Assembly: GCA_963712475.1 (NCBI GenBank)
Contig: CAVQIA010000006.1
Location: 70,290-134,289, forward strand
Reading direction: 5' to 3'
Source: an uncultured Chloroflexia bacterium
GTDB lineage: Bacteria; Chloroflexota; Anaerolineae; Anaerolineales; RBG-16-64-43
DNA: 64,000 bases
The translations under genes were made by a program, and so were the position numbers. Below the pieces are notes generated by a model. It did no database searches. It saw nothing but the letters and a program-made list of their open reading frames with translations, and was not told the origin of the DNA. Shown piece by piece: positions 1 to 64,000 of the stretch; the stretch's first letter is position 1, and each line of letters opens with the position of its first letter.

Positions 1-329
1 TCGGCCGGGTAGGCGGGCCACGCACGCGCAGGGTCCGAGGTATCCGTGACAACGACCATCAATTCCTGATTGTAGGTGCGGGTCAGGGCCTGGCTGGCGT
101 CCGAGAGTGACATGTCGCCGAGGGGGAGCGAGGTCACGTACACCCCGGGGGCGATCCGATCGCTCTGCATGAATCCAAGATAGGCGACGAGTTCGACGAC
201 GAGGGGGATGGCGACCGCCAGCAAGGCGAGGAGCGCGAATCCACCCGCAAGGGCTGGCGCGAGTCTCGTTGTACGCCGCGGCCCTGCGGCCGGTGCGCTA
301 GGCGCAATGGGTTGCGTCGCTCCTACCAT
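1..329 (-). CDS. Partial CDS (N-terminal part only, runs off the left edge): membrane-anchored protein of unknown function
   Basis: Hand translation of the minus strand from the ATG at 329-327 gives MVGATQPIAPSAPAAGPRRTTRLAPALAGGFALLALLAVAIPLVVELVAYLGFMQSDRIAPGVYVTSLPLGDMSLSDASQALTRTYNQELMVVVTDTSD..., open down to base 3. One clear hydrophobic helix follows a basic stretch. It is absent from the ORF track because it is edge-truncated. Confidence 0.5.
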   Translation of the reverse strand, partial: MVGATQPIAPSAPAAGPRRTTRLAPALAGGFALLALLAVAIPLVVELVAYLGFMQSDRIAPGVYVTSLPLGDMSLSDASQALTRTYNQELMVVVTDTSDPARAWPAYPA

Positions 330-814
330 TCCCGGCTACCTGTTTGGATTCGGTCCGTTCGCATCTAGGCGGATGGTGCAAGAAGAATGCCCTGAGGCAA
401 TCGAGCCGGGGATTGTACTTTGCCCGCGCACGGCTGTGAAAAGAAGAGCAGCGTATCCTCAGGATTCGCCATTGGGAACCCGACCTCATTTGGAGGGACG
501 GTCTGCTCCGGCTAGCGGCGCAGGTCCTGACCGACCCGTGAGCCACCGACCTGCCAGCCCGGATCCACTGGCCCTTTGGCATGGCTCGCAGCCGCCGAAA
601 GTCACCAAACATCGGCGGCTACCTGTCGGACACTCTCAACGAAGCCGCTCCGCAAGGTAAAATGGCTTGCGCGGCGGTCTCATGCTGGGAGACCACCGCG
701 GGCAAATGAAGATGAACGACGCGTGTCGATCAACACATGCCAGCAGCGATGTCCGTTTCATCATGAGACGCTACCCCCAGGCGGCCTGCCTGGTGGAGGC
801 TGATATCAACTGAG

Positions 815-3589
815 GTGCAATCGATGTCCAGTAGAGTCAAGGCGATCCTCGATCCATCCCATGACGTGTTGCGCTACGAACGCCGGGCGCTCGACCCGAT
901 CTTCCAGCCCAGAAGCGTCGCCGTGGTGGGCGCAACAGAGTCGGCCGGCAGTGTGGGGCGCACCATCCTGTGGAACCTGATCAGCAATCCCTTCGGCGGC
1001 GTGGTCTACCCCGTCAACCCCAAACGCCCAAGTGTGCTCGGCATCAAGGCCTATCCGAATCTGGCGGGCGTGCCCGAGAAGGTGGACCTGGCTGTCATCG
1101 TTACACCGGCCGCCACCGTGCCGGGCATCATTGGCGAGTGCGTGGCAGCTGGCGTGGGCGGGGCAATTGTCATCTCGGCCGGATTCAAGGAAATCGGTGA
1201 GAAGGGCGTGGAGCTTGAACGTCAGATCCTGGCCCAGGCGCGCCGCTCTCACATGCGGCTCATCGGCCCCAACTGCCTGGGCGTGATGAACACGATGAAC
1301 GGGCTGAACGCCACCTTTGCCAGCGTCATGGCGCGGCCGGGCAAAGTGGGCTTCATCAGCCAGTCCGGCGCATTGTGCACCGCGGTGCTGGATTGGAGCC
1401 TGCGCGAGAATGTGGGCTTCAGCGCTTTCGTCTCCATCGGCTCGATGCTCGACGTCGATTGGGGCGACCTGATCGACTACCTGGGCGACGACCCGCGCAC
1501 GGAGAGCATCGTCATCTACATGGAGTCGATCGGCGATGCCCGCTCGTTCATCTCCTCGGCGCGTGAGGTCAGCCTCAACAAGCCGATCATCGTCATCAAA
1601 CCAGGCCGGACCGAGGGTGCCGCCCGCGCGGCTGCGTCGCACACCGGCTCGCTCACCGGCTCGGATGAAGTGCTCGAGGCGGCCTTCCGCCGATCGGGCG
1701 TGGTGCGCGTTAACTCGATCGCCGACCTGTTTCACATGGCCGACGTACTGGCCAAACAACCTCGGCCGAAGGGTCCGCGCCTGACCATCGTCACCAACGC
1801 CGGTGGGCCCGGGGTTATCGCCACCGATGCGCTGATCACCAGCGGCGGCGAGCTGGCCGAACTATCGGCAGCGACGACGGATGCGCTCAATCAATTGCTG
1901 CCCGCGGCCTGGAGCCACAACAACCCGATCGACGTCCTGGGGGATGCCAGTCCCGAGCGCTACGCCCAGGCTGTGGAGGTCGCGGCAAAGGATGCCGAGA
2001 GCGATGGGCTGCTGGTGGTGCTCACGCCCCAGTCGATGACCGACCCGACCCGAACGGCCGAGGGGCTGACTCCCTTTGCGCAATCCACCGGCAAGCCGGT
2101 CTTGGCCTCATGGATGGGGGGCGCCGATGTGCAGGTTGGCCAGACATTGCTCAACCGAGCCAACATCCCCACCTTCGAATACCCAGACACCGCCGCCCGG
2201 GTGTTCAGCTACATGTGGCGCTACTCCTACAACCTGCGCGGCTTGTACGAGACGCCCGCCCTGCAAAGCGACGGTGAGGGCGAGCCGATCGACCATGTTG
2301 CAGCCGAGAAAATCCTGGAGGCGGTGCGCACGGGCGGGCGCACGATTCTTACCGAGTATGAATCTAAGCAGCTCTTGGCTGCTTATGGCATTCCTTCAGT
2401 TGAGACGCGTATCGCTGTGAGCGAATCCGAAGCGGTGAAGATCGCCGAGGGCATGGGTTACCCGGTGGTGCTCAAGATCTACTCCGAGACCATCACGCAC
2501 AAAACCGATGTCGGTGGCGTCCAACTCAACCTGGCCGACGCCGATGAGGTGCGCCGAGCCTACCGCGCGATCGAGCATGCGGTGAAGGCACATCGCTCGG
2601 CCGCGGGCGGAAAGGCGGGAGCTAAGGACTTCATGGGTGTTACGGTCCAGCCCATGGTCGAGCGCGCGGGCTATGAGCTGATCCTGGGCTCGAGCATCGA
2701 TGCGCAGTTCGGGCCGGTACTGCTCTTCGGCTCAGGGGGGCAGCTGGTGGAGGTCTACAAGGACCGATCGCTCGCACTGCCGCCGCTGACCACCACCCTG
2801 GCCCGGCGCATGATGGAACAGACCCGGGTCTACAAGGCCCTCATGGGTGTACGCGGGCGCACGCCGATCGACCTGGAGGCGCTCTCGCACCTGATGGTTC
2901 GCTTTGGGCAGCTAGTGGTCGAGCAACGCTGGATCCGCGAGATCGACATCAACCCGCTGATGGCTTCGCCGGAGGGTTTTGTCGCGCTGGATGCGCGGGT
3001 GGTGCTGCACGACCCGCAGCTCACGGCGGCGCAACTGCCCAAGCTCGCGATTCGACCTTACCCCTCGCGCTATGTCTGGAGCTGGACGGCCAAAGATGGG
3101 ACGCGCGTGGTCATCCGGCCGATCCGCCCGGAAGACGAACCGGCCATGGTCAGCTTCCACGAAGGGCTCTCCGATCACAGCGTGTATCTGCGTTTCCTGC
3201 ATCCGATGATGCTCAGCCAACGTGTGCAGCATGAGCGCCTGGCGCGCATATGCTTCACCGACTACGACCGGGAGATGGTGCTCGTGGCGGAACTGCAGGA
3301 TCCGCCCAACGGCAAACCGGTCATTGTGGGGGCCTCGCGCGTCGACAAGATCCACGGCGCCGACGAAGGCCAGTTCTCAACCCTGATCTCGGACTCGTTC
3401 CAGGGGCGGGGCCTGGGGAGTGAGATGATGCGCCGCAGCCTGCAGATCGCGCGCGATGAGAAGCTCACCCAGGTGACCTCGGTGATTACGGAGGACAATC
3501 ACATCATGCAGGGGGTTTTCCAGCGCATGGGGTTCACCGTCCTGCCGCCGGACGACAAGGGGCACGTCACGGCACACCTCAAACTGTAG
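815..3589 (+). CDS. Pat/YfiQ-type fusion: ADP-forming acyl-CoA synthetase-like region plus C-terminal GNAT acetyltransferase (protein lysine acetyltransferase-like)
   Basis: 924 aa. It has an N-terminal CoA-binding Rossmann region ([18 protein letters not shown]), succinyl-CoA-synthetase-like and ATP-grasp-like middle regions, and a C-terminal GNAT with the Q/RxxGxG motif ([11 protein letters not shown]). The ORF starts at a GTG at 815. An in-frame ATG at 824 is preceded by GAGG. Confidence 0.88.
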
Positions 3590-3623
3590 CCCGGTGCGCA
3601 ATCCCGGTCATGCCATGGAATCG

Positions 3624-3650
3624 CAATCGCGGCCACGCCGGCCGCGATTG
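3624..3650. terminator. Hairpin between convergent genes (candidate bidirectional terminator)
   Basis: caatcgcggcc-acgcc-ggccgcgattg forms an 11-bp perfect stem followed by ttcacgatt. It lies between the stop of the Pat-like gene (3589) and the stop of the minus-strand cyclophilin gene (3676). Confidence 0.5.
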
Positions 3651-3675
3651 TTCACGATTGGCGCGAAACACACGC

Positions 3676-4185
3676 TCAGGTCTCGAGGATATCGATCGAA
3701 GTGATCTTCGTGCCGGGCTCCTTGGCCCGCGCCGGGTCGCGATCGGGAATGGCCAAGACCACATCTATCCCCTTGATCACCTTGCCAAACACACTGTGCT
3801 TGTTGTCCAGGTGAGGCGTGGCGCGGTGGATGATAAAGAATTGGCTGCCATTGGTGTTCGGTCCGGCATTGGCCATTGAAATCACGCCCGGAGCGTCGTG
3901 ACGCAACCCGGGGTGGAACTCGTCTGCGAACCGATACCCGGGGCCGCCGCTGCCCGATCCGGTCGGGTCGCCGCCTTGCGCCATGAAATCGCGGATGACC
4001 CGGTGGAAGGTGACGCCGTTGTAAAACCCTTCCCGCGCAAGGAAGACGAAGTTGTTCACCGTCTTGGGTGCCCGATCGGCGTAAAGCTCAACTGTGAAGT
4101 CGCCCTTCTCGGTATGGAAAGTGGCGCTGTAGCGCTTCTTGCTGTCAATTGTCATGGCCGGGGCGGAGTTGTACTGTTTGGGCAC
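3676..4185 (-). CDS. ppiB: Peptidyl-prolyl cis-trans isomerase, cyclophilin type
   Basis: 169 aa with canonical cyclophilin blocks: [48 protein letters not shown] and HSVFGKV. Confidence 0.92.
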
Positions 4186-4274
4186 AAGGCCTCCTCGTGA
4201 ACCTGGAATAGCGGAATTGTACTCGATGGCCCGTCGGCGGAGCGCCGAATAGGTGCTCCGATATACAATGGCTC

Positions 4275-4544
4275 GTGCCGGGAAGACGGACTGCGATGGA
4301 GGACGAGCGCACTTTCACTGAGCAGGAACTCCGCCGCCTCACAGGCGAGCGAGGCGCGCGCATGTGTATCGCCTACCAGGGAGTCGTATACGATGTGAGC
4401 GAATGCGCCAAGTGGCACACCGGCATCCACGAGGGACTGCACTTCCCCGGCCAGGACCTGACTTCCGAGTTTCCCGACGCGCCGCACGGCCTGGAAGTCT
4501 TCGGGCACCCGTGTGTGAAGCGGGTGGGCCGGTTGAAGGGGTGA
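4275..4544 (+). CDS. Small cytochrome b5-like heme/steroid-binding domain protein
   Basis: 89 aa. [63 protein letters not shown] matches the pattern of the small prokaryotic predicted heme/steroid-binding proteins (Y.G.VYDV....W..G.H...H.AG.DLT.....APHG). The likely start is the internal ATG at 4296 (MEDERTF). Confidence 0.65.
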
Positions 4545-4953
4545 TGACGCCGTCGAAGTGGGCCTGGTCAAGCATCGAAAGCCGCCACCCGGCGGGTCCA
4601 CCGCCCGCATGGGTATCGTGCCGATGGCAGCGCAATCGTTGATGAGCGATGCTCAGCTCGCCCGGCATCTGGGGGCGGACGAGATGCTTGGGCTCGAGGA
4701 ACGCATGCAGGGCGCGCGACAGCGGCGGACGGGCCGCCGGATTGAGAGTTCGGCGACCAATCGATGAACAGCGTCTCTGCCAACCGCTCGAGCTCTATGA
4801 CGCGCAAGGTGGAGAGCGGAGTTTGACCTGTTCCCGCTGGCGCCCGCCGCAGCGTGCCACCGCGATTTGGCATAGATCCACCTAACGCCTGGGAGCGCTT
4901 CGCAACGCGATGCCGAGCTTCTCGGGTTCCGCCTGGCGTATGCCGAATGCGGG

Positions 4954-6021
4954 ATGCGGCGCCCGACATCAACAGGAGGTCGACCATGCAGCGTGAACTC
5001 ATCCAAGCCTCAGCCCTCCTCGACCGGGATGGCCGTCTGTCGGCAGGTCGGCTGGTCGCGGCAGCCGCTGCTCGACTGCAACCTTGAAGCGACGCGCTTC
5101 TATCGCCTGCGGGCGTTGCAGTGGCTACGCCTCAAGCGCTGGGATTACTACGGCCTGACCACGCCCGAGTTCTATTTCTCGGCGACCCTGGCCCACCTCG
5201 GCTATGCAGGGACCGTTTTCGTCTACGTCATCGATTTTGCGACGGGCGCAATGCACGAAGAGACCCTGCTCGTGCCTCTCGGTCGTGGAATCCGACTCCC
5301 GCGCAACAGCGACAGCGGTGAGAGCTCATTCGCCGGCAAGGCCGCCCAGCTGCGGTTTTCGGCGGAGGGCGGCGCGCGACACGTACAGGTGACGTGGCCC
5401 GCCTTCAACCATGGCGAGGGCCTCGAAGCCGACGTGGAGATGGCCCTTCCGCCCGCGCACGAGTCGATGAACATCGTGATCCCGATCCCGCCGAAGCGCT
5501 TCTACTTCAACCGCAAGATCAACTGCATGCGCGCCAACGGCTGGGTTAAGCGTGGCCAACAAACGGTCACGCTCGCGCCTGAGCGCTGCCTCGGCAACTT
5601 GGATTGGGGGCGCGGCGTCTGGGATTACTCCAGCTTCTGGGTGTGGGCGAGCGCCTCAGGTTTCCTCGCGGATGGCCGTCGTATCGGCCTCAACCTGGGC
5701 TACGGCTTCGGCGACACATCGGACGCGACGGAGAATGCGCTTATCCTCGACGGGAGAATTCACAAGTTGGACCAGGTGGCCTTCGACTACAATGGGCAGG
5801 ACTTCATGCGCCCGTGGCATCTCTCGGCTGTGGATGGCCGTTTGGACCTCGAGTTTGTGCCCTTCAAGGATCGCACGGCCCGCAGCGACGTCCTCTTCAT
5901 TCACAGCGAAGTCCACCAGATGTTCGGACGCTATCGCGGCCACGTTCTGACCGATGGCGGTGAGCGAATTTCAATCCAGGGATTGACGGGGTTTGCCGAA
6001 GAGCACCATGCCCGGTGGTAA
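4954..6021 (+). CDS. DUF2804-like protein
   Basis: 355 aa. The GWSRQPLLDCNLE...LKRWDYYGLTTPEFYFSATLAHLGYAGTVFVYVIDF pattern is what I recognise as the DUF2804 family. The N-terminus is uncertain: an internal ATG at 5029 is possible, or a frameshift from the MQRELIQASALLDRDGRL frame that starts near 4987. Confidence 0.65.
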   Translation: MRRPTSTGGRPCSVNSSKPQPSSTGMAVCRQVGWSRQPLLDCNLEATRFYRLRALQWLRLKRWDYYGLTTPEFYFSATLAHLGYAGTVFVYVIDFATGAMHEETLLVPLGRGIRLPRNSDSGESSFAGKAAQLRFSAEGGARHVQVTWPAFNHGEGLEADVEMALPPAHESMNIVIPIPPKRFYFNRKINCMRANGWVKRGQQTVTLAPERCLGNLDWGRGVWDYSSFWVWASASGFLADGRRIGLNLGYGFGDTSDATENALILDGRIHKLDQVAFDYNGQDFMRPWHLSAVDGRLDLEFVPFKDRTARSDVLFIHSEVHQMFGRYRGHVLTDGGERISIQGLTGFAEEHHARW

Positions 6022-6034
6022 CCGCTGACTCGCG

Positions 6035-6655
6035 ATGAGGGCCGCTCGACTCCGCTGGCACGGTGAGGGGCCCTTCGTGGGAGAGGTGACAATGCTGCGA
6101 CACCCGTTCGAAGTTGTGCCCGCAACCCGGCGCGTTTTGTTCTGGATCGCGGCGGCCTTGGGCACCGTGGCGGTCATGCTGGTCTTCAACGTGACCGGTG
6201 CACCCACGATCACGCCGGCCGCCCCCCAGGGCATCGTCTCCCTCGAGCTTGCGGGAAGCGCCGAGGCCGCCGGGAGCATTCTGGCCTCATGGAATGCGGC
6301 CGCCAGTCTGCGAGCGGCATTCGGGCTGGGGTTGGACTTCCTGTTCGCTCTGTTGTACGCGGTGACCATCGGCGCGGCGTGCGTCTGGGCGGCGAGGGCG
6401 TTTCGCCCCGTGTGGCCCGGCCTTGCGGCCGGCGGGGTCTTGCTGGCTTGGGAGATGGGCCTGGCCGCACTGTTCGACTACTTAGAGAACATCGCCCTGT
6501 TGGCAATCCTATTCGGCGGCGCGCATTCCCCCTTGCCTGAGATCGCACGCGCTCTGGCACTGCTCAAGTTCTGTCTGATCGGGGTGGCCCTGGTCTACGT
6601 CGCGCTGGGTGCCTTCCTGCGCGCGGTAAGCCTCCTGACGCGCCGCCCGAGGTAA
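6035..6655 (+). CDS. Integral membrane protein, unknown function
   Basis: 206 aa with about 5 hydrophobic segments (VLFWIAAALGTVAVMLVF, LDFLFALLYAVTIGAACVW, GLAAGGVLLAWEMGLAALF, LKFCLIGVALVYVALGAF). The likely start is the ATG at 6092 (MLRHPF). Confidence 0.5.
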   Translation: MRAARLRWHGEGPFVGEVTMLRHPFEVVPATRRVLFWIAAALGTVAVMLVFNVTGAPTITPAAPQGIVSLELAGSAEAAGSILASWNAAASLRAAFGLGLDFLFALLYAVTIGAACVWAARAFRPVWPGLAAGGVLLAWEMGLAALFDYLENIALLAILFGGAHSPLPEIARALALLKFCLIGVALVYVALGAFLRAVSLLTRRPR

Positions 6656-6726
6656 TCTTGTCGGAATTCATTCTTCCCCATATCCGGGGCACCTATAGCC
6701 AATCCTGAGCATCCGGGAGACCACAC

Positions 6727-8005
6727 ATGCTCGCCAAACGCATTTGGGTGGCAGTGATCCTGCTAGGTTTCTCAGGGCAACTGGCTTGGTCGGTGGAGAA
6801 TCAGTTCTTCAACACGTTTATGTATGACCGGATCACGCCGGATCCGCGGCCGATCTCATGGATGGTCGCAGCCAGCGCCATTACGGCCACAGTGGCCAGC
6901 ATTCTCATGGGCGCCCTCAGCGATCGCACACGCAGCCGGTGGGGAGTGCGCCGCCCCTACATCCTTGCCGGCTATGTTGCCTGGGGCCTCTTCACCGCTT
7001 TGTACCCGACGGCCGCATTCCTGCGTCCCATGGGCCTGGCCGTCACGATGGCGATTGTCTTCGACTCGGTGATGACATTCTGCGGCTCGACCGCCAATGA
7101 TGCCGCCTTCAATGCCTACGTGGCCGATGTCACGACCGAGAAGAACCGCGGACGGGTGATCGGGGTCGTGCAACTCCTGACCTGGGTTGCGCTCCTGGTG
7201 GTATACGGCGGAGCCGGGCTGTTCATCCAGGCGCTGGGTTACGACCTGTTCTTCTACGTGTTGGGCGGTGTGGTGATCGTCTTCGGACTGGTGGGCGGGG
7301 CAGTGATGCACGAGCCCGCAGCCAAGGCAGTCCCGACGGGTTCGTTGGGCGCCCAAATCGCGGAGACCTTCCGTTGGCGGAGTCTACGAGAAAACCGCGA
7401 CCTCTTCCTTGTGCTCTTGGCTATGGGGTTGTGGGGCGTGGCCCAGCAAATCTTCTTCCCGTACCTGATCATCTACCTCAACCACTTCTTGAAGCTGCCC
7501 ACCGCCCAGGCTTCATTGCTGATATTCGTCGCGATCCTGGTGGGCGGAATCTTCGGCCTCCTACCCCGTCGGGTTGGCGGTCGATCGCTGGGGCCGCCGC
7601 CGGCTCGCCATCGCCACCGTCGTGGCCGAGATGGTGGGGCTGTTCCTTTTTTCGCTGGCGCGCTCGTTGCCCATGCTCGCGATCACTGCCATCTTGTGGC
7701 TTGCGCCCATCACGGCCTGGACGATTTCGATCGGCGCCTGGTCGAAAGACCTCTTTCCAGAGGATAAGCGCGGCCAATTTGCTGGCTATGTGATTCTCTT
7801 CTCGGTTGCCTTCACCATGGTGCCCGGTCCGCTGGTGGGCGGCTGGCTGGCTACACGCTTTGGGATTCCCACCGTTCTTGACGGCCGCGCCGGCTTCATC
7901 CCAACTCCAATCCTCTTCCAGGCTGCGGCAGCCGCCACGGTCCTTGCGATCCTGCCCTTGTTGGCGACGGGCCGACGGTCGTCGGTGACCCAACCCACGA
8001 CCTGA
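6727..8005 (+). pseudogene. MFS transporter interrupted by one frameshift (about 7555-7575)
   Basis: ORF 6727..7767 reads as an MFS N-half (LSDRTRSRWGVRRPYIL). It degenerates into Arg/Pro-rich text after ...LVGGIFGL, while ORF 7574..8005 continues sensibly (VDRWGRRRLAIATVVAEMVGLFLF...SKDLFPEDKRGQFAGY). Joined, the two give a typical 12-TM-sized MFS protein. Confidence 0.8.
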
Positions 8006-8019
8006 GCTGCGCCTCGCCA

Positions 8020-8367
8020 GTGGGCGACGAAGGGGGGTGCCGCATGGCTGTTCCAGAGATCCTCGTCCGCAAACTGTATGTCCCGGGAAGCTTCGCCGAG
8101 CTCGAGGACGGGTTCGCCTTTGTGTTGCGCAACACCTTTGCGCCGGCTACCGTGCAGAGCTTCGCGATCGAGGTCGACGGGTCACCGGTCCCTGCGGGTG
8201 CGGTCGCATTGACCCTCGCGGCCGGCCTACCCATGACCTCGCAGATGTTGAGCGAAGCAGGGCCGCTGACTCTTCGGTGTGGGTGCGGACCTGCGGGTGC
8301 AGGTCCGCGGGGTCGCCCGCCGGCCGCGCGTCGTGCGCCTTCGCGCCATGACACGCGAGGTGGGTGA
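8020..8367 (+). CDS. Small hypothetical protein, probably frameshifted near 8275
   Basis: From the ATG at 8044 it reads MAVPEILVRKLYVPGSFAELEDGFAFVLRNTFAPATVQSFAIEVDGSPVPAGAVALTL...AGPLTLR, which looks like a real beta-rich protein. After about 8275 this frame turns into Gly/Pro/Arg text. The next frame (the 5' part of ORF 8279) reads GADLRVQVRGVA...VVRLRAMTREVGEISARLPL. Confidence 0.35.
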   Translation: MGDEGGCRMAVPEILVRKLYVPGSFAELEDGFAFVLRNTFAPATVQSFAIEVDGSPVPAGAVALTLAAGLPMTSQMLSEAGPLTLRCGCGPAGAGPRGRPPAARRAPSRHDTRGG

Positions 8368-8455
8368 AATCTCGGCCCGCCTGCCGCTGCGCGAGAGGAA
8401 GCCGGCTCGAAGCACGGCGCGAGCCCGCGAGCGGCGCAGGTGGGTTAACTGGCCG

Positions 8456-9952
8456 ATGCAGACGTCGGTCGAAGTAAGCACTGAAGATGTTACAGGTGAA
8501 ATCGACCCGCGCATCTATGGCCACTTTGTCGAACACCTCGAGCGCTGCGTCTATGGCGGGATCTGGACCGAGAATGGGGAACGCTTGCGGCCCGACACCC
8601 TGCAACTGGTCCGCGAGTTGCGTCCAACGCTCATTCGTTATCCCGGGGGCAATTTCGCCAGTGGGTACCACTGGGAAGACGGTATCGGTCCGCGGTGGCA
8701 GCGTCCGCCTCGCTTCGACAAAGCGTGGCAGGCCTCGGAATCCAACCAGGTGGGCACGGATGAGTTCATCCAGTTCTGCGGCGACGTGGGAGCCGAGCCC
8801 TTCCTGGTGGTCAACGACGGCTCCGGCACGCCCCAAGAGGCGGCGGGTTGGGTGGCATACTGCAACGACCCGCTGAGTACACCACAAGGCAAACGCCGCG
8901 CCGAGAACGGGCACCTGGCACCCTACCACGTGCGCCTGTGGGGAGTTGGCAACGAAGTGTGGGGGCCGTGGCAGATCGGCCACGCGCCAGTCGAGGAATA
9001 CGTTCGCCGGCTGCAGGTCTTCGCCACCGCGATGCGTCAGGTGGACCCTGGCCTGCAACTCGTGGCTGTTGGGAACGGGCCCCTGAGCGACGCGCCCGGC
9101 GACCCCGCCGCCACATGGAACGAGCAGGTGCTGCGCTCGGCCGGCAACTCGTTTGACCACCTCTCCTTCCACATCTATCAGCCGGAGAAGGAGGGATGGG
9201 GCGCGCCGCTCGACGCGGAGACGCTGCATCACACGCTGTGCGCTGCGCCGCTCGACGTCGAAGCGATCATCTCGCGCATGGCGCGTCAGATCCGCAGCCT
9301 CTCGCCGCGGCGGGCGATTTGCGTGGCTTTGGACGAGTGGAACGTCTGGCCGACCCCGCCTGAGGACGCCGCGACAATGCACCGGGTGGTGTATACCCTG
9401 CGCGATGCGCTTTACGTGGCGGGCATGCTGAACGTGTTTCACCGATCGGCCGGCGACCTGGCCATCGCCAACCTGGCCCAGCTCGTGAACGTTTTGCCGC
9501 TCATCGTGACCGACGCGACTCGCGCCATCCCCACCGCGATCTACTTTCCCTTCTTGCTCTATCGGGAGATGTATGGGCAGGCACTGCGCTCGAACGTCCA
9601 TGGGCCGAGCTTCAACAGCCGCGGGCTGGCGAACATCCACGGGCACCACCGGGTGCCGTATGTTGATATCAGCGCCACCCGCGATGCGCCGGGACGGCGC
9701 ATGGCAGTTGCCCTGCTCAACCGTCACCCCGCGCGGCAGGCTCGCATACGCGTGGTGCTGGACGGCCGAGGCTCGTGGACTGCGACGGGTGCGAGGCTGA
9801 TGACAGCGCGCCATCCGCTCGAGGCGAACACCCTTGAGGTCCCTGACCGGGTGGGGATCCGCAGCATCGAGGTGCCGGAGGTCCGTGGCGGTCGTTTCGA
9901 TTGCCGGCTCCCCGCGTCATCCCTGATGATGGTCACGCTCACCTCGCAGTGA
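8456..9952 (+). CDS. abfA: Alpha-L-arabinofuranosidase, glycoside hydrolase family 51
   Basis: The GH51 hallmarks are present: IDPRIYGHFVEHLERCVYGGIW, IRYPGGNFASGYHWEDGIGP, the acid/base block WGVGNEVWGPWQIGH and the nucleophile block ALDEWNVW. The start is set at the internal ATG (residue 60 of ORF 8279..9952, MQTSVEVS). The upstream part of that ORF is Arg-rich and belongs to the small upstream gene or is noncoding. Confidence 0.9.
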   Translation: MQTSVEVSTEDVTGEIDPRIYGHFVEHLERCVYGGIWTENGERLRPDTLQLVRELRPTLIRYPGGNFASGYHWEDGIGPRWQRPPRFDKAWQASESNQVGTDEFIQFCGDVGAEPFLVVNDGSGTPQEAAGWVAYCNDPLSTPQGKRRAENGHLAPYHVRLWGVGNEVWGPWQIGHAPVEEYVRRLQVFATAMRQVDPGLQLVAVGNGPLSDAPGDPAATWNEQVLRSAGNSFDHLSFHIYQPEKEGWGAPLDAETLHHTLCAAPLDVEAIISRMARQIRSLSPRRAICVALDEWNVWPTPPEDAATMHRVVYTLRDALYVAGMLNVFHRSAGDLAIANLAQLVNVLPLIVTDATRAIPTAIYFPFLLYREMYGQALRSNVHGPSFNSRGLANIHGHHRVPYVDISATRDAPGRRMAVALLNRHPARQARIRVVLDGRGSWTATGARLMTARHPLEANTLEVPDRVGIRSIEVPEVRGGRFDCRLPASSLMMVTLTSQ

Positions 9953-10115
9953 CGGGCGGCAGCCCGTTTCGAGCCTATCTGAGCCTGACCTATCTCCGCC
10001 AGGCAAGGACGACGCTCCGGGTGAGTTCGCCCGCCTGCCGGATGCGCAACGCGGGGGTTCGACGCAGGCTGCACGAGACGAGGGTCTTTCTGATTATCAC
10101 TTCTCCGGGTGCCTC

Positions 10116-12355
10116 ATGACCATGCGATTCCAAACACTGCGTGTTCTTCTGGTGCTCGTGCTTTGCGGCTGCAATCTGGGGTTGGGAGCGACACAGCCGG
10201 CGAGGACACAAGTGCCCGCAGAAGACAGCGCACTCCCAGGCCCGGGCGATGTCGCCGAGATGCTCGAGCATATCCGGGCGCTTGCGGCAATCGGTGCGCA
10301 CCGCGGCTGGCGCACGGCTGGCAGCCCGGGGGAGGCACAAGCCCTCGACTACGTTGCCGGCCAATTGGCCGGGTTCGCCGGTGCCGCCGCCGCACCTGTC
10401 GAGGTGACGCGCCAATCGTACCGGCTGCCGGTTGGCTCGCAGATTCACGAAACTCGCCTGTGGGTGGACTCCGGCGCAGGCGAGGCGGAGATTCCGGCCG
10501 ACTCGATCTGCTGCTCCCGTCGCGCGAACGAGGCTGCGCTCTACTTCGATTCGGACGGCTTGGCCGGCGATACCGTCCCCAATCCGGTCGAAGTCCGTGG
10601 CGCAGCTCTTGTGCTCCACGGGGCGGAGAGTGTCACGAGCCTGACGGGGGCCGATGCCGGCGGCCGGGTGCTGGTTGTCGATTTCACGTTGGTCGACTCG
10701 TACGTTCTCGGCAGCGATCTCGCGGCGGAAAACGCACGCCGGCTGTTGGAGGCCAGGCCGGCCGCGATTGTGCTCATCACCCAATTCTCGAACGTGGTGG
10801 GTGAGTCCCACGGCACGCAAGCGGCAGTGGGCTCGCCATTCTCGCGCATCGCGGGCGAACCCTGGCCCCCCATCCTGTTTGCGCGGCTGGAGGATTTGGC
10901 TCCGGCCGGCCTGGCCTCCTGGGAGGATCTCGACCGACTACAATCGATCCGCCTGCGGTGGGATGTCGACGTCCTCATGCCGGGGCAATCCGGGAACCTG
11001 ATCTTGCATCTGCCCGGCGCCGACTTCGAGTCATGCGTTCATCCTGGGTGCGATGATCGACAGCGCCAACGTGCCCGGAGCCCTGGACGATGCTTCCGGC
11101 GTTGCGGTGCTGCTCACGGTGGCAAGGCGGCTGATCACCGAGCAGAACTCGACCGCCGTTCGATCTCTATCTTGTGTGGTTCGGCAGCGAAGAAGTGGGG
11201 CTGGTAGGTTCGTCCTACTTCGCCGCGACACACCAAGAACTTCTCGATCGCACGCTAGCCGTCCTGACGATCGATTGCCTGGGCAGCCCGCTCGACGGCC
11301 TGACACCTCTACTGACCTTCGGCTCCTGGCCCTATGGGGTCGCCGGCGAAATGCGTCTGCCGTGGGTCGAGCAACTCGTCGGTTTTGCTGCTCGTAATGG
11401 GCAGGGAGCCGCCACAAGCCTGAGCGGAGGCGGCTCCGACAACATGGCCTTTGTGGCCTACGACGTGCCGAATGCAAACCTTGTGTACATGAACGAAGAC
11501 CAGATGAACGCGGCCGGCGGAATTCACTACTCGATCCATATCCACGACCCATACGACGACGTGCCACTGGTGGAGGTCGAATCATCGACTCTGGCGCGGA
11601 TGTTCGACGTTGCCTACGCCGCTGTGCTCGGCCAGGTCGGAGAGATGACCGCGTTGCGCGTCTCGCCGCCGCCGGCGGCGCGGGCCGTGCTCATCGGCAG
11701 CCATACCGAGGCGGTCGACCTGCCCATCACGACTCTGACCTCTTTTGGGATCGCCCTCGCGATGGAGGGAATTGACCTGGACCTGCTGCCGTACGGCGAA
11801 CCCGTGACCGAGGACGCGCTGCGTGGTGCCGACATGGCTGTTCTCCTGCCCGTGATGGACTACCCGCTGGAGGGTGAAGCGGCCGGGGCGTACGACGAAT
11901 CTTGGTCGCCAGTGGAGGTTGACGCGCTGCAGGCCTATGTTGAGCGAGGCGGCCTGCTCATCCTGCCTGCTTCGCGGTTTCAGTTGGGTTGGAGCAATGC
12001 CCTTTGGGATGCGAATGAGGATTGGCCCGATGTCAACGCGGTGGCTGAGCGATTCGGGATCTCATTCGCGGATGCGGAACTGACCCTGCCGGTGAATGTT
12101 GTGCCGGGGACCTCTCCCGCGCTCGGGCTCACCAGGCTCGAGGCTACTGACGGCAACGGCCTCGCCGTCATTCATTCGGCCGGCGAGGTGCTGGCACGCG
12201 CCGGGCAGGCGGCGGCCGTCGTCTACGTGCCCGTAGGGACTGCCGGCGGCGGGGTGATGGCCTTGGGTGACCTGGGCATGCTCGGATCACAGAGTTACAA
12301 CGCGCCCAACGTGCGCTTCTGGCGCGCACTTGCGAATCTAGCCCTCGGTCGATGA
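10116..12355 (+). pseudogene. Secreted M28-family aminopeptidase with PA domain, interrupted by two frameshifts (about 11025-11045 and 11150-11175)
   Basis: ORF 10116..11207 carries a lipoprotein-like signal (LLVLVLCGCNL) and a PA-like region. The catalytic block ILGAMIDSANVPGALDDASGVAVLLTVARRL is in a second frame (ORF 11053..11397). The continuation LVWFGSEEVGLVGSSYFA... is in the third frame (ORF 11174..12355). Confidence 0.8.
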
Positions 12356-12519
12356 AGCTCAAGGGCGGGCCTTTCCCGCTCGTTCCTCGGCAACCGTGCG
12401 CGAGCGTGTAGCGTCCGCGCGCGGCTGCAACGACTCCCCGGCCACCCTCGTTTCGGGTTGCGGGGTTCGCTCTTTTCTCCCCCTTTCCGTTAGAATGGGT
12501 CGCTCGAGGTCGCCTGCCA

Positions 12520-14247
12520 ATGATCGGCACCATCGCGCGGCTGGAGAAGATCTCTCACTTCTTCGGCGCGCAACACCTCCTTTCAGACATCTCCTGGGAG
12601 ATCCACCACGACGCACGCGTCGGACTGGTGGGTCCGAATGGCGTTGGCAAGTCGACGATGCTCAAGATGCTCGCCCGCCAGTTGGAACCGACCCAGGGCA
12701 ATGTCTTCGTCCACAAATCGATTCGCGTCGGCTATCTGCAACAAGAGATTACGTTCGATCCCGCGCGGCGTGTGATCGATGAGGCGCGCGATGCCTCGCC
12801 CACCCTGGCCTCGATCGAACGTGCGATGGACCAGCTCGCGTCGCAGATGGCCGATCCGAAGACGTACGCCGATTCGCGCCGCCTGGCATACGCGGCGGAC
12901 CGCCATGCAGAGTTGATTGCCGAATTCGAAGAGAAGGGCGGACTCAACTTCGACAACCGCGTGCGCTCGACGCTGCGCGGGCTCGGATTTGCCGAGCATG
13001 AGTTCGACCTGCCGTTGGCCGCGCTCTCCGGCGGTCAGAAGAAACTCGTGGGGCTGGCCAAGCTGTTGATCGAACAGCCCGAGCTCTTGCTGCTCGACGA
13101 GCCCGACAACCACCTCGATCTGCGCGGCAAACAATTCCTCGAACAACTGATCGCCGACTACCCGGGGGCGGTGGTCATCGTCTCGCACGACCGGTACTTG
13201 TTGGATGTGGTTGTGGACGAGATTGCCGAGCTCGAGGATTGCCGTTTGACCCTCTACGCCGGCAATTACTCGGAATACGCCTACGAGAAGAACCAGAAGC
13301 TGGCCTCGCAGGAGAAGGCCTTCGAGGTCCAGCAGAGGGAGATCCGCCGCCTGGAGTTCGCCATTCGCCGTTTGGGTGGATGGGGGGCCGGGCAGAACGA
13401 GAAGTTCGTCCGGCGCGCGCGATCGATGCAGAAGCGGCTGGACAAGATCGACCGGGTCGACAAGCCGGTTATGGAGAGGCGCACGATCGGTTTGACCCTG
13501 GCGGCCGCCAGCCACGGGTCGAACAAAGTCGTCGAGATGCGCGGCGTGACCAAGGCTTTCGAGGATTCACACGGCCGGCCGCAGGTGGTGTTGCGCGACC
13601 TGGATCTCGTCGTGTGGCACGGCCAACGGGTCGGGATAATCGGGCCGAACGGCGCGGGCAAGACGGTGCTCTTCCGCTGCCTGTTGGGTCAGGAGGCGCC
13701 CACCCGCGGGCAGGTCGTGGTGGGGCCATCGACCACCTTGGGCTACTACGCCCAGGAGCATCAAACGCTCGACCCGGATAGCACCCTGGCGCAGGAGATC
13801 ACGCGTGGACGGTGGATGAATGACCGCGACATGTACGGCCTCTTGGGCCGCTTTCTTTTTCGCGCCGACGACGCCCGCAAACGTGTGGGCGATCTTTCCG
13901 GGGGCGAGAAGGCCCGCGTCCAGATGGCACGCCTGATGATGGAGGGTGCCAACTGCCTGCTGCTCGATGAGCCGACCAACCACCTCGACATCCGGTCGGC
14001 CGAGGTGCTCGAGGCGGCTCTCGAGGATTACACCGGGACCCTCATCGTCATCTCGCACGACCGGTACTTCCTCGATAACGTCGTCGATCACATCGTTGAA
14101 CTCGAGCAAGGACGCGGTGAGATCTTCACCGGGAATTTCACGACCTATCTCGAGGAGAAACGCCGCCGCGTGGAACAGGGGGTGACGCCGGCACGTGGGA
14201 CGCCAGGGACCCTGCCGGGCCGCAAGGAGCGGGCCCGGCGCGCCTGA
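12520..14247 (+). CDS. ABC-F family ATPase (two tandem ABC domains, no membrane domain)
   Basis: 575 aa with two Walker A motifs (GPNGVGKST, GPNGAGKT), two signature motifs (LSGGQKK, LSGGEKA), two Walker B motifs (LLLLDEPDNHLD, CLLLDEPTNHLD) and a charged inter-domain linker. Confidence 0.9.
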   Translation: MIGTIARLEKISHFFGAQHLLSDISWEIHHDARVGLVGPNGVGKSTMLKMLARQLEPTQGNVFVHKSIRVGYLQQEITFDPARRVIDEARDASPTLASIERAMDQLASQMADPKTYADSRRLAYAADRHAELIAEFEEKGGLNFDNRVRSTLRGLGFAEHEFDLPLAALSGGQKKLVGLAKLLIEQPELLLLDEPDNHLDLRGKQFLEQLIADYPGAVVIVSHDRYLLDVVVDEIAELEDCRLTLYAGNYSEYAYEKNQKLASQEKAFEVQQREIRRLEFAIRRLGGWGAGQNEKFVRRARSMQKRLDKIDRVDKPVMERRTIGLTLAAASHGSNKVVEMRGVTKAFEDSHGRPQVVLRDLDLVVWHGQRVGIIGPNGAGKTVLFRCLLGQEAPTRGQVVVGPSTTLGYYAQEHQTLDPDSTLAQEITRGRWMNDRDMYGLLGRFLFRADDARKRVGDLSGGEKARVQMARLMMEGANCLLLDEPTNHLDIRSAEVLEAALEDYTGTLIVISHDRYFLDNVVDHIVELEQGRGEIFTGNFTTYLEEKRRRVEQGVTPARGTPGTLPGRKERARRA

Positions 14248-14343
14248 ACTATCGCACGCACATCGGGGGCACTGGCCTCCGCTTACGCCACCCGGCCTGT
14301 ATTACGTCTACCCTCTGTAGGAGGCAGCGGACCGCAGCAATCC

Positions 14344-15540
14344 ATGCGACTTCTTCGTCAACCCCACTTCCTGCTCATCGCCCTCAGCCACATGATGGTG
14401 GACACGCTTTCGGGTCAGGTCGGCGTCCTGCTGGCTGTGTTCAGCGTGCCGCTGGCGCTCTCCAACGCATCCATCGGGCTGATCGCCATGCTCTACTCGA
14501 TCGCCAACAATGCGACCCAGCCGGTGGTCGGCTGGATGTACGACCGCGCTCACGGCCGTTACTCGTTCGCCTTCGGGCTCGTTTGGATGGCCGCCTTGTT
14601 TTCGCTGGTGGCGGTGCTGCCGGGCTACTGGCCGCTGGTCGTGATGATCCTGGCCTCGCTCGGTTCTGGCGCGTTCCATCCGATGGGGACGAGCCAGGCA
14701 ACGGACCTGGGCCATCGTCACATGGCCGGGCGAGTGGCCACAGCGGCTTCGGTCTTCTTTCTCTTTGGTCAGAGCGGGTGGGCGATGGGCCCTGCGCTGG
14801 GTGGGCTGATCATTGATCATCTGGGGCGTCAGGGCATCCTCCTGCTGACCGGACTGGCGATGATCGTCGGACTGGCGGGCACACGATGGCTGCGCCTCCA
14901 GCCGACGGCGGAGAGGCCTTCCCCCGAATTGCAGCACGAGGTGGCTGGAACAAGGCCAGCCACAGATGTGACGGCCTTCATCCTGATCCTTCTGTGCGGC
15001 GGTATCCGCAATTGGGCGGCAACGGCCGCCACCACCTTCATGCCTAAGTTCTATCTTGACCTTGGCTTCACCCCAACCGTCTTCGGTTTGATCACAGCGC
15101 TCTTCATGGGAAGCTCGGCCATCGGGGGCGTGATTGGCGCGGTGATTGCCGATCGCTATGGCAAGCGCCGCATCATCCTGGCGTCGCTTCTCCTGAGCGC
15201 CCTGCCTCTCTACTTCTTCCCGATCGCGCACGGTCCGGCCATCTATGTCCTGGTGTCGCTGGCCGGCCTGCTCAACGGCGCGCCGCACCCGATCCTGGTG
15301 ACCATGGCGCAGCGCGCGATGCCGGGACGCGCCGGGTTTGCCTCCGGGTTGACGCTGGGGGTCATGTTTGCCGCAGGCGCCATCGGTGCCTACCTCTCAG
15401 GTCTGGGGGCGGATCAGCTCGGTCTGGCGACAGTGCTCCAGGCCAATGCGGCGATCAGCCTTGTCGCCGCGCTGATCGTCCTGGGGTTGCGCCGTGAGGC
15501 GAAGAACGGCCCGACCCCGCTGCTCACTGCGGAAGGGTGA
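14344..15540 (+). CDS. MFS transporter
   Basis: 398 aa, about 12 hydrophobic segments, and an MFS-like loop motif (ADRYGKRRII). Confidence 0.82.
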   Translation: MRLLRQPHFLLIALSHMMVDTLSGQVGVLLAVFSVPLALSNASIGLIAMLYSIANNATQPVVGWMYDRAHGRYSFAFGLVWMAALFSLVAVLPGYWPLVVMILASLGSGAFHPMGTSQATDLGHRHMAGRVATAASVFFLFGQSGWAMGPALGGLIIDHLGRQGILLLTGLAMIVGLAGTRWLRLQPTAERPSPELQHEVAGTRPATDVTAFILILLCGGIRNWAATAATTFMPKFYLDLGFTPTVFGLITALFMGSSAIGGVIGAVIADRYGKRRIILASLLLSALPLYFFPIAHGPAIYVLVSLAGLLNGAPHPILVTMAQRAMPGRAGFASGLTLGVMFAAGAIGAYLSGLGADQLGLATVLQANAAISLVAALIVLGLRREAKNGPTPLLTAEG

Positions 15541-15578
15541 GGGATTGACCCGTCTGACCTTTTCATGAGGGGCACCGC

Positions 15579-16856
15579 ATGAAACGTATCTCGTTCCCGC
15601 GCCTGCTGGGGGTCACAATCCTTGGCTTCGCGCTGACCCTGGTCTCGAACACGCTCGAGCCGGCCGTCCTCGGTCGCAAGGTGATCGAGCTTGTGCCCGA
15701 GGGGCGCAATACAGCATTGGGCCTGACGACCTTTGCCGGGCTGATCGTTGCCATCCTTGTCCAGCCGATCGTGGGCGTCTTTTCCGATCGCACGCGGTCC
15801 CGCTGGGGACGGCGCCTGCCCTACATGGCAGCCGGCACGGCGATGGTTATCGCCTGTCTCTTTCTCATTGCCGGGGCGCCCGTCTTCTCCATCGTTGTCG
15901 TCGGCCTTCTGCTTATCCAACTTGCCTCCAACGTCGTCCAAGGGCCATGGCAGGCGCTCATCCCCGACAGGGTGGCCGACAGCCAGCGCGGTCAAGCCTC
16001 CGGGCTCAAGGCCATGCTCGACATCCTGGCCTTCGTCGCAGGGCGGTTGGTCGCGGGGCAGCTTGTGGGGCGCTTCGCCGAATGGGGGCAGACCGCGGTG
16101 TATGCCGCGGTGGCCGTGCCCTGCGTTGTGTACATCATTGCCCTGGCTGTCACGGCCTTTGCTGCGCGTGAAGGCCCTGAGGCGGCCGCCAGTGCGCCTC
16201 AGCGATCGGTCGGCGAGGCTCTGCGTGCGACGTTCTCGGTGGATTTCCGAGCGCACCCCGCTTTCGGGTGGTGGTTCGCCAACCGCACTCTCTTCTGGGC
16301 TGGCTTCCTCGCGCTCAACACCTTCCTGCTCTTCTATCTCATCGATGTCGTCGGCATGGCAGAGGGCGCCGCGCAGAAGTTCATCGGCACGCTCTCGACG
16401 ATCCTTGGGGTATCGCTTGTGCTCGTTTCGCTGCCCTCCGGCTGGCTTTCCGATCGCATCGGGCGCAAGCCGCTGGTGGCCATCGCCGGCATCCTGGCGG
16501 CGATCGGCACCGGCGTCCTGCTTGCAGTGCGAAGCCAGGCGTTGCTCACCGTTGCCGGGCTGATCATCGGCGCGGCGGTGGGAACTTTCCTCGCCGCCAA
16601 TTGGGCCCTGGTGACCGACATCGTCCCGCGCGATGAGGCGGCGCGCTACCTGGGCGTGGCCAACATCGCCACGGCCGGCGGCTCGGCCATCGCCCGCTTC
16701 CTCGGCGGCGCGCTCATCGATTTACTCAACCGTGCCACCGGGACGCACAACGTGGGGTACCTCACCGTGTTTGGTTTGGCCTTGGCGTTCTTTGTCACCA
16801 GCGCTATTGTCATCTTGCCGCTCCCTGTTCCAGGGGCAAAGCCTAGAGCGCTCTAG
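15579..16856 (+). CDS. MFS transporter
   Basis: 425 aa, about 12 hydrophobic segments, with MFS loop motifs (FSDRTRSRWGRRLPYM, LSDRIGRKPL). Confidence 0.82.
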   Translation: MKRISFPRLLGVTILGFALTLVSNTLEPAVLGRKVIELVPEGRNTALGLTTFAGLIVAILVQPIVGVFSDRTRSRWGRRLPYMAAGTAMVIACLFLIAGAPVFSIVVVGLLLIQLASNVVQGPWQALIPDRVADSQRGQASGLKAMLDILAFVAGRLVAGQLVGRFAEWGQTAVYAAVAVPCVVYIIALAVTAFAAREGPEAAASAPQRSVGEALRATFSVDFRAHPAFGWWFANRTLFWAGFLALNTFLLFYLIDVVGMAEGAAQKFIGTLSTILGVSLVLVSLPSGWLSDRIGRKPLVAIAGILAAIGTGVLLAVRSQALLTVAGLIIGAAVGTFLAANWALVTDIVPRDEAARYLGVANIATAGGSAIARFLGGALIDLLNRATGTHNVGYLTVFGLALAFFVTSAIVILPLPVPGAKPRAL

Positions 16857-16918
16857 CACGAGAGCGACGAGAGGTCTCCCAGCGTTCTCTGCGGTCTGTG
16901 CGGCGAAAGAGGGATTCG

Positions 16919-18040
16919 ATGCGCATCATTGAAGTCGATACGGATAACCGACGTCAGATCGCGACATTCCTCGACTTGCCGTTCCGCCTGTATCGCGACG
17001 TGCCGCAATGGGTGCCGCCGTTGCGCCATGAGGCGCGCTTGATGCTCGACCGCGCACGCCACCCATTCTTCCACCATTCGCAGGCGGCGTTCTTCTTGGT
17101 GGAGGGAATCCCCGGGCAGGCCATCGGGCGGCTGGCGGTGCTCGACAACCGCAACTACAACGACTTCAACAAAGAGCGCACAGCTCACTTCTTTCTCTTC
17201 GAGTGCGCAAAGGATAACCAGGCGGCCCAGGGTCTGTTCGACGCTGGATTCGCGTGGGCCCGCGGCCGCGGGCTGAACAAGATGCATGGTCCACAAGGGA
17301 TGACTCCGTTCGACGGCCTGGGGATGCTGGTGCGCGGGTTCGAACACCGCCCTGCCTTCGGCATCCCGTACAACCTGCCTTACTACCCGGCGATGCTCGA
17401 GGCCTCCGGGTTTCGTGCGGTGGGCGGCATCGTCTCAGGCTATCTGAGCGGGTCGTACCATCTGCCGGAGCGCGTGCACCAGGTGGCCGAGGCGGTGCAG
17501 CGCCGACGCGGATTGCGTGTGGTGCGCTACCGCTCCCGCCGGGAACTCAGGGCGCTCGCGCCCCAGCTGCAATCGCTATACAACTCCGCACTGGGCGGAT
17601 CTCCCGGAGGCGTGCCGCTTAATGACGAAGAAGTGAAGGCCCTGGCCGATCAACTGCTCTGGTTCGCCGACCCGCGCCTGATCAAGATCGTGATGAAGGA
17701 CGACCAGCCGGTAGGTTTTCTCTTTGCCTACCCCGACATCTCAGCCGCGGTGCAGCGCACGCGCGGGCGGCTGTTCCCCTTCGGGTGGCTTGACCTGTGG
17801 CTTGAATTGCGGCGGACGAAGTGGATGAACATCAACGGCGCGGGCATCATCGAGAAATACCGCGGGCTGGGCGGGACGGCGCTGCTCTTCTCTGAGATGG
17901 AGAAGGGCGCGCACGAGGGCGGATATGCGCACGCCGATCTGGTCCAGGTGGGGGTGGAGAACGACAAGATGCAGCGCGAGCTCGCCGACCTGGGCATCGA
18001 CTTCTACAAGATGCACCGCATGTACGAACGGGAGCTCTAG
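16919..18040 (+). CDS. Large GNAT-related acyltransferase-like protein, function unknown
   Basis: About 373 aa from the internal ATG (residue 8 of ORF 16898..18040, MRIIEVDTDN). The C-terminal part has a GNAT-like block (IIEKYRGLGGTALLFSEM). Confidence 0.55.
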   Translation: MRIIEVDTDNRRQIATFLDLPFRLYRDVPQWVPPLRHEARLMLDRARHPFFHHSQAAFFLVEGIPGQAIGRLAVLDNRNYNDFNKERTAHFFLFECAKDNQAAQGLFDAGFAWARGRGLNKMHGPQGMTPFDGLGMLVRGFEHRPAFGIPYNLPYYPAMLEASGFRAVGGIVSGYLSGSYHLPERVHQVAEAVQRRRGLRVVRYRSRRELRALAPQLQSLYNSALGGSPGGVPLNDEEVKALADQLLWFADPRLIKIVMKDDQPVGFLFAYPDISAAVQRTRGRLFPFGWLDLWLELRRTKWMNINGAGIIEKYRGLGGTALLFSEMEKGAHEGGYAHADLVQVGVENDKMQRELADLGIDFYKMHRMYEREL

Positions 18041-18329
18041 ACCCCTCGTCCAACCTCATCCGTGCGCCATGGCGCGGAGCCCGGACCTCCACATCACGTT
18101 GCTCAGCGTGACGGCGGGAGGTTCCCCCTCCGGGAGGAGAGGGCAGGGGAGGGCCCCGCGCAATTCCGACTTCCAACTCGGAATGGCAGCGAATGTCGTT
18201 ACGCGCCACCCTTGGCGCGAAAGGGTTGGCGCGGTAACATTGCCCCCTGCGGAACCCACACGACGCATAAGCGATCACTCGACGTGTTGCCCTATTCGTA
18301 TCCCACTAACATCCGTCCAAGGAGGATCC

Positions 18330-18824
18330 ATGGTCATCGGTAAGAGTTTGCAGGACGCCATCAACGAACAGATCAAGAACGAGTTGTACTCGGGCTACAT
18401 GTACCTTGCGATGTCGGCCTACTGCGAGGCCAACAACTTCCCGGGCGCCGCCAAGTGGATGCGCATGCAGGCCGGGGAAGAGCAGGAACACGCGATGAAG
18501 TTTTACGAGTACGTGGTCGACCGCGGCGGACGCGTCACGCTGCAGGCCATCGCTCAGCCCCCGGCCGATTTCAAGGGACTGCTCGACATCTTCGAGCAAG
18601 CCTATGCCCACGAACAGAAAGTGACCGGCATGATCAACGGCCTGTATGCCGCGGCCACCAAAGAGAACGACTACGCGACGATGTCGATGCTCAAGTGGTT
18701 CATCGACGAGCAGGTGGAGGAGGAGAAGAACGCCTCCCAGGTCGTCGAGATGCTCAAGCTGGCCGGCAGCCATATCCCGGCGGTGATGATGATCGACGCC
18801 CGCCTGGGCGCACGAGCCGAGTAG
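18330..18824 (+). CDS. ftn: Ferritin (non-heme, bacterial Ftn type)
   Basis: 164 aa with ferroxidase-centre pattern: INEQIKNELYSGYMYLAMSAY, GEEQEHAMKFYEY, AYAHEQKVTGMIN and KWFIDEQVEEE. AAGGAGGA lies just upstream of the ATG. Confidence 0.92.
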   Translation: MVIGKSLQDAINEQIKNELYSGYMYLAMSAYCEANNFPGAAKWMRMQAGEEQEHAMKFYEYVVDRGGRVTLQAIAQPPADFKGLLDIFEQAYAHEQKVTGMINGLYAAATKENDYATMSMLKWFIDEQVEEEKNASQVVEMLKLAGSHIPAVMMIDARLGARAE

Positions 18825-18852
18825 GCCCGCCCGCCACGAAGGCCCGAGAACG

Positions 18853-18883
18853 ACACCGGCGACCCGATGAGGGTCGCCGGTGT
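18853..18883 (+). terminator. Hairpin immediately after ferritin
   Basis: acaccggcgaccc-gatga-gggtcgccggtgt forms a 13-bp perfect stem about 30 nt after the stop, followed by gcgttat. Confidence 0.6.
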
Positions 18884-19244
18884 GCGTTATGGGATTGAGA
18901 TTCGCGATCGCGCAATTGCACCCAAGCTCAAGCGAGTGCGACCTTGGTCAGTGAGTTGCGCGCCTGCATGGAAAGGCCATGTCGATCTTCTGAAGGAGGA
19001 CGGCGGGTGGTGACCGTATCGATCCGGCCTGCGTCTCCACGGCTTACGCATGCGGCTGCTGCGTGAGCGCTCACGTGGAGGTTCGCGTCGAGAGGCGAAA
19101 GCGTGGCCCCGCGAAGGGGAGAGCGTGTCGCTTGCACCGGTGGACGAAGGTGGCCGGGTTCACCACGCGCGTATGTTCACCGCGCGCGAGCACGAGAAGA
19201 GAATCGCCTGAACGTGTGCCGAGTGACGGAGAATCCGGAGAGCT

Positions 19245-20228
19245 CTATGCGGGCCCGCTCCAACCGGCCAGGCGTGCCATCAGCCACCACCAGGCTTGCG
19301 CCTTGAGCTTGCAGAACAAGCGGGCCTGGGTGGGCGACGAGGTGTGGGCGCAATCGGCGGGCAGGCTCGCACAATCGGCAGGGTGGGCGGCGCACCACGC
19401 GACGCACCACTGACAGGTGCCCTCGCCGTTGTTGGCGTAGGGCCCGCTGCCGTCCGGCGCGTACGTTTCGATGTCGGCGAAATCGAAGAGAACCTTCTCG
19501 TGGGCGACGGCGTAGTTGCGGATCATCTGATTGTTGGTATGCAGCGTACTGGGCGGGGCGGTGCCGTCGGTGTGTCCGGTGAAGTAGATGAAACGCATCC
19601 CAGGGTAATCCTGTTCGAGCTGGGCGAGCGTATCGAGATAGAGTTGGATCTGGGTGGAGGAGTAGCTTGACGCCTGACCGCACCAGGTCCAGGTGGAGAC
19701 ACCGAACCAGTCGGTGTCGGCGACCGAGCGCGTATGCGTGCGGCCGTCTGCGTATTCCCAGTACATGTCGGGTGTGATGTAGGTGTTGCCGGAATAGTTG
19801 TTCCCATCGTAGAAACTGAGCGCACCGGCGGTGGTTGGGTTGACGACGACGCCGCTTGAGGTGATCTGAACGTTGTATGTCGCGTTTTGCGTCTCCAGCC
19901 ACTGCAGACCGGAAAGGATCTGGCTGCCGTGCGAGGTGTGGGCATAATGAACGACAAAGCCCTTGGCCTGCTCGATCCAATACGCGGGCACCTGGCTGAT
20001 ATCGGTCGTCGTGTGATCGATGATGATCGCTTGAAGCGGGGCGTTGTTGAAGATCAGTGGGAAGTACACGGTGTTCCCGGCGCCCGCAGGCTGAAGCAGG
20101 CGCGGTGCGGAGGCATCGGGTCCTGCGCGAGACGGGTCCGCCCACGCAGAGGCCGGTTCGCCGCTGACGGCGACGAGGAGCATCGCGCTGGCCAGTGCTG
20201 CGACGATGGTCGAGTGACGGTGTGGCAT
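19245..20228 (-). CDS. Secreted protein of unknown function (Cys/Trp-rich C-terminus)
   Basis: The start is set at residue 63 of ORF 19245..20414 (MPHRHSTIVAALASAMLLVAVSGEPASA, signal-peptide-like). The mature part reads IIIDHTTTDISQVPAYWIEQAKGFVVHYAHTSHGSQI...FIYFTGHTDG...CQWCVAWCAAHPADCASLPADC...AQAWWWLMARLAGW. I do not recognise a family. Confidence 0.55.
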   Translation of the reverse strand: MPHRHSTIVAALASAMLLVAVSGEPASAWADPSRAGPDASAPRLLQPAGAGNTVYFPLIFNNAPLQAIIIDHTTTDISQVPAYWIEQAKGFVVHYAHTSHGSQILSGLQWLETQNATYNVQITSSGVVVNPTTAGALSFYDGNNYSGNTYITPDMYWEYADGRTHTRSVADTDWFGVSTWTWCGQASSYSSTQIQLYLDTLAQLEQDYPGMRFIYFTGHTDGTAPPSTLHTNNQMIRNYAVAHEKVLFDFADIETYAPDGSGPYANNGEGTCQWCVAWCAAHPADCASLPADCAHTSSPTQARLFCKLKAQAWWWLMARLAGWSGPA

Positions 20229-20583
20229 GCGGCCCCCGATGGGTAGGCGGATCCTGCCGCGTGGACGAGTGTCCACGGAGATGGGACAAGCGTATTCCAG
20301 GACGGGACGGACGACTCTTGCGTCTGAGGCGCGGAATATCGGCAAGCAAGATAGGCGACGTGAAGGGCCCATTCTCCCCTTTGACCCGCATGGCAAAGGC
20401 TCAAACCTTGTCAATCAGAGTAAGCCAGTCCCAATCCTCTTCGGCCTTGAGAGAAGAGTCCTTATCCACATGTAGATGCGGCTCCACTCAGGGTGCGGGC
20501 ACGGCGGGAGGTGTGGGGCTGTGCTATCCTCTACGGCAACAGCGGTGCACGCAGCCAACTCCGGATGAGCAGTAAAAACCCGA

Positions 20584-22908
20584 GTGAGCACAACGCCACG
20601 CCAGCCCGGTCGAGCCCTCCCCCTTGTCACCCCCCTTGGGCGGCACGCGCTACGTCTCACCTCGGCGGGCGACACCGGGGGCGGCGGCTCACCGGGCAGG
20701 CGATGGATCGACGAGGTGCTGCCGGGGCTTGCGGCCGTGGCGGGCACGCCAAGCGAGCTGACGGCGAGAGCCGGCGGCCAGGGTGTGCAGGTCGACGGGC
20801 CGGGCGGCCAACCCTTGTTGACAATTCGTGAGCTGCGTGAGGCTCTTCATGGAGCGATACGCCTCACAATCGCTAGCGAGCCCGGCGAGAAGTTCTACGG
20901 CTGGGGGGAACGATTCGACCGCTTTGCCCGATGGCAGGGCGTGGTACGCCTGAGCGCACGCGAATCACCCGCCTTCACTCAGCAGCGCCAGTCTTATTCG
21001 GCCATTCCATTCATCGCCAGCAGCCGCGGTTACGCGCTGCTCCTGCTCAATAGCCATGCGAGCACCTGGCGACTTCGGCCCGAGCGTGCTCGCCTCGAGG
21101 TGACCGCCGACGGCCCAGGGGCGGATTGTGTCGTGATCGCTGGGCCAACCTTCAAAGAGATCCTCACCACCTACACTGCGCTCACCGGCCGCCCCTCGCT
21201 GCCTCCGCGCTGGGCGCTCGGGCTGTGGGCAACCGAATTCCCACAAGAAGGCGAGCAAGCGGTGCTTGATCATGTCGAGGCGCACCGCGCGCACCGCATC
21301 CCCTTGGATGCGGTGATCCTCGACTACCACTGGGAGGAACACTTCCACAACTTTCGTTGGCGCTCATCGCTCTTCCCTTCCCCGGCGCGCATGATCCGGC
21401 ATCTTCGGGCGATGGGTGTGCGCTTGGGTTTGATATTCACCCCATTCCTCAACACGCGGCACGGACGCCTCAAGAAGCGAATCTTCAACCTCTATATCCA
21501 CAGCGTTCCGAGCGAGCGTTTGATGGACGATGAACGGGACCTCGCCGGCTGGGAGGAAGCGCGCCGCCAGGGATTCCTGGCGCATGAGAACACGCCGTGG
21601 TGGTTCGGCGGGGGCGGCATGCTCGACTTCACCAACCCGGCGGCGGCCGACTGGTGGAACGCGCGACTGCGCCCGCTCTACGACCAAGGCGTGGCCTTCT
21701 TCAAGAACGACGACGGAGAATACGTGCCGCCTGACGCGCGCTCGCATCTGGGGCTGGCCGGCGACGAACTGCACAATCTCTATGGGTTCTTCTACGGGCG
21801 GGCCGTTTACGAAGGCATGCACGCGCTCGATGACCGCCGGCCACTCGTGTACTCGCGCTCGGCATGGGCTGGCTCCCAGCGCTTCCCGGGGCTGTTCCTC
21901 GGCGACCAAACGCCGACCTTCCATCACATGCGTGCCACGTTGCGAGCCGGGCTCAACATGAGCCTGGCGGGCTTCACGTGGTGGGGAGCGGATATCTTCG
22001 GCCTCTCGGGCCGGACGACCCCCGAAACTCACATGCGCTACGCGCAGTGGGCGATGCTCAATCCGCTGGCGCGCTACTTCTGGCGGCCGGCCGCCCTCGA
22101 CGATTCCCGGCTGCCCTGGTCGCACGGCGTGCGCGCCGAAGAGAACTTCCGGCGCATGGCGGAGTTGCGCTATCGTTTGATGCCGTACATGTATGCACTC
22201 GCCTGGGAGGCCTACCTCACGGGCGTGCCCATGATCCGGCCGATGATGCTGGAGTTTCCCGCGCAGGCCTCACTGCGCGAGGTGGACGACCAGTACATGC
22301 TCGGCGATGCCCTGCTCGCAGCGCCCGTCCTGGAATCGGGTGCGCGTTCACGTCGCGTAGCCTTTCCGCCGGGTGATTGGTATGACTTCTGGTCGGGGGA
22401 AGGCCACCACGGTCCCGAGGATGTCGTTTGCCCGGCTCCGCTCGAGCGGTTGCCGCTCTTCGTTCGCGGAGGCGCCTTGCTCCCGATGGGCCCGCCGCTC
22501 GGGAGTATCCCCGATTCGCACGTGTTCGACGAACTCTCACTGCATGCCTGGCCACCCTACACCGGCGCGGCGTCGGTGTACGACGACGACGGTCGAACGC
22601 GGGCGTACGAACGCGGCGACTTCAGCCGCATGCGCATTGAATGTTCGCAGGAAGAGCAGCATCTGCGGTTGCGCGTGCATCCGACTGCCGGCATGTTTGC
22701 GGGCCGACCAGCATCGATCAAGATGGAGGCGGTCTTGCATCGCGCGCGTGCCCCAATCACGGTGGGGGCAGGGGATCGGCCAGCCCGCGAGTGGGCGTAT
22801 GACCACGCGAGCCAAGAGCTTCGCCTGAATTGGGAATGCAACCCCAACCTGGGTTATGAACTGATGATCGGCTGGCCGCCAGGGTCCGCATCGCCTGCTG
22901 CCGCATGA
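20584..22908 (+). CDS. Glycoside hydrolase family 31 (alpha-glucosidase/alpha-xylosidase-like)
   Basis: 774 aa with GH31 blocks: FYGWGERFDRF, IPLDAVILDYHW, the nucleophile region VAFFKNDDGEY, SRSAWAGSQRFPGLFLGDQ and FTWWGADIFG. Confidence 0.88.
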   Translation: MSTTPRQPGRALPLVTPLGRHALRLTSAGDTGGGGSPGRRWIDEVLPGLAAVAGTPSELTARAGGQGVQVDGPGGQPLLTIRELREALHGAIRLTIASEPGEKFYGWGERFDRFARWQGVVRLSARESPAFTQQRQSYSAIPFIASSRGYALLLLNSHASTWRLRPERARLEVTADGPGADCVVIAGPTFKEILTTYTALTGRPSLPPRWALGLWATEFPQEGEQAVLDHVEAHRAHRIPLDAVILDYHWEEHFHNFRWRSSLFPSPARMIRHLRAMGVRLGLIFTPFLNTRHGRLKKRIFNLYIHSVPSERLMDDERDLAGWEEARRQGFLAHENTPWWFGGGGMLDFTNPAAADWWNARLRPLYDQGVAFFKNDDGEYVPPDARSHLGLAGDELHNLYGFFYGRAVYEGMHALDDRRPLVYSRSAWAGSQRFPGLFLGDQTPTFHHMRATLRAGLNMSLAGFTWWGADIFGLSGRTTPETHMRYAQWAMLNPLARYFWRPAALDDSRLPWSHGVRAEENFRRMAELRYRLMPYMYALAWEAYLTGVPMIRPMMLEFPAQASLREVDDQYMLGDALLAAPVLESGARSRRVAFPPGDWYDFWSGEGHHGPEDVVCPAPLERLPLFVRGGALLPMGPPLGSIPDSHVFDELSLHAWPPYTGAASVYDDDGRTRAYERGDFSRMRIECSQEEQHLRLRVHPTAGMFAGRPASIKMEAVLHRARAPITVGAGDRPAREWAYDHASQELRLNWECNPNLGYELMIGWPPGSASPAAA

Positions 22909-22962
22909 CCGGTCGGGCGTGCGCCCAAGGCGTGCCACGAGACATTGAAAAGGAGGCCCACC

Positions 22963-23760
22963 ATGCCCAAGCGTGTGTTGGTCCTGGTCGCCCACCCGGA
23001 CGATGCGGAGTTCTTCGCCGGCGGGACGATTGCTCGATTCGTGGCCGAGGGTGCGCAGGCGCGCTACGTCATCGCCGCCGACGGCCGGCGCGGCTCATTC
23101 ACCCAGCCGAGCGAGGCATTGGCTCACGTGCGCCAGGAGGAAGCGCGGCGCGCGGCACAGGTGTTGGGCGCGCAGCCGCCCATCCTGCTCGGCTTCCCGG
23201 ACTTGGAGCTGGACCAACTGGCGCCGGGTGTGTTGCGCGAACGGTTCATCCACGCCATTCGCGGGTTCCGGCCAGATGCGCTCATCGCGGAGGACCCCTT
23301 CGCCCTGGGCGAACCGCATCCGGACCACCGTGCGGTTGCGATGGCGGCGGCCGAGGCGGTCTCCTTCTCTATGCTGCCGCTCATGCACCCTGAGCACGGC
23401 GAGGTGGGCCTCGAGCCGCACTTTGTGACCGAGAAGTACTACTACGCCGAGAGCGGCGGCGCTCCCGACAAGATCATCGATATCACCTCGACCCTCGAGC
23501 GCAAACTGGCGGCGCTGGCGGAACACAAGAGCCAGATGGAATTCCTCGTCGAAGACGTGCGGCGGCAGGCGGAATTGGCCGGGCTAGACTTGCGCACGCT
23601 GCTCGGTGAGGCCGCCGGTGATCCGATGGTGGCGGTAGGCTGGGCGATGCGCTCGCAGGCAGCCGAGGTCGGGCAAAGAGCCGGATACGCCTACGGCGAG
23701 GCGTTTCGCTTTGCGCGCTTTCACCCGTTTGTCGAGGGGCTGCTGGGTTCGGCCTCCTAG
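22963..23760 (+). CDS. PIG-L/LmbE family N-acetylglucosaminyl deacetylase
   Basis: VLVLVAHPDDAEFFAGGT is the family signature, and HPDHRAV is also present. The start is the ATG at residue 7 of ORF 22945..23760, preceded by AGGAGG. Confidence 0.85.
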   Translation: MPKRVLVLVAHPDDAEFFAGGTIARFVAEGAQARYVIAADGRRGSFTQPSEALAHVRQEEARRAAQVLGAQPPILLGFPDLELDQLAPGVLRERFIHAIRGFRPDALIAEDPFALGEPHPDHRAVAMAAAEAVSFSMLPLMHPEHGEVGLEPHFVTEKYYYAESGGAPDKIIDITSTLERKLAALAEHKSQMEFLVEDVRRQAELAGLDLRTLLGEAAGDPMVAVGWAMRSQAAEVGQRAGYAYGEAFRFARFHPFVEGLLGSAS

Positions 23761-23874
23761 CCGGCGGCCGGAGCCCTCCGCCCGCCCGCGCGAACTCGCG
23801 GCGTTCGAGGCTATACTCTGCGCCAACGCGTCGCAGTCGCCTACCGATCCGTCACAGGTTTCGAGGAGGATGGC

Positions 23875-25175
23875 ATGCGCAAACGCTCCGGCTATCGCTG
23901 GTTCGTGGTTGTGGTCTTCTTCCTTTTCATGTTCTTGCACCAGACAGACCGCCTGATGATCGGCTCGATGCAGGTGCCGATCATGGGCGAATTCAAGATC
24001 TCGGATTCGCAGTGGGGCCTGGTCAACACCGGGGCGCTGGTTGTCGCCACACTGCTCTATCCACTGTGGGGATACCTTTACGACCGCTACGCCCGTTCCA
24101 AACTGCTGGCCCTGGCCTCTCTCATTTGGGGCCTCACCACCTGGATCAGCTCCCTCGTCCGCGTGTTCCCGGCCTTTGTGGCCACGCGCGCCTCGACGGG
24201 CATCGACGACTCATCCTACCCCGGGCTGTACTCGCTCGTGGCCGATTACTTCGGCCCCGGCCTGCGCGGGCGAGTGTACGGGTTGCTGCAGGTGGCCCAG
24301 CCGCTAGGCTACCTGGCCGGCATGGTCCTGGCGCTGATGGTGGCGCCGATGATCGGCGGCTGGCGTTCGGTCTTCTACATCACCGGCTCGCTCGGGCTGG
24401 TGATCGCGGTGCTCATTTTCTTCGGAGTGAAGGAAATGCCGCGCGGCAAGGCCGAACCCGAGTTCGCCGGCATCCAGGAATACCAACAATTCCGCTTCTC
24501 CTGGGCAGAAGCCAAGCTCGCCGTGCAGAAGCGGTCGATGTGGTTTGTGTTCGCCCAGGGTTTTGCCGGGGTCTTCCCGTGGAACGTGATCACGTTCTTC
24601 TTCTTCGGATACCTGATCCGGGAACGCGGCTACGACAACAACTCGGTCCTGTTCACCATGGCCCCGGTCATCCTGGTCCTGGCCCTGGGCTATTTCGTGG
24701 GCGGGGGGCTCGGCGACTGGCTGTTCAAGCGCACCCTCAACGGCCGCATCATCATCTCGAGCGTCGGTGTGATCGTGGGGGCGGTTTTCCTGTTCCTCGC
24801 GATTCAAACACCTGTGGAAAACCGCAGCCAGTTCTTCGCGCTGATGCTCGGCACGGCCATCTTCATGCCGTTTTCCTCACCCAACGTGATCGCAACGATA
24901 TTCGATGTCACCACCCCGAGGTGCGGTCGACGACCCAGGCGGTGGAGTACTTCATCGAGAACTCGGGCGCGGCCATGGCCCCGCTGCTGGCGGGCATCGT
25001 GGCGGATGCCACGAACCTGAAGACGGCCATACTGTGGATATGCATTTCCACCTGGGTGTTGTGCTTCGTCATCTACCTGGGCGCACTGTTCTTCATCCCC
25101 AAGGACATACAGGCTTTGCGCGCGGAGATGAAGCGCCGCGCCGATGTCGAGCGGGCGAAGCCGGCGGCGGGGTAA
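23875..25175 (+). pseudogene. MFS transporter (Spinster-like) interrupted by one frameshift (about 24905-24915)
   Basis: ORF 23875..25020 is a clean MFS until ...ATIFDVTTP. The text then degenerates, while the C-terminal part of ORF 24012..25175 continues as EVRSTTQAVEYFIENSGAAMAPLLAGIVAD.... The junction lies on a C-run (accaccccgagg). Confidence 0.8.
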
Positions 25176-25388
25176 GAACGCGAGCTTCACCGTTGAGAAC
25201 ACGGGGACCGCAGATAACTCGGCGGGCGTAGACCGAGTCCCTCGGAGGTCGGGCGCTGGAGGTAACGACTGGCGCAGGGGCGGACCAGCCCCTTTCCCGC
25301 CCAGGAAGACCGACTGAACCGGTCTCGGTGTTCTCCTTGACCTCAGTGGTGAGGCTCTTTCCTCGGACTGTAGGAGTGGGGCTCGTTC

Positions 25389-26760
25389 ATGAAGATCGCG
25401 ATCCTTGGCGGGGGAGGTATGCGCACCCCGCTGCTCGTGCAAGCGTTGCTCATCCGCCAGGATCGCCTGGGCGTCGACGAGCTCGCCTTGATGGATACGG
25501 ATGGCGAGCGGCTGGAACTGATGCGTCTCGTCGCGCAGGCCGCCAACGCGGCCAGCCCGCGCGCCCTGCGCCTCACGCACACCACCCGGGCGCGCGACGC
25601 TCTCCAGGACGCAGATTTCGTCATTACCACGTTCCGCGTGGGTGGGATCGAATCGCGGGTGATCGACGAGCGCGTGCCGCTGGCCCACGGTGTCCTCGGC
25701 CAAGAAACGACCGGCCCAGGCGGGTTTGCCATGGCGGTGCGCACGCTGCCGGTCTTGTTCGACTACTTGCAGTTGATGCGCGAGTTGTGCCCCCAGGCTT
25801 GGCTCATCAACTTCGCCAACCCCGCCGGCCTGCTGACCGAGGCCCTGCGCGGCGCCGGCGGCTGGGAGCGGGCGGTGGGGATCTGCGATGCGCCCAGCAC
25901 CATGCAGCGCGTGGCAGCGGCCATGCTCGGCGCGACGCCCGAGCGAGTGCACATCGACTATTTCGGCCTCAACCACCTGGGTTGGGTGCGCTCGCTGACG
26001 CACGAGGGAAAGGACATGCTGCCGCAGTTTATCCGCATGCTGCGCGATGGCGCCACGCTGCCCGGCCTGCCCTTCGATTCGAATCTCGTGGCCGAACTCG
26101 GCCTGATCCCGAACGAGTACCTGTTCTACTACTACCACGCGCGCGAGGCGGTGGCGAACATCCTGCGCGGAGAAGAAACCCGCGGCGAATACCTGGTGCG
26201 CATCAACCGGGACCTGCTCGCGGCGCTGCGCGCTCACGCCGCGCGCGGCGAGCCCGCCGAGATGGTGGCCGCTTACAGGGCTTACATGCGCCAGCGTGGG
26301 CACACCTACATGGCCGGAGAAACCGGGCAAACCGATTGGCTTGCCAAGGTTGACCCGGCAGCCGCCGAGGCGCTGGCCTCCGAAGGCTATGCCGGCGTGG
26401 CGCTGGATGTGATAGAAGCCCTGCGCGGCACCACACCCACGCGTGATGGTGCTCAACATCCCGAACGCGGGAGCGATTCATGGCATGGGCACGCGGGATG
26501 TCGTCGAAATCCCGGCCATGGTCAGTGCGGACTCCATACGCCCATTGGCGGTGGGTGAGATTCCTGCGCACTGCCTGGGGTTGATGCTGCAGGTGAAGGC
26601 CTTCGAACAGGGCACGATCCGGGCGGCGCTTGACCACTCGTACAACCAAGCGGTGAGCGCGCTGGCCCTTCACCCGCTGGTGGGCGATGCCCGGCTGGCG
26701 CGCGTCCTGGTGGATGAATACCGGCAGCGTCATGGTGCGCTCTTCCCCGAATTGAAATGA
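25389..26760 (+). pseudogene. Glycoside hydrolase family 4 (NAD/Mn-dependent 6-phospho-glucosidase/alpha-glucosidase-like) interrupted by one frameshift (about 26435-26450)
   Basis: The N-terminus [17 protein letters not shown] and the ICDAP and NHLGW blocks are GH4-like (ORF 25389..26558). The C-terminal quarter continues in ORF 26443..26760 (VLNIPNAGAIHGMGTRDVVEIPAMV...). Confidence 0.8.
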
Positions 26761-26791
26761 CCCCATCCTGCCTGCCCGAGGTCGATCTACG

Positions 26792-27721
26792 GTGAGCCGC
26801 GCACTGGATGCACTTGTGCTCGGAGATTACTCGCTGGACCTCATCTTCACCGGCGTGCCGAAGTTGCCCGAACTCGGCGTGGAGGTGGTCGCCGGCGGAT
26901 TCGACTATCTACCCGGCGGTGGAGGCTTCACGTGCGCGGTGTCAATGGCGCGCCTGGGGCTCAACGTAGGGTGGGCCGTGGATTTTGGCGACGATCCGAT
27001 GAGCGCCTTCGTTCGCCGGCGGGCGATCGAGGAAGGCTTGGATGCGTCGCTGTTCGTCGATCACGCCCGCCCGTTGCGCCGCATCACCGTCGCGGCCTCC
27101 TTCCCCGCGGACCGCGCCTTCCTCGCATTCTATGACCCCGATCCTGCGGTCCCGGCGGCAATGCGAGCGCTGGCCACCGCCTCGCCGCGGCTGGTGTTCG
27201 TCCCGGGCGTCTACCATGGTCCGCTGCTCCTGCCCGCTCGCAGCCTCATGCGCCTGCGCGGCATCAAGCTGGTGATGGATGGCAACTCGACCGAAGATAC
27301 GCAACTGAGTGTGCCCTCGGTGCGCCAAGCCATTGGCTCGGCCGACGTCTTCATGCCCAACGCGCTCGAGGCGCGCCGCCTCACGGGCGAAGCCGACCTG
27401 GAGCGAGCAATGACGCGGCTCGTGGAGTTGTGCCCGTTGGTGATCATCAAGGATGGCGCGCAGGGCGCGTGGGCGCAAGCACGCGGCAGCGAGATGATCC
27501 ACGCCTCAGCGCTTCAGGTCGAGCCGGTGGATACGACCGGCTCAGGCGACGCCTTCGACGCAGGGTTTCTGACCGCATGGTTGGAGCACCGCCCCCTGGC
27601 AACGTGCCTGGCTTGGGGCAACATCGTCGGCGGGCTCTCAACGCTCGCCCCCGGCGGCACCGCTGTGCGCACCGCTCGCCAGGATGTCGAGTCGCGACTG
27701 CCTCCGCATCGCCCCACCTGA
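26792..27721 (+). CDS. PfkB-family carbohydrate kinase
   Basis: 309 aa with a GTG start. It has the ribokinase-like fold pattern with the C-terminal signature DTTGSGDAFDAGFL. Confidence 0.85.
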   Translation: MSRALDALVLGDYSLDLIFTGVPKLPELGVEVVAGGFDYLPGGGGFTCAVSMARLGLNVGWAVDFGDDPMSAFVRRRAIEEGLDASLFVDHARPLRRITVAASFPADRAFLAFYDPDPAVPAAMRALATASPRLVFVPGVYHGPLLLPARSLMRLRGIKLVMDGNSTEDTQLSVPSVRQAIGSADVFMPNALEARRLTGEADLERAMTRLVELCPLVIIKDGAQGAWAQARGSEMIHASALQVEPVDTTGSGDAFDAGFLTAWLEHRPLATCLAWGNIVGGLSTLAPGGTAVRTARQDVESRLPPHRPT

Positions 27722-27936
27722 CCTCCCCTCAACGTATCGCATTCGCCTCAGCGTTCAATCTGCGGGCAGGGCCGCTTCTTCCGAGAGGGCATAGCACGCA
27801 TTACGAGTGCCTGCATGCGCGGGGTACGCGCATGTGTCCCGCGCACCGCTCGAGGCCAGGCTGGGAAGGCATGGCGCCCCGTCGCCAACAGCCAAAAAGA
27901 CCTTTGCCGCCGCTGAAATCCACCGCCCACATTAAC

Positions 27937-27965
27937 TTGACAAAAAAGGCTATAATGCTACTAAT
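27937..27965 (+). promoter_or_regulatory. Candidate sigma-70-like promoter in an AT-rich island upstream of the lipoprotein gene
   Basis: TTGACA at 27937-27942, 17 nt, then ACTAAT at 27960-27965. The perfect TATAAT at 27951-27956 is only 8 nt from the -35 and cannot pair with it. The island (attaacttgacaaaaaaggctataatgctactaataacatt) stands out against the GC-rich background. Confidence 0.35.
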
Positions 27966-28005
27966 AACATTCGAGCCGTCACTATTCTCAGAGAGAAGGT
28001 GCTGG

Positions 28006-29914
28006 ATGTCTCGCAAAGGCAAGCTGATCGCGGTTGTCTCCGCAGCCGGAGTCCTCCTGATGAGCTGCAGTCTCTTGGGAGCACCGAAGGCATCCTCCCT
28101 CGACGCCGACGCATTGTTCGACGCTCCATCCGATCCGCTGAACCTCGACGTTTCGTTGGCGGAGTCGCACGCCGTCTCGCAGGTCTTCGCCTCCGACGGC
28201 GGCACCATCTCGACGACGGGAGAGGATGGCACGCGTTACTCGCTCGAGATTCCGGCCGGCGCCCTTTACGCTCCGGTCGAGGTCACCATGACGCCGGCCG
28301 CGAGCGTCGGCGGGTTGCCGTTTGGCGAAGGGTCGACGGTCGCCGTGCAGCTCGAGCCGGAGGGGCTGCGCTTCAGCGATGTGGCGATCCTGACGATCGA
28401 GACGCCCAACCCCATCCCGCTCGACCAGCAGGTCTTCTTCGGCTTCAGAGAAGGCGGCCAGGATTTCCACTTCGTCCCGATGGTGCTGGACACCGCTGAA
28501 CTCAAGATCCCCATCACGCATTTCAGCGGCTATGGCGTGAGCAAGGGCTTGTTGGCGGATATCGAGCCCGTGCGCACGCGTATCGCCGGGGATGCGGAGG
28601 CGCGGCTCACCAGTGCCTTGGCACAGGAGCTGGCCGCGGAGCACGAGTGGCAAGCTCTCAAGGGAGACAAGGCGGACCCCGCCGGGTTCTACGATCTCGT
28701 GACCTCTTACAGTGTGAAGTACTACCAGGAGGTTCTCAAGCCGAGGCTGGACGCGGCCGGCAAATCGTGCGCGGCAGGTCAACTGGCACTTCAGACGTAT
28801 TTGGGCATTGGAGCGGCAGTTGAAGCTGCTGGGTGTGACGGATGGCCTTGCCGGCCTTTTGCGCCAGGCAGGATTGGGCGCGGAAGCCAACCGCGTCGAC
28901 AAGATCGACGATGTCCTGCTCGAGGTCGGGTCCGTCTGTCTGCAGGAGGAGTACGAGCTGTGTCGCGACGAGCACATCCTCCACCGCATTGTTCCGGTCG
29001 TGCTGGGCATCATGCGCCAAAGTGAGTTGCTCGGCAACAAGAGCCCGGCCATGGAGCAAGTCATCGAGAAGGGCAAGGAGCTCGCTGGCCGGTGCCTGAA
29101 TTTCGAGCTCGAGTTCGAGTCGGAAGTCAAAGGCACGCTCGGCACGATGACCTACACTTCGAGTATGACTTCCAAGGTGCCGATCCACTTCAAGTGGGAT
29201 GGGGTGCTGGCGGGCGACGCGCTCACCGGCAAGGCGCCTCAGAAGAATGAAGAATTCACGTTGAAGGACGCCATCTGCAGCGTGGTGAGCACCCAGCGAG
29301 GGGGAGCCGAATTCGAAGTGACGGCCCTCGGCTGGGACATCGACTATCGCGGCAAGGATGACAAGGTCGGGTTCGTGCGCGACATGGTGTTGAGTTACGT
29401 CTCGGGCGTCTCGACCGAATCCTATTCGATGCGCTGCCCGGGAGGTGGGACGGCCACCAGCGGCAAGAACAGCGCACTGTGGAGCGGCGCCTACGGAATG
29501 ATCCACGCGGGCGCATGCATGGCGGGCCTGGACGTGCCCGCGCAGCAAGGCGACCCCTCCCAGGTGCAGAGTCCGGAACTGCCGGAAGAACTGGGCGACT
29601 TGATGAAGCAGCTTGAAGGGCAAGATCTTGAGTCGATGACTCCCGATCAGATTCTGCAGTTGTTGGCCGCCGCTCAAGAAGCCGGTGGCGACCAGGATCT
29701 GGGGGGATTGGAGTTGGCCCTCTCTGCGCTTCAGCCGGGTGCGGGCGCTGCCACGGTGGGCGGGCTCATCAGGCCGCCGGATCCGGCGGACTGCGCCTCG
29801 ACGCGCGACTGGCAGGTCCCGGCAGGCGAGACCTATGCCACCAAGGAGTGGACACTCTCCAGCGGAGGCATGAAGGACGTGGGTTCCTTCACCCTAAAGC
29901 ACACGCCCTCCTAG
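28006..29914 (+). pseudogene. Large lipoprotein of unknown function, interrupted by one frameshift (about 28800-28812)
   Basis: Lipobox start MSRKGKLIAVVSAAGVLLMSCS at residue 193 of ORF 27430..29025. The sensible text runs to ...LALQTYLGI and continues in ORF 28808..29914 (ERQLKLLGVTDGLAGLLRQAGLG...). The joined length is about 635 aa, and I recognise no family. Confidence 0.6.
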
Positions 29915-29939
29915 GTAGTCATCAGAGGAGCGCCGCAGC

Positions 29940-29971
29940 AAAAGGCGGCCGCCGGATAGGCGGCCGCTTTT
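29940..29971. terminator. Bidirectional-looking terminator hairpin
   Basis: aaaaggcggccgcc-ggat-aggcggccgctttt has a GC-rich 9-bp core stem flanked by an A-tract and a T-tract. It starts 26 nt after the lipoprotein stop. Confidence 0.6.
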
Positions 29972-30173
29972 CGTTGCGACGGGATACCCATCGGCTGCGT
30001 CAGGGGGCCTGGTCGTAGGGCCAGGTTGGGCAAGGTCGGCAAACCTGCAAACAGAATGTCTTCAGGCATGTCCGCAGCTGACCGTCGCTGTGACACTCCC
30101 TCGGCTTCTCCGGCCGCACGAGGCGAGCCTGTTCGCGAGGAGTAGCGCTCAGGAGATGCGGCCCTGACCTCGC

Positions 30174-30215
30174 AGAAGAAGAGAACCCGCCCCTAGGGGC
30201 GGGTTCTCTTCTTCT
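30174..30215. terminator. 42-bp perfect palindrome (20-bp stem) downstream of the minus-strand corrinoid protein gene
   Basis: agaagaagagaacccgcccc-ta-ggggcgggttctcttcttct lies 40 nt beyond the stop of the 30255..30887 (-) gene. Pyrimidine/T-rich tracts follow the stem on both strands. Confidence 0.6.
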
Positions 30216-30254
30216 GGAAGTAGCGATCGAGCCGGAGACGTTGCGAGTCGCCTG

Positions 30255-30887
30255 CTAGACCAGTGACTTGGCCAGTGCCACGGCCCGGCTGGCGTCGGGG
30301 GCGTAGCCATCGGCGCCGATATCCTTGGCAAAGGCATCGGTCACCGGCGCGCCGCCAACCATAATCTTGACACTCTGCCGCACCCCCAGATCTTCCAGCG
30401 CTTCGATGACAGACTTCATGTTCTTCATGGTGGTGGTCAGCAGGGCCGACATCCCCACCAACGTCGCGCCGCTCTCGCGCACCGTGTTGGCGAACTTCTC
30501 GGGCGGTACATCCGTGCCCAGGTCGATGATCTCGAACCCGGCCCCCTCGAGCATCATGGCCACCAGGTTCTTGCCAATGTCGTGCAGATCGCCCTTGACC
30601 GTGCCGATCACGACCTTGCCGCGCATTTTAATGCCGCCCTCGGAGAGACGCGGTTTGAGGATTGCCAGGCCGGACTGCATGGCGCGGGCGGCGATGAGCA
30701 TTTCTGGAACATAGAACTCGCCGCGTTCGAATCGTGCACCCACCTCGCTCATTGGAGCGATCAGGCCGTCGTTGAGGATGGACTGCGGGTCGAGGCCCGC
30801 CTCAATTGCCTCGCGAACTTTGGTCTCCACAACCGCGCGCTTACCCAGGATCACATGTTCGGCGATCTCTTTCAAGAGCGTTTGCAT
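30255..30887 (-). CDS. Corrinoid (cobalamin)-binding protein of a methyltransferase system
   Basis: 210 aa with an N-terminal helical cap and a B12-binding Rossmann domain. The DxHxxG signature is present (GDLHDIGKN), along with GMSALLTTT and MVGGAP blocks, as in MtaC/MtbC proteins and the MetH B12 module. Confidence 0.9.
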   Translation of the reverse strand: MQTLLKEIAEHVILGKRAVVETKVREAIEAGLDPQSILNDGLIAPMSEVGARFERGEFYVPEMLIAARAMQSGLAILKPRLSEGGIKMRGKVVIGTVKGDLHDIGKNLVAMMLEGAGFEIIDLGTDVPPEKFANTVRESGATLVGMSALLTTTMKNMKSVIEALEDLGVRQSVKIMVGGAPVTDAFAKDIGADGYAPDASRAVALAKSLV

Positions 30888-31241
30888 GGGCTTCTCCGTG
30901 ACATGCCTTCAAGAATCTGGATTGTGGATCCAGTAGGAGTGACGACTAACAATGGCTGGGAGATCAGGGAGGTGATTCGGATGGGCGAGCGCACGCGGGG
31001 CAATAATCCGCCGCCGTGATCCTGATGGAACTCGCGCTCGCGCCAGGTAAGTTTGAAATTCGTTCCCAGCACCCAACGATCACCCGCACACACAGTCGCT
31101 TCGCATTGTGAAGGTGGTAACATTCTAGCATTGCGGCCTTGGGGAGTCAATGAAGCCACGCCGCAGATACGACGGCATGGTTCGTGAATCGCCGCCGGGG
31201 GTCTCGAGAATCTACCGCGCGAGAGTCGTGCGGTGCGTGCG

Positions 31242-31270
31242 TTGACACGCGGTAGTGCGTGTGCTAGCAT
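31242..31270 (+). promoter_or_regulatory. Candidate sigma-70-like promoter upstream of the aminotransferase gene
   Basis: TTGACA at 31242-31247, a 17-nt spacer, then TAGCAT at 31265-31270, about 50 nt upstream of the ATG at 31323. Confidence 0.35.
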
Positions 31271-31322
31271 CGAACGGCGCGCCGCAGAATCGACGTGCGC
31301 GACGATAGCAGGAGGCTTCCCT

Positions 31323-32681
31323 ATGACGCGACCCAATGTGCATGCAGTCCACCGTTCGTGGGATCGCGTGTATCCAATTGTTGAACGAGCCGAAGGGATC
31401 TACCTCTTCGACCGCGAAGGCAAGCGCTACATCGACGGTTCAGGCGGCTCCGCAGTCGTGACTGCCATCGGCCACGGGGTGGACGAGGTTCCGCGGGCGA
31501 TGTACGCCCAAGCTCAGAAGTTCTCCTTCTCCCCGGCGCATGCCTTCACCCATGCGCCGATGCTCGACCTGGCGGACCTAGTGGTTGAGCTCGCGCCGGG
31601 CGAGTTGAAAGGAAACAGCCGGGTGTGGTTCACGTGCACCGGCACCGACGCCACCGATGACGCCGTTCGCCTGGCGCGACAGTACTGGGTGGAGCAAGGC
31701 AAGCCAGGCAAGTATCAAATCATCAGCCGCTGGCAGGCCTTTCATGGCAACTCAATCTCGGGGGCAGGCTATTCAGGATTGGTCGCTCGGCGCAAGATGT
31801 TCCTGCCCATGTTCGTCGAGTCGCCTCATATCCCGCCCGCCTTCTGCTACCACTGCCCGTTCGAGCTGACTTTTCCTTCCTGCAAACTCAAATGCGCACG
31901 ATCGCTCGAGACGGCCATCCGCCAGCAAGGTGCAGAGAACGTGGCCGCCTTCATTGCCGAGCCGGTGGTCGGCGCGTCACTGGGGGCCGTGCCGGCGCCC
32001 GAGGGCTACTTGGAAGCCGTGCGCGAGATATGCGACCGCTACGAGGTCCTGTTCATCGCCGATGAAGTCATGACGGGATGGGGGCGCACGGGCGTGATGT
32101 GGGGAGTAGACCACGCGGGTGTCACCCCCGACATCTTGACCTCGGCCAAGGGGGTCACCTCGGGCTACACGCCGCTGGCGCTGGTCATCGCCCGCGAGGA
32201 ATTGTGGGCGGTTCTCGAGAAGGCGCACTCGCCCTTCCGCGCCGGCCATACCTTCAATGCGAACGCTGTTTCGTGCGCGGGGGCCATGGTTGCCATCCGA
32301 TACCTGGTGGACCACAACTTAGTGCAAAACTCCCACGAGCGCGGCCTGCAGGTTCAGGCTGGGTTGCGTCACCTAATGGAGAAGCACCCCATCGTGGGGG
32401 ATGTACGTGGGCTGGGGCTCATGTTCGGGCTTGAGTATGTGCGCGACCGTGAAACGCATGAACCCTTCCCGCCCGAAATACATGTAAGCGCCCTCATCGA
32501 CCAGGCGGCCATGCGCCTCGGATTGGTGACCTACCCGTGCTCCGGCGCGGTGGAGGGGGCACTGGGCGATATGACGCTCTTCGCACCGCCGCTCGTCATC
32601 ACCGCCGCGGAGGTGGACGAACTGTTGGCAATCCTCGATCGTGCCATCGGCGAGGTCGAAGCGCGCTTGCCCACGCTGTGA
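31323..32681 (+). CDS. Class-III (omega/acetylornithine-type) PLP-dependent aminotransferase
   Basis: The start is residue 31 of ORF 31233..32681 (MTRPNVH), preceded by GCAGGAGG. Typical blocks are present: YIDGSGGSAVVTAIGH, GTDATDDAVRLAR, FIADEVMTGWGRTG, and the PLP lysine context PDILTSAKGVTSGY. Confidence 0.88.
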   Translation: MTRPNVHAVHRSWDRVYPIVERAEGIYLFDREGKRYIDGSGGSAVVTAIGHGVDEVPRAMYAQAQKFSFSPAHAFTHAPMLDLADLVVELAPGELKGNSRVWFTCTGTDATDDAVRLARQYWVEQGKPGKYQIISRWQAFHGNSISGAGYSGLVARRKMFLPMFVESPHIPPAFCYHCPFELTFPSCKLKCARSLETAIRQQGAENVAAFIAEPVVGASLGAVPAPEGYLEAVREICDRYEVLFIADEVMTGWGRTGVMWGVDHAGVTPDILTSAKGVTSGYTPLALVIAREELWAVLEKAHSPFRAGHTFNANAVSCAGAMVAIRYLVDHNLVQNSHERGLQVQAGLRHLMEKHPIVGDVRGLGLMFGLEYVRDRETHEPFPPEIHVSALIDQAAMRLGLVTYPCSGAVEGALGDMTLFAPPLVITAAEVDELLAILDRAIGEVEARLPTL

Positions 32682-32794
32682 CGGCCAAGTCGCGCCGGCA
32701 TGCAACCGTCGCGACGATGTCTGCTGCTGCGTCAGGGGGACCCCCTGACGCCCTTTGCACGACTCATTCATGTCAAGGAAGGGAGCTCCTTAGT

Positions 32795-33646
32795 ATGCAA
32801 ACCGTCCTCAGGGGTAACACGCGTGAAGTGACCCTCGACACGGAGGGTCAGGCCGTGATCGTCGGCGAGCGCATCAACCCCACCGGGCGCAAGAAGCTTG
32901 CGGCGGCGCTGCAGGCGGGCGACCTCGGCCTGGTGCTCGAATTGGCCGCGGCCCAGATGGCGGCCGGAGCCGAGGTGCTCGACGTCAACGTGGGTGTGCC
33001 GGGGCTGGACGATGTTGCCATGTTGCCCAAGGTGGTGAGGATGGTGGCCGAAGCGATGGACGTGCCGATCTGCATCGACACGCCCAACCCGGCGGCGTTG
33101 GCTGCGGCACTCAAGGTGGTTCCCGGCAAGCCACTGGTCAATTCGGTCAACGGGGAAGAGGCTTCCCTGCGCTCGGTGCTGCCACTGGTCAAGGATCGAG
33201 GCGCCGCAGTCATTGGTCTCACCATGGACGACAACGGCATCCCAATGGATGCGGAGTCGCGAGTGAAAGTCGCGGGGAAGATCCTCGAGCGAGCAGCCCA
33301 ATTGGGCATTCCGCCGGAGGACGTGATCATCGATCCGCTTGTCCTGACCGTCGGCGCCGACAGCCATGCAGGCGCAGTGACGCTGGCCACGATCGAACGT
33401 GTGCGCACCGAGTTCGGTGTGAGCATCAATCTGGGCGCCAGCAACGTCTCGTTTGGGCTGCCTGATCGCCACACGATCAACCAGGCCTTTCTGGCGTTAG
33501 CGGTTGGGCGCGGCGCGAATTGTCTCATCACCGATCCGGGCAAACTTTCGAGTATCATCCGCGCCACCGATCTGCTCATGGGCCGTGACGAGTATGCGGC
33601 GCGATACATAGCCAATTACCGGGCGCTACCGAAGGTGACGGTCTAG
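32795..33646 (+). CDS. Pterin-binding methyltransferase (methyltetrahydrofolate:corrinoid methyltransferase, MetH pterin module/AcsE/MtrH-like)
   Basis: 283 aa from the ATG at residue 87 of ORF 32537..33646 (MQTVLRG). Blocks IVGERINPTGRKK, LDVNVG, ICIDTPNP, LVNSVNGEE, IIDPLVLTVG and NLGASNVSFGLP match dihydropteroate-synthase-like pterin-binding barrels. Confidence 0.82.
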   Translation: MQTVLRGNTREVTLDTEGQAVIVGERINPTGRKKLAAALQAGDLGLVLELAAAQMAAGAEVLDVNVGVPGLDDVAMLPKVVRMVAEAMDVPICIDTPNPAALAAALKVVPGKPLVNSVNGEEASLRSVLPLVKDRGAAVIGLTMDDNGIPMDAESRVKVAGKILERAAQLGIPPEDVIIDPLVLTVGADSHAGAVTLATIERVRTEFGVSINLGASNVSFGLPDRHTINQAFLALAVGRGANCLITDPGKLSSIIRATDLLMGRDEYAARYIANYRALPKVTV

Positions 33647-33650
33647 CCCC

Positions 33651-34337
33651 ATGCCGGTTCGTCGCGATTGGACTCTGGCGCTGGATGCAGATCTCGTGTT
33701 GCGCGGGCAGGGGGCCGACCCTGCGGTGATCCGTGGACGCAGCCGGGCCCTCGTCGGGATTGCCGAGGATGCCCTGGCCGCGGCCCGACCGTTGATCGCC
33801 CCGGCTGTCCTCTACCGGCTTGTTGAGGTGGGTGGCCTTCGCCACGAGCGGCTGGCGCTCGAGGGAGGCGCTCACCTTTCCGGCGCGCTGGTGGCGCAGC
33901 ATTTAGGCAGCGCGCAGCGCGTGGCGGTGGCGTTGTGCACGATAGGCCCTGCGCTGGAGGACCTCGCTGCGGATGTCATCCAGGACGATCCGAGCCTGGG
34001 CTTGGCGCTGGATGGGTGCGGTTCGGCCGCCGCGGAGGCGCTTGCCAACAGTGCATGCCGGTACTTCGAGTCGTTGGCTTCCGAGGCCGGCGAGCAGGCA
34101 ACGCTGCCACTCTCTCCTGGGATGATCGGCTGGCCGGTCGAATCCGGCCAGCCAGAATTGCTTGCGCTCCTGGACGCGCAGGAGATCGGGGTTCGCGCGG
34201 CGGCTTCGGGCATGATGCATCCGCGCAAGTCGGTTTCGTTCGTCGTCGGGCTCGGGCCGGATGTCACCGCGGGCGGGCGCGCATGCGACTACTGCAACCT
34301 TCGCGAGACATGCAACTATCAGGATCACTACGCGTGA
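33651..34337 (+). CDS. Stand-alone MetH activation (reactivation/AdoMet-binding) domain-like protein
   Basis: 228 aa. The overall pattern (...LALDGCGSAAAEALANSACRYFE...LSPGMIGWPVESGQPELLALLD...GMMHPRKSVSFVVGLG...) resembles the vitamin-B12-dependent methionine synthase activation domain. It has a C-terminal Cys pair (CDYCNLRETC) and is nearly contiguous with the upstream methyltransferase gene. Confidence 0.65.
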   Translation: MPVRRDWTLALDADLVLRGQGADPAVIRGRSRALVGIAEDALAAARPLIAPAVLYRLVEVGGLRHERLALEGGAHLSGALVAQHLGSAQRVAVALCTIGPALEDLAADVIQDDPSLGLALDGCGSAAAEALANSACRYFESLASEAGEQATLPLSPGMIGWPVESGQPELLALLDAQEIGVRAAASGMMHPRKSVSFVVGLGPDVTAGGRACDYCNLRETCNYQDHYA

Positions 34338-34785
34338 TGCATATCGGACACCACTACTCGAGCCTGTGCGGCTCTCCCCTTTAGCCCGCGACTGCGCGCC
34401 GGAGGCGGTCCATCTCGCGGGAATGCACTCCTTCACAGGCCAGATTGGCTGTGAGACCATTCAGTACAAGTGCCTATTGCTGCGGGCTGCCTGGCTCTCT
34501 ATACTATTGATGTCGGCTCGTTTCGCGTGAGAACAGGTGGCCTTCTCGAAATCCCATCACAATTGAATACGGGTATTTGCGGAGGGGGACACCCATTGTC
34601 GACGGGGCGAGCTCAGAGGGGGCGCCCCGTTGACTGTTTAAGTGGACGTGTGCCTACCTCACGCGGAAATCCGCCCTCGCCCCCCTGCCGGCCAAACAAG
34701 CGCTTCAGGGAGCCTCGGCCAGGACGGCACGGACTTTGCAGCCTCGACCTCTGCCTGAGAGTCTCCAGCTGCCTCGGAGGGTGCC

Positions 34786-34971
34786 GTGTCGTGGGTGGAA
34801 ATTGCGGGATGGGCTGTGGCCTTGCTTGTCGGCCTTTGGCTCTTGCGTCACGTGATCCACTTTGTGGCAAGTTCGATTCGCTGCGTCGGCACGCTGCTGC
34901 TGATCGCACTGGCGCTCGGGCTGCTGGCCGTTCTCGGCCGCTACGTCTTGGGGTGGACCGGGCGAGGGTAG
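34786..34971 (+). CDS. Small two-helix membrane protein (hypothetical)
   Basis: 61 aa with two hydrophobic helices: WVEIAGWAVALLVGLWLL and VGTLLLIALALGLLAVLG. A strong hairpin follows directly. There is no homology support. Confidence 0.35.
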   Translation: MSWVEIAGWAVALLVGLWLLRHVIHFVASSIRCVGTLLLIALALGLLAVLGRYVLGWTGRG

Positions 34972-34999
34972 GTTGCCTTCGCTCTTGACTGCCATTGCA

Positions 35000-35033
35000 C
35001 AACGACCACGTGGCTTAGGCCACGTGGTCGTTG
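35000..35033 (+). terminator. Strong hairpin terminator
   Basis: caacgaccacgtggc-ttag-gccacgtggtcgttg forms a 15-bp perfect stem, followed by ctttccc. It lies about 30 nt after the small ORF stop. Confidence 0.65.
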
Positions 35034-35165
35034 CTTTCCCGGCCGCGTCGGTCGCTCTCGCCGGCTGCGATCGGCATTGTGGAGTCCTGCGGGTGACGGT
35101 ATAGTTGAGGAGGTGCGCGCCGCCTATCCTCGTGACGCCTGGTTGCCGGATCCTCGGAGAGAGGC

Positions 35166-36197
35166 ATGACCGAAAAGGACAGTGTGCTCATCACCGGCGC
35201 CAACGGCGAAGTCGGTCACGGTTTGATTGCGCACCTCAGCCGTGAGGCGCAGGTCTCCATCGTGGCCACCGATATTCAGCCTCTCGACCCCGCGTTGCAG
35301 ACCATCCCCCTGACGTTTGTGCAAGGCGACATCCTCGATCCCTCCCTGCTCAAGATGTTGTTCGCGGGCCACGCCTACCAAACGGTTTTTCATCTCGCCT
35401 CGATTCTCTCCACCAAAGGCGAACGCAGCCCCGAGTTGGCGTTTCGCGTGAATGTGGATGGCACATTCGCTTTGCTGACGCATGCCGTGCAACAGGCGCG
35501 GGAGCAGGAGCGAACGGTGAGATTCATCTACCCCAGTTCGATCGCCGCGTATGGCCTGCCGGATCTGACCACCAAGCGCGCGGCCGGGCAGGTGACCGAG
35601 GAGGCGTGGTGCTTCCCGGCCACGATGTATGGCTGCAACAAAGTAGCCTGCGAGAGCCTGGGTACCTACTTTACCCGGCACTACCGGCGGCTGGATGAAC
35701 CGCGGTCGAGCTTCGGGCTCGATTTTCGTTCGGTGCGGTTTCCGGGATTGATCAGCGCCCAGACGGTGCCAACCGGCGGCACGAGCGACTACGGGCCTGA
35801 GATGCTTCACCATGCCGCCCAAGCCCTGGCCTACGAGTGCTTTGTCCGCGAAGATACCTGCCTGCCGTTCATGGTCATGCCCGATGCGATCCGCGCGCTG
35901 CTGTTGTTGGAGGCCGCTCCGCGCGAGCGGCTTTCGCGCCTGGTCTACAACGTCTCGAGCTTCTCCCTCTCGGCGGGTGACATCTATCGCCTCACGCTGC
36001 AGGCATTCCCCGCGGCGAAAGTGCATTTCGTGCCGGACGTCAAACGCCAGAGCATCGTCGACTCCTGGCCGTGTGATGTAGATGACACGGCCGCCCGCCG
36101 CGATTGGGGCTGGCGGCCGGAGTACGACCGCAGGCGCTCCTTTGACGACTATCTGATTCCAGCCATCCGCGAGCGCTACCGCACCCTCTCGGGCTGA
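35166..36197 (+). CDS. NAD-dependent epimerase/dehydratase family protein, short-chain L-threonine 3-dehydrogenase-like
   Basis: 343 aa with LITGANGEVGHGL (Rossmann), FHLASILSTKGE, PSSIAAYG and TMYGCNKVACE (YxxxK). The GLDFRSVRFPGLISAQTVPTGGTSDY block is characteristic of the SDR-type threonine dehydrogenases as I remember them. Confidence 0.7.
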   Translation: MTEKDSVLITGANGEVGHGLIAHLSREAQVSIVATDIQPLDPALQTIPLTFVQGDILDPSLLKMLFAGHAYQTVFHLASILSTKGERSPELAFRVNVDGTFALLTHAVQQAREQERTVRFIYPSSIAAYGLPDLTTKRAAGQVTEEAWCFPATMYGCNKVACESLGTYFTRHYRRLDEPRSSFGLDFRSVRFPGLISAQTVPTGGTSDYGPEMLHHAAQALAYECFVREDTCLPFMVMPDAIRALLLLEAAPRERLSRLVYNVSSFSLSAGDIYRLTLQAFPAAKVHFVPDVKRQSIVDSWPCDVDDTAARRDWGWRPEYDRRRSFDDYLIPAIRERYRTLSG

Positions 36198-36309
36198 CCT
36201 TCAACGCCAGCGCGCGACGAGGCGTACCGCGTGCGCGACCGGACTGCCCCTTCCCAGCGGACGTTTCGCTCGAAAGCGTGACGACCCGGCGCGTTGCATC
36301 GCTCGCCCC

Positions 36310-37779
36310 GTGAACAAGGAGGAGGACCTCATGGACGCCGACGGCGGACTCCGCATCAATCGCAGAGCCTTCTTTCAATCGCTGGCCATCCTGTTCGTTC
36401 TCATGATCCTGGCCGGCATCCTCACGCGCGTCATCCCCTCTGGGATCTTTGCACGGTCCACGACCGAAGGCCGGGAGTTGATCGTGCCCGGGTCCTTCGA
36501 GTACACGCCGCGACCCGACTATGCCGTTTGGCGCTGGTTCACGGCGCCTTTCGAAGTGCCCTTCGCCGAGGGCGGGTTGACGGTCATCATCATCATCGTG
36601 TTCATCCTGCTGGTGGGTGGCGCGTTTGCCGTTCTGGATAGCAGCGGGATCATCCGCGCGGCGTTGGCCGGGTTGGTGAAGCGCTTTGGCGGTCGCAAGT
36701 ACGTCTTGCTGCTGCTGATCACCCTCTTCTTCATGTTGCTCGGCGCTTTCTTCGGGATCTTCGAGGAGGTCGTTCCGCTCGTGCCGGTCATGGTCGCGCT
36801 GTCGTATTCCCTCGGGTGGGATGCGTTGGTGGGGCTGGGCATGAGCATCCTGGCGACCAACGTGGGCTTCTCGGCCGCGGTGGCCAACCCCTTCACGATC
36901 GGCGTGGCACAAAAGCTGGCCGGGCTGCCCCTCTTCTCGGGTGGCGGGCTGCGTCTGCTGATCTTCATCGTGGTGTATGGCATTCTGGCCGCCTTTCTGG
37001 CGACGTATGCGCGGCGCATCGAGCGCGACCCCAGCGCATCACCGCTGCATGGTCAGGACGAGGCGGAGCGCCGCAGGTATCAACTGCCGTTGGGCGAGAC
37101 GTTCTCCAGCAGCCGGCGAATGGGGAGAGCCATGGCGTGGTTCCTGGGAGCCACGCTGCTCATTCTGGTCGTTCTGATCGCCGGCCCGATCGTCCCGGCA
37201 CTCTCGGATCTCGCGCTGCCGTTGGTGGGCCTCATCTTCCTCATCGGCGGCGTGGGCGCCGGGCTGCTCTCGGGAGCGGGCGGGCGACACGTGTTGGCCG
37301 GCCTGGCACGTGGCATGGTCAACATCCTGCCCGCGGTACCGCTCATCCTGATGGCCGTCTCCGTCAAGCACATCGTCGTGCAGGGCGGCATCATGGATAC
37401 CATCCTGTTCGCCGCATCACGTCCCTTTGCGGCTGCGAGCCCCTTCGTGGCTGCGCTGCTGATCTACGGATTGGCGCTGATCATAGAGTTCTTTGTGGCC
37501 TCCGGCTCGGCCAAGGCTTTCCTGATGATGCCGATCCTGCTGCCGCTGGCGGATCTGATCGGGGTCACGCGCCAGGTCGCGGTGACCGCCTATTGCTTTG
37601 GCGATGGGTTCTCCAACCTCGTTTACCCCACCAACCCAGTCTTGCTGATCTGCCTGGGGCTGACGGTGGTCAGCTTCCCGAAGTGGCTGCGCTGGTCGCT
37701 GGGCTTGTGGCTGTGGATTTTGTTGGCCACGGTCGGGTTTCTCGGGTTGGCAGTGGCCATTGGCTACGGTCCGTTCTAG
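36310..37779 (+). CDS. YfcC/DcuC-like anaerobic C4-dicarboxylate-carrier-superfamily membrane transporter
   Basis: 489 aa and polytopic. The N-terminal pattern (FFQSLAILFVLMILAGILTRVIPSGIF...) and overall size match the YfcC family. The ORF starts at a GTG at 36310, with an alternative ATG at 36331. Confidence 0.7.
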   Translation: MNKEEDLMDADGGLRINRRAFFQSLAILFVLMILAGILTRVIPSGIFARSTTEGRELIVPGSFEYTPRPDYAVWRWFTAPFEVPFAEGGLTVIIIIVFILLVGGAFAVLDSSGIIRAALAGLVKRFGGRKYVLLLLITLFFMLLGAFFGIFEEVVPLVPVMVALSYSLGWDALVGLGMSILATNVGFSAAVANPFTIGVAQKLAGLPLFSGGGLRLLIFIVVYGILAAFLATYARRIERDPSASPLHGQDEAERRRYQLPLGETFSSSRRMGRAMAWFLGATLLILVVLIAGPIVPALSDLALPLVGLIFLIGGVGAGLLSGAGGRHVLAGLARGMVNILPAVPLILMAVSVKHIVVQGGIMDTILFAASRPFAAASPFVAALLIYGLALIIEFFVASGSAKAFLMMPILLPLADLIGVTRQVAVTAYCFGDGFSNLVYPTNPVLLICLGLTVVSFPKWLRWSLGLWLWILLATVGFLGLAVAIGYGPF

Positions 37780-37824
37780 TGCGCGCGAGACCACATGCCG
37801 TGCGGCTCGGTTGCGAGGTGATCG

Positions 37825-38961
37825 ATGCGAAGTGACCGGCCAATTCCGGAAGCCGATGGGAGGCCACGTCTCGACGAGTTCCTCGAGGCCTTCCGGCGCA
37901 AGTGGCCCGGCGCGAGGCTCGAGAGCTATAGGCTCGCCGCCGACGAGGACGTGACGATCCAGGTGCTGTGGGCCGAACCAGATCGGGCCGAACACTGGCT
38001 CGTGCTCACGGGCGGGCTGCACGGCATCGAGGGTTATCTCGGCGCCGAGATGTTGGATCTCTTCGTGCGCGACTTCGCGCCTCGTCTCGAGCCAAGGACA
38101 ACGGGCGTCGTCCTCGTCCATCCAGTGAACCCGTGGGGTATGCGTCATCGGCGCCGGACGAACGCGAGCGGCGTCGACCTCAACCGCAATTTCGTCTGGG
38201 ATTCGACGGGCAGCACCCCCGCCGAGCAATTGTTCGACCGGCGTGTCAACCCCGAGTACACCCACCTCGCCTTCCTCAACCCCATGCGACCGGTGCGCGG
38301 CGTATGGCAGGGCACACTCGAATTCGGGTTGGGGCTGGTAGCGGGGTTGCTGCGCATCGGGCCGCGCCGGCTGAGCCGCGCCACGTTGCTCGGCCAATAT
38401 GTGAATCCGCGAGGCGTGTATTTCGGCGGCCACGAACGTCAAGAGGAGACGCAGCGCGTCGCCGGCATTTTCGAGTCGGCGCTTGCCCGGTCGAGTCGCG
38501 TCGTCGTGCTCGACATGCACAGCGGCTACGGTCCGCGTTATCAGATGAGCGTGGTCGCCTCGTCGCTGGCCGCCGAGCCGGCGTCGGAGACCGCCAGGCG
38601 GATCGGATACCCGCGGGTGGTCAAGGCCACCAGCGAAGAGTTCTACGCCATCAGCGGCGATATGATTGACTACGTTTACCGGCTGCACGACGCGCGCTTT
38701 CCGGACCGGCGTCTGTTCGCGGCCGCATTTGAGTTTGGGACCTTTGGAGAATCCTTCGCTGCCCTGTTGCGCAGCCTGCGCATCAGCATCCTGGAGAATC
38801 AGGCACACAATTGCGGAGCGTCCGACTCGGCGATGCGCTGGATCGAGCGAGAGTGGCGCGAGCTGTACTTCCCGGGCGAGGCGCGTTGGTGGTCGAAGGC
38901 GCGGGCCGATGCGCATCAGGCGTTTGAGGGCATCCTTCGAGCGGAGGGTTTGCTGAGCTGA
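37825..38961 (+). CDS. M14 carboxypeptidase-like / DUF2817-like metallohydrolase
   Basis: 378 aa. GGLHGIEGYLGAEM and VHPVNPWGMRHRRRTNASGVDLNRNF resemble the zinc-binding and substrate blocks of M14/succinylglutamate-desuccinylase-like proteins. Confidence 0.65.
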   Translation: MRSDRPIPEADGRPRLDEFLEAFRRKWPGARLESYRLAADEDVTIQVLWAEPDRAEHWLVLTGGLHGIEGYLGAEMLDLFVRDFAPRLEPRTTGVVLVHPVNPWGMRHRRRTNASGVDLNRNFVWDSTGSTPAEQLFDRRVNPEYTHLAFLNPMRPVRGVWQGTLEFGLGLVAGLLRIGPRRLSRATLLGQYVNPRGVYFGGHERQEETQRVAGIFESALARSSRVVVLDMHSGYGPRYQMSVVASSLAAEPASETARRIGYPRVVKATSEEFYAISGDMIDYVYRLHDARFPDRRLFAAAFEFGTFGESFAALLRSLRISILENQAHNCGASDSAMRWIEREWRELYFPGEARWWSKARADAHQAFEGILRAEGLLS

Positions 38962-38987
38962 GGAGGATGCAACGCGAAGCACTGATG

Positions 38988-39016
38988 ACACGGCGACCTC
39001 GGCAGGGTCGCCGTGT
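38988..39016 (+). terminator. Hairpin after the M14-like gene
   Basis: acacggcgacc-tcggcag-ggtcgccgtgt forms an 11-bp perfect stem about 27 nt after the stop. Confidence 0.55.
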
Positions 39017-39594
39017 GCATTGCGTGCAGGGTGGGTAGACGGTCGATGTGGTTTGGCCGGTTCGTGGCGAGACGCCCCTTGCGTCGAGCGTGATGGCCGG
39101 CCGTCGGGTTTGTGAGACAACGAATCCGCTCCGAATCGCACGACGTCGTGCGCAAATGCGGCCGGCAACTCCCCGGTCCGGCCCTTTGGCCCCTACAACG
39201 ATCTGAGTCGTGCTGTTCCCTGTGCGGCCGGGAGGACCGCGCGAGACGCAGACTGCCGCGGGGCCAGCCGAGCGACGCAAGAGAGTCATCGCCGTCCGTC
39301 GGAATCCGACGGCGTGTCCCTGCGGAGGTGACATTCGTCGTTTGTCTCTTTGGATCACATTCCGTAGAACGACCGTGCGACTCGATGTCGGGGAAGGGCG
39401 GCCGACTTTTCGGCCGTGTCCGTGGCGGGGGGCAGGCCCTCGCGGCAGGGGCCGCAATCAGATCACCCTCGCGGAAGCGAGCTCGAAGCCCGGCGTCGGT
39501 TGCATGCGACGTTCGGCGTAGGACGGACCGCCAGGTTTGTCATGGAAGCTGCGCTGCGGATGATCCTCTGCACCCCCAAGGCCGCGGCCCCTGC

Positions 39595-39624
39595 TTGCTT
39601 TGTCTGTCCAGAATGGCATATACT
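39595..39624 (+). promoter_or_regulatory. Candidate promoter of the catabolic island
   Basis: TTGCTT at 39595-39600, an 18-nt spacer, then TATACT at 39619-39624, about 40 nt upstream of the ATG at 39667. That ATG has an AAGGAGAA ribosome-binding site. Confidence 0.35.
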
Positions 39625-39666
39625 CAAGCATCCCCAATCGATCTCGTCCAGAAGGAGAACCCAGCC

Positions 39667-40392
39667 ATGCGCCTCGAGCCGCCCGTGCCCGTCTCACGCG
39701 AAGAGTACACCCTCAATGTCCGGGATATCGAACCGCTGCTCCAGGGCTACCCTATGGCGATGAAGCCATGGCCCCCGGCGACGATCAAGCTCCCGACCGG
39801 TGAGTTGATGTTCATTCGAGAGGCGAAGATCGAGGAAGCCAAGACACTTATGCAGTACGTCCGCAAAGTCATGGATATCGAGCACGACTTCTATGACATT
39901 GTCGGCGCCAGGGTGTACGCCGAGCTGCTCGGGTGGTACCGCAAGCGCCTCAAGGATCCGTACGTCATGATCGGGATGATCGACGGTAAGCTGGCCGGGC
40001 TGGTCAATGGCCGCCTGATGAACGAAGACATCAACATCAGCCATCACACGATGACCTTCCATCGCGGCGGCCGCCTGGGCGCCGCGCTCTTCTATTGCAA
40101 GGCGTACTATGCCTTCGAGATTCTTGGCCAGAAGGAATTCTGGTCGACGTATGAGAGCTACAATGGCTGGCGCATCGGCTTCTTGGGTATGGCGCAGCCC
40201 AGCTACCCCTGGCCCGATGTTCAGCACGAGTTGGGTGGAGCCCGGGTGTACTACGTCACCAAGAAGTATTGGGACCAAGCGATCAAGAAGTACTCCGAAC
40301 AGCTGGTGGGCGCGCCGCTCAACTTCGATGTGCCGGAGAAGCTGATCAAGGCCAATGAGAAGTTCGTCGTGCCTGACGAAGTGACGGTCTAG
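39667..40392 (+). CDS. Atypical GNAT-like protein, paralog 1 (unknown function)
   Basis: 241 aa from residue 186 of ORF 39112..40392 (MRLEPPVPV). It is a clear paralog of 61715..62404, sharing DFYDIVGARVYAELLGWYRKR / DYYDIVSARLYGELLAWFRYR, GLVNGRLMNE / GIVNGRLENE and HELGG. The acetyl-CoA loop is degenerate (HRGGRLGAALF instead of RGxGxG). Confidence 0.6.
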   Translation: MRLEPPVPVSREEYTLNVRDIEPLLQGYPMAMKPWPPATIKLPTGELMFIREAKIEEAKTLMQYVRKVMDIEHDFYDIVGARVYAELLGWYRKRLKDPYVMIGMIDGKLAGLVNGRLMNEDINISHHTMTFHRGGRLGAALFYCKAYYAFEILGQKEFWSTYESYNGWRIGFLGMAQPSYPWPDVQHELGGARVYYVTKKYWDQAIKKYSEQLVGAPLNFDVPEKLIKANEKFVVPDEVTV

Positions 40393-40657
40393 CCTGCAGT
40401 CGATGCCGTGCCGCACGACCATTTCCCACCGAGCGCCGATAAGGTGACCCGGGGTTGCCGCCGGGTGGAGAATCGGGGCATGACCTGCGATTGCGGCCAA
40501 GCTCAGCTTGGACGCACGGCACGAGCCGGACGGGTTCACACCTGACGTTGCGTTGTGCTTAGCACCCCCCCTATCCTGAGCCGGGAAGGGGGGTAAGGAT
40601 CGGCATCCCAAAAACCTGGACAGATCGGCCACCCATATCCAGCAGAAGAGAGGCCCG

Positions 40658-42390
40658 ATGGCAGTAACCAAGGCTGAAGTTCGTTCGGGCGCCTATTACG
40701 ACTCAGTCGTCCTGATGCAGTTGCAGCGCGACTTGACGGAACAACCCGGCGTCCTGGATGCCGGAGTTGTCATGGGTACCGGCGCCAACAAGGAAGTCCT
40801 GGCGGAGAGCAACCTGCTGGTCCCTGAAGCCGAAGCTGCGGGCAATGACGATCTCATCATCGTCGTGCGCGGCACAGATGAGACCTCGGCTCGGGCGGCT
40901 CTGGCAAAGGTGGATGAGCTCGTGGCCGCACGCCATGGACGGGGAGGGGACCAAGAGTACCATCCCCGCAGCCTCGAGACCGCGGTCAAGATGTTGCCCG
41001 AGGCCCAGTGGGTCCTGGTTTCCGTTCCAGGGCGATACGCTGCCGGGGTGACGCGCCAGGCCTTGGGTCTCAACAAGCACATCTTCCTCTACAGTGACAA
41101 CGTCACCCTCGAAGATGAAGTCGCGCTCAAACAGGAAGCGGCCCGCAAAGGGCTCCTAGTCATGGGGCCGGATTGCGGCACAGCGATTGTGAACGGGATC
41201 GGCCTGGGGTTTGCCAACAAGGTCCGCAAGGGGCCGATTGGACTCGTGGCGGCATCCGGGACCGGCCTGCAGCAAGTCACGGTGCGCATTCATCAGATGG
41301 GAGGCGGCATCACGCATGCCCTGGGGACCGGGGGGCGTGACCTCTCGGAGGCCGTCAACGCCATCACCGCGCGTCAGGGGCTCGATCTGATGGCTCGCGA
41401 CCCGGACGCCAAGGTCATCGTCCTCGTCTCGAAGCCGCCCTCCTCCAAGATCGCGGATACCCTGGTCCAGGCGGCGCGTTCGGTCGGCAAGCCCGTGGTG
41501 GTCGATTTCATTGGCTACGCCACCGCCTCACGTCGGGTGGACAACGTTTTCTTTGCCACGACTTTCGATGAAACCGCTGAGCTCGCCATCCGTCTGGTCG
41601 ACTCGCCTGAGGACTTCACGTCGCAGCCGGACCGATCCAAATTCGCGCCCGGTCAGCGCTACCTGCGCGGCCTCTTCTCGGGCGGGACGTTACAGTACGA
41701 GGCACTGCTGATCCTGCAGAACTACGTTCCCGTGGTCTACTCGAACGCCCCGCTCGACAAGAAGAACAAGCTCGAAGAACTCTCTGGTCAGCAAAGCGCA
41801 CACGATCATCGACCTGGGCGAGGACGAGTTTACAGTCGGCCGTCTGCATCCGATGATGGACAACGATCTCCGCATTCGGCGAACTCGAGAAAGAAGCCTC
41901 CGACCCGGAGGTGGCCGTCATCCTGCTGGACGTGGTTCTAGGCTTCGGCGCGCACAGCGATCCGGCGAGCGAGTTGGCTCCGGCGATCGCCGCCGCCATC
42001 CAGTCTGCACAGCAGGCCGGCCGGCACCTGGAGGTGGTGGCGATCGTCAGCGGCACCGATGGAGACCCGCAGGGGATCGAAGCGCAAATCAAGCGGCTGA
42101 GAGATGCCGGTGCCAAAACCGAGACCAGCAACGATGCAGCCGCTCGCTATGTGGGTCGATTGCTCCAAGCGATTGAACGCGCAACCCCGCCCGGCACCGG
42201 GCCGACGGCGATGCCGGTCGACCTGCGGGCGCTCAAGCAACCCATGGCGGGCATCAACGTTGGCCTGGAGTCCTTTGCGGAGAGCCTGACGGCGCAGGGG
42301 GCCCAGGCTGTTCACGTGGACTGGAAGCCCGTCGCCGGATCCAGTGAACGGTTGGTGAGTATTCTGGAGCGGATGAAAAAAGCGCAATAG
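40658..42390 (+). pseudogene. fdrA: FdrA-like protein (succinyl-CoA-synthetase-alpha-like CoA-binding/ligase fold), interrupted by two frameshifts (about 41780-41790 and 41880-41900)
   Basis: ORF 40658..41941 reads YYDSVVLMQL...VSVPGRYAAGVTRQAL...VMGPDCGTAIVNGIGLGFAN...GLVAASGTGLQ..THALGTGGRD. The next block SKAHTIIDLGEDEFTVGRLHPMMDNDLRIR is in a second frame (ORF 41853..42176). The rest, ELEKEASDPEVAVILLDVVLGFGAHSDPA..., is in ORF 41911..42390. Confidence 0.8.
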
Positions 42391-42559
42391 GTCTATTCCC
42401 ACCGGCGCCGAAGGTCACACGACCCTCGGCCCAGCCCTGTGCCACTCTGACCCAGGGTTCTCCGGCGGTAGCATTCCCGCTTGCGCAATTGCGGGCGAAG
42501 GGCCCTGCAGGAGTCCACGCGCAGGACGGACCGAAGGCCACCCCGCCGACGATCTGGAG

Positions 42560-43807
42560 GTGCTCATGGATATCGAAAAGGCGAACGCCCAAGTCACCCA
42601 GCGCATGATGGACTCCCGGCCGATCGCAACCACGTTGGCCAAGGCAATTGAGGTCGTGCCCGGGCTGCGCGAGAATATGCTCCTGCACGCGGGCCCTCCG
42701 GTGACCTGGGAGCGCATGTCTGGCCCGATGCGCGGCGCGATGATGGGGGCCCTGATTCTCGAGGGCAAGGCCAAGAGCGGTGACGACGCAGAGAAGATGC
42801 TCAAGTCGGGCAAGATCGAGTTCTCGCCCTGCCATGAGCACATGTGCGTCGGCCCCATGGCCGGCGTGATCTCGCCTTCCATGCTGGTGTATGTCATCGA
42901 GAATCAGACCTACAAGATCACGTGCTTCTCCAATCTCAATGAGGGCCGCGGCAAAGTCCTGCGCATGGGCGCCTACGGGCCGGAGGTCCTGGAGAAGCTG
43001 CGCTGGATGGAGTCCACTCTCGGGCCGACGATCAAAGCTGCATTGGAGGCCATCGGCGGCGTGGATGTCCGCTCCATCCTGGCAAAGGCGCTCCACATGG
43101 GCGATGACGGACACAACCGTCTGGACGCCGCCTCGGTCCTGTGGACCACTCAACTCGCACCGTTCATCGCCAAGACCGCCAAAGACTCCGCCACGGCGTT
43201 CGAGGTCATCAAGTTCCTTGGCGAGAACGCCTTGAGCATTCTCAACCCGGTCATGGCCGGCTGCAAGACGATGACCGCCGCCGGTCACAATGTGGAAGGC
43301 AGCACCATCGTCACCATCATGGCGCGCAATGGAACCGATTTCGGCATCCAGGTCAGCGGCCTGGGCGACAAATGGTTCACGGCGCAGTCCCCGATAGTCA
43401 AGGCGCTCTACTTCCCGGGCTTCACAGAGTCGGACGCCTGCCGCGACATCGGTGACAGTGTCATCACCGAAACGGCCGGCATCGGGGGCTTTGCCATGGC
43501 GGCCGCTCCCGCTCTGGTCACCTTCATTGGCGGCGTGCCGCGGGACGCTATTAACACGACCCTCGACATGTACGAAATCACCTATGCCGAACACAAGCAA
43601 TTCACCATCCCTTACCTGGATTTCCGCGGCACCCCGACCGGAATCGATATCCGCAAGGTGGTGGAAAAGCAGATCGCCCCGCGGGTGAACACGGGCGTCG
43701 CGCACAAGGACCCAGGAATTGGTCAAGTCGGGGCGGGCGTCGTTTCTGCCCCCTTAAGCATGTTCGAAGACGCACTGGTGGCCTTCGCTGATCGTTACGG
43801 CTTCTAA
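42560..43807 (+). CDS. DUF1116-family protein (YlbE-like partner of FdrA)
   Basis: 415 aa. The pattern LLHAGPPVTWERMSGPMRGA...FSPCHEHMCVGPMAGVISPSM...NEGRGKVLRMGAYGPEV...MGDDGHNR...TIMARNGTDFGIQVSGLG matches what I recognise as YlbE/DUF1116. It lies directly downstream of fdrA, as in the E. coli fdrA-ylbE arrangement. Confidence 0.8.
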   Translation: MLMDIEKANAQVTQRMMDSRPIATTLAKAIEVVPGLRENMLLHAGPPVTWERMSGPMRGAMMGALILEGKAKSGDDAEKMLKSGKIEFSPCHEHMCVGPMAGVISPSMLVYVIENQTYKITCFSNLNEGRGKVLRMGAYGPEVLEKLRWMESTLGPTIKAALEAIGGVDVRSILAKALHMGDDGHNRLDAASVLWTTQLAPFIAKTAKDSATAFEVIKFLGENALSILNPVMAGCKTMTAAGHNVEGSTIVTIMARNGTDFGIQVSGLGDKWFTAQSPIVKALYFPGFTESDACRDIGDSVITETAGIGGFAMAAAPALVTFIGGVPRDAINTTLDMYEITYAEHKQFTIPYLDFRGTPTGIDIRKVVEKQIAPRVNTGVAHKDPGIGQVGAGVVSAPLSMFEDALVAFADRYGF

Positions 43808-43835
43808 ACCAATCCTCAACCTGACGGAGGCGAGC

Positions 43836-45509
43836 ATGGACCGCGAATCCTTCATCACAATGATGGCCCAGGCCAAGCTGCACGACCTGACCCAAGCCTG
43901 CAGCGTGTTCACTCCCCCTTGGCCCGGGGAGAAATCGCTCGAAGTGCACTTTTTCAAGCGCGTCACCGGCGCATACGGCGGCGGCCAGGGCGCCAACGGC
44001 CAGATCCTCAACTGGAGCAACACGGTCGGCACGCACCTGGTGGGCGAACGGGCATTCCATTCCGGCGGCCGCGCCATCGCGGATATTCCCCTGAAAGACC
44101 TATCCGGTCCCGGCGTGATCGTCGACATCTCGGACATGGTTTCGGATTACAGCATCATCACCCCAGAGATGATCACCAAGAAGGTCGAGGTCAAGAAGGG
44201 TGACATCCTGATCATCAACACCGGGTATCACAAGTACTCGTGGGACCAACCCCAGGTGAACAACCCGAAGGCGCAGGGCGGCGTGGAATCCATGGAATTC
44301 GGCTTCCTCGTCCGCCATCCGGGTCCCTCCATGGCCTTCTACAAGTGGGCCCTGGATATGAAGCTCAAGGTCATCGGAGTGGACTGCGGCGCCGCTGAGC
44401 ACCCGATGAACACCCCGATCCGACGCATGCACGAGAACCACTTCAAGCTGGCCGAGGAGAAGCTGAAGCGGGAAACCGGCAAGACCTGGGACGAGACCTT
44501 CCCGCAGGGCGAGTACTACGAGCTCACCCACATCACCATGCCCAAGCAGCATCTCGTCTTGGCCGAGTGCATCGTCGGCGAAATCGACCAGCTGAAGAAC
44601 AAGCGCGCCTGGATCCAGATCATGCCGATCCCCTTCATGGAAGTGGAGACCGCCTGGGCGCGTGTCTCCGCGCTGACCGCTCCGGCCGGCATGAGCGAAG
44701 ATGCGTTCCTGACCGCGATGCAGGGCTCGGAGATGATCGACATGACCGTGCCCTTCAGCGTCCAGACCCCGCAGTGGCTCAACTACATTCCGCTGAGCGT
44801 CACCTTCACCAAGCGCGTGGGCGGGCAGTATTTCGGCATGGGACGCAACGGGTCGATCTGCAATGCCAGTATCCACCTTGGCACGCACATGGACGGCGAG
44901 AAGCACTTCTACCCCAACGGACGGACGATTGGTCAAGTGCCGCTCTCGGAATGGGTCGGCCCCGGGGTCATCGCCGACATCTCCACCTTGGTCAGCGACT
45001 CGAGTGTCTACACGCCCAAGATGATCCAGGGAGTGGTCGACATCCGCAAGGGAGACATCCTGGTCATCAAGACCGGCTGGAACAAGTTTGGCTGGTGCAG
45101 CAAGGATTCGGATGAGTTTCGCTATATGGTCAAGCACCCGGGTCCTTCGGCCGATTTCTCCAAGTGGGCGGCCGATCTGGGGCTCAAGTGGATCGGCGTG
45201 GACGCCGTATCGGCGGACCACCCGATGAACACCATCATGCGCCTGTGGCACCCCAAGACGTTTGCCGAGGCCAACGCCAAGCTGGTCAAAGATTTCGGCA
45301 AGGACTGGGACCAGATGTACCCGCTTGAAGGTTTCTATCAGGACATGCACCTCAACCTGTTCCCCAAGAAGATCGTACACGCCGAGAACCTTGCAGGAGA
45401 TATCGCCGGCGCGCAGAGCGGCCGCTACTACATTGGCTGCTATCCGCAGAAAGCCATGGAAGCGGAGTCGATGTGGGCTCGCTTCGTGGCCTTCAAAGAG
45501 GGCCGGTGA
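43836..45509 (+). CDS. Tandem-duplicated cyclase-family (kynurenine-formamidase/isatin-hydrolase-like) protein; N-terminal copy has a degenerate metal motif
   Basis: 557 aa made of two homologous halves. Half 2 keeps the HxGTHxDxxxH motif (HLGTHMDGEKHF), and half 1 reads TVGTHLVGERAF at the aligned place. Both halves share GDILxIxTGxxK/HxxW, HPGPS, IGVDxxxAxHPMNT and AExxxGxI with the stand-alone paralog at 60749..61630. Confidence 0.78.
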   Translation: MDRESFITMMAQAKLHDLTQACSVFTPPWPGEKSLEVHFFKRVTGAYGGGQGANGQILNWSNTVGTHLVGERAFHSGGRAIADIPLKDLSGPGVIVDISDMVSDYSIITPEMITKKVEVKKGDILIINTGYHKYSWDQPQVNNPKAQGGVESMEFGFLVRHPGPSMAFYKWALDMKLKVIGVDCGAAEHPMNTPIRRMHENHFKLAEEKLKRETGKTWDETFPQGEYYELTHITMPKQHLVLAECIVGEIDQLKNKRAWIQIMPIPFMEVETAWARVSALTAPAGMSEDAFLTAMQGSEMIDMTVPFSVQTPQWLNYIPLSVTFTKRVGGQYFGMGRNGSICNASIHLGTHMDGEKHFYPNGRTIGQVPLSEWVGPGVIADISTLVSDSSVYTPKMIQGVVDIRKGDILVIKTGWNKFGWCSKDSDEFRYMVKHPGPSADFSKWAADLGLKWIGVDAVSADHPMNTIMRLWHPKTFAEANAKLVKDFGKDWDQMYPLEGFYQDMHLNLFPKKIVHAENLAGDIAGAQSGRYYIGCYPQKAMEAESMWARFVAFKEGR

Positions 45510-45558
45510 GGCATCGTGCGGAAGGCCTTCGGCGAGGATCGGCTCGCGTGGGTCGGAG

Positions 45559-46422
45559 ATGATTCTGATCACCGGTGCGGCCGGCAAAACGGGTCGGGCA
45601 GTGTTGCGTGCGCTGGCCGGCCGGGCGGAGCCTGTCCGGGCACTCATCCACCACCCCGAGCAGGCGTCATCGGTCCAAGCCCTGGGCGCCCAGGAGACGA
45701 TGGTCGGAGACCTGCTCAACCGGGCCGACGTGCAGCGTGCCGTGGATGGGGTGCGAGCCATCTACCACATGGCGCCCAACGTGAGCCCGCACGAGATTCC
45801 CATGGGCCAGGCCGTCATCTCCGCTGCACGATCTGCCGGCGTCGAGCGCCTAGTGTTACACTCAGTGCTGCACCCGCACATCGAGGCCATGCCGCACCAC
45901 TGGCAGAAGGCGCGTGTCGAGGAGCTGCTCTTCGCCTCCGGCGTGCCCTTCACGATCCTGCAGCCGACCGCCTACATGCAGAATGTCGCCGCAGCCTGGG
46001 ATCAGATCCTGGCGCGGGGCCGGTATCCGGTGCCGTACTCGCCTGAGACGCGTCTGAGCTTGGTCGACCTTCCGGACGTGGCCCAGGCGGCGGCCCGGGT
46101 GCTCACGGAGCCCGGACACACGGGCGCCACGATCGAATTGGTCGGCACGCCGGGCATCTCGCCTCGCGAGATCGCAGATTTGGTGAGCGCCGAATTGAAA
46201 CGCCACGTGACTGTTGAGGTGATATCGCTGGAGGCGTGGGAACGCGGGGCCCGGGCGTCCGGGCTGGGAGAGTATCAGGTCTCGGCGCTCATCAAGATGT
46301 TCGCCTACTATGAACAACACGGACTCACGGGTAACCCGCAGGCGTTGACAACGGTCCTCGGGAAGACGCCCACGTCCTTCCCGGCATTCGTCCGGCGCGT
46401 CGTCCAGGAACACGAACTTTGA
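45559..46422 (+). CDS. NmrA-family NAD(P)-binding protein
   Basis: 287 aa from residue 100 of ORF 45262..46422, with the MILITGAAGKTGRAVLRAL Rossmann start and an NmrA-like layout (ILQPTAYMQN...). Confidence 0.78.
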   Translation: MILITGAAGKTGRAVLRALAGRAEPVRALIHHPEQASSVQALGAQETMVGDLLNRADVQRAVDGVRAIYHMAPNVSPHEIPMGQAVISAARSAGVERLVLHSVLHPHIEAMPHHWQKARVEELLFASGVPFTILQPTAYMQNVAAAWDQILARGRYPVPYSPETRLSLVDLPDVAQAAARVLTEPGHTGATIELVGTPGISPREIADLVSAELKRHVTVEVISLEAWERGARASGLGEYQVSALIKMFAYYEQHGLTGNPQALTTVLGKTPTSFPAFVRRVVQEHEL

Positions 46423-46985
46423 GCACCGAGTTGGCGAACTACCTGGAACGAATCGAGGACCTGCGCGGACAGGTCTCGGCTCTCGTCGCCGGCTTGACGG
46501 CGGAAGCCATCAACTGGCGGCCGCTGCAAGGGACCGGGGCCCATGCCACCAATTCCCTGGCGGCACTGGCCGCCCATTGCGCCGGGGCCGAGCATTTCTG
46601 GATCGCGGAGGTTGTCGGCGGTCGTCCGGCGACCCGCAACCGGGAGGCGGAGTTCGAGACACGGGCGGCCGCCTCAGCGGACATCATCCTGCTGCTAGAG
46701 AAGGTGGGGGCGGAGACCCGGCAGGTCTTTGTGACGCTCAATGACACCGATCTGAATGAGACGCGTGAGACCGCGGGTCGCACGATGCCCATACGTTGGT
46801 GCCTGTTGCATGTGATCGACCATACTTCCCTTCACTTGGGGCACATGCAGGTCACTTTCCAACTGTGGGCAGGCGGCCAGAGCTTTCCGTCGCCGCACTG
46901 GTTCGAACGCTTGCCCCATCAACCCAAACGCGAGCAAAGCCCCACTCATGGCATGGCCGATCGTCCTGGAGATGAGAGTCTATGA
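46419..46985 (+). CDS. DinB/YfiT-like four-helix-bundle metalloprotein family
   Basis: 188 aa with the typical DinB spacing of His residues (AAHCAGAEHFW ... HVIDHTSLHLGHM). Its start overlaps the NmrA stop and its end overlaps the next gene start, which suggests translational coupling. Confidence 0.7.
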   Translation: MSTELANYLERIEDLRGQVSALVAGLTAEAINWRPLQGTGAHATNSLAALAAHCAGAEHFWIAEVVGGRPATRNREAEFETRAAASADIILLLEKVGAETRQVFVTLNDTDLNETRETAGRTMPIRWCLLHVIDHTSLHLGHMQVTFQLWAGGQSFPSPHWFERLPHQPKREQSPTHGMADRPGDESL

Positions 46986-47863
46986 AGCCAGCCCCCTTCG
47001 ACTACTACGCGCCCACAACAGTAGAGCAAGCTCTGGCTCACCTGGCCGAGTACGGGGAAGATGCCAAAGTCCTCGCCGGCGGGCAGAGCTTGGTCCCGAT
47101 GATGAACTTCCGGCTGGTCCAGCCCTCCGTATTGGTGGACCTCAACTCCATCCCGGACCTGGCGTACATTCGCCCCGACGAGGATGGCGGCGTGCGCATC
47201 GGAGCCCTGACCCGTCACTTTCAGGTTGAGATGGATCCTCTGGTTGAGGCACGGGTGCCGCTGCTGCACGAAGCCGTGCCCAAGATTGGCTATCCACAAA
47301 TCCGACGGCGCGGCACGTTTGGCGGGAGCATTTGCCATGCAGATCCGTCGGCGGAGCTCGTCACTGTGAGCGTTGCCCTGAACGGGCGCTTCCGGCTGCG
47401 CAGCCCCAAAGGTGAACGATGGGTCCCGGCGGAGGAGTTCTTCATCGGCTTGTTCACCACGGTCTTGCAGCCGGGTGAGCTGATGGTCGAGGCGGCCCTG
47501 CCACAATGGCCGGCACGCACCGGAGAGTCCTTTATCGAGGTGGCTCGCCGCAGTCACGACTTCGCGCTGGTCGGAGTTGCGGCCGTGGTGACTTTGGACG
47601 CGAAGGGCATCTGCCGGCAGGTGCGAATGGTGTTCATGAGCGCCGGGGACCGGCCGATGCTCGCGCGACGAGCGGCAGAGGCGCTGATCGGGCAGCGGCC
47701 CACACCGGAAGCGATACAGGCCGCGGCCGAAATCGCCGCCTCGGACGACATCGACCCGAGCAGCGACATTCACGCCACAGCGGAATTCCGCCGCCATCTG
47801 GCAAAGGTCCTGGGTCAGCGTGCCCTCGAGCGGGCATGCCAACGAGCCGCGGAGAAGAAATAA
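46982..47863 (+). CDS. Molybdenum hydroxylase (xanthine dehydrogenase/CoxM family) FAD-binding medium subunit, operon 1
   Basis: 293 aa with FDYYAPTTVEQALAHL, VLAGGQSLVPMMNFRL, RRRGTFGGSICHADPSAEL and ATAEFRRHLA. Confidence 0.9.
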   Translation: MKPAPFDYYAPTTVEQALAHLAEYGEDAKVLAGGQSLVPMMNFRLVQPSVLVDLNSIPDLAYIRPDEDGGVRIGALTRHFQVEMDPLVEARVPLLHEAVPKIGYPQIRRRGTFGGSICHADPSAELVTVSVALNGRFRLRSPKGERWVPAEEFFIGLFTTVLQPGELMVEAALPQWPARTGESFIEVARRSHDFALVGVAAVVTLDAKGICRQVRMVFMSAGDRPMLARRAAEALIGQRPTPEAIQAAAEIAASDDIDPSSDIHATAEFRRHLAKVLGQRALERACQRAAEKK

Positions 47864-47864
47864 G

Positions 47865-48383
47865 ATGGCCACCACGGAGCCAACCATGCCCAAGCTGTTC
47901 GATCTGGCCCTGACCGTCAACGGCGAGCGTTATGAACGAGCCGTTGAACCGCGCCTGCTGCTCAGCGATTTCCTGCGTCACAGCCTCGGCCTGAGCGGGA
48001 CCCATGTGGCCTGCGAGCACGGCGTGTGCGGGGCCTGCACCGTCCTGCTCGAGGGGGAACCGGTGCGCTCGTGTCTGCTCTTTGCCGTACAGGCGCATGG
48101 GCGCAGTGTGACCACGGTCGAAGGTCTCGGCGACATGGACCGGCTGCACCCGGTGCAGGAGGCGTTCCGGCAAGCGCACGGTGTGCAGTGCGGATTCTGC
48201 ACGCCTGGGATCCTGACCACCGTGGTGGCCTTCCTGGCCAGGAACGCCGACCCGACCGAGGAAGAGATTCGCGAAGCCCTTTCCGGGAATCTATGCCGCT
48301 GCACGGGCTACCAACATATCGTGGACGCCGTGCAGCTGGCCGCCAAGAACATGAAGACCGCACAACAGCAGCCCGCCCGTTGA
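47865..48383 (+). CDS. Molybdenum hydroxylase [2Fe-2S] small subunit (CoxS family), operon 1
   Basis: 172 aa from residue 16 of ORF 47820..48383. Both cluster motifs are present: CEHGVCGACTV and CGFCTPG...CRCTGY. Confidence 0.92.
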   Translation: MATTEPTMPKLFDLALTVNGERYERAVEPRLLLSDFLRHSLGLSGTHVACEHGVCGACTVLLEGEPVRSCLLFAVQAHGRSVTTVEGLGDMDRLHPVQEAFRQAHGVQCGFCTPGILTTVVAFLARNADPTEEEIREALSGNLCRCTGYQHIVDAVQLAAKNMKTAQQQPAR

Positions 48384-48429
48384 TGGAGGCACCTTCCATC
48401 CGTCGTGGGGTGACCCCAGGAGCAGATCT

Positions 48430-50748
48430 GTGACCAAGAAACTCGTCGGACAGCGCGTGTTGCGCAATGAGGACCCTCGCTTGTTGACCGGGCATGCCCA
48501 GTTCGTCGACGATGTGGAGATCCCCGGTTTGCTGCACGCCGCCTTCTTGCGTAGCGACTATGCCCACGCTCGCCTGCTCAGCATCGATGTGAGCGCCGCC
48601 CGCCAACATCCGGGCGTGGTAGCCGTCTTTACGGCGGAAGATATGGGTGACGATTGGGAGCCAGGCCCGCCACTCGTCTCTCCCCCGCCCACGGCCAAGG
48701 ATGTCCTGTTCAACTCGCGCCGGCAGGTTCCACTGGTCAAAGACAAGGTCCGGCATGCGGGCGAGGCAATCGCCGTGGTCATCGCCGAAAGCCGGTACAT
48801 CGCCGAAGATGCGGTCGAAGACATCGTGGTGGACTTGGAGCCCCTGGAGGTGGTGGTCGATCTCGAGAAAGCCCTGCAACCGGGCAGTCCCCTGGTGCAC
48901 GATGACCTGGAGTTGAATCTGGCTGCCCGCCTGTCGCAGAAAAAGGGCGACTATGAGGCCGCCCGGCGAAAGGCGGATCTGGTCCTCCAGCGTCGAATCG
49001 TCATCGACCGCGGGGCGGCGGCCGCCATGGAGAATCGCGGCATCGTCGCCGACTGGGACGAAAAGAGTCAGCATCTCACCATGTGGGACACAACCCAGGC
49101 GCCGATCCCGATCCGCAACGGAACGGCGGCGCGGCTGGGCCTGTCGGAGAGCCAGGTAAGAGTGATCGCCCCCTTCATCGGAGGCGGGTTCGGTCCGAAG
49201 ATGATGATGTTCTACGCCGAGGAGTTGGTGATTCCCTGGGCGGCGGTAAAGCTGAAGCGCCCGATCAAGTGGATCGAGGACCGGCGGGAGAACTTCTACG
49301 CCACCACCCAAGAACGCGGGCAGATCCATGACGTCGAGATCGCCCTCAGCCGGGATGGGCACATCCTGGGTCTGAAAGACATGTTCCTGCATGACACGGG
49401 CGCCTATGACCCCTACGGCCTGACGATCCCCCTCAACACCCAGTGCCATGCAATGGGGGGGTACGACATCAAGAACTTCAGCACGGAAGTGAGCGTGGTA
49501 TTCACCAACAAGACCCTGGTCACCCCCGTTCGGGGGGCGGGACGCCCTCAGGGGATCTACATCATCGAACGACTGCTCGACATCGCCTCCAAAGAGTTGG
49601 GAATCGACCCCGTGGAAATCCGTCGGCGCAACCTGATCCCGCCGGATGCCTTTCCATATGAACACGGGATCATCGACCAGGCCTTCGCGCCGCTCATTCT
49701 GGATAGCGGCAACTACTGGCCCGTCATGCAGAAGGCCTTGGAGATGATCGGCTACGAGAAGTTCGTCCGCGAGGAGCAACCCCGCCTACGCAAAGAAGGG
49801 AAGTTCGTGGGTATCGGCATCACGCCGTTCATCGAGTTGACCGGCGTGGGTCCCTACGAAGGTGCCCGGGTGACGGTCGAGACCAGCGGCAAGATCCATG
49901 TTGCCACGGGGGTCGGCACCCAGGGGCAGGGCCACTTCACCTCCTTCGCTCAAATCGTGGCTGATCAGCTCGGGGTGGCGGTGAGCGATGTGCGCATCGT
50001 GTCCGGCGACACGGCCGAGTTTCACTGGGGAACCGGCACGTTCGCCAGCCGCGGTGCTGTCGTCGCCGGCAATGCCTTCCACGCCGCCGCCTCGATCGTT
50101 CGTCGCAAGGTGCTGGAACTCGCGAGCAAGGAACTGCAGACCCCCCCGGAGGAACTGGAGCTCGAGGACGGTCTGGTGCGCGTCGCGGATATCCCCGGCA
50201 AGTCCATCAGCCTGGGCGAGCTTGCCGCGCTGGCCAACCCCTTGCGCGGCGCCGTCCAACCGGGCACCGAACCCGGCCTGGAAGCCACATCCTACTTCGG
50301 CCCCAGCTACGGCGCCACGGCCTTCGGCACACATGCCATGATCCTCGAGATCGACCCTGAAACCATGATGATCCAAATCAAGCGCTACGTCACGGTCGAG
50401 GATTGCGGTACGGTGCTCAACCCCTTGATCCTCGAGGGCCAGATCCACGGTGGCGTATCCCTGGGCATCGGCAACGCCTACTACGAGCAGCTCCACTTCG
50501 ACGAGAACGGACAGCTGCTCAACGCCTCCTTTGCGGATTATCTGATCCCGTCGGCGACGGAGATGCCGCGCATCCAAGTTGGCCATATGGAAACCCGCTC
50601 CCCGCTGAACGAATTGGGCACAAAGGGAGTTGGCGAAGCGGGAACGATCCCCGTGCCTGCCCTCTTCGCGCAGGCCGTCGAGAATGCGCTGGCCGATCGG
50701 GGGTTGGAAATCCTTGGAGACTCCCCTCAGCCCGAACCGGCTGTATGA
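48430..50748 (+). CDS. Molybdenum hydroxylase molybdopterin-binding large subunit (CoxL/xanthine dehydrogenase family), operon 1
   Basis: 772 aa with a GTG start. It has LVGQRVLRNEDPRLLTGHAQFVDD, FIGGGFGPK, VTPVRGAGRPQG and GVGEAG. It lacks the Cys-containing CSFR loop of true CO dehydrogenases. Confidence 0.9.
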   Translation: MTKKLVGQRVLRNEDPRLLTGHAQFVDDVEIPGLLHAAFLRSDYAHARLLSIDVSAARQHPGVVAVFTAEDMGDDWEPGPPLVSPPPTAKDVLFNSRRQVPLVKDKVRHAGEAIAVVIAESRYIAEDAVEDIVVDLEPLEVVVDLEKALQPGSPLVHDDLELNLAARLSQKKGDYEAARRKADLVLQRRIVIDRGAAAAMENRGIVADWDEKSQHLTMWDTTQAPIPIRNGTAARLGLSESQVRVIAPFIGGGFGPKMMMFYAEELVIPWAAVKLKRPIKWIEDRRENFYATTQERGQIHDVEIALSRDGHILGLKDMFLHDTGAYDPYGLTIPLNTQCHAMGGYDIKNFSTEVSVVFTNKTLVTPVRGAGRPQGIYIIERLLDIASKELGIDPVEIRRRNLIPPDAFPYEHGIIDQAFAPLILDSGNYWPVMQKALEMIGYEKFVREEQPRLRKEGKFVGIGITPFIELTGVGPYEGARVTVETSGKIHVATGVGTQGQGHFTSFAQIVADQLGVAVSDVRIVSGDTAEFHWGTGTFASRGAVVAGNAFHAAASIVRRKVLELASKELQTPPEELELEDGLVRVADIPGKSISLGELAALANPLRGAVQPGTEPGLEATSYFGPSYGATAFGTHAMILEIDPETMMIQIKRYVTVEDCGTVLNPLILEGQIHGGVSLGIGNAYYEQLHFDENGQLLNASFADYLIPSATEMPRIQVGHMETRSPLNELGTKGVGEAGTIPVPALFAQAVENALADRGLEILGDSPQPEPAV

Positions 50749-50772
50749 GCTGTGGAGCCGAAAGGAGGCTCG

Positions 50773-51229
50773 ATGAAGATCGAAGGTGAGTACACATTCG
50801 ACGGTCCGCGGGAAGTTCTGTGGGAGCTTCTGCGGGACCCGAAGGCCCTGGCTGCGTGCCTACCGGGCACGCAGAGCTTGCGCCAAGTCGGGGAGCGCGA
50901 ATACGAAGGAGAAATCGGGGTCCGGGTCGGACCCGATTTCGGGGGCCTTTGCAGGTCAGCTTTCGGTCACGAATGAGGTGCCGCCCGCCAGCAGCACCCT
51001 GACCGTCGAGGGGAAGGGCAAGGTCGGGTTTCTCAAGGGGGTCGGGAATATCGCCCTGACAGATCAGGGCCAGGGCAAAACCTTGATGAAATACACCGGT
51101 GAAGTGCAGATTGGCGGAAAAGTCGCCAGCGTGGGCCAACGGCTGTTCGATTCGGTCAGCCGAGGCATGATTGAACAGGCCCTGGGCAAGCTGAATGAAC
51201 AGTTGCAGGCGCGGGTGGCCTCGCGCTAG
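50773..51229 (+). pseudogene. CoxG-like SRPBCC protein interrupted by one frameshift (about 50930-50940)
   Basis: MKIEGEYTFDGPREVLWELLRDPKALAACLPG...GEIGVRVGP (ORF 50752..50976) continues as ISGAFAGQLSVTNEVPPASSTLTVEGKGKVGFLKG... in ORF 50786..51229. The junction lies on a C-run (ggacccgat). AAGGAGG lies before the ATG at 50773. Confidence 0.78.
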
Positions 51230-51493
51230 CGAGACCAGCTGGCATGGGAGGCTGCCTCGGAAGCCACGCCTCGATTGGCGCTTTCAGCGATAAGACTGTA
51301 CCATCGTGGGCATAGCGAGTGGTCGTGCGGTTGGCAGCAGCCCAGGCACAACATGGTCCGATCCTGATCATGCTCCATCAGAACGCCAGATGATGAGACA
51401 AGCGAAGGGAGGTCAACGGCTTATCGACAACTAGCCCGGCTTCGAATCTCCACTATCCGGCTCCATTCTCAGATGATCCTGAGGGAGGAAGAG

Positions 51494-52801
51494 ATGATGT
51501 CCAAGAAGTCCTTCGTATTCGCAGCGTTGCTCCTGGTCGCCAGCATGGTGCTGGGTTCCTGCGCACCCGCGGCGCCCACGGCTGCGCCCGTGGTCGAGCA
51601 GCCGACGGCCGCGCCTGCGGTCGAGCAACCCACGGAGGCTGTCGCCCAGCCAACCGCGGAACCAGTGAAGATCACCCTGGCGATTGAGCACTTCAGTGTC
51701 ATCGCGGGAACCACCTGGTCCGGCGCCCAAGACCGCGCGGGCAAGCGCATCGCGGCGAAGTATCCGAACGTCACCTACGTCTACCGCGAGAATGTCGCTC
51801 CCGATCAGACCAATCCTTTCGCCGAAGAGATGATCGCCAGCGGGGCGAACATCGTGATCGGCAATGCCGAGTTCATGGGCCTGCCTCTGAAGGACATCGC
51901 CGATAAGTATCCGGATGTGTACTTCGGATCGGTCATCGCCAGTGACCTCGCGACCAAGCCGAATTTCATTCGGTTCTTCCCCAAGCAGGATCAGGCCCTG
52001 TACCTGGAAGGGCTGATCGCGGGGGCCCTGACCAAGACGGGCAATATCGGCATCACCTCCGCGTTCCCGTGCGTGCAGGTGATCCGGCGCCAAGCCGGCT
52101 TCATCCTAGGCGTGCAGGATGCGGCCGCGCTGCTCAACAAGAAGATCACCGTGTACGTCAAGTTCGCCGGCGACTGGTACCTGCCTGCCGATGAGCGCGC
52201 CATCGCCGAGACGCTGGTCGACACCTACAAGGTGGATGTCCTGACCCAGCAGACAGACTCCAGCTCCACCATGGACGTGGCCAAGGAGAAGGGCGTCTGG
52301 TTCGTGGGCAAGGACATGGACATTGTGGGTGAATACGGCTGGTCCGACTTGAACACCGTGGCCGTATCGTTCGACACGCGCTGGGAGGTCATCTACGAGC
52401 AGATGGTCAAGGAGTTCATGGCGGGCAATAAGGCGCCAGAGACTGTCATGTATCCAGGATTTGAGACGACGATGACCCTGGCCGACGGCACCGTGGAACC
52501 GACGATTGACCTGATGAATGCCGGCAAGATCGGTGTCGAGGCCATCAGCCCGGCGGCGCTGCCCTCCATCCCGCAGTCGATCCTCGACCTCGTCAAGCAG
52601 CGACGTGAGCAGATGATGGCCGGTACGTGGGACCCGTTCACGACGCACGAGTTCGTGAGCAATGGAACGGGCCTTGAGCTCCCGGGCCTGCCGATCCCGG
52701 CCGCGGGCACAGTGGCAAAGGCTGCCGGCGTGGCTCCAACCACCGAGTTCCTGCTGGCCCAGTTCAACTACGATCTCGCCGGCACGACCATCCTGAAGTA
52801 G
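51494..52801 (+). CDS. BMP-family (PnrA/Med-like, nucleoside-type) ABC transporter substrate-binding lipoprotein
   Basis: Lipobox MMSKKSFVFAALLLVASMVLGSC, then an Ala/Pro linker, then a BMP-like body (NIGITSAFPCVQVIRRQAGFILG, VDVLTQQTDS). It sits upstream of the matching ATPase and two permeases. Confidence 0.8.
   Translation: MMSKKSFVFAALLLVASMVLGSCAPAAPTAAPVVEQPTAAPAVEQPTEAVAQPTAEPVKITLAIEHFSVIAGTTWSGAQDRAGKRIAAKYPNVTYVYRENVAPDQTNPFAEEMIASGANIVIGNAEFMGLPLKDIADKYPDVYFGSVIASDLATKPNFIRFFPKQDQALYLEGLIAGALTKTGNIGITSAFPCVQVIRRQAGFILGVQDAAALLNKKITVYVKFAGDWYLPADERAIAETLVDTYKVDVLTQQTDSSSTMDVAKEKGVWFVGKDMDIVGEYGWSDLNTVAVSFDTRWEVIYEQMVKEFMAGNKAPETVMYPGFETTMTLADGTVEPTIDLMNAGKIGVEAISPAALPSIPQSILDLVKQRREQMMAGTWDPFTTHEFVSNGTGLELPGLPIPAAGTVAKAAGVAPTTEFLLAQFNYDLAGTTILK
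51581..51655 (+). repeat. Imperfect 27-nt tandem repeat encoding the lipoprotein linker
   Basis: gctgcgcccgtggtcgagcagccgacg / gccgcgcctgcggtcgagcaacccacg / a partial third unit. These encode AAPVVEQPT-AAPAVEQPT-EAVAQPT. Confidence 0.7.
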
Positions 52802-53035
52802 CACGGCGTGTCGGTCCGCATGAAGTGTGACGTCTAGTCACCGACAGGTGAGGCTCTTGTCCTGGGGGAGCAAGCCATGGGACGAGAGCCTCACGCTTCG
52901 GCAGGGGTCGGAGACGCCCCGGCGGGTTCACGCGGGGCGGCCGCTCGTGCGCGGCCTGAGGTGCAGGTCCGCGTTTCCCGGTGAGTTTGTCGAAGGCGGC
53001 CAGGCAACACCACCGGCAGGCGACAGGTTGACAGC

Positions 53036-54584
53036 ATGCCCATCCAACCCGTGAAGCGCGGCGATATCGTCCTCGAGGCGAGGGGAATCACCAAACGATT
53101 CCCCGGGGTCGTCGCCAACGACCACATCGACTTTGAGATCCGAGCCGGTGAGATTCACGCCATCCTGGGCGAGAACGGCGCCGGCAAGACGACCTTGATG
53201 AAGATCCTGTTCGGGCTGCTCCAGCCCGACGAGGGCGACATTTACGTCCAGGGGGAGAAGGTGACCTTCCGCTCACCGCTGGATGCCATCCACCTGGGCA
53301 TCGGGATGGTTCATCAGAACCGCAAGCTGATCCCGGCTCACACGGTGATTGAGAACATCATCCTGGGTCATCCCAAGGCCGGGAGCATTCCAGACCTGAA
53401 GCGAACCCGCGAGGAGATTGCGGAGATCTGCGACCGATACGGCTTCAAGATCGATCTGAAGGCGAAGGTCTGGCAACTGTCGGAAGGCGAGAAGCAAGCC
53501 GTCGAAATCCTGAAGACCCTCTATCGAGGCGCCCGAATCCTCATCCTGGATGAGCCCACCTCCGCGCTGGCGCCCCCCGAAACCAAGAAGCTCCTGGCGT
53601 CGATTCGCATCATGACCGGCGACGATCTCGCTCTCGTGCCGTTCATCACCCACAAACTACCCATCGTGTTGACCATCAGTGAGCGGGTCACGGTTCTGCG
53701 GCGGGGCAAGGTCACCGCGCGTCTGCGGACTTCGGAGGCGACCGAGGACAGCCTGGCCAGAGAAATGGTCGGCCGCGAAGTCATCTTCCGCCTGGACCAT
53801 GTGCAGGTGGAGCGGGGCAAGCCCATTCTCGAGGTGGAAAATCTCTCCGCCCTGAATGACAAGGGGCTCCTGGCCCTCAAGGACGTCACCTTCACCGTGC
53901 ATGAAGGCGAGATCTTCGGCATTGCCGGAGTCTCCGGGAACGGACAGCAGGTTCTGGCTGAGGTGCTGGCAGGGCTGCGCAAGGCCGCGGCTGGCAAAGT
54001 GCTGATTGATGGGATCGACATCACTCGTTCCGGCAGCCTGGAACGCTGGAAGAACGGCATGGGCTACATCCCTTCGGACCGGATCGATGTGGGTTCGATC
54101 GGCGCCTACTCGCTGGTCGACAACGTCCTGATGAACTACTACTTTGACGGAGCCTACTCCCGCTGGGGGGTCATCGATTCCCAGAAAACGCGCAAACTGA
54201 CCGAAGGACTTATTTCCGAGTACGACATCGCCACGCCCGGCCCGGACACGACGGCCAAGAGCTTGTCGGGCGGCAATCTCCAAAAGCTGATCCTGGCGCG
54301 GGTGCTCTCCCGCAAGCCGCGGCTCATCATCGCCAATCTCCCAACCCAGGGGCTGGATGTCGGGAGCCACCGAGTTTGTCCAGAACAAGCTGTTGGAAGC
54401 GAAGCGGCAGCACGCAGCCATACTGCTCATCTCGGAGGACCTTGAAGAGGTCTTGTCGCTGAGCGACCGCGTGGCGCCGATCTACGAGGGCGAGTTCATG
54501 GGCATCATCCAGGTCAAAGACGCCCGAATCGAGGACGTCGGCGCCATGATGGCAGGTTTGAAGCAGAAGGTCGAACAGCCATGA
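53036..54584 (+). pseudogene. ABC transporter ATPase with two fused ABC domains (sugar/nucleoside importer type), interrupted by one frameshift (about 54355-54365)
   Basis: ORF 53036..54445 has GENGAGKTT, LSEGEKQAVEI, ILILDEPTS, GVSGNGQQ and LSGGNLQK, and reads sensibly up to ...NLPTQGLDVG. The tail ATEFVQNKLLEAKRQHAAILLISEDLEEV... is in ORF 54357..54584. Confidence 0.82.
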
Positions 54585-55693
54585 AACTCGGCAGCTATGA
54601 GGTCAAACTCGAAAAGAAAGTCAGGGTCACCGGCCTGGAGGCGACGGCCATCTCCGTGCTGGCGATCCTCATCGGCTTGGCGCTGGTGGGGTTGGTCTTC
54701 CTGCAGGCCGGGGTCAATCCGCTGACCGGCTACCGGGCCATCTTCTCCTACGCCTTCCTCAACAAGTTCGGCCTGCCCCTGACGATCAACCGATCGGTCT
54801 TCATCCTGCTGTGCACCTGCGCGTTCATTGTCCCCATGAAGGCCGGGCTGTGGAACATCGGCATGGCCGGCCAGCTGTACGGCGGCACGCTGGCCGCCTT
54901 CGGCGTGGCGCTGGCCTTCGGCGCCAAAGATCCCCAGGTGCCGACTGCGGCGCCGGGGATCGTCATCGCCCTGATGATGCTCGGGGCGATCCTGGGCGGC
55001 GCGCTGATCGGCGCCATCCCAGGCTTCCTCAAGGGCAGGTTCAACACCAACGAGATCGTCGTGACCATGATGCTGAACTCGATCGGCTTCTGGCTGATCG
55101 CATTCATGATCAAGGAAGGCGGTCTCTTTATGGGCGGGGGCGGGGAAGGCCAGGGGTACAAGCTATCCGAGTCGATCTTCGGGCCCATGCTGTTGGGAGG
55201 GACATTCACCATCCCGATTGCCCTGGGCGTTGCGGCGCTGCTCTACTTCATGTTCGCCAAGACGACTCTCGGCTACCAATTCAAGGCATTTGGCCTCAGC
55301 CCGTCGGCCGCCAAGTACTCGGGCATCAGCCCGCAGAACGTGCCGCTGCTGGTGTTCATCCTGGGTGGGCTCATTGCCGGCCTGGCTGGTTACCACTATT
55401 TCGCTGCTGTCCCCGGGGTGTACAAGATCCCCACGAACTACGGGGACTTCGGCGATCTGTCTTTCTACGGGATCATCTGCGGGCTGATCTCCCAAGGCAA
55501 CCCACTCGCGGCCATTCCCTTCGCCCTGCTGTTCGGCGGGCTGACGAACGGGGGCCGGTTCGTTCAAGGACAACTCCAGCTGGGCTATGGCATCGACTAT
55601 GCTCTGCTCGGGGTTCTGATGATTACTTTGGTCGCCTTCCAGTTCTTCTATCGCAACACCCTCGTCTGGAAGAAGATCGAAAGGAAGCCCTAG
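54581..55693 (+). CDS. ABC transporter permease (BMP/nucleoside-type system)
   Basis: 370 aa and polytopic. Its start overlaps the ATPase stop. Confidence 0.82.
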   Translation: MKLGSYEVKLEKKVRVTGLEATAISVLAILIGLALVGLVFLQAGVNPLTGYRAIFSYAFLNKFGLPLTINRSVFILLCTCAFIVPMKAGLWNIGMAGQLYGGTLAAFGVALAFGAKDPQVPTAAPGIVIALMMLGAILGGALIGAIPGFLKGRFNTNEIVVTMMLNSIGFWLIAFMIKEGGLFMGGGGEGQGYKLSESIFGPMLLGGTFTIPIALGVAALLYFMFAKTTLGYQFKAFGLSPSAAKYSGISPQNVPLLVFILGGLIAGLAGYHYFAAVPGVYKIPTNYGDFGDLSFYGIICGLISQGNPLAAIPFALLFGGLTNGGRFVQGQLQLGYGIDYALLGVLMITLVAFQFFYRNTLVWKKIERKP

Positions 55694-55694
55694 C

Positions 55695-56570
55695 ATGTGG
55701 GAGTTTGCGGCGCGAAGCCTGAATGCCTCGACGGTCTTCACGATTGCGGCGCTGGGCGAGCTGATCGGACAGCGCTCGGGCGTCCTGAACGTTGGCATCG
55801 AGGGGGTGATGCTCTTCGGAGCCACGGTGGGGTTCATCGTGGCCAAGACCACCGGGAGCTATCTCCTCGGCTGCCTTGCGGCCATTGCCATCGGAGGCCT
55901 CATCGCCGCGCTACACGGTTTGTTCTCCATCACGCTGGGGGGCGACCAGGTCGTGAACGGCATGGGGATCTGGATCCTCGGATTCGGCCTGACGGCTTAC
56001 ATCGGCTACCCCTACACGGGACCGCTGGGCCTGGAGCGCATCCCCGGCCTGCTGGGGCTTTCGCCCTTCTTCTTCCTGGCCATCGGGCTCGTGATCCTGA
56101 CCTGGTGGATGTTCTCCAAGACCAGCCTGGGGCTGCGCATCCGTTCGGCCGGGGAGAACCCCTCGGTCACCGAAGTCTCCGGGATCAACGTCACCCGGAC
56201 CCGTTACCTGAGCGTCGTGGCCAGCGGAATGCTCATGGGCCTGGGCGGGGCGATCTACTCGCTGAGCTACAACCCGGTCTGGAGCGTCAATTTTCTCCTG
56301 GGGTGGGGTTTCATTGCGCTGGCGCTGGTCTTTTTCTCCATGTGGAATCCCTTCATTCTTTTCGCCGGGTCCATCCTGTTCGGCACTCTGTGGCAGCTCT
56401 CGCTCAACCCTCAGCTGGTTCTTCCGAACGTGCTGTCCCGGTACATCTGGAGAACCGTGCCGTTCGTCATCACGATCGCTGTCCTGGTGTTGATGTCCAC
56501 GAAGTGGTTCAGTTCGCGATGGGGCGCCGCCAAGCCCCAAGCCCTGGGGCTGCCCCGCCAAGAGGAGTGA
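55695..56570 (+). CDS. ABC transporter permease (second subunit)
   Basis: 291 aa and polytopic, directly abutting the first permease. Confidence 0.82.
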   Translation: MWEFAARSLNASTVFTIAALGELIGQRSGVLNVGIEGVMLFGATVGFIVAKTTGSYLLGCLAAIAIGGLIAALHGLFSITLGGDQVVNGMGIWILGFGLTAYIGYPYTGPLGLERIPGLLGLSPFFFLAIGLVILTWWMFSKTSLGLRIRSAGENPSVTEVSGINVTRTRYLSVVASGMLMGLGGAIYSLSYNPVWSVNFLLGWGFIALALVFFSMWNPFILFAGSILFGTLWQLSLNPQLVLPNVLSRYIWRTVPFVITIAVLVLMSTKWFSSRWGAAKPQALGLPRQEE

Positions 56571-56713
56571 TGCCGACGAATCGCTCGAGTGCTCGAGGTT
56601 CGGACCTCGGGTCATCCCTCTCGTTCATCCCGTCCCTTCGAGCGGAGCGCTGGATCCCCTGAGTGTGATGCAAGGGGTCACGTGCTCACGCCGGGGAGGA
56701 AGATGGCAGGATC

Positions 56714-57607
56714 ATGACTACCCATCCCACTCTTCCAGAGTTTGACTATCTTCGCCCTCGGACGCTGGCCGAGGCCAGCGAGTTCCTTTCCCGTCACACC
56801 GGAGAGGCCCGAGCGTTCATGGGCGGAACGGATGTCTTCGTTCGCATGCGGGATGGATTCCTGACTCCCCGTGTTCTGGTGGACGTGAAGGGGCTGGACG
56901 GGACGGACGATCTGCGGTTTGACGCGAAGTCTGGCCTCACGCTCGGTGCTGCCGTCAGCATGAATCGGGTGATTGCCTCTCCCGAGGTGCGGACCCACTA
57001 TCCACTGCTGGCCGAGGCCTGCCGCTCCGTCGCCAGCTATCCGCTACGCACTCGGGCGACGGTCGTGGGCAACATCTGCAACGCTTCGCCCGGCCGGGGA
57101 CACCATCGGCGCTTGCCTGGTGTTGGGGGGTGTGCTCCACGTGCATGGAGTCAAGGGCGCGCGCCAGGAACCGCTGAAGTCCTTTTTCCTGGGCCCTGGC
57201 AAGACCACACTCGCCTCGGGCGATATCGTGACGGCCATTCACCTTCCTGTTCCACCCAAGGGGTGCGCGGGGATCTACATCAAGCTCGGACGCAACCAGC
57301 TGAGCGACCTCTCGATCGTGGGGGTGACCGTGTTGGGCCACCCGGACTCGAGCTGCCCGTCCGGCTACCGCTTTCGCCTGGCCCTGGCCTCGGTCGCCCC
57401 GGTGCCGCTCGTGCCCGTGGAGGCCGAGGGACACTTGGCCCGCCATCCGAGTCACGCCTGAGTCACTGCGCGCAGCGGCACAGCTCGCGGCCGACGCCTG
57501 CTCGCCGATCGACGACGTGCGCGGGAGCGCCAGGTATCGCAGGATTGATGGTGCGCAACCTGACCGCCAAGGCGTTGACCCAGGTGTGGAGCCAACTGAC
57601 TGGCTGA
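56714..57607 (+). pseudogene. Molybdenum hydroxylase FAD-binding medium subunit, operon 2, interrupted by three frameshifts (about 57085-57100, 57445-57460 and 57535-57550)
   Basis: FDYLRPRTLAEASEFL...FMGGTDVFVRM...RTRATVVGNICNASP is in ORF 56714. AGDTIGACLVLGGVLHVHGVKGARQEPLKSFFLGPGKTTL...LALASVAPVPLVPVEAE is in ORF 56973..57461. VTPESLRAAAQLAADACSPIDDVRGSARYRR is in the frame of ORF 57517. MVRNLTAKALTQVWSQL is back in the first frame. Confidence 0.75.
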
Positions 57608-57667
57608 CGCGTCGGCCGTTGCGAAAACCAGTTTATTCGGACTTGTCATCCGTCTTTCGAGGGCCAC

Positions 57668-58147
57668 ATGACACTTCACGAGATCCACGTCACCATCAAC
57701 GATGAGCCGGAACAGGTGACCGTGCCCGCCAATATGACTCTCATGCGCATGCTGCGAGAGAAGCTGGCGATGACCGGCACGAAGAACGGTTGCTCGGCCG
57801 GCGAGTGCGGCGCGTGTACCGTGTTGTTGAACGGAGAACCGGTCAATAGCTGCATGGTCCTGGCGGTTGAATGTGACGGAGCCCGGATCGTCACCGTGGA
57901 GGGGCTGGCCGAGGAACAACGGCTGGCGCCCGTTCAGGAAGCCATCCTCACTCAAGGGGGCGTGCAGTGCGGCTTCTGCACGCCGGGAATCCTGATCTCC
58001 TCGCACGCCCTGCTCGAGCGGAACCCGAATCCGGAGGAGGATGAGATCCGCGAGGCGCTGGTTGGTAACCTGTGCCGCTGCACGGGCTACACGCGCATTG
58101 TCGAGAGCGTCAGGGAAGCAGCCCGAATGCAATCGCCCGCCGGCTGA
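57668..58147 (+). CDS. Molybdenum hydroxylase [2Fe-2S] small subunit, operon 2
   Basis: 159 aa with [11 protein letters not shown] and CGFCTPG...CRCTGY. Confidence 0.92.
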
Positions 58148-58206
58148 CCTGCGGCTCGCGCAGGATCGGCCTGTCCGGGTCCGCACGGCCAGATGGGAGA
58201 GGATTG

Positions 58207-60561
58207 ATGAAGAACGCAAGCAGGCAACCCACAGCCAGCCCCATCGGTGAGAATGCCCCCCGCATCGACGCCCGCCAGAAGGTGACCGGCGCCGCGATCT
58301 TTGCGGATGACATCCAATTCGGGGATTCGCTGCTGCACGCCCGCATCAAGCGCAGTCCCCATCCGCACGCCCTCATCCGGAAGATCGACACGAGCCGAGC
58401 CCGCGCCTTGCCCGGCGTGAAGTCCGTCGTCACCGGCGAGGACTTTCCAGGACACATCGGGCTGTATCTGCAAGACCGGTACATCTTCTGCCGCGACCGC
58501 GTGCGCTACGTCGGTGACCCGGTGGCGGGGGTGGCGGCTGTCAGCCCGGAGATCGCCCAGCAAGCGCTCGACCTGATCGACGTGGACTACGAAGTGCTCG
58601 AACCCGTGCTCGACGCCGAATTGGGCACCCGCCCCGACGCGGCGCTGCTGCATCCCGATCTGGGTCAGTATGTGGTTGCCAACTTCATCTTCCCCAAGGC
58701 GGGGACGAACATCTCCAATCACTTCAAGATCCGCAGGGGCGATGTCGAAAGCGCCTGGGGCCAGTGCGCTGCCGTCGTCGAGCGCAAGTACCGGATCCCG
58801 CACATTCAACACGTGCCCATCGAGCCGCATATCGCCGTCGCCAAGGTTGAAGAGTCCGGGGAGATCACCCTGTGGGGCAGTTCCCAGTCGCCCTTCGCAC
58901 AGCGCAATCTCATCGCCCAATCCATGGGCATCTCCCAGAGCCGGATGCGTGTCATCGCGCCGCTGGTCGGGGGCGGGTTTGGCAGCAAGGCCGGGGTGAG
59001 CATGGAGTCCTTGGTGGTGGCCATCGCCACGAAAGCCCGCGGGCGACCGGTGAAGCTGCTGCTGACGCGTGAAGAGGAGTTCTACACGGCCTTCGTGCGC
59101 CAGGGGCTCATTGCCCACTTCAAGATGGGCTGCGACGCCAAAGGCCGGCTCCTGGCTATGGAGAACGTGTTCTACTGGGACGGCGGGGCCTACACCGAGT
59201 ACGGCGTCAACGTCACGCGCGCCTCCGGTTACAGCAGCAGCGGCCCGTACGAAGTGCCCAACATCAAGACCGACAGCTATTGCGTCTACACCAACCACCC
59301 GGTCGGCGGCCCGATGCGTGGCTTCGGCATGCCCGAGATGCACGCCGGGTTGGAGCAGTGCATCGACGAGCTTGCCCTTCAGGTGGGGATGGATGCGGTT
59401 GAGTTTCGCAAGCTCAACTGCCTGAAGACGGGCAGCACACTACCGACCGGAAGCAAGATGCACCCGACCGGGCTGCCCATCTGCATCGAGAAGACCGCGG
59501 AGGCCATCGGGTGGGGGAAGAAGGCTCCGCCGAGCGCACCCAACAAGCGGCGTGGCAAGGGGCTGGCGCTGATGTGGAAAGCACCCGCCATGCCGCCCAA
59601 TGCGGGCTCCAGCGCCTGGGTCGAGCTGGCCGAGGACGGCACGGTGACCGTGGGTGTCGGCGGGCAGGAAATCGGGCAGGGGGTTTTCACGGTGGCCGCC
59701 CAGATGGCTGCCGCCGCGCTCGGCGTCGAGTACGAGTCCGTCCGCGTTGCCACGCCGGTCGACACGCGATACAGCCCCTATGAGTGGCAGACGGTGGCCA
59801 GCCGCCTCACCTGGAGCATGGGGAACGCCATCGTCAATGCCGCCAAGGACGCGAAGCGTCAGATCCTGGACACGGTGGCAGAAGCGTGGGGAGAAACCCC
59901 CGAAGATCTGGAGATCGTCAAGGGGGTGGTGGTCTCGTACAAGAGCGAGAAGGAGATGCCCCTCAAGAACCTCGCCATCTACGGCCTGCCCAAGCCCGGG
60001 GACAAGGGTTGGAGGGGCGGCCCGGTCATCGGACGCGGAAATTTCATGCCCACCTACGTCACCGGTCTGGATGCCGAGACCGGGCAGGGGGAACGCGCCG
60101 TCGTACACTACACCACAGGCGCCCAGGCAGTGGAATTGGAAGTCGATCTTGACACCGGCCGAATTGAGATCCTGCGAGGAGTCTCGGCGTTCGACGTCGG
60201 CAAGGCCATCAACCCGGGACAGGTCAAAGCCCAGATGGAGGGCGGTTTCGTTCAAGGCATGAGCTCGGCCCTGTTTGAGAGCCTGAACCTGAAAGACGGC
60301 GTGGTGAGGAGCCCCAGCTTCGTCGATTACCGCATCGCCACCGCGGCCGACGCGCCCAAGGACCTGCAAGCCATCATCGTCGAGGAGGCGCAGGATGACG
60401 GGCCGTGGGGCGCGCGTGGGATTGGTGAGCATTCGATGGTGCCAACGATCCCGGCCATTGCGAATGCTATCTTCGACGCGGTCGGCGTTCGGCTCGAAGG
60501 GCCTCCCTTCACCGCAGAGAAAGTCTATCTGGCCATGCTGGAAGCCGGGGTCGTGAAGTGA
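58207..60561 (+). CDS. Molybdenum hydroxylase molybdopterin-binding large subunit (xanthine dehydrogenase/aldehyde oxidoreductase family), operon 2
   Basis: 784 aa from residue 46 of ORF 58072..60561 (MKNASRQ). It has IGENAPRIDARQKVTGAAIFADD, LVGGGFGSK, GGPMRGFGMPE and RGIGEH. Confidence 0.9.
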   Translation: MKNASRQPTASPIGENAPRIDARQKVTGAAIFADDIQFGDSLLHARIKRSPHPHALIRKIDTSRARALPGVKSVVTGEDFPGHIGLYLQDRYIFCRDRVRYVGDPVAGVAAVSPEIAQQALDLIDVDYEVLEPVLDAELGTRPDAALLHPDLGQYVVANFIFPKAGTNISNHFKIRRGDVESAWGQCAAVVERKYRIPHIQHVPIEPHIAVAKVEESGEITLWGSSQSPFAQRNLIAQSMGISQSRMRVIAPLVGGGFGSKAGVSMESLVVAIATKARGRPVKLLLTREEEFYTAFVRQGLIAHFKMGCDAKGRLLAMENVFYWDGGAYTEYGVNVTRASGYSSSGPYEVPNIKTDSYCVYTNHPVGGPMRGFGMPEMHAGLEQCIDELALQVGMDAVEFRKLNCLKTGSTLPTGSKMHPTGLPICIEKTAEAIGWGKKAPPSAPNKRRGKGLALMWKAPAMPPNAGSSAWVELAEDGTVTVGVGGQEIGQGVFTVAAQMAAAALGVEYESVRVATPVDTRYSPYEWQTVASRLTWSMGNAIVNAAKDAKRQILDTVAEAWGETPEDLEIVKGVVVSYKSEKEMPLKNLAIYGLPKPGDKGWRGGPVIGRGNFMPTYVTGLDAETGQGERAVVHYTTGAQAVELEVDLDTGRIEILRGVSAFDVGKAINPGQVKAQMEGGFVQGMSSALFESLNLKDGVVRSPSFVDYRIATAADAPKDLQAIIVEEAQDDGPWGARGIGEHSMVPTIPAIANAIFDAVGVRLEGPPFTAEKVYLAMLEAGVVK

Positions 60562-60748
60562 AGGTCGGACCGGCCTCGCCCAGGTCAGGCGCGTCGGATG
60601 ACGCGCTCCGACTGACCGGATGGAATCCGACCGCGGACGTACCACCCGGAGACCGTGCGCCGGCATGGTTAACCGATCGGGCACAGCATCGGTTGCGACG
60701 GTCGCGAGTTGGAAATGCAAGATCGAGAATCCACACAGGAGCATACCC

Positions 60749-61630
60749 ATGAAGTACATTGATCTCACGATCCCGCTCGGTATCGCCACACCTCCATGGC
60801 CCACCTACGAGCCATTGCAATTGAAGTATTTCAAACGCCTGGCGCCCAACGGGGCCAACGGACAGGTGCTCACTCACTCCAACCATCTGGGCACCCACCT
60901 GGATGGCGAGATCCACTTCCACACCCCGGGCAAAGACATTGCCTCGCTGGATATGGACTTCCTTGTGCATGAGGCCGCGATCGTGGATCTGAGCGACGTG
61001 AGCGGTGACTACGACGTTTACACCAGCAAGATGGTCGACCAACGGGTCGAGGTGCGCGAGGGTGACATTCTCATCATCCACACCGGATACCATCATTTCG
61101 GCTGGGACATGCCCACCGCCGACGAGATCCGCTACATGGTCATGCACCCTGGCCCCGACCGCGAATTTGCCGAGTGGGCCAAGGCCAAGAAGCTGCGCTG
61201 GATTGGCGTCGACTGCGGCAGCGCCGACCACCCGATGAATACGATCATCCGTGACTGGATGCCGCGCCAGGCCCGTCAGGCAGAAAGAGTCTTCAAGAAG
61301 AAGTATGGCATGCCGCTGGCCGAGTATTTCGACGACAGCAAGTACCAACTGATGCACCTGGAGATGTTCCCTTACGGGATCATCCATGCGGAATGTCTGG
61401 GCGGCGAGATCGACTTGCTGCTCAACCGGCGCGTGACCGTCGGGATGTTCCCCTGGCGCTTCGTGGACGGGGAGTCCAGCATCGCTCGCTGCGTGGCGAT
61501 GGTCGAGGACGACGAGTACAAGAAGCTGATGGCCAAGAAGGCCTCCATGCCGAAGACGAAGTTCGGCGATGCCTTCGATCCGACGCATGTCGAGAGGTTG
61601 AATGCGCTCAGCAAGAAGAATCTGGCCTAG
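60749..61630 (+). CDS. Cyclase-family (kynurenine-formamidase/isatin-hydrolase-like) protein, stand-alone paralog
   Basis: 293 aa from residue 44 of ORF 60620..61630 (MKYIDLT), with CAGGAG upstream. The metal motif is intact (HLGTHLDGEIHF). By eye it is about 40-45 percent identical to the second half of 43836..45509. Confidence 0.78.
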   Translation: MKYIDLTIPLGIATPPWPTYEPLQLKYFKRLAPNGANGQVLTHSNHLGTHLDGEIHFHTPGKDIASLDMDFLVHEAAIVDLSDVSGDYDVYTSKMVDQRVEVREGDILIIHTGYHHFGWDMPTADEIRYMVMHPGPDREFAEWAKAKKLRWIGVDCGSADHPMNTIIRDWMPRQARQAERVFKKKYGMPLAEYFDDSKYQLMHLEMFPYGIIHAECLGGEIDLLLNRRVTVGMFPWRFVDGESSIARCVAMVEDDEYKKLMAKKASMPKTKFGDAFDPTHVERLNALSKKNLA

Positions 61631-61714
61631 AAGCGCTTGCGTGATCGCATAGCGAAATGCCACCCATATCACGTGCGCCTCATTGGCATGTCAGCCTAGA
61701 CAGGAGAGGAAGCT

Positions 61715-62404
61715 ATGCCCGTTGACATGGAACTCGAAATGGTCTTGCGGCCGCCGCAAATCCCGATGCCGCCTTACCCACCCAAGTGGATCACCCTGGC
61801 TAACGGAAAGAAGATGGTCGTTCGCCAGGCGGCCCGTGAGGATGTCCCGGCGATTCTCAAGTCAGTCCATCCCTGCCTTTTCATCGAGCGGGATTATTAC
61901 GACATCGTCAGCGCCAGGCTATATGGAGAGCTGCTGGCGTGGTTTCGCTACCGCGTCAAGAGCGAGTACTGCCTCCTGGGACAAGTGGATGGCTACCTGG
62001 TGGGGATCGTCAATGGGCGTCTGGAAAACGAGAAGGTCGGGATGAGCTACCACACGCTGGCCATCGACCGCGGCCTGCGCATCGGCTCGCACCTCTTCGC
62101 CGCCAAGATGGAGTACCACATGGACTACATCGGGCAAGAGGAGGTCCTCATCGTGGCCGAGAGCCCGATCGGGTTCCGGCGCTGGATGGTCGAATACCCG
62201 CTTGAGCCGACCAAGATTCCGCACGAGCTGGGCGGTGGTGACTCATGGCGCCTGACGCGGGAGACCTACCTCAAGGCCAAGCCGCGCTTGGTGGTGGGGG
62301 ACCGCCCCGTGCCCAAGTCCTTGCTGGACGTGGCCGAGGCGGAAATCAAGTTCGCCGACGACGCAACCATCCGTGAGCGCATCGCCGGACTGAAGGGGAG
62401 ATGA
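61715..62404 (+). CDS. Atypical GNAT-like protein, paralog 2 (unknown function)
   Basis: 229 aa and a paralog of 39667..40392 (see that entry). Its degenerate CoA loop reads DRGLRIGSHLF. Confidence 0.6.
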   Translation: MPVDMELEMVLRPPQIPMPPYPPKWITLANGKKMVVRQAAREDVPAILKSVHPCLFIERDYYDIVSARLYGELLAWFRYRVKSEYCLLGQVDGYLVGIVNGRLENEKVGMSYHTLAIDRGLRIGSHLFAAKMEYHMDYIGQEEVLIVAESPIGFRRWMVEYPLEPTKIPHELGGGDSWRLTRETYLKAKPRLVVGDRPVPKSLLDVAEAEIKFADDATIRERIAGLKGR

Positions 62405-62408
62405 CACC

Positions 62409-63599
62409 ATGAGAGACGTCGCCATTCTCGGCGTCGGCATGCTACCCTTTGGCCGGCGTGATGAAGACACCCTGATGGATATGCTGGCCGCCGCCTCGCT
62501 CAAGGCGCTAGATGATGCGGGCCTGGGCAACGAGTCGGTCGACGCGGTGTATGTCGCCAACATGGGCGGCGGCATGCTTCAACACCAGTCGTCCATCGCC
62601 AGCTCCCTGGTCGATCGCCTGAGCTTGCTCCCGGCGTCCGCAGAGACCATCGAGAACGGACCCGCCTCCGGAGCGTCCGCGATCAAGAACGGCCTGCTGG
62701 CCATCGCCTCCGGCTATTACGACACCGTGTTGGTCGCTGGTGGAGAGAAGATGCGTGAGGTCACGGGCTGGCGGGCGACTGATTTCGTAGCCACCATGAC
62801 CCATCCACAAGCCGAATACCCCTACGGGATCACCTTGCCCGGCATGGCCGGCATGTTCACGAAGCTGTACATGGAGAAGTATGGTGTGACCCGCGAACAC
62901 CTCCTGGCCATCTCCCTCAAGAACCAGGAGATGGGAACGCGCAACCCCTACGCCCACGTCGAGATGGCTCTGGATCGCGAGGGCATCTTCGACAGCCCGC
63001 ATGCCGTCGTGAATAACCCCGTCTCCGCCGACCCGCTGCACCTCTATGACTTATGTCCGGTGAGCGACGGCGCCGCGGCCGTGGTTCTGTGCACGGTGGA
63101 AATGGCCAAGAAGCGCGGCAAGCCCTACGTCGTCGTCGCCGGTTTCGGTCAAGCGACGGATACGCACACGTTAGCTGAGCGCGAGGACCCCACCGATCTC
63201 AAGGCGGTCACCTTGGCGGCGCAGAAGGCCTTCGCCATGGCCAAGCTCAAGCCATCCGACGTGAATGTGGCCGAGCTGCACGACGCCTTCACCATCCTCG
63301 AGATCGCCGAGAGCGAACATGTCGGCTTCTTCAAGAAAGGCGAAGGCGGCAAGGCAGCGGCTGCCGGCAAGACCCGCCTCGGCGGGCAGATCCCGATCAA
63401 CCTCTCGGGAGGCTTGAAGGCCCGCGGCCATCCCGTCGGCGCGACCGGCGTGGCTCAGGTTGTGGACATCGTCTGGCAATTGCGCCATGAGCTGCCTGAG
63501 AACCGGCAGGTGAAGAATGCCACGGTCGGCCTGACGGTCAACTTCGGCGGTTTCGGCAACAATGTCATCGCCTTCGTGCTGCAGAGGGTAGACGCATGA
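62409..63599 (+). CDS. Thiolase-like protein (SCP-x/archaeal acetoacetyl-CoA thiolase type)
   Basis: 396 aa with MRDVAILGVGMLPFGR, GPASGASAI (where classic thiolases carry the active-site Cys loop), VAELHDAFTI and NLSGGLKARGHPVGATG. Confidence 0.82.
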   Translation: MRDVAILGVGMLPFGRRDEDTLMDMLAAASLKALDDAGLGNESVDAVYVANMGGGMLQHQSSIASSLVDRLSLLPASAETIENGPASGASAIKNGLLAIASGYYDTVLVAGGEKMREVTGWRATDFVATMTHPQAEYPYGITLPGMAGMFTKLYMEKYGVTREHLLAISLKNQEMGTRNPYAHVEMALDREGIFDSPHAVVNNPVSADPLHLYDLCPVSDGAAAVVLCTVEMAKKRGKPYVVVAGFGQATDTHTLAEREDPTDLKAVTLAAQKAFAMAKLKPSDVNVAELHDAFTILEIAESEHVGFFKKGEGGKAAAAGKTRLGGQIPINLSGGLKARGHPVGATGVAQVVDIVWQLRHELPENRQVKNATVGLTVNFGGFGNNVIAFVLQRVDA

Positions 63600-63946
63600 G
63601 TGACATCCCGATCACGGCCTACAAGTGTAAGAAGTGCGGCAAGATCCACTACCCATTCCATGATCGCTGCTTGAAGTGCAAGGGGCGCGAGTTCGAAAAG
63701 CTGCACCCGGCAGGGCAGGCCAAGCTGCTCACGTGCACCCAGATCTTCAACCTGCCGTGGGGATTCGACGAGCGCTTCCTCATCATCGGCATCGGGGAGT
63801 TCGAGAACGGCGTGCGGGCGATGGGCCAGATCAAGGCTGACGACATTGCCGAGCTGAAGCTCGGCATGAAGCTGACCCCCACCTGGGCTCCCATTCGCAA
63901 GATGCATGACGAGAATGTGTATGGGCTCAAGTTCGAACCCAAATAG
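63596..63946 (+). CDS. DUF35-type Zn-ribbon/OB-fold protein (thiolase partner)
   Basis: 116 aa with a rubredoxin-like CKKCGK...CLKCKG and a C-terminal OB-fold-like part. Its start overlaps the thiolase stop. Confidence 0.82.
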   Translation: MSDIPITAYKCKKCGKIHYPFHDRCLKCKGREFEKLHPAGQAKLLTCTQIFNLPWGFDERFLIIGIGEFENGVRAMGQIKADDIAELKLGMKLTPTWAPIRKMHDENVYGLKFEPK

Positions 63947-64000
63947 CACGAGTCTCGACGCAACCTGATCGGCCAGGTGGCTTGGCGTCCCATCGAGTTA

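Follow-up and report, generated by a model that had tools for sequence, protein, structure and literature searches.

A conserved gene cluster of Chloroflexota that may encode a variant oxidative barbiturate pathway

Genes at the locus

We analysed a 64,000-nucleotide stretch (the window) of contig CAVQIA010000006.1 from the assembly of an uncultured Chloroflexia bacterium (GCA_963712475.1). Using Pfam, NCBIfam and the coding signal given by third-codon-position G+C (GC3), which backs the cluster genes, we found 21 genes between positions 39667 and 63946, all on the plus strand and spanning about 24 kb (Table 1). They follow the order X1, FdrA, DUF1116 (now 'AllG' in Pfam), a double cyclase, NmrA, DinB/MST, CoxM-S-L with CoxG, Bmp with an ABC ATPase and two permeases, a second CoxM-S-L, a single cyclase, X2, a thiolase-fold protein (Thl) and DUF35. 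An earlier note on this DNA had named these genes in this order and direction, and all of it holds; the overlapping stop and start codons that it described are four-base overlaps at NmrA/DinB, DinB/CoxM1 and Thl/DUF35. Its start for X1, 39595, moves to 39667, which gives a protein of 241 residues, the same length as all homologues. We also corrected the starts of CoxL2 (58207) and the single cyclase (60749), and CoxS1 probably begins near 47890, its alignment to homologues starting at 47904. The term 'island' is not supported if a mobile element is meant: G+C is uniform across the region (0.61–0.66) and the window contains neither tRNA genes nor Rfam matches, so we speak of a gene cluster. That the cluster continues past the right edge is probably correct, but by no more than about one gene, since DUF35 is followed by AllH in many relatives and, in the two closest, by a cyclase as the last gene. 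Neither AllH nor carbamate kinase is encoded in the window.

Table 1 Genes of the cluster, with window coordinates and the basis of each assignment
Feature	Position	Strand	Basis and remarks
X1, GNAT-fold protein, 241 aa, unnamed family, paralogue of X2	39667..40392	+	No Pfam or NCBIfam match
AllF/FdrA homologue (AllFa), succinyl-CoA-synthetase alpha-like	40658..42390	+	Pfam CoA_binding and Ligase_CoA on two pieces; frame broken at ~41777 and ~41890; three-frame translation; tblastn with intact L005/L006 orthologues spans three frames
AllG/DUF1116 homologue (AllGa)	42566..43807	+	Pfam PF06545 'AllG', E = 1.4e-88
dCyc, double cyclase-family hydrolase	43836..45509	+	Pfam Cyclase in two stretches
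NmrA-like NAD(P)-binding protein	45559..46422	+	Pfam NmrA, E = 1e-29; follows dCyc in L077 too
DinB/MST-family protein	46419..46985	+	Pfam MST and DinB_2; kept in L077
CoxM1, FAD subunit, Mo-hydroxylase 1	46982..47863	+	Pfam FAD_binding_5 and CO_deh_flav_C
CoxS1, 2x[2Fe-2S] subunit, Mo-hydroxylase 1	47820..48383	+	Pfam Fer2 and Fer2_2
CoxL1, molybdopterin subunit, Mo-hydroxylase 1	48430..50748	+	Pfam
CoxG-like protein	50773..51229	+	Pfam COXG on 3' part; one apparent frameshift at ~50940; tblastn with L006 CoxG spans two frames
Long BMP/PnrA-family substrate-binding lipoprotein	51473..52801	+	Pfam Bmp
ABC ATPase, two nucleotide-binding domains	53036..54580	+	Pfam ABC_tran x2; one apparent frameshift at ~54355; tblastn spans two frames
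Two ABC permeases (54581-55693, 55695-56570)	54581..56570	+	Pfam BPD_transp_2
CoxM2, FAD subunit, Mo-hydroxylase 2	56714..57607	+	Pfam FAD_binding_5 on N-terminal part only; apparent frameshifts at ~57092 and ~57447; tblastn with L001 CoxM2 spans three frames
CoxS2, 2x[2Fe-2S] subunit, Mo-hydroxylase 2	57668..58147	+	Pfam Fer2 and Fer2_2
CoxL2, molybdopterin subunit, Mo-hydroxylase 2	58207..60561	+	Pfam; ATG at 58207, GGGAGAGGA upstream
Cyc, single cyclase-family metal hydrolase	60749..61630	+	Pfam Cyclase
X2, GNAT-fold protein, 229 aa	61715..62404	+	Fold from AlphaFold2 and Foldseek
Thl, thiolase-fold protein without nucleophilic Cys	62409..63599	+	Pfam; NCBIfam PRK06064, 407 bits, under the 420 cut-off
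DUF35 (zinc ribbon and OB fold), partner of Thl	63596..63946	+	Pfam zf-ChsH2 and OB_ChsH2_C; CxxC...CxxC motif

Conservation and replacement among X loci

We compared the cluster with 170 non-redundant loci, each encoding an X protein. Most of 80 species-level Chloroflexota genomes contain module B (CoxM2-CoxS2-CoxL2-AllF-AllG-Cyc-X2-Thl-DUF35-AllH), and module A (X1-AllFa-AllGa-dCyc, optionally extended by CoxMSL1-CoxG-Bmp) is found at loci L005, L006, L077 and L095, the X1-AllFa-AllGa-dCyc arrangement being kept in the first three. Gene order is retained over about 80 species and across phyla, with varying flanking genes around an intact cluster. Synteny is thus strongly conserved, which disposes of the possibility, raised in the earlier note, that the genes are never co-localised in related genomes.

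X has a cyclase neighbour at 132 of the 170 loci, a barbiturase at 19 and both at none, and the loci whose sequence extends a full 5 kb to either side divide into 67 with cyclase, 4 with barbiturase, none with both and 4 with neither; because the loci are related by descent and many lie on truncated contigs, this mutual exclusivity is suggestive rather than statistical proof. Cyc lies directly upstream of X in most loci. Judged by similarity, the protein in the 19 loci is a genuine barbiturase, about 72% identical to crystallised 5HWE (574 bits) compared with at most 312 bits for cyanuric acid hydrolases. The barbiturase loci, by NCBI naming from Acidimicrobiales and Solirubrobacteraceae metagenome-assembled genomes (MAGs), also hold AllH, AllF, AllG and CoxMSL, in some cases an NCS2 permease, and in L125 and L164 carbamate kinase. 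These two are the only carbamate kinase loci among the 170, and one check of 87 loci found none.

Three kinds of decarboxylase-type partner accompany X, and no locus combines two of them: a Cys-less Thl/DUF35 pair (84 loci), an Mmd-type complex (MmdA-OadG-BCCP-OadB; 20 loci) and a fused ACC-type carboxyltransferase (15 loci). The Mmd-type complex resembles sodium-pumping methylmalonyl-CoA decarboxylase, with MmdA matching TIGR01117 at 779 bits and the beta subunit above the TIGR01109 cut-off. Since these partners share a neighbourhood and exclude one another, a malonyl-type CoA thioester is a plausible intermediate. In L092 the X-Thl-DUF35 triad stands alone. At 27 loci there is an NCS2 carrier with 'uracil permease' as its top NCBIfam hit; in module B its gene immediately precedes CoxM2. 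A cytosine-deaminase-like amidohydrolase lies within the cluster at 8 loci. Both proteins fall short of NCBIfam's curated cut-offs, so these substrate assignments are provisional. BMP-type ABC systems are present at 36 loci.

Features of the encoded proteins

The paralogues X1 and X2 share 39% identity (E = 1e-38) and, on sequence and predicted structure, form a small GNAT-fold family that has no Pfam model. X2 is 83–94% identical across about 80 Chloroflexota species. Its AlphaFold2 model (pLDDT 85.5) retrieved GNATs with Foldseek (E = 1e-6, TM-score ~0.5), bearing out the earlier description of both proteins as GNAT-like. The GNAT fold binds acyl-CoA.

By sequence comparison, FdrA and DUF1116 of the window are homologues of AllF and AllG, two of the oxamic transcarbamylase subunits of E. 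coli: AllFa is 37–46% identical to AllF over three aligned pieces and AllGa 45% identical to AllG, and identities to the E. coli subunits are 38–40% for AllF and 45–48% for AllG. FdrA had been described as succinyl-CoA-synthetase-like, and the resemblance to the alpha subunit stands, but the role is not best taken as that of a CoA ligase. [quoted passage not shown]

Cyc retains, as HLGTHLDGEIH, the motif with which kynurenine formamidase-type hydrolases bind metal, and has remote matches to kynurenine formamidase. In dCyc, the metal motif is preserved in the C-terminal half (HLGTHMDGEKH), whereas the N-terminal half is degenerate (TVGTHLVGE). We propose that Cyc is a ring-opening amidohydrolase; to our knowledge, no cyclase-family enzyme is known for barbiturate hydrolysis.

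The two molybdenum hydroxylases differ in their nearest relatives. CoxL1 scores 862 bits against NCBIfam CODH_aero_grp5, whose cut-off is 950, and among PDB entries lies nearest to 8uem and 1t3q; it is form-II-like, with 'VRGAGR' and without the AYxCSFR motif, and we rejected it as a form I CO dehydrogenase. CoxL2 is 73–93% identical among module B loci, its closest PDB entry being 1rm6, the alpha subunit of 4-hydroxybenzoyl-CoA reductase (357 bits); CoxM2 lacks the [4Fe-4S] insertion. The long Bmp protein is 88% identical in L049 and L061, and CoxG followed by long Bmp is also found in the Ardenticatenia locus L006.

In sequence, Thl comes closest to the acetoacetyl-CoA thiolases of archaea. 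Aligned to 7yvy and 6esq, it reads 'ENGPASG' against 'EAACASG' of the archaeal enzymes, and Pro replaces the nucleophilic Cys in 63 of 66 orthologues, as well as in L089 and L092. Thl thus cannot be a canonical thiolase, which revises the earlier note's reading of this protein.

A candidate route for pyrimidine breakdown

The gene content, conserved synteny and replacement pattern observed here tip our judgement slightly towards a cluster that takes up a pyrimidine base (uracil, thymine or both, or a near analogue) and degrades it along a variant oxidative barbiturate route. The oxidative pathway itself is known biochemically and only partly defined genetically. Uracil or thymine would pass through barbiturate and N-malonylurea to carbamoyl phosphate and a malonyl unit, and from the latter to acetyl-CoA. 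The base or nucleoside would be imported by the BMP-type ABC system (in relatives, by an NCS2 uracil-permease-like carrier) and hydroxylated at C6 by a CoxMSL-type molybdenum hydroxylase to barbiturate or 5-methylbarbiturate. Cyc or dCyc, in place of barbiturase, would open the ring to N-malonylurea (ureidomalonate), which an AllF/AllG/AllH-type enzyme could cleave with phosphate into carbamoyl phosphate and malonamate, mirroring the E. coli reaction; compared with its homologue oxalurate, N-malonylurea is longer by one CH2. X with the Cys-less Thl/DUF35 may then convert the malonyl unit to a CoA thioester and remove CO2 from this, which would leave acetyl-CoA or, with thymine as the starting base, propionyl-CoA. 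We infer the first four steps from genomic context; the fifth, above all the chemistry of X, is the most tentative. Were X to form malonyl-CoA straight from malonamate, the reaction would need coupling to a further step, being uphill on its own. Set A (X1-AllFa-AllGa-dCyc-NmrA-DinB-CoxMSL1-CoxG) and set B (CoxMSL2-Cyc-X2-Thl-DUF35) might serve two related substrates, with the transporter, AllH and the decarboxylating module in common.

In outline, the comparative evidence agrees with the earlier proposal that an N-heterocycle is imported, hydroxylated on the ring by molybdenum enzymes, opened by hydrolysis and processed through CoA-linked steps. The earlier note's statement that the genes match no known pyrimidine pathway stands in so far as no described gene set corresponds, but the steps align with the oxidative barbiturate pathway, and X proteins adjoining barbiturase in Actinomycetota MAGs are 63–66% identical to X1.

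The same enzyme logic might instead act on another N-heterocycle or cyclic ureide or imide (for example, a hydantoin, parabanate-type, nicotinate-like or substituted pyrimidine compound, or a modified base), the barbiturase clusters then representing a related but distinct pathway. We regard this as possible, though a good deal less probable. Cyc and barbiturase have unrelated folds, so their equivalence comes from position only; the Cys-less Thl/DUF35 of module B never occurs together with barbiturase; the 1rm6 enzyme acts on aryl-CoA; and in L077 the modules are separated by genes for a CN-hydrolase and a family III CoA-transferase. The close identity of X1 to barbiturase-linked X argues the other way, as does the presence of AllF/G/H, CoxMSL and NCS2 around Cyc-type and Bar-type clusters alike. 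The 20 Mmd-type loci are Cyc-type clusters, a sign that here, too, the product is of the malonyl type.

A purine or allantoin branch, with xanthine-dehydrogenase-type hydroxylases and a true oxamic transcarbamylase acting on purine-derived oxalurate, appears unlikely. It would accord with the AllF/AllG identities, with XdhA and PucD among the sub-threshold NCBIfam matches of CoxL2 and with BMP-family binding proteins, which are better known for purine nucleosides. However, neither the window nor the conserved modules contain allantoinase, allantoate amidohydrolase or ureidoglycine/ureidoglycolate enzymes, and both CoxL proteins lack Glu after the GGGFGxK motif, a position that we take to be xanthine-binding Glu802 of bovine XDH. 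The X family is, moreover, tied to barbiturase, uracil-permease-like carriers and malonyl-CoA-type decarboxylases.

We consider it more doubtful still that the cluster is a decaying remnant. Six apparent +1 frameshifts fall within 24 kb, in FdrA, CoxG, the ABC ATPase and CoxM2, and if real they would leave the organism unable to run the pathway; AllF/AllG are also missing between CoxL2 and Cyc, unlike in the common module B. But the same type of shift splits at least three genes outside the cluster, encoding an MFS protein (~7550), an M28 peptidase (~11030, ~11160) and a GH4 protein (~26450), and L061, a closely related long-read MAG, has similar splits at other positions. These observations indicate that the shifts are most likely sequence errors, and the GC3 coding signal is unbroken across every one of them. 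The arrangement without AllF/AllG recurs in L029, L049, L057, L061 and L086.

Chance adjacency of unrelated operons, with Thl/DUF35 as a housekeeping acetoacetyl-CoA thiolase of the mevalonate pathway and CoxMSL as a CO or aldehyde dehydrogenase, would suit the nearest relatives of Thl and the likeness of CoxL1 to CoxL-like proteins without assigned function but is very improbable, being already contradicted by the synteny and opposed by the lost catalytic Cys, by the lack of HMG-CoA synthase beside Thl/DUF35 in L001–L007 and L089–L095 (called genes and Pfam inspected) and by a census of the flanks in which no HMGCS-size family recurred next to the cluster.

We found no published description of a barbiturate pathway variant of the kind favoured here. 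If this reading is true, several enzymes without a previous link to the barbiturate route would join it.

Gene content and conserved neighbourhoods

GC3 profiles and ORF lists delimited the cluster as a single uninterrupted run of plus-strand genes, 39667-63946. Together with Pfam and NCBIfam profile searches, GC3 also upheld the gene list and order read from this DNA in an earlier note. X1 and X2 denote paralogous GNAT-fold proteins of one unnamed family (X, any member), AllFa and AllGa the FdrA and DUF1116 proteins of the window, Cyc and dCyc a single and a double cyclase-family hydrolase, and Thl a thiolase-fold protein lacking the nucleophilic Cys.

Genes of the cluster and of a corrinoid set upstream of it, with positions in the window
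Feature	Position	Strand	Assignment
B12-binding protein	30255-30887	-	corrinoid set
Class III aminotransferase	31233-32681		corrinoid set
Pterin-binding ORF	about 32790-33650		corrinoid set; MtrH-like
228-aa ORF	within 30255-34337		corrinoid set; weak match to methionine-synthase activation domain
X1	39667-40392	+	no family match
AllFa	40658-42390	+	FdrA/AllF-like
AllGa	42566-43807	+	DUF1116, renamed in Pfam 'AllG, oxamate carbamoyltransferase subunit'
dCyc	43836-45509	+	double cyclase, 557 aa
NmrA	45559-46422	+	NmrA-like
DinB	46419-46985	+	DinB/MST
CoxM1, CoxS1, CoxL1	46982-50748	+	Mo-hydroxylase 1
CoxG	50773-51229	+	CoxG-like
Bmp	51473-52801	+	BMP-family binding protein, long
ABC ATPase	53036-54580	+	two nucleotide-binding domains
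Permeases	54581-56570	+	two BPD_transp_2 proteins
CoxM2, CoxS2, CoxL2	56714-60561	+	Mo-hydroxylase 2
Cyc	60749-61630	+	single cyclase
X2	61715-62404	+	no family match
Thl	62409-63599	+	thiolase fold
DUF35	63596-63946	+	zinc ribbon and OB fold

The cluster is not a mobile island; the window has an even G+C content, lacks tRNA genes and gave no Rfam match, riboswitches included. Promoter and terminator scans of the window stayed at chance level. The cluster may be regulated from a non-coding gap of ~700 bp 5' of X1 (38962-39666), which has no Rfam match and a single weak promoter-like site (39537-39564). The genes upstream are unrelated to the cluster and comprise glycosidases, MFS carriers, a corrinoid-dependent methyltransferase-like set (30255-34337), DcuC and DUF2817. 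Two further observations concern the left part of the window. The plus-strand gene at 815-3589 encodes a 924-aa ADP-forming acyl-CoA synthetase (CoA_binding, Succ_CoA_lig, ATP-grasp_5) with a C-terminal GNAT domain, the architecture of PatZ/Pat-type protein acetyltransferases; similar proteins lie near the cluster in three other loci, probably by coincidence. The ORF at 17925-18824 (+) overstates a ferritin gene, as the Ferritin domain spans residues 144-279 and the coding signal begins at ~18329.

That these genes belong together held when we compared neighbourhoods of X loci, which fall into two syntenic modules. Module A is X1-AllFa-AllGa-dCyc; AllH lies near it, and NmrA-DinB, CoxMSL1-CoxG and Bmp-ABC accompany it in some loci. 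Module B, CoxM2-CoxS2-CoxL2-AllFb-AllGb-Cyc-X2-Thl-DUF35-AllHb (b marking paralogues of this module in relatives), occurs in most of 80 species-level genomes with variable flanks. The window combines module A, a transporter and a module B without its own AllF/AllG, a form of module B also found in five related loci (L029, L049, L057, L061, L086); in another, L077, the two modules are divergent neighbours with a common AllH. The earlier note had the cluster running on past the right edge. Continuation is likely, but by about one gene at most (AllH or Cyc in relatives), since L049 and L061, the two nearest relatives, have only unrelated genes beyond DUF35-Cyc, where the cluster stops, and in many other genomes AllH comes after DUF35.

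We next compiled a census of 170 non-redundant X-containing loci, including metagenomes scanned with X1-type sequences; these loci are not independent and many lie on incomplete contigs. X occurs with a cyclase in 132 of them and with a barbiturase (Bar) in 19, never with both, and the same exclusivity holds where the full 5-kb context is present on both sides (67 cyclase, 4 barbiturase, 0 both). The barbiturase that follows X is ~72% identical to the crystallised 5HWE (574 bits, against at most 312 bits for cyanuric acid hydrolases). Barbiturase loci, assigned by NCBI names to Acidimicrobiales and Solirubrobacteraceae MAGs, continue with AllH, AllF, AllG and CoxMSL, and 10 of the 19 carry a fused ACC-type carboxyltransferase between X and barbiturase. 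Between window X1 and the X proteins of barbiturase loci, identity is 63-66%. A tblastn search with the barbiturase of one locus (L174) found no barbiturase in the window, and X, AllFGH and Cox genes are absent near a Nonomuraea barbiturase gene.

A second exclusivity concerns decarboxylase-type partners: Thl/DUF35 is present in 84 loci, an Mmd-type set in 20 and a carboxyltransferase in 15, and no two occur together. The Mmd-type set, MmdA-OadG-BCCP-OadB, resembles the Na+-pumping methylmalonyl-CoA decarboxylase complex and lies directly upstream of (AllF-AllG-)Cyc-X, often with BioY next; its MmdA scores 779 bits against TIGR01117 and its beta subunit exceeds the TIGR01109 cut-off. Na+-translocating methylmalonyl-CoA/malonyl-CoA decarboxylases of the Mmd (MmdABCD) type in 20 relatives, and subunits like MdcD/E of biotin-independent malonate decarboxylase in 15, take the position of Thl/DUF35 in the window, adjoining (AllF-AllG-)Cyc-X or X-Bar; the window itself has none of them. 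One locus carries a second complete Mmd-type set a few kilobases downstream of the first, after X-BioY (L165:12672-16141).

Near module B, the gene of an NCS2 carrier immediately precedes that of CoxM2 (top NCBIfam match uracil permease, then RutG), cytosine-deaminase-like amidohydrolases occur within module B clusters, and BMP-type ABC systems recur. All three fall under curated cut-offs and are therefore hints at family level only. Among module B inserts are a D-aminoacylase-like 550-aa protein directly upstream of X2 (e.g. L082:8311-9963) and, in some genomes, cytosine-deaminase-like proteins of 416-428 aa; extra amidohydrolase inserts are seen in L008, L041 and L082 and in L012, L031, L039, L040, L067 and L079.

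Protein families of the cluster

X1 and X2 are 39% identical (E = 1e-38), and neither has a Pfam or NCBIfam match, Pfam Acetyltransf models included. An AlphaFold2 model of X2 (pLDDT 85.5, pTM 0.85) gave 199 PDB matches at E ≤ 1e-3 with Foldseek, and all 50 listed were GNATs (best E = 1e-6, TM-score ~0.5; identity 10-16%). We confidently assign X a predicted GNAT fold, which agrees with the earlier description of these proteins as atypical GNATs. Canonical GNAT motif A (Q/R-x-x-G-x-G/A) is missing from X, whose CoA-pyrophosphate motif has changed to R-G-L-R-I-G and bears an invariant Arg at the expected first Gly. Many Arg, Lys, His and Glu residues of X2 are invariant.

The X family is small and tightly conserved. 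Database relatives number 1704 for X1 and 2704 for X2; the best 120 of the latter are 84-93% identical, and those of them named by taxon are Chloroflexi, Anaerolineae, Anaerolineales or Anaerolineaceae. Clustering at 50% leaves 224 clusters, mostly fragments. Among Chloroflexota loci that carry the labels of different orders (Anaerolineales, Thermoflexales), X2 proteins share 83-94% identity, and X1-type proteins are ~65% identical between Chloroflexota and Actinomycetota, compared with 37-51% for AllH of the same clusters. This conservation suggests strong constraint, such as membership of a multi-protein complex, or else horizontal spread. No X homologue was found in PLSDB. We rejected the idea that X1 is a divergent AllH (DUF2877), as intact loci hold both and X has a predicted GNAT fold. 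A GNAT of malonyl-CoA-decarboxylase type is left as a minor option, no such structure being among the 50 Foldseek matches listed. A solitary X homologue, 57% identical to X2, lies on a low-G+C, archaeal-looking contig with Arcadin, TrmB and AFOR genes (L090:8698-11998, and L091). Its neighbours in L090 are a 410-aa protein unrelated to thiolase and a glutamine-synthetase-like ligase; cyclase, AllFG, Cox and thiolase genes are all absent from that neighbourhood, and this locus does not fit a pyrimidine scheme.

Thl contains Pfam Thiolase_N and Thiolase_C_1 and most closely matches the archaeal acetoacetyl-CoA thiolases 7yvy and 6esq. Its 'IENGPASG' aligns to their 'IEAACASG' and 'VEAACASG', so that the nucleophilic Cys of the 'xxACASG' loop is replaced by Pro, which is kept in 63 of 66 orthologues. 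The His loop (GHPxGATG) reads 'GGLKARGHPVGATG' in 58 of the 66. Without this Cys, Thl would be unable to act as a classical thiolase, and the earlier label of thiolase does not hold in its canonical sense. Thl is likewise Cys-less in L089 and L092, the latter a contig labelled Armatimonadota and with X-Thl-DUF35 only.

The DUF35 gene overlaps the Thl gene by 4 nt. This overlapping pair and its constantly linked third partner resemble the archaeal thiolase/HMGCS/DUF35 complex (PDB 6ESQ/6ET9), and PhlACB, BbsAB and Ltp2-ChsH2 are further systems of thiolase fold plus DUF35. In contrast to these systems, the third partner is a GNAT-fold protein rather than an HMG-CoA synthase or KAS III-like protein, and the nucleophilic Cys is Pro. 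No HMG-CoA synthase adjoins Thl/DUF35 among the called genes of L001-L007 and L089-L095 (Pfam), and the flank census has no family of its size that repeatedly adjoins the cluster. On these grounds, and because the catalytic Cys is missing, we rejected a mevalonate-pathway complex. The invariable X-Thl-DUF35 triad suggests a complex like the archaeal one. Cys-less ketosynthases offer an analogy for decarboxylation by a Cys-less thiolase, and this analogy, with the mutual exclusivity of Thl/DUF35 and known decarboxylase types, suggests that the pair may carry out decarboxylation rather than Claisen chemistry.

AllF, AllG and AllH of E. coli together form oxamic transcarbamylase, which interconverts oxalurate plus Pi and oxamate plus carbamoyl phosphate and is accompanied in anaerobic allantoin degradation by the carbamate kinase AllK (PMC11326118). 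E. coli AllF matched the window at 37-46% identity over three frames (tblastn, E = 6e-92), and AllF orthologues match PDB 3DMY (E = 1e-94 and 5e-81). AllGa matches PF06545 (E = 1.4e-88) and is 45% identical to E. coli AllG. Over the window and its relatives, identities to the E. coli proteins are 38-40% for AllF, 45-48% for AllG and 32-36% for AllH, the last over an alignment of ~110 residues only. The whole 64-kb window has no AllH homologue by tblastn. AllH is present in 76 of the 170 loci, often straight after DUF35, so that of the window may lie just beyond the right edge. No AllK homologue was detected in the window or in 87 loci checked; in the full census, carbamate kinase occurs in two barbiturase loci only (L125, L164). 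In contrast to the E. coli allantoin system, two paralogous AllF/AllG lineages (a and b) exist here. AllFGH paralogues are presumably also present in yahEFG-type loci of E. coli.

Both cyclases match PF04199 (Cyc, E = 1.3e-28; dCyc, E = 6e-58). The metal motif H-x-G-T-H-x-D-x-x-x-H, that of kynurenine formamidase-type hydrolases, is kept in Cyc (HLGTHLDGEIH) and in the C half of dCyc (HLGTHMDGEKH) and is degenerate in the N half. As both proteins score far under the arylformamidase equivalog cut-off, they are not kynurenine formamidase itself. CoxL1 is form-II-like, its closest PDB entries being 8uem and the quinoline oxidoreductase 1t3q; for CoxL2 the nearest entry is the 4-hydroxybenzoyl-CoA reductase 1rm6. 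Both fall under the TIGR02416 cut-off and lack the form I CO dehydrogenase loop AYxCSFR (CoxL1 has 'VRGAGR'). CoxM2 has no [4Fe-4S] insertion, its orthologues aligning to CoxM1 without a Cys-rich insert, and because we take this FAD-subunit insertion to be a feature of 4-hydroxybenzoyl-CoA reductase, we rejected such a role for CoxMSL2. Genomic context makes the two CoxMSL sets candidates for a three-subunit Mo/FAD/Fe-S uracil/thymine dehydrogenase.

A candidate oxidative pyrimidine pathway and its rivals

Biochemical knowledge of the oxidative pyrimidine pathway dates from the 1950s; the route is known in Rhodococcus erythropolis and a few other bacteria. Its classical enzymes are uracil/thymine dehydrogenase (EC 1.17.99.4), barbiturase (EC 3.5.2.1) and ureidomalonase (EC 3.5.1.95), which hydrolyses N-malonylurea to urea and malonate. 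Mmd-type and ACC-type carboxyltransferases use malonyl or methylmalonyl thioesters. N-Malonylurea differs from oxalurate, the AllFGH substrate, by one additional CH2. Barbiturase has one known role, the conversion of barbiturate to N-malonylurea in the oxidative pathway (PMC3758960). On the strength of that role, the likeness of N-malonylurea to oxalurate and the substrates of the Mmd and ACC types, we favour, on balance and with reserve, the reading that the cluster degrades a uracil-type base by a variant of this barbiturate route.

In the most economical scheme that draws on all conserved parts, and with genomic context as the guide, a base would be taken up and hydroxylated at C6 by CoxMSL; Cyc or dCyc, as positional replacement of barbiturase, would open the ring; and an AllFGH-type phosphorolysis would cleave the ureide to carbamoyl phosphate and malonamate. 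More tentatively, X and Thl/DUF35 might then turn the malonyl unit into a CoA thioester and decarboxylate it. X might transfer the acyl group from N-acylurea or amide to CoA, act as decarboxylase or be a structural partner; NmrA, DinB and CoxG have no assigned role. Uracil and thymine, or other related compounds, may be the substrates of the two paralogous sets of the window.

With the classical route the scheme would share the intermediates uracil, barbiturate, N-malonylurea and a malonyl unit, as well as a first step by a three-subunit dehydrogenase of Mo-hydroxylase type, and close homologues of X1 adjoin genuine barbiturase genes. It differs in that a cyclase-family metal hydrolase stands where barbiturase (AtzD/Toblerone fold) would, in the proposed carbamoyl-side cleavage by phosphate instead of hydrolysis to urea and malonate, and in the added GNAT-fold protein and Cys-less thiolase/DUF35 pair. 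As to ureidomalonase, Pfam searches of the cluster found no amidase-signature or similar domain. As in E. coli AllFGH, the proposed reaction would be phosphorolysis of an N-acylurea to carbamoyl phosphate and an amide, with AllF and AllG encoded in the window and AllH in related loci; its proposed substrate would be N-malonylurea rather than oxalurate. The earlier note knew of no purine, nicotinate or pyrimidine pathway to match. The gene set is indeed undescribed in the literature covered, outside which most subscription journals lie, but its steps parallel the oxidative pyrimidine pathway. We regard it as a new form of an already known type of pathway, made partly of uncharacterised protein families.

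Degradation of another heterocycle or of a cyclic ureide is unlikely, though it is the alternative that we take most seriously. In its favour, L077 has a CN-hydrolase and a family III CoA-transferase between its modules, genes that hint at a conventional conversion of malonamate to malonyl-CoA by way of malonate, in which X would have no role. We give still less credence to a purine/oxalurate pathway. A Glu directly after GGGFGGK is, we assume, the substrate-binding Glu of xanthine dehydrogenase (bovine Glu802), and neither CoxL has it (GGGFGPK-M in CoxL1, GGGFGSK-A in CoxL2). Both score below every XDH equivalog cut-off, and unlike around E. coli AllFGH, the window genes include no allantoin-pathway (allB/C/D/E) domains.

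It is more doubtful again that the cluster is a decayed remnant with real frameshifts. Homologue-guided tblastn located six +1 frame changes in the cluster, two interrupting AllFa, one each in CoxG and the ABC ATPase, and two in CoxM2. The same signature occurs upstream of it, in an MFS transporter (~7550), an M28 peptidase (~11030 and ~11160) and a GH4 glycosidase (~26450), so that the 64 kb have at least 10 apparent frameshifts of a single base, each of them +1. The coding signal is unbroken across each, and L061, a closely related long-read MAG, has similar splits at different sites. We therefore read the frameshifts as sequence errors scattered over the window, not cluster decay. The pattern suggests systematic indel errors of a long-read assembly. 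That every shift goes in the +1 direction is odd. Chance adjacency is scarcely credible, given the recurrence of module B between varying flanks.

Taken further, barbiturate-route pyrimidine catabolism leads to a joint reading that we offer as a tentative possibility, namely that Anaerolineae and some Actinomycetota run an undescribed, energy-conserving oxidative pyrimidine catabolism. The cyclase-fold hydrolase would be a second, unrelated type of barbiturase, and the AllFGH paralogues would be N-malonylurea transcarbamylases yielding carbamoyl phosphate and thus ATP. X, with the Cys-less thiolase and DUF35 scaffold, would convert the malonyl amide or ureide to acetyl-CoA and CO2 in a channelling complex, an analogue of archaeal thiolase/HMGCS/DUF35 that would be interchangeable in function with Na+-pumping Mmd-type decarboxylases.

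The cluster and its relatives offer candidate genes for all steps of oxidative pyrimidine catabolism, of which barbiturase alone has a published gene in the literature covered. They show apparent replacements of barbiturase by a cyclase, of ureidomalonase by an AllFGH-type enzyme and of biotin-dependent and ACC-type decarboxylases by Thl/DUF35. Function-level hypotheses are thereby gained for the X family, a widespread clade of Cys-less thiolases and AllFGH paralogues; if the energy-conserving reading is true, these would be the first functions for the X family, the Cys-less thiolase/DUF35 clade and AllFGH paralogues acting on substrates other than oxalurate. Digesters, sediments and soils are rich in scavenging Anaerolineae, and in those habitats a route that yielded ATP and acetyl-CoA from pyrimidine rings would matter for the turnover of nucleic acids and for nitrogen cycling.

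Follow-up and report, generated by a model that had tools for sequence, protein, structure and literature searches.

A paralogous pair of GNAT-like proteins in Anaerolineales and their possible place in the breakdown of barbiturate-type rings

Two genes in a 64,000-nucleotide stretch of DNA from an uncultured Anaerolineales bacterium, which is referred to here as the window, encode related proteins that a preliminary description regarded as GNAT-like, found near cyclase genes and could not place in any named family. The question raised by this locus is what these proteins, designated X1 and X2, are and which reaction they might serve. The neighbourhood of the X family is unusually informative in this respect and points to the step that follows the opening of a barbiturate-type ring, and X is probably a missing enzyme of what appears to be a pathway for pyrimidine-like ring breakdown. 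The relevant features of the window are collected in Table 1.

Table 1. Features of the window around X1 and X2, with the evidence for each assignment.
Feature	Position	Strand	Evidence
X1	39667..40392	+	ORF of 241 aa, start MRLEPP, same length as 241-aa homologs
allF (fdrA-type, CoA_binding and Ligase_CoA)	40658..42390	+	NCBIfam FdrA, 361 bits; Pfam CoA_binding, Ligase_CoA
allG (DUF1116, oxamate carbamoyltransferase subunit family)	42560..43807	+	Pfam PF06545, E 1.4e-88
Cyc2, tandem double PF04199 cyclase-family metal amidohydrolase	43836..45509	+	Pfam PF04199 in two stretches, E 6e-58
XDH-family hydroxylase set 1 (FAD, 2Fe-2S and Mo subunits)	46982..50748	+	Pfam FAD_binding_5/CO_deh_flav_C, Fer2_2, MoCoBD_1/2
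Bmp/PnrA-type (nucleoside-type) ABC transporter	51473..56570	+	Pfam Bmp, ABC_tran, BPD_transp_2 (two)
XDH-family hydroxylase set 2	56714..60561	+	Pfam FAD_binding_5; NCBIfam XdhA / 4-hydroxybenzoyl-CoA-reductase-like, 516-524 bits, below cut-offs
Set 2, FAD subunit	56714-57607	+	
Set 2, 2Fe-2S subunit	57668-58147	+	ORF translation; tblastn with the set 1 2Fe-2S subunit matches related loci at the equivalent place
Set 2, Mo subunit	~58207-60561	+	
Cyc1, single-domain PF04199 cyclase-family amidohydrolase	60746..61630	+	Pfam, E 9e-29
X2	61715..62404	+	ORF of 229 aa
SCP-x/archaeal-type thiolase	62409..63599	+	Pfam Thiolase_N/Thiolase_C_1; NCBIfam PRK06064, 407 bits
DUF35 (ChsH2-type zinc ribbon and OB), thiolase partner	63596..63946	+	Pfam zf-ChsH2, OB_ChsH2_C

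Paralogy, family and predicted fold

Both open reading frames were found on the forward strand at the coordinates first proposed for them. X1 and X2 are true paralogs with a similarity far above chance: BLASTP aligns them over 168 aa with 39% identity and 59% positives (E 7e-39), and a full-length alignment gives 36% identity, in agreement with the initial estimate of about one-third. The three sequence blocks that had been listed as shared, D(F/Y)YDIV.AR.Y.ELL.W.R.R.K, G.VNGRL.NE and HELGG, are all present and do not vary among 24 aligned homologs. Furthermore, X1-type and X2-type proteins have in common about 25 charged or polar positions that never vary, including S125, H127, R133, K145, E163, S164, H187 and E188.

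A HMMER search with the family profile through all 1.84 billion representatives recovered 232 sequences that all belong to one family, and it revealed no bridge from them to other GNAT families; the X family is small, closed and so far undescribed. Its members occur mainly in Chloroflexota and Actinomycetota. X1 has 1704 homologs, none of which carries a Pfam domain, and X2 has 2704, the best 120 of which are 84-93% identical to it. The X protein of one actinobacterial locus with a barbiturase is 77-85% identical to its best 120 database homologs, and these include Anaerolineae proteins as well as proteins that are also matched by X1; such identity across phyla argues that X carries out the same reaction in both. 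A plasmid collection contained no X homolog.

That the pair belongs to no named family was confirmed by searches of Pfam, NCBIfam and PDB sequences with X1, X2 and the family profile, which returned nothing meaningful. For X1 and X2 themselves there was no Pfam match at E<=0.1 and no NCBIfam match at E<=1, and the sequence searches yielded chance-level matches alone (FlbD, a GGDEF protein and a nanobody); no characterised GNAT was matched at the level of sequence. Faint matches to Acetyltransf_1 (PF00583) appeared in 3 of 25 diverse members (best E 0.0096), and hhalign aligned no more than 24 N-terminal columns of the family profile with the bona fide GNAT domain of a PatZ-like protein. This PatZ-like protein is also encoded in the window. 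Some X members are named N-acetyltransferase by NCBI. The literature searched on the gene combination, DUF1116, ureidomalonase and anaerobic barbiturate pathways held nothing on X.

Structure prediction and structural search bear out the GNAT-like character of both copies, since GNAT structures alone were matched. The top 50 Foldseek matches in the PDB are all GNATs for the AlphaFold2 model of X1 (pLDDT 76.9) and for that of X2 (pLDDT 85.7), with E values from 1e-6 to 1e-4 and TM scores of 0.5-0.62 on the target at a sequence identity of 10-17%. The best matches of X2 are the GNAT domains of PatZ, PA3270 and Rv0998, and many of the matched structures were solved with CoA bound. According to these models, X1 and X2 have the GNAT fold, with the predicted order beta1-alpha1-alpha2-beta2-4-alpha3-beta5-alpha4-beta6-7. 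The N-terminus carries a GNAT-typical beta1/alpha1 start, 'G..M.IR.A..E(D/E).P', and compared to a GNAT the X proteins have additional N-terminal (~35 aa) and C-terminal (~40 aa) segments.

In both AlphaFold models the RGxRxG string (HRGGRLGA in X1, DRGLRIGS in X2) lies in the beta4-alpha3 loop, which is the position of the GNAT pyrophosphate loop. Relative to motif A, Q/R-x-x-G-x-G/A, the outer Arg and Gly are kept in RGGRLG and RGLRIG and the central Gly is replaced by Arg, and this Arg at loop position 4 is shared by X1, X2 and their orthologs. The preliminary description correctly located the altered loop; its Arg, however, is not a family-wide feature, because distant members carry canonical RxxGxG loops (RQVGAG, RGAGIG, GTGIGA), and across 25 diverse members the last Gly is invariant and the first Arg mostly retained. 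The Arg loop is therefore a feature of a lineage and no evidence of lost CoA binding, and the earlier suggestion that acetyl-CoA binding would be changed or abolished appears, if anything, weakened by these loop sequences.

Genes that accompany the X family

Each copy lies near a cyclase gene, as had been noted: X2 starts 84 nt downstream of Cyc1, and X1 is located 3.4 kb upstream of Cyc2, with allF and allG between them. Two frameshifts near 41775 and 41885, placed by frame comparison with an intact ortholog (L002), spread the allF gene over three frames. Each half of Cyc2 is 45-47% identical to a single-domain homolog, and the nearest solved relatives of Cyc1 are kynurenine formamidases, and the HxGTHxDxxxH metal motif is retained. 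The two three-subunit XDH-family sets score below the cut-off of every NCBIfam equivalog; the order X-allF-allG-Cyc2 followed by set 1 is repeated in other genomes, and the gene order of set 2 recurs in X2-type operons. The transporter consists of a binding protein, an ATPase and two permeases, and is found again near X at other loci. The thiolase begins 4 nt past X2. No allH was found within the window, which ends at the place where allH follows DUF35 in X2-type operons, and no carbamate kinase was seen in it. Rfam detected no riboswitch that could name a ligand in the window, in the 700 nt upstream of X1 or at seven related loci.

To describe the wider neighbourhood, the analysis considered those X genes of species genomes that have 5 kb or more of flanking sequence on both sides, 64 in all. 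A ring-opening amidohydrolase is found within 5 kb of X in 63 of them, namely a cyclase-family hydrolase (PF04199) in 46 and a member of the AtzD/barbiturase family in 17. The association with cyclase genes thus extends far outside this genome, as the preliminary description had proposed to check: among 57 X2 loci, 53 have Cyc1 as the gene next upstream of the X2 ortholog, Cyc1 lies directly upstream of X in 48 loci of the genome set, and even a distant X protein (P0267) is encoded directly downstream of a Cyc1-like gene. In Actinomycetota and Dormibacteraeota, a barbiturase-family enzyme with a fold unrelated to that of the cyclase takes its place. X directly adjoins the barbiturase in 9 loci, and all 19 barbiturase-type loci are devoid of the cyclase. 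The single actinobacterial neighbour examined (L035) is ~70% identical to crystallised barbiturase (PDB 5hwe; 593 bits) and reaches at most 314 bits against cyanuric acid hydrolases. Barbiturase (EC 3.5.2.1) is thus part of the cluster in actinobacterial loci, and in this window its place is held by the PF04199 hydrolase. Because no locus has both enzymes, cyclase and barbiturase may be functionally equivalent, and this replacement ties X to a metabolic step and not to the cyclase protein. Cyanuric acid, which the NCBIfam name cyanuric acid amidohydrolase would suggest as the substrate, was rejected, as the neighbour is about twice as similar to crystallised barbiturase as to any cyanuric acid hydrolase and the linked carboxyltransferases are of acyl-CoA types.

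Further genes accompany X within 10 kb, namely AllF (37/64), AllG (37/64), AllH (41/64), XDH (42/64) and a carboxyltransferase (31/64), and many loci have neither a carboxyltransferase nor a thiolase within this distance. The idea that X is a substitute for AllH was rejected because of the frequent presence of AllH. Some X operons also encode BCCP, OAD-beta, BioY and a carboxyltransferase of the mmdA type, and a distant member of 41% identity has these neighbours too; an AccD/AccA-type carboxyltransferase follows X immediately in 9 loci. In all 57 loci the gene next downstream of the X2 ortholog is the thiolase, and DUF35 follows it in all X2-type loci, with allH next where the contig goes on. 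The conserved set hence includes either a biotin-dependent Na+-pumping (methyl)malonyl-CoA-type decarboxylase or the thiolase/DUF35 pair, and besides X itself, the CoA_binding domain of AllF is the one acyl-CoA-forming fold in it. The earlier proposal of a unit made up of cyclase plus X stands as far as the association is concerned, but the cyclase can be exchanged for a barbiturase and the set is wider, comprising XDH, allF/G/H and carboxyltransferase/decarboxylase or thiolase genes.

A possible acyl-CoA-linked step after ring opening

These gene associations and the predicted fold lead us to favour, tentatively, a reading in which X is a dedicated part of a gene set for the breakdown of cyclic ureides of the barbiturate type, most probably along an oxidative pyrimidine route, where it would serve an acyl-CoA-linked step. 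The XDH-family molybdoenzyme would hydroxylate the ring (uracil to the barbiturate type), and an amidohydrolase, barbiturase in Actinomycetota and the cyclase-family metal hydrolase in Chloroflexota, would open it, giving an N-acyl-ureide, for instance ureidomalonate, the product of barbiturase in the oxidative pyrimidine pathway (PMC3758960). An AllFGH-type transcarbamylase would take off the carbamoyl group as carbamoyl phosphate. In the mechanism that we prefer, the GNAT acyl-CoA site of X would run in the N-to-S direction and pass the malonyl-type acyl group of the acyl-ureide or amide to CoA. The analysis shows the paralogy, the fold of the models, the closed family and the gene associations, whereas we infer which substrate X takes, in which direction the acyl group moves and that CoA is used. 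The acyl-CoA might then enter the biotin-dependent carboxyltransferase and Na+-pumping decarboxylase in X1-type and actinobacterial loci, or the thiolase/DUF35 pair in X2-type loci.

A more far-reaching version, which we consider possible but doubtful, is that X is a 'backwards' GNAT that makes acyl-CoA from ureidomalonate or malonamate free of ATP expense, and that together with AllFGH and the Na+-pumping malonyl-CoA decarboxylase it constitutes an energy-conserving fermentation of pyrimidine-type rings. Such a fermentation would be previously unrecognised and widespread in Anaerolineae and Acidimicrobiia, with the cyclase-family hydrolase replacing barbiturase and with the carbamoyl phosphate from AllFGH being used to form ATP. 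Several points count against our main reading. Moving an acyl group off a plain amide and onto a thiol is uphill in thermodynamic terms, and X would need an activated acyl-ureide donor or the pull of a decarboxylase; if the acyl-ureide bond were already spent by AllFGH, X would face malonamate, which is a poor donor. The Arg at loop position 4 also counts against this reading, as do the thiolase, which is not readily explained after a malonyl-type product, the many loci that have neither a carboxyltransferase nor a thiolase within 10 kb, the scores of the XDH-family sets below the cut-offs, the lack of a sequence match to a characterised GNAT and the fact that no carbamate kinase was seen in the window.

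Forward acylation is the default chemistry of the GNAT fold, and X might be a conventional enzyme that N-acylates an amine of the pathway with acetyl-, malonyl- or succinyl-CoA, or that modifies an enzyme lysine as a PatZ/Pat-like regulator. That PatZ, Rv0998 and S. lividans PAT, all protein acetyltransferases, are among the best structural matches would suit this role, as would the N-acetyltransferase names of some members and the SCS-alpha-like AllF, which loosely recalls the ACS-like domain fused to GNAT in PatZ. However, a ureide-degrading route has no obvious free amine that needs acylation, and a regulator would be expected neither to stay so similar across phyla while the neighbouring hydrolase changes its fold, nor to show translational coupling with genes for a carboxyltransferase or thiolase; we regard a forward GNAT as unlikely. 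Similarly unlikely is a CoA-independent X with a degenerate GNAT site, acting either as a hydrolase or lyase (a non-homologous ureidomalonase, or a malonamidase) or as a non-catalytic subunit or scaffold of AllFGH or the ring opener. The change from Gly to Arg in the loop would be in line with it, and the adjacency of X to barbiturase or Cyc1 is where the ureidomalonate-consuming step is expected (PMC3758960), the ureidomalonase having no assigned gene in the literature searched. Against it stand the retained first Arg and last Gly and the canonical CoA loops of distant members; in addition, the ~25 invariant residues argue for catalysis and not for a scaffold, and physical pairing with two unrelated hydrolase folds is unlikely.

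GNAT-fold decarboxylases of malonyl groups exist and use His together with Ser/Thr, which raises the idea that X, like malonyl-CoA decarboxylase (MCD) or the CurA GNAT loading domain, decarboxylates ureidomalonate or a malonyl thioester. Both S125-x-H127-T128 on beta4 and H187 are invariant in X, and many loci are devoid of a separate decarboxylase; yet a complete biotin-dependent enzyme (CT, BCCP, OAD-beta) is often encoded in the same operon, which would make a second one redundant, and no MCD or CurA structure is among the top 50 of either fold search; we hold this to be very improbable. The reading of the preliminary description, that X is a specific partner of the unusual cyclase and that the conserved unit is a two-subunit enzyme, draws on the close linkage to Cyc1, including that of the distant member, but it is at odds with the loci that carry a Toblerone-fold barbiturase-family gene instead despite the high identity of X, and with the separation of X1 from Cyc2 by two genes in the window; it appears improbable. 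Our preferred reading of an acyl-CoA-linked step would, if true, assign a function to a family whose members in environmental Chloroflexota and Actinomycetota run into the thousands and which has neither a Pfam/NCBIfam model nor a characterised member. It would also give the neighbouring 'putative cyclases' a barbiturase-like role, extend the recently identified AllFGH transcarbamylase to substrates other than oxalurate, and outline a route by which abundant, mostly uncultured anaerobes draw ATP and a sodium gradient from nucleobases. The cultured Bellilinea caldifistulae GOMI-1 carries allH-Cyc1-X (L059), which makes experiments feasible.

Comparison with known systems

The closest structures of the GNAT superfamily are PA3270 (1yre/8gxj), PatZ (9it0), Rv0998 (4avb), S. 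lividans PAT (4nxy), SpeG and RimJ, with which X shares the predicted fold, the order of strands and helices and the R-x-x-x-x-G of the beta4-alpha3 loop. Unlike these proteins, X falls below all Pfam and NCBIfam GNAT thresholds and has invariant charged residues outside the standard GNAT motifs, and its genomic role is catabolic and pathway-specific. The GNAT-fold malonyl decarboxylases (malonyl-CoA decarboxylase, CurA GNAT-L) offer a possible analogy, in the fold and in the malonyl group, but X is accompanied by a separate biotin-dependent decarboxylase.

The E. coli oxamic transcarbamylase AllFGH (fdrA, ylbE, ylbF) phosphorolyses the acyl-ureide oxalurate, giving carbamoyl phosphate along with oxamate (PMC11326118). 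Homologs of allF and allG lie beside X1, and most X loci have allF, allG and allH, whereas the E. coli operon is not known to contain an X homolog (PMC11326118). The X-linked AllFGH is tied to XDH-family and ring-opening enzymes and not to allantoin genes, and its substrate is probably not oxalurate.

The nearest parallel in chemistry is the oxidative pyrimidine pathway (uracil dehydrogenase, barbiturase and ureidomalonase), which yields an N-malonyl-ureide (PMC3758960). As in this pathway, a barbiturase-family gene adjoins X in Actinomycetota with an XDH-family enzyme alongside, while Chloroflexota, including the window, have the cyclase-family hydrolase instead. In contrast to the classical route, which ends hydrolytically in urea and malonate, the X loci further encode AllFGH and X, together with either a thiolase or a Na+-pumping biotin decarboxylase, and these additional genes suggest an energy-conserving variant of the oxidative pyrimidine pathway.

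Paralogy, fold and limits of the X family

X1 and X2, the two GNAT-like proteins of the window, are paralogs that share 39% identity over 168 residues (BLASTP, E 7e-39) and 36% over their full length. The sequence blocks that the preliminary description quoted for them are invariant in an alignment of X1, X2 and 22 homologs, and so are some 25 positions with charged or polar residues, among them D74, Y76, D77, R82, Y84, E86, R92, R94, K96, N114 and R116, followed by S125, H127, R133, R136, K145, Y148, E163, S164, H187 and E188. The best 50 PDB structure matches of the alignment-based AlphaFold2 models (X1, pLDDT 76.9 and pTM 0.78; X2, pLDDT 85.7 and pTM 0.85) are exclusively GNAT acyltransferases, including PA3270, PatZ, Rv0998, S. 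lividans PAT, SpeG, RimJ and AAC(6')-Ib, with E values of 1e-6 to 1e-4 and TM scores of at most 0.62, so the original "GNAT-like" label holds for the predicted fold.

Neither protein has a match among Pfam-A, NCBIfam models or PDB sequences, with single sequences or profiles, in line with the earlier failure to name a family. Furthermore, a full HMMER search of the X profile against 1.84 billion cluster representatives returned only 232 matches (E<=1e-3), of which many are fragments, and no bridge to other GNAT families, and Acetyltransf_1 matches faintly in only 3 of 25 diverse members; the family of X1 and X2, here X, is closed. The window also encodes a PatZ/Pat-type protein, a bona fide GNAT with no sequence relation to X.

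Database homologs number 1704 for X1 and 2704 for X2, nearly all of metagenome or MAG origin, and some carry the NCBI name "N-acetyltransferase". Scanning a single genome for each species revealed at least 582 X loci. In Chloroflexota they are mostly from Anaerolineae, whose MAGs are the nearest relatives of the window and which include the cultured Bellilinea caldifistulae GOMI-1; Actinomycetota hosts are Acidimicrobiia, Mycobacteriales, Nanopelagicales and Solirubrobacterales, joined by Dormibacteraeota and one Bacillota MAG.

The RGxRxG strings noted earlier (RGGRLG in X1, RGLRIG in X2) do lie at the GNAT loop site, between beta4 and alpha3 of the models, where GNATs have Q/R-x-x-G-x-G/A. 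However, more distant full-length members carry the canonical loops RQVGAG, RGAGIG and GTGIGA, and therefore the arginine marks the X1 and X2 lineages rather than the family as a whole, so that a loss of CoA binding cannot be deduced from it. Loop position 4 is N, Q or E in other members, and the last glycine is invariant.

Coordinates of the features discussed
Feature	Sequence	Position	Strand	Remarks
PatZ/Pat-type protein	window	815-3589		924 aa; CoA_binding + Succ_CoA_lig + ATP-grasp_5 + canonical GNAT domain
B12-binding-domain protein by class-III aminotransferase and pterin-binding (MtrH/CdhD-like) protein	window	30255-33646	- (B12-binding-domain protein)	
DcuC-type anion carrier	window	36310-37779		upstream of X1
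DUF2817 (M14/AstE-AspA-like deacylase)	window	37825-38961		directly upstream of X1
X1	window	39667..40392	+	241 aa ORF
allF	window	40658-42390		read in three frames
Site of allF frame shifts	window	41740-41960		
Cyc2	window	43836-45509		557 aa; cyclase domain internally tandem-duplicated, two PF04199 stretches
XDH FAD subunit, second set	window	56714-57607		
X2	window	61715..62404	+	229 aa ORF
Paired X1-type genes	L002	9198-9926; 10001-10726		
Dihydropyrimidinase (TIGR02033, above cut-off) + PIG-L deacetylase	L035	6636-9208		just upstream of X-CT-barbiturase operon

Ring-opening hydrolases and other neighbours of X

A panel of neighbour proteins was mapped by tblastn onto 87 loci and 80 further X2-type metagenome loci; in a flank-filtered set of 64, the X gene has 5 kb or more of sequence on either side. 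A ring-opening amidohydrolase lies within 5 kb of X in 63 of these 64, either a PF04199 cyclase-family protein (46) or a member of the AtzD/TrzD/barbiturase family (17). Across all loci the counts are 61 and 19, and the two types never occur together at one X locus; the cyclase loci are given as Chloroflexota, and the barbiturase-type loci (within L020-L085) are, going by record title, all from Actinomycetota or Dormibacteraeota. The proposal of a conserved "cyclase plus X" unit thus held beyond this genome, but only in part, since a barbiturase-family protein can take the place of the cyclase; overall, the initial observation was confirmed and its interpretation supported in part only.

The representative actinobacterial neighbour, at locus L035, matches the crystallised barbiturase (PDB 5hwe) with 593 bits and about 70% identity, and cyanuric acid hydrolases with at most 314 bits. 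The cyclases, in which the HxGTHxDxxxH motif is conserved, are related to a group of metal amidohydrolases, the kynurenine formamidases. For the X protein of one barbiturase locus from Actinomycetota, the best 120 database homologs are 77-85% identical; some of these are from Anaerolineae, and some were also found with X1 as query. That X stays nearly constant while its hydrolase neighbour has one of two unrelated folds speaks for a link of X to a common metabolite. The PF04199 hydrolases and the Toblerone-fold hydrolases of the barbiturase family take up the same position beside X, which looks like non-orthologous replacement and suggests that the Chloroflexota "putative cyclases" perform the barbiturase step. 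L014, an Anaerolineales MAG locus on a 256-kb contig with an X 80% identical to X1, is the only full-flank case in which cyclase, barbiturase, allF and allG are all missing within 10 kb.

Within 10 kb of the 64 X genes, the transcarbamylase subunits AllF, AllG and AllH (AllFGH) were found at 37, 37 and 41, subunits of the xanthine-dehydrogenase family (XDH) at 42, PF01039 carboxyltransferase (CT) at 31, and OAD-beta and BCCP at 23 each. With Cyc1 and Cyc2 as single- and double-domain cyclases, the recurring layouts are XDH-CT(mmdA type)-OADgamma-BCCP-OADbeta-[allF-allG]-Cyc1-X-[BioY]; X-allF-allG-Cyc2-XDH, as at X1; XDH-[allF-allG]-Cyc1-X2-thiolase-DUF35-allH, as at X2, where the window ends after DUF35; X-CT(AccD/AccA type)-barbiturase-allH-allF-allG-XDH and allG-allF-allH facing X-barbiturase-XDH, both in Actinomycetota; and allH facing Cyc1-X in Bellilinea. 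Cyc2 pairs with the X-allF-allG layout and Cyc1 with the Cyc1-X layout. X2 orthologs have Cyc1 upstream at 53 of 57 loci and thiolase downstream at all 57. Two distant members repeat these associations: P0267 is directly downstream of a Cyc1-like gene, and P0251 immediately precedes an mmdA-type carboxyltransferase in a neighbourhood that also has BCCP, OAD-beta, a biotin ligase and BioY. Bmp/PnrA-type ABC transporters also recur, and in the window one lies between the X1 module and the X2 module. A dihydropyrimidinase/PIG-L pattern, as in L035, occurs at 5 of 64 loci, so that reductive-pathway-type genes adjoin the oxidative set.

In some genomes (L002, L016, L023 and L038) there are two X1-type genes, either in tandem or a short distance apart, with 59-67% identity to X1, and in L038 two complete modules lie back to back, allF-allG-Cyc1-X followed by X-allF-allG-Cyc2-XDH. 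Such pairs hint at hetero-oligomers, or at parallel pathways with different substrates.

Compared with the intact L002 ortholog, allF of the window shifts frame near 41775 and again, some 110 nt further on, near 41885, and the L001 allF is likewise called as two ORFs; the cause is either indel errors in the assembly or a gene that is split or has become a pseudogene. In the second XDH set, the FAD subunit is matched by only the first ~116 positions of FAD_binding_5 and, unlike that of the first set, has no CO_deh_flav_C match; it may be divergent or frameshifted like allF. The DUF2817 and DcuC-type genes do not recur at the 64 loci and therefore probably lie outside the X unit, and the B12-binding-domain protein and its two neighbours together look like a corrinoid methyltransferase module.

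Candidate role of X

AllFGH is the oxamic transcarbamylase of E. coli, which splits oxalurate, an acyl-ureide, into carbamoyl phosphate and oxamate (PMC11326118). In the oxidative pyrimidine pathway uracil is oxidised to barbiturate, and barbiturase opens this ring to give ureidomalonate, also an acyl-ureide (PMC3758960). In the proposed pathway, an XDH-family enzyme would hydroxylate the ring, barbiturase or its cyclase-family analog would open it, AllFGH would turn the carbamoyl group into carbamoyl phosphate, and the three-carbon acyl part would be disposed of by thiolase or by a Na+-pumping, biotin-dependent decarboxylase of the (methyl)malonyl-CoA type. No conserved protein other than X has an acyl-CoA-type fold that could lead from the ring-opened acyl-ureide or amide to an acyl-CoA, and X is therefore proposed to act as an acyltransferase between nitrogen and the thiol of CoA, which would supply the carboxyltransferase or thiolase of the adjacent gene.

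While the paralogy, the predicted fold, the limits of the family and its gene neighbours are established here, the substrate of X, its use of CoA and the direction in which the acyl group moves are inferred. Weak points of the proposal are that transfer from amide to thioester is uphill and that half of the loci have no CoA-ester enzyme nearby. X might instead be a normal forward N-acyltransferase or a PatZ-like regulator, which seems unlikely, and the same is judged of a CoA-independent hydrolase or non-catalytic subunit; the large number of invariant polar residues tells against the scaffold version. A partner protein specific to the cyclase sits poorly with the cyclase/barbiturase swap, and is quite improbable. 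Slimmer still is the chance of a GNAT-fold decarboxylase, as a biotin decarboxylase is already co-encoded.

To conclude, the GNAT fold of X is already known, and no description of the X family, its strict tie to ring-opening amidohydrolases or the implied pathway was found in the libraries and papers searched. This pathway would give cyclase-family proteins a barbiturase-like role and place AllFGH in a new substrate context.
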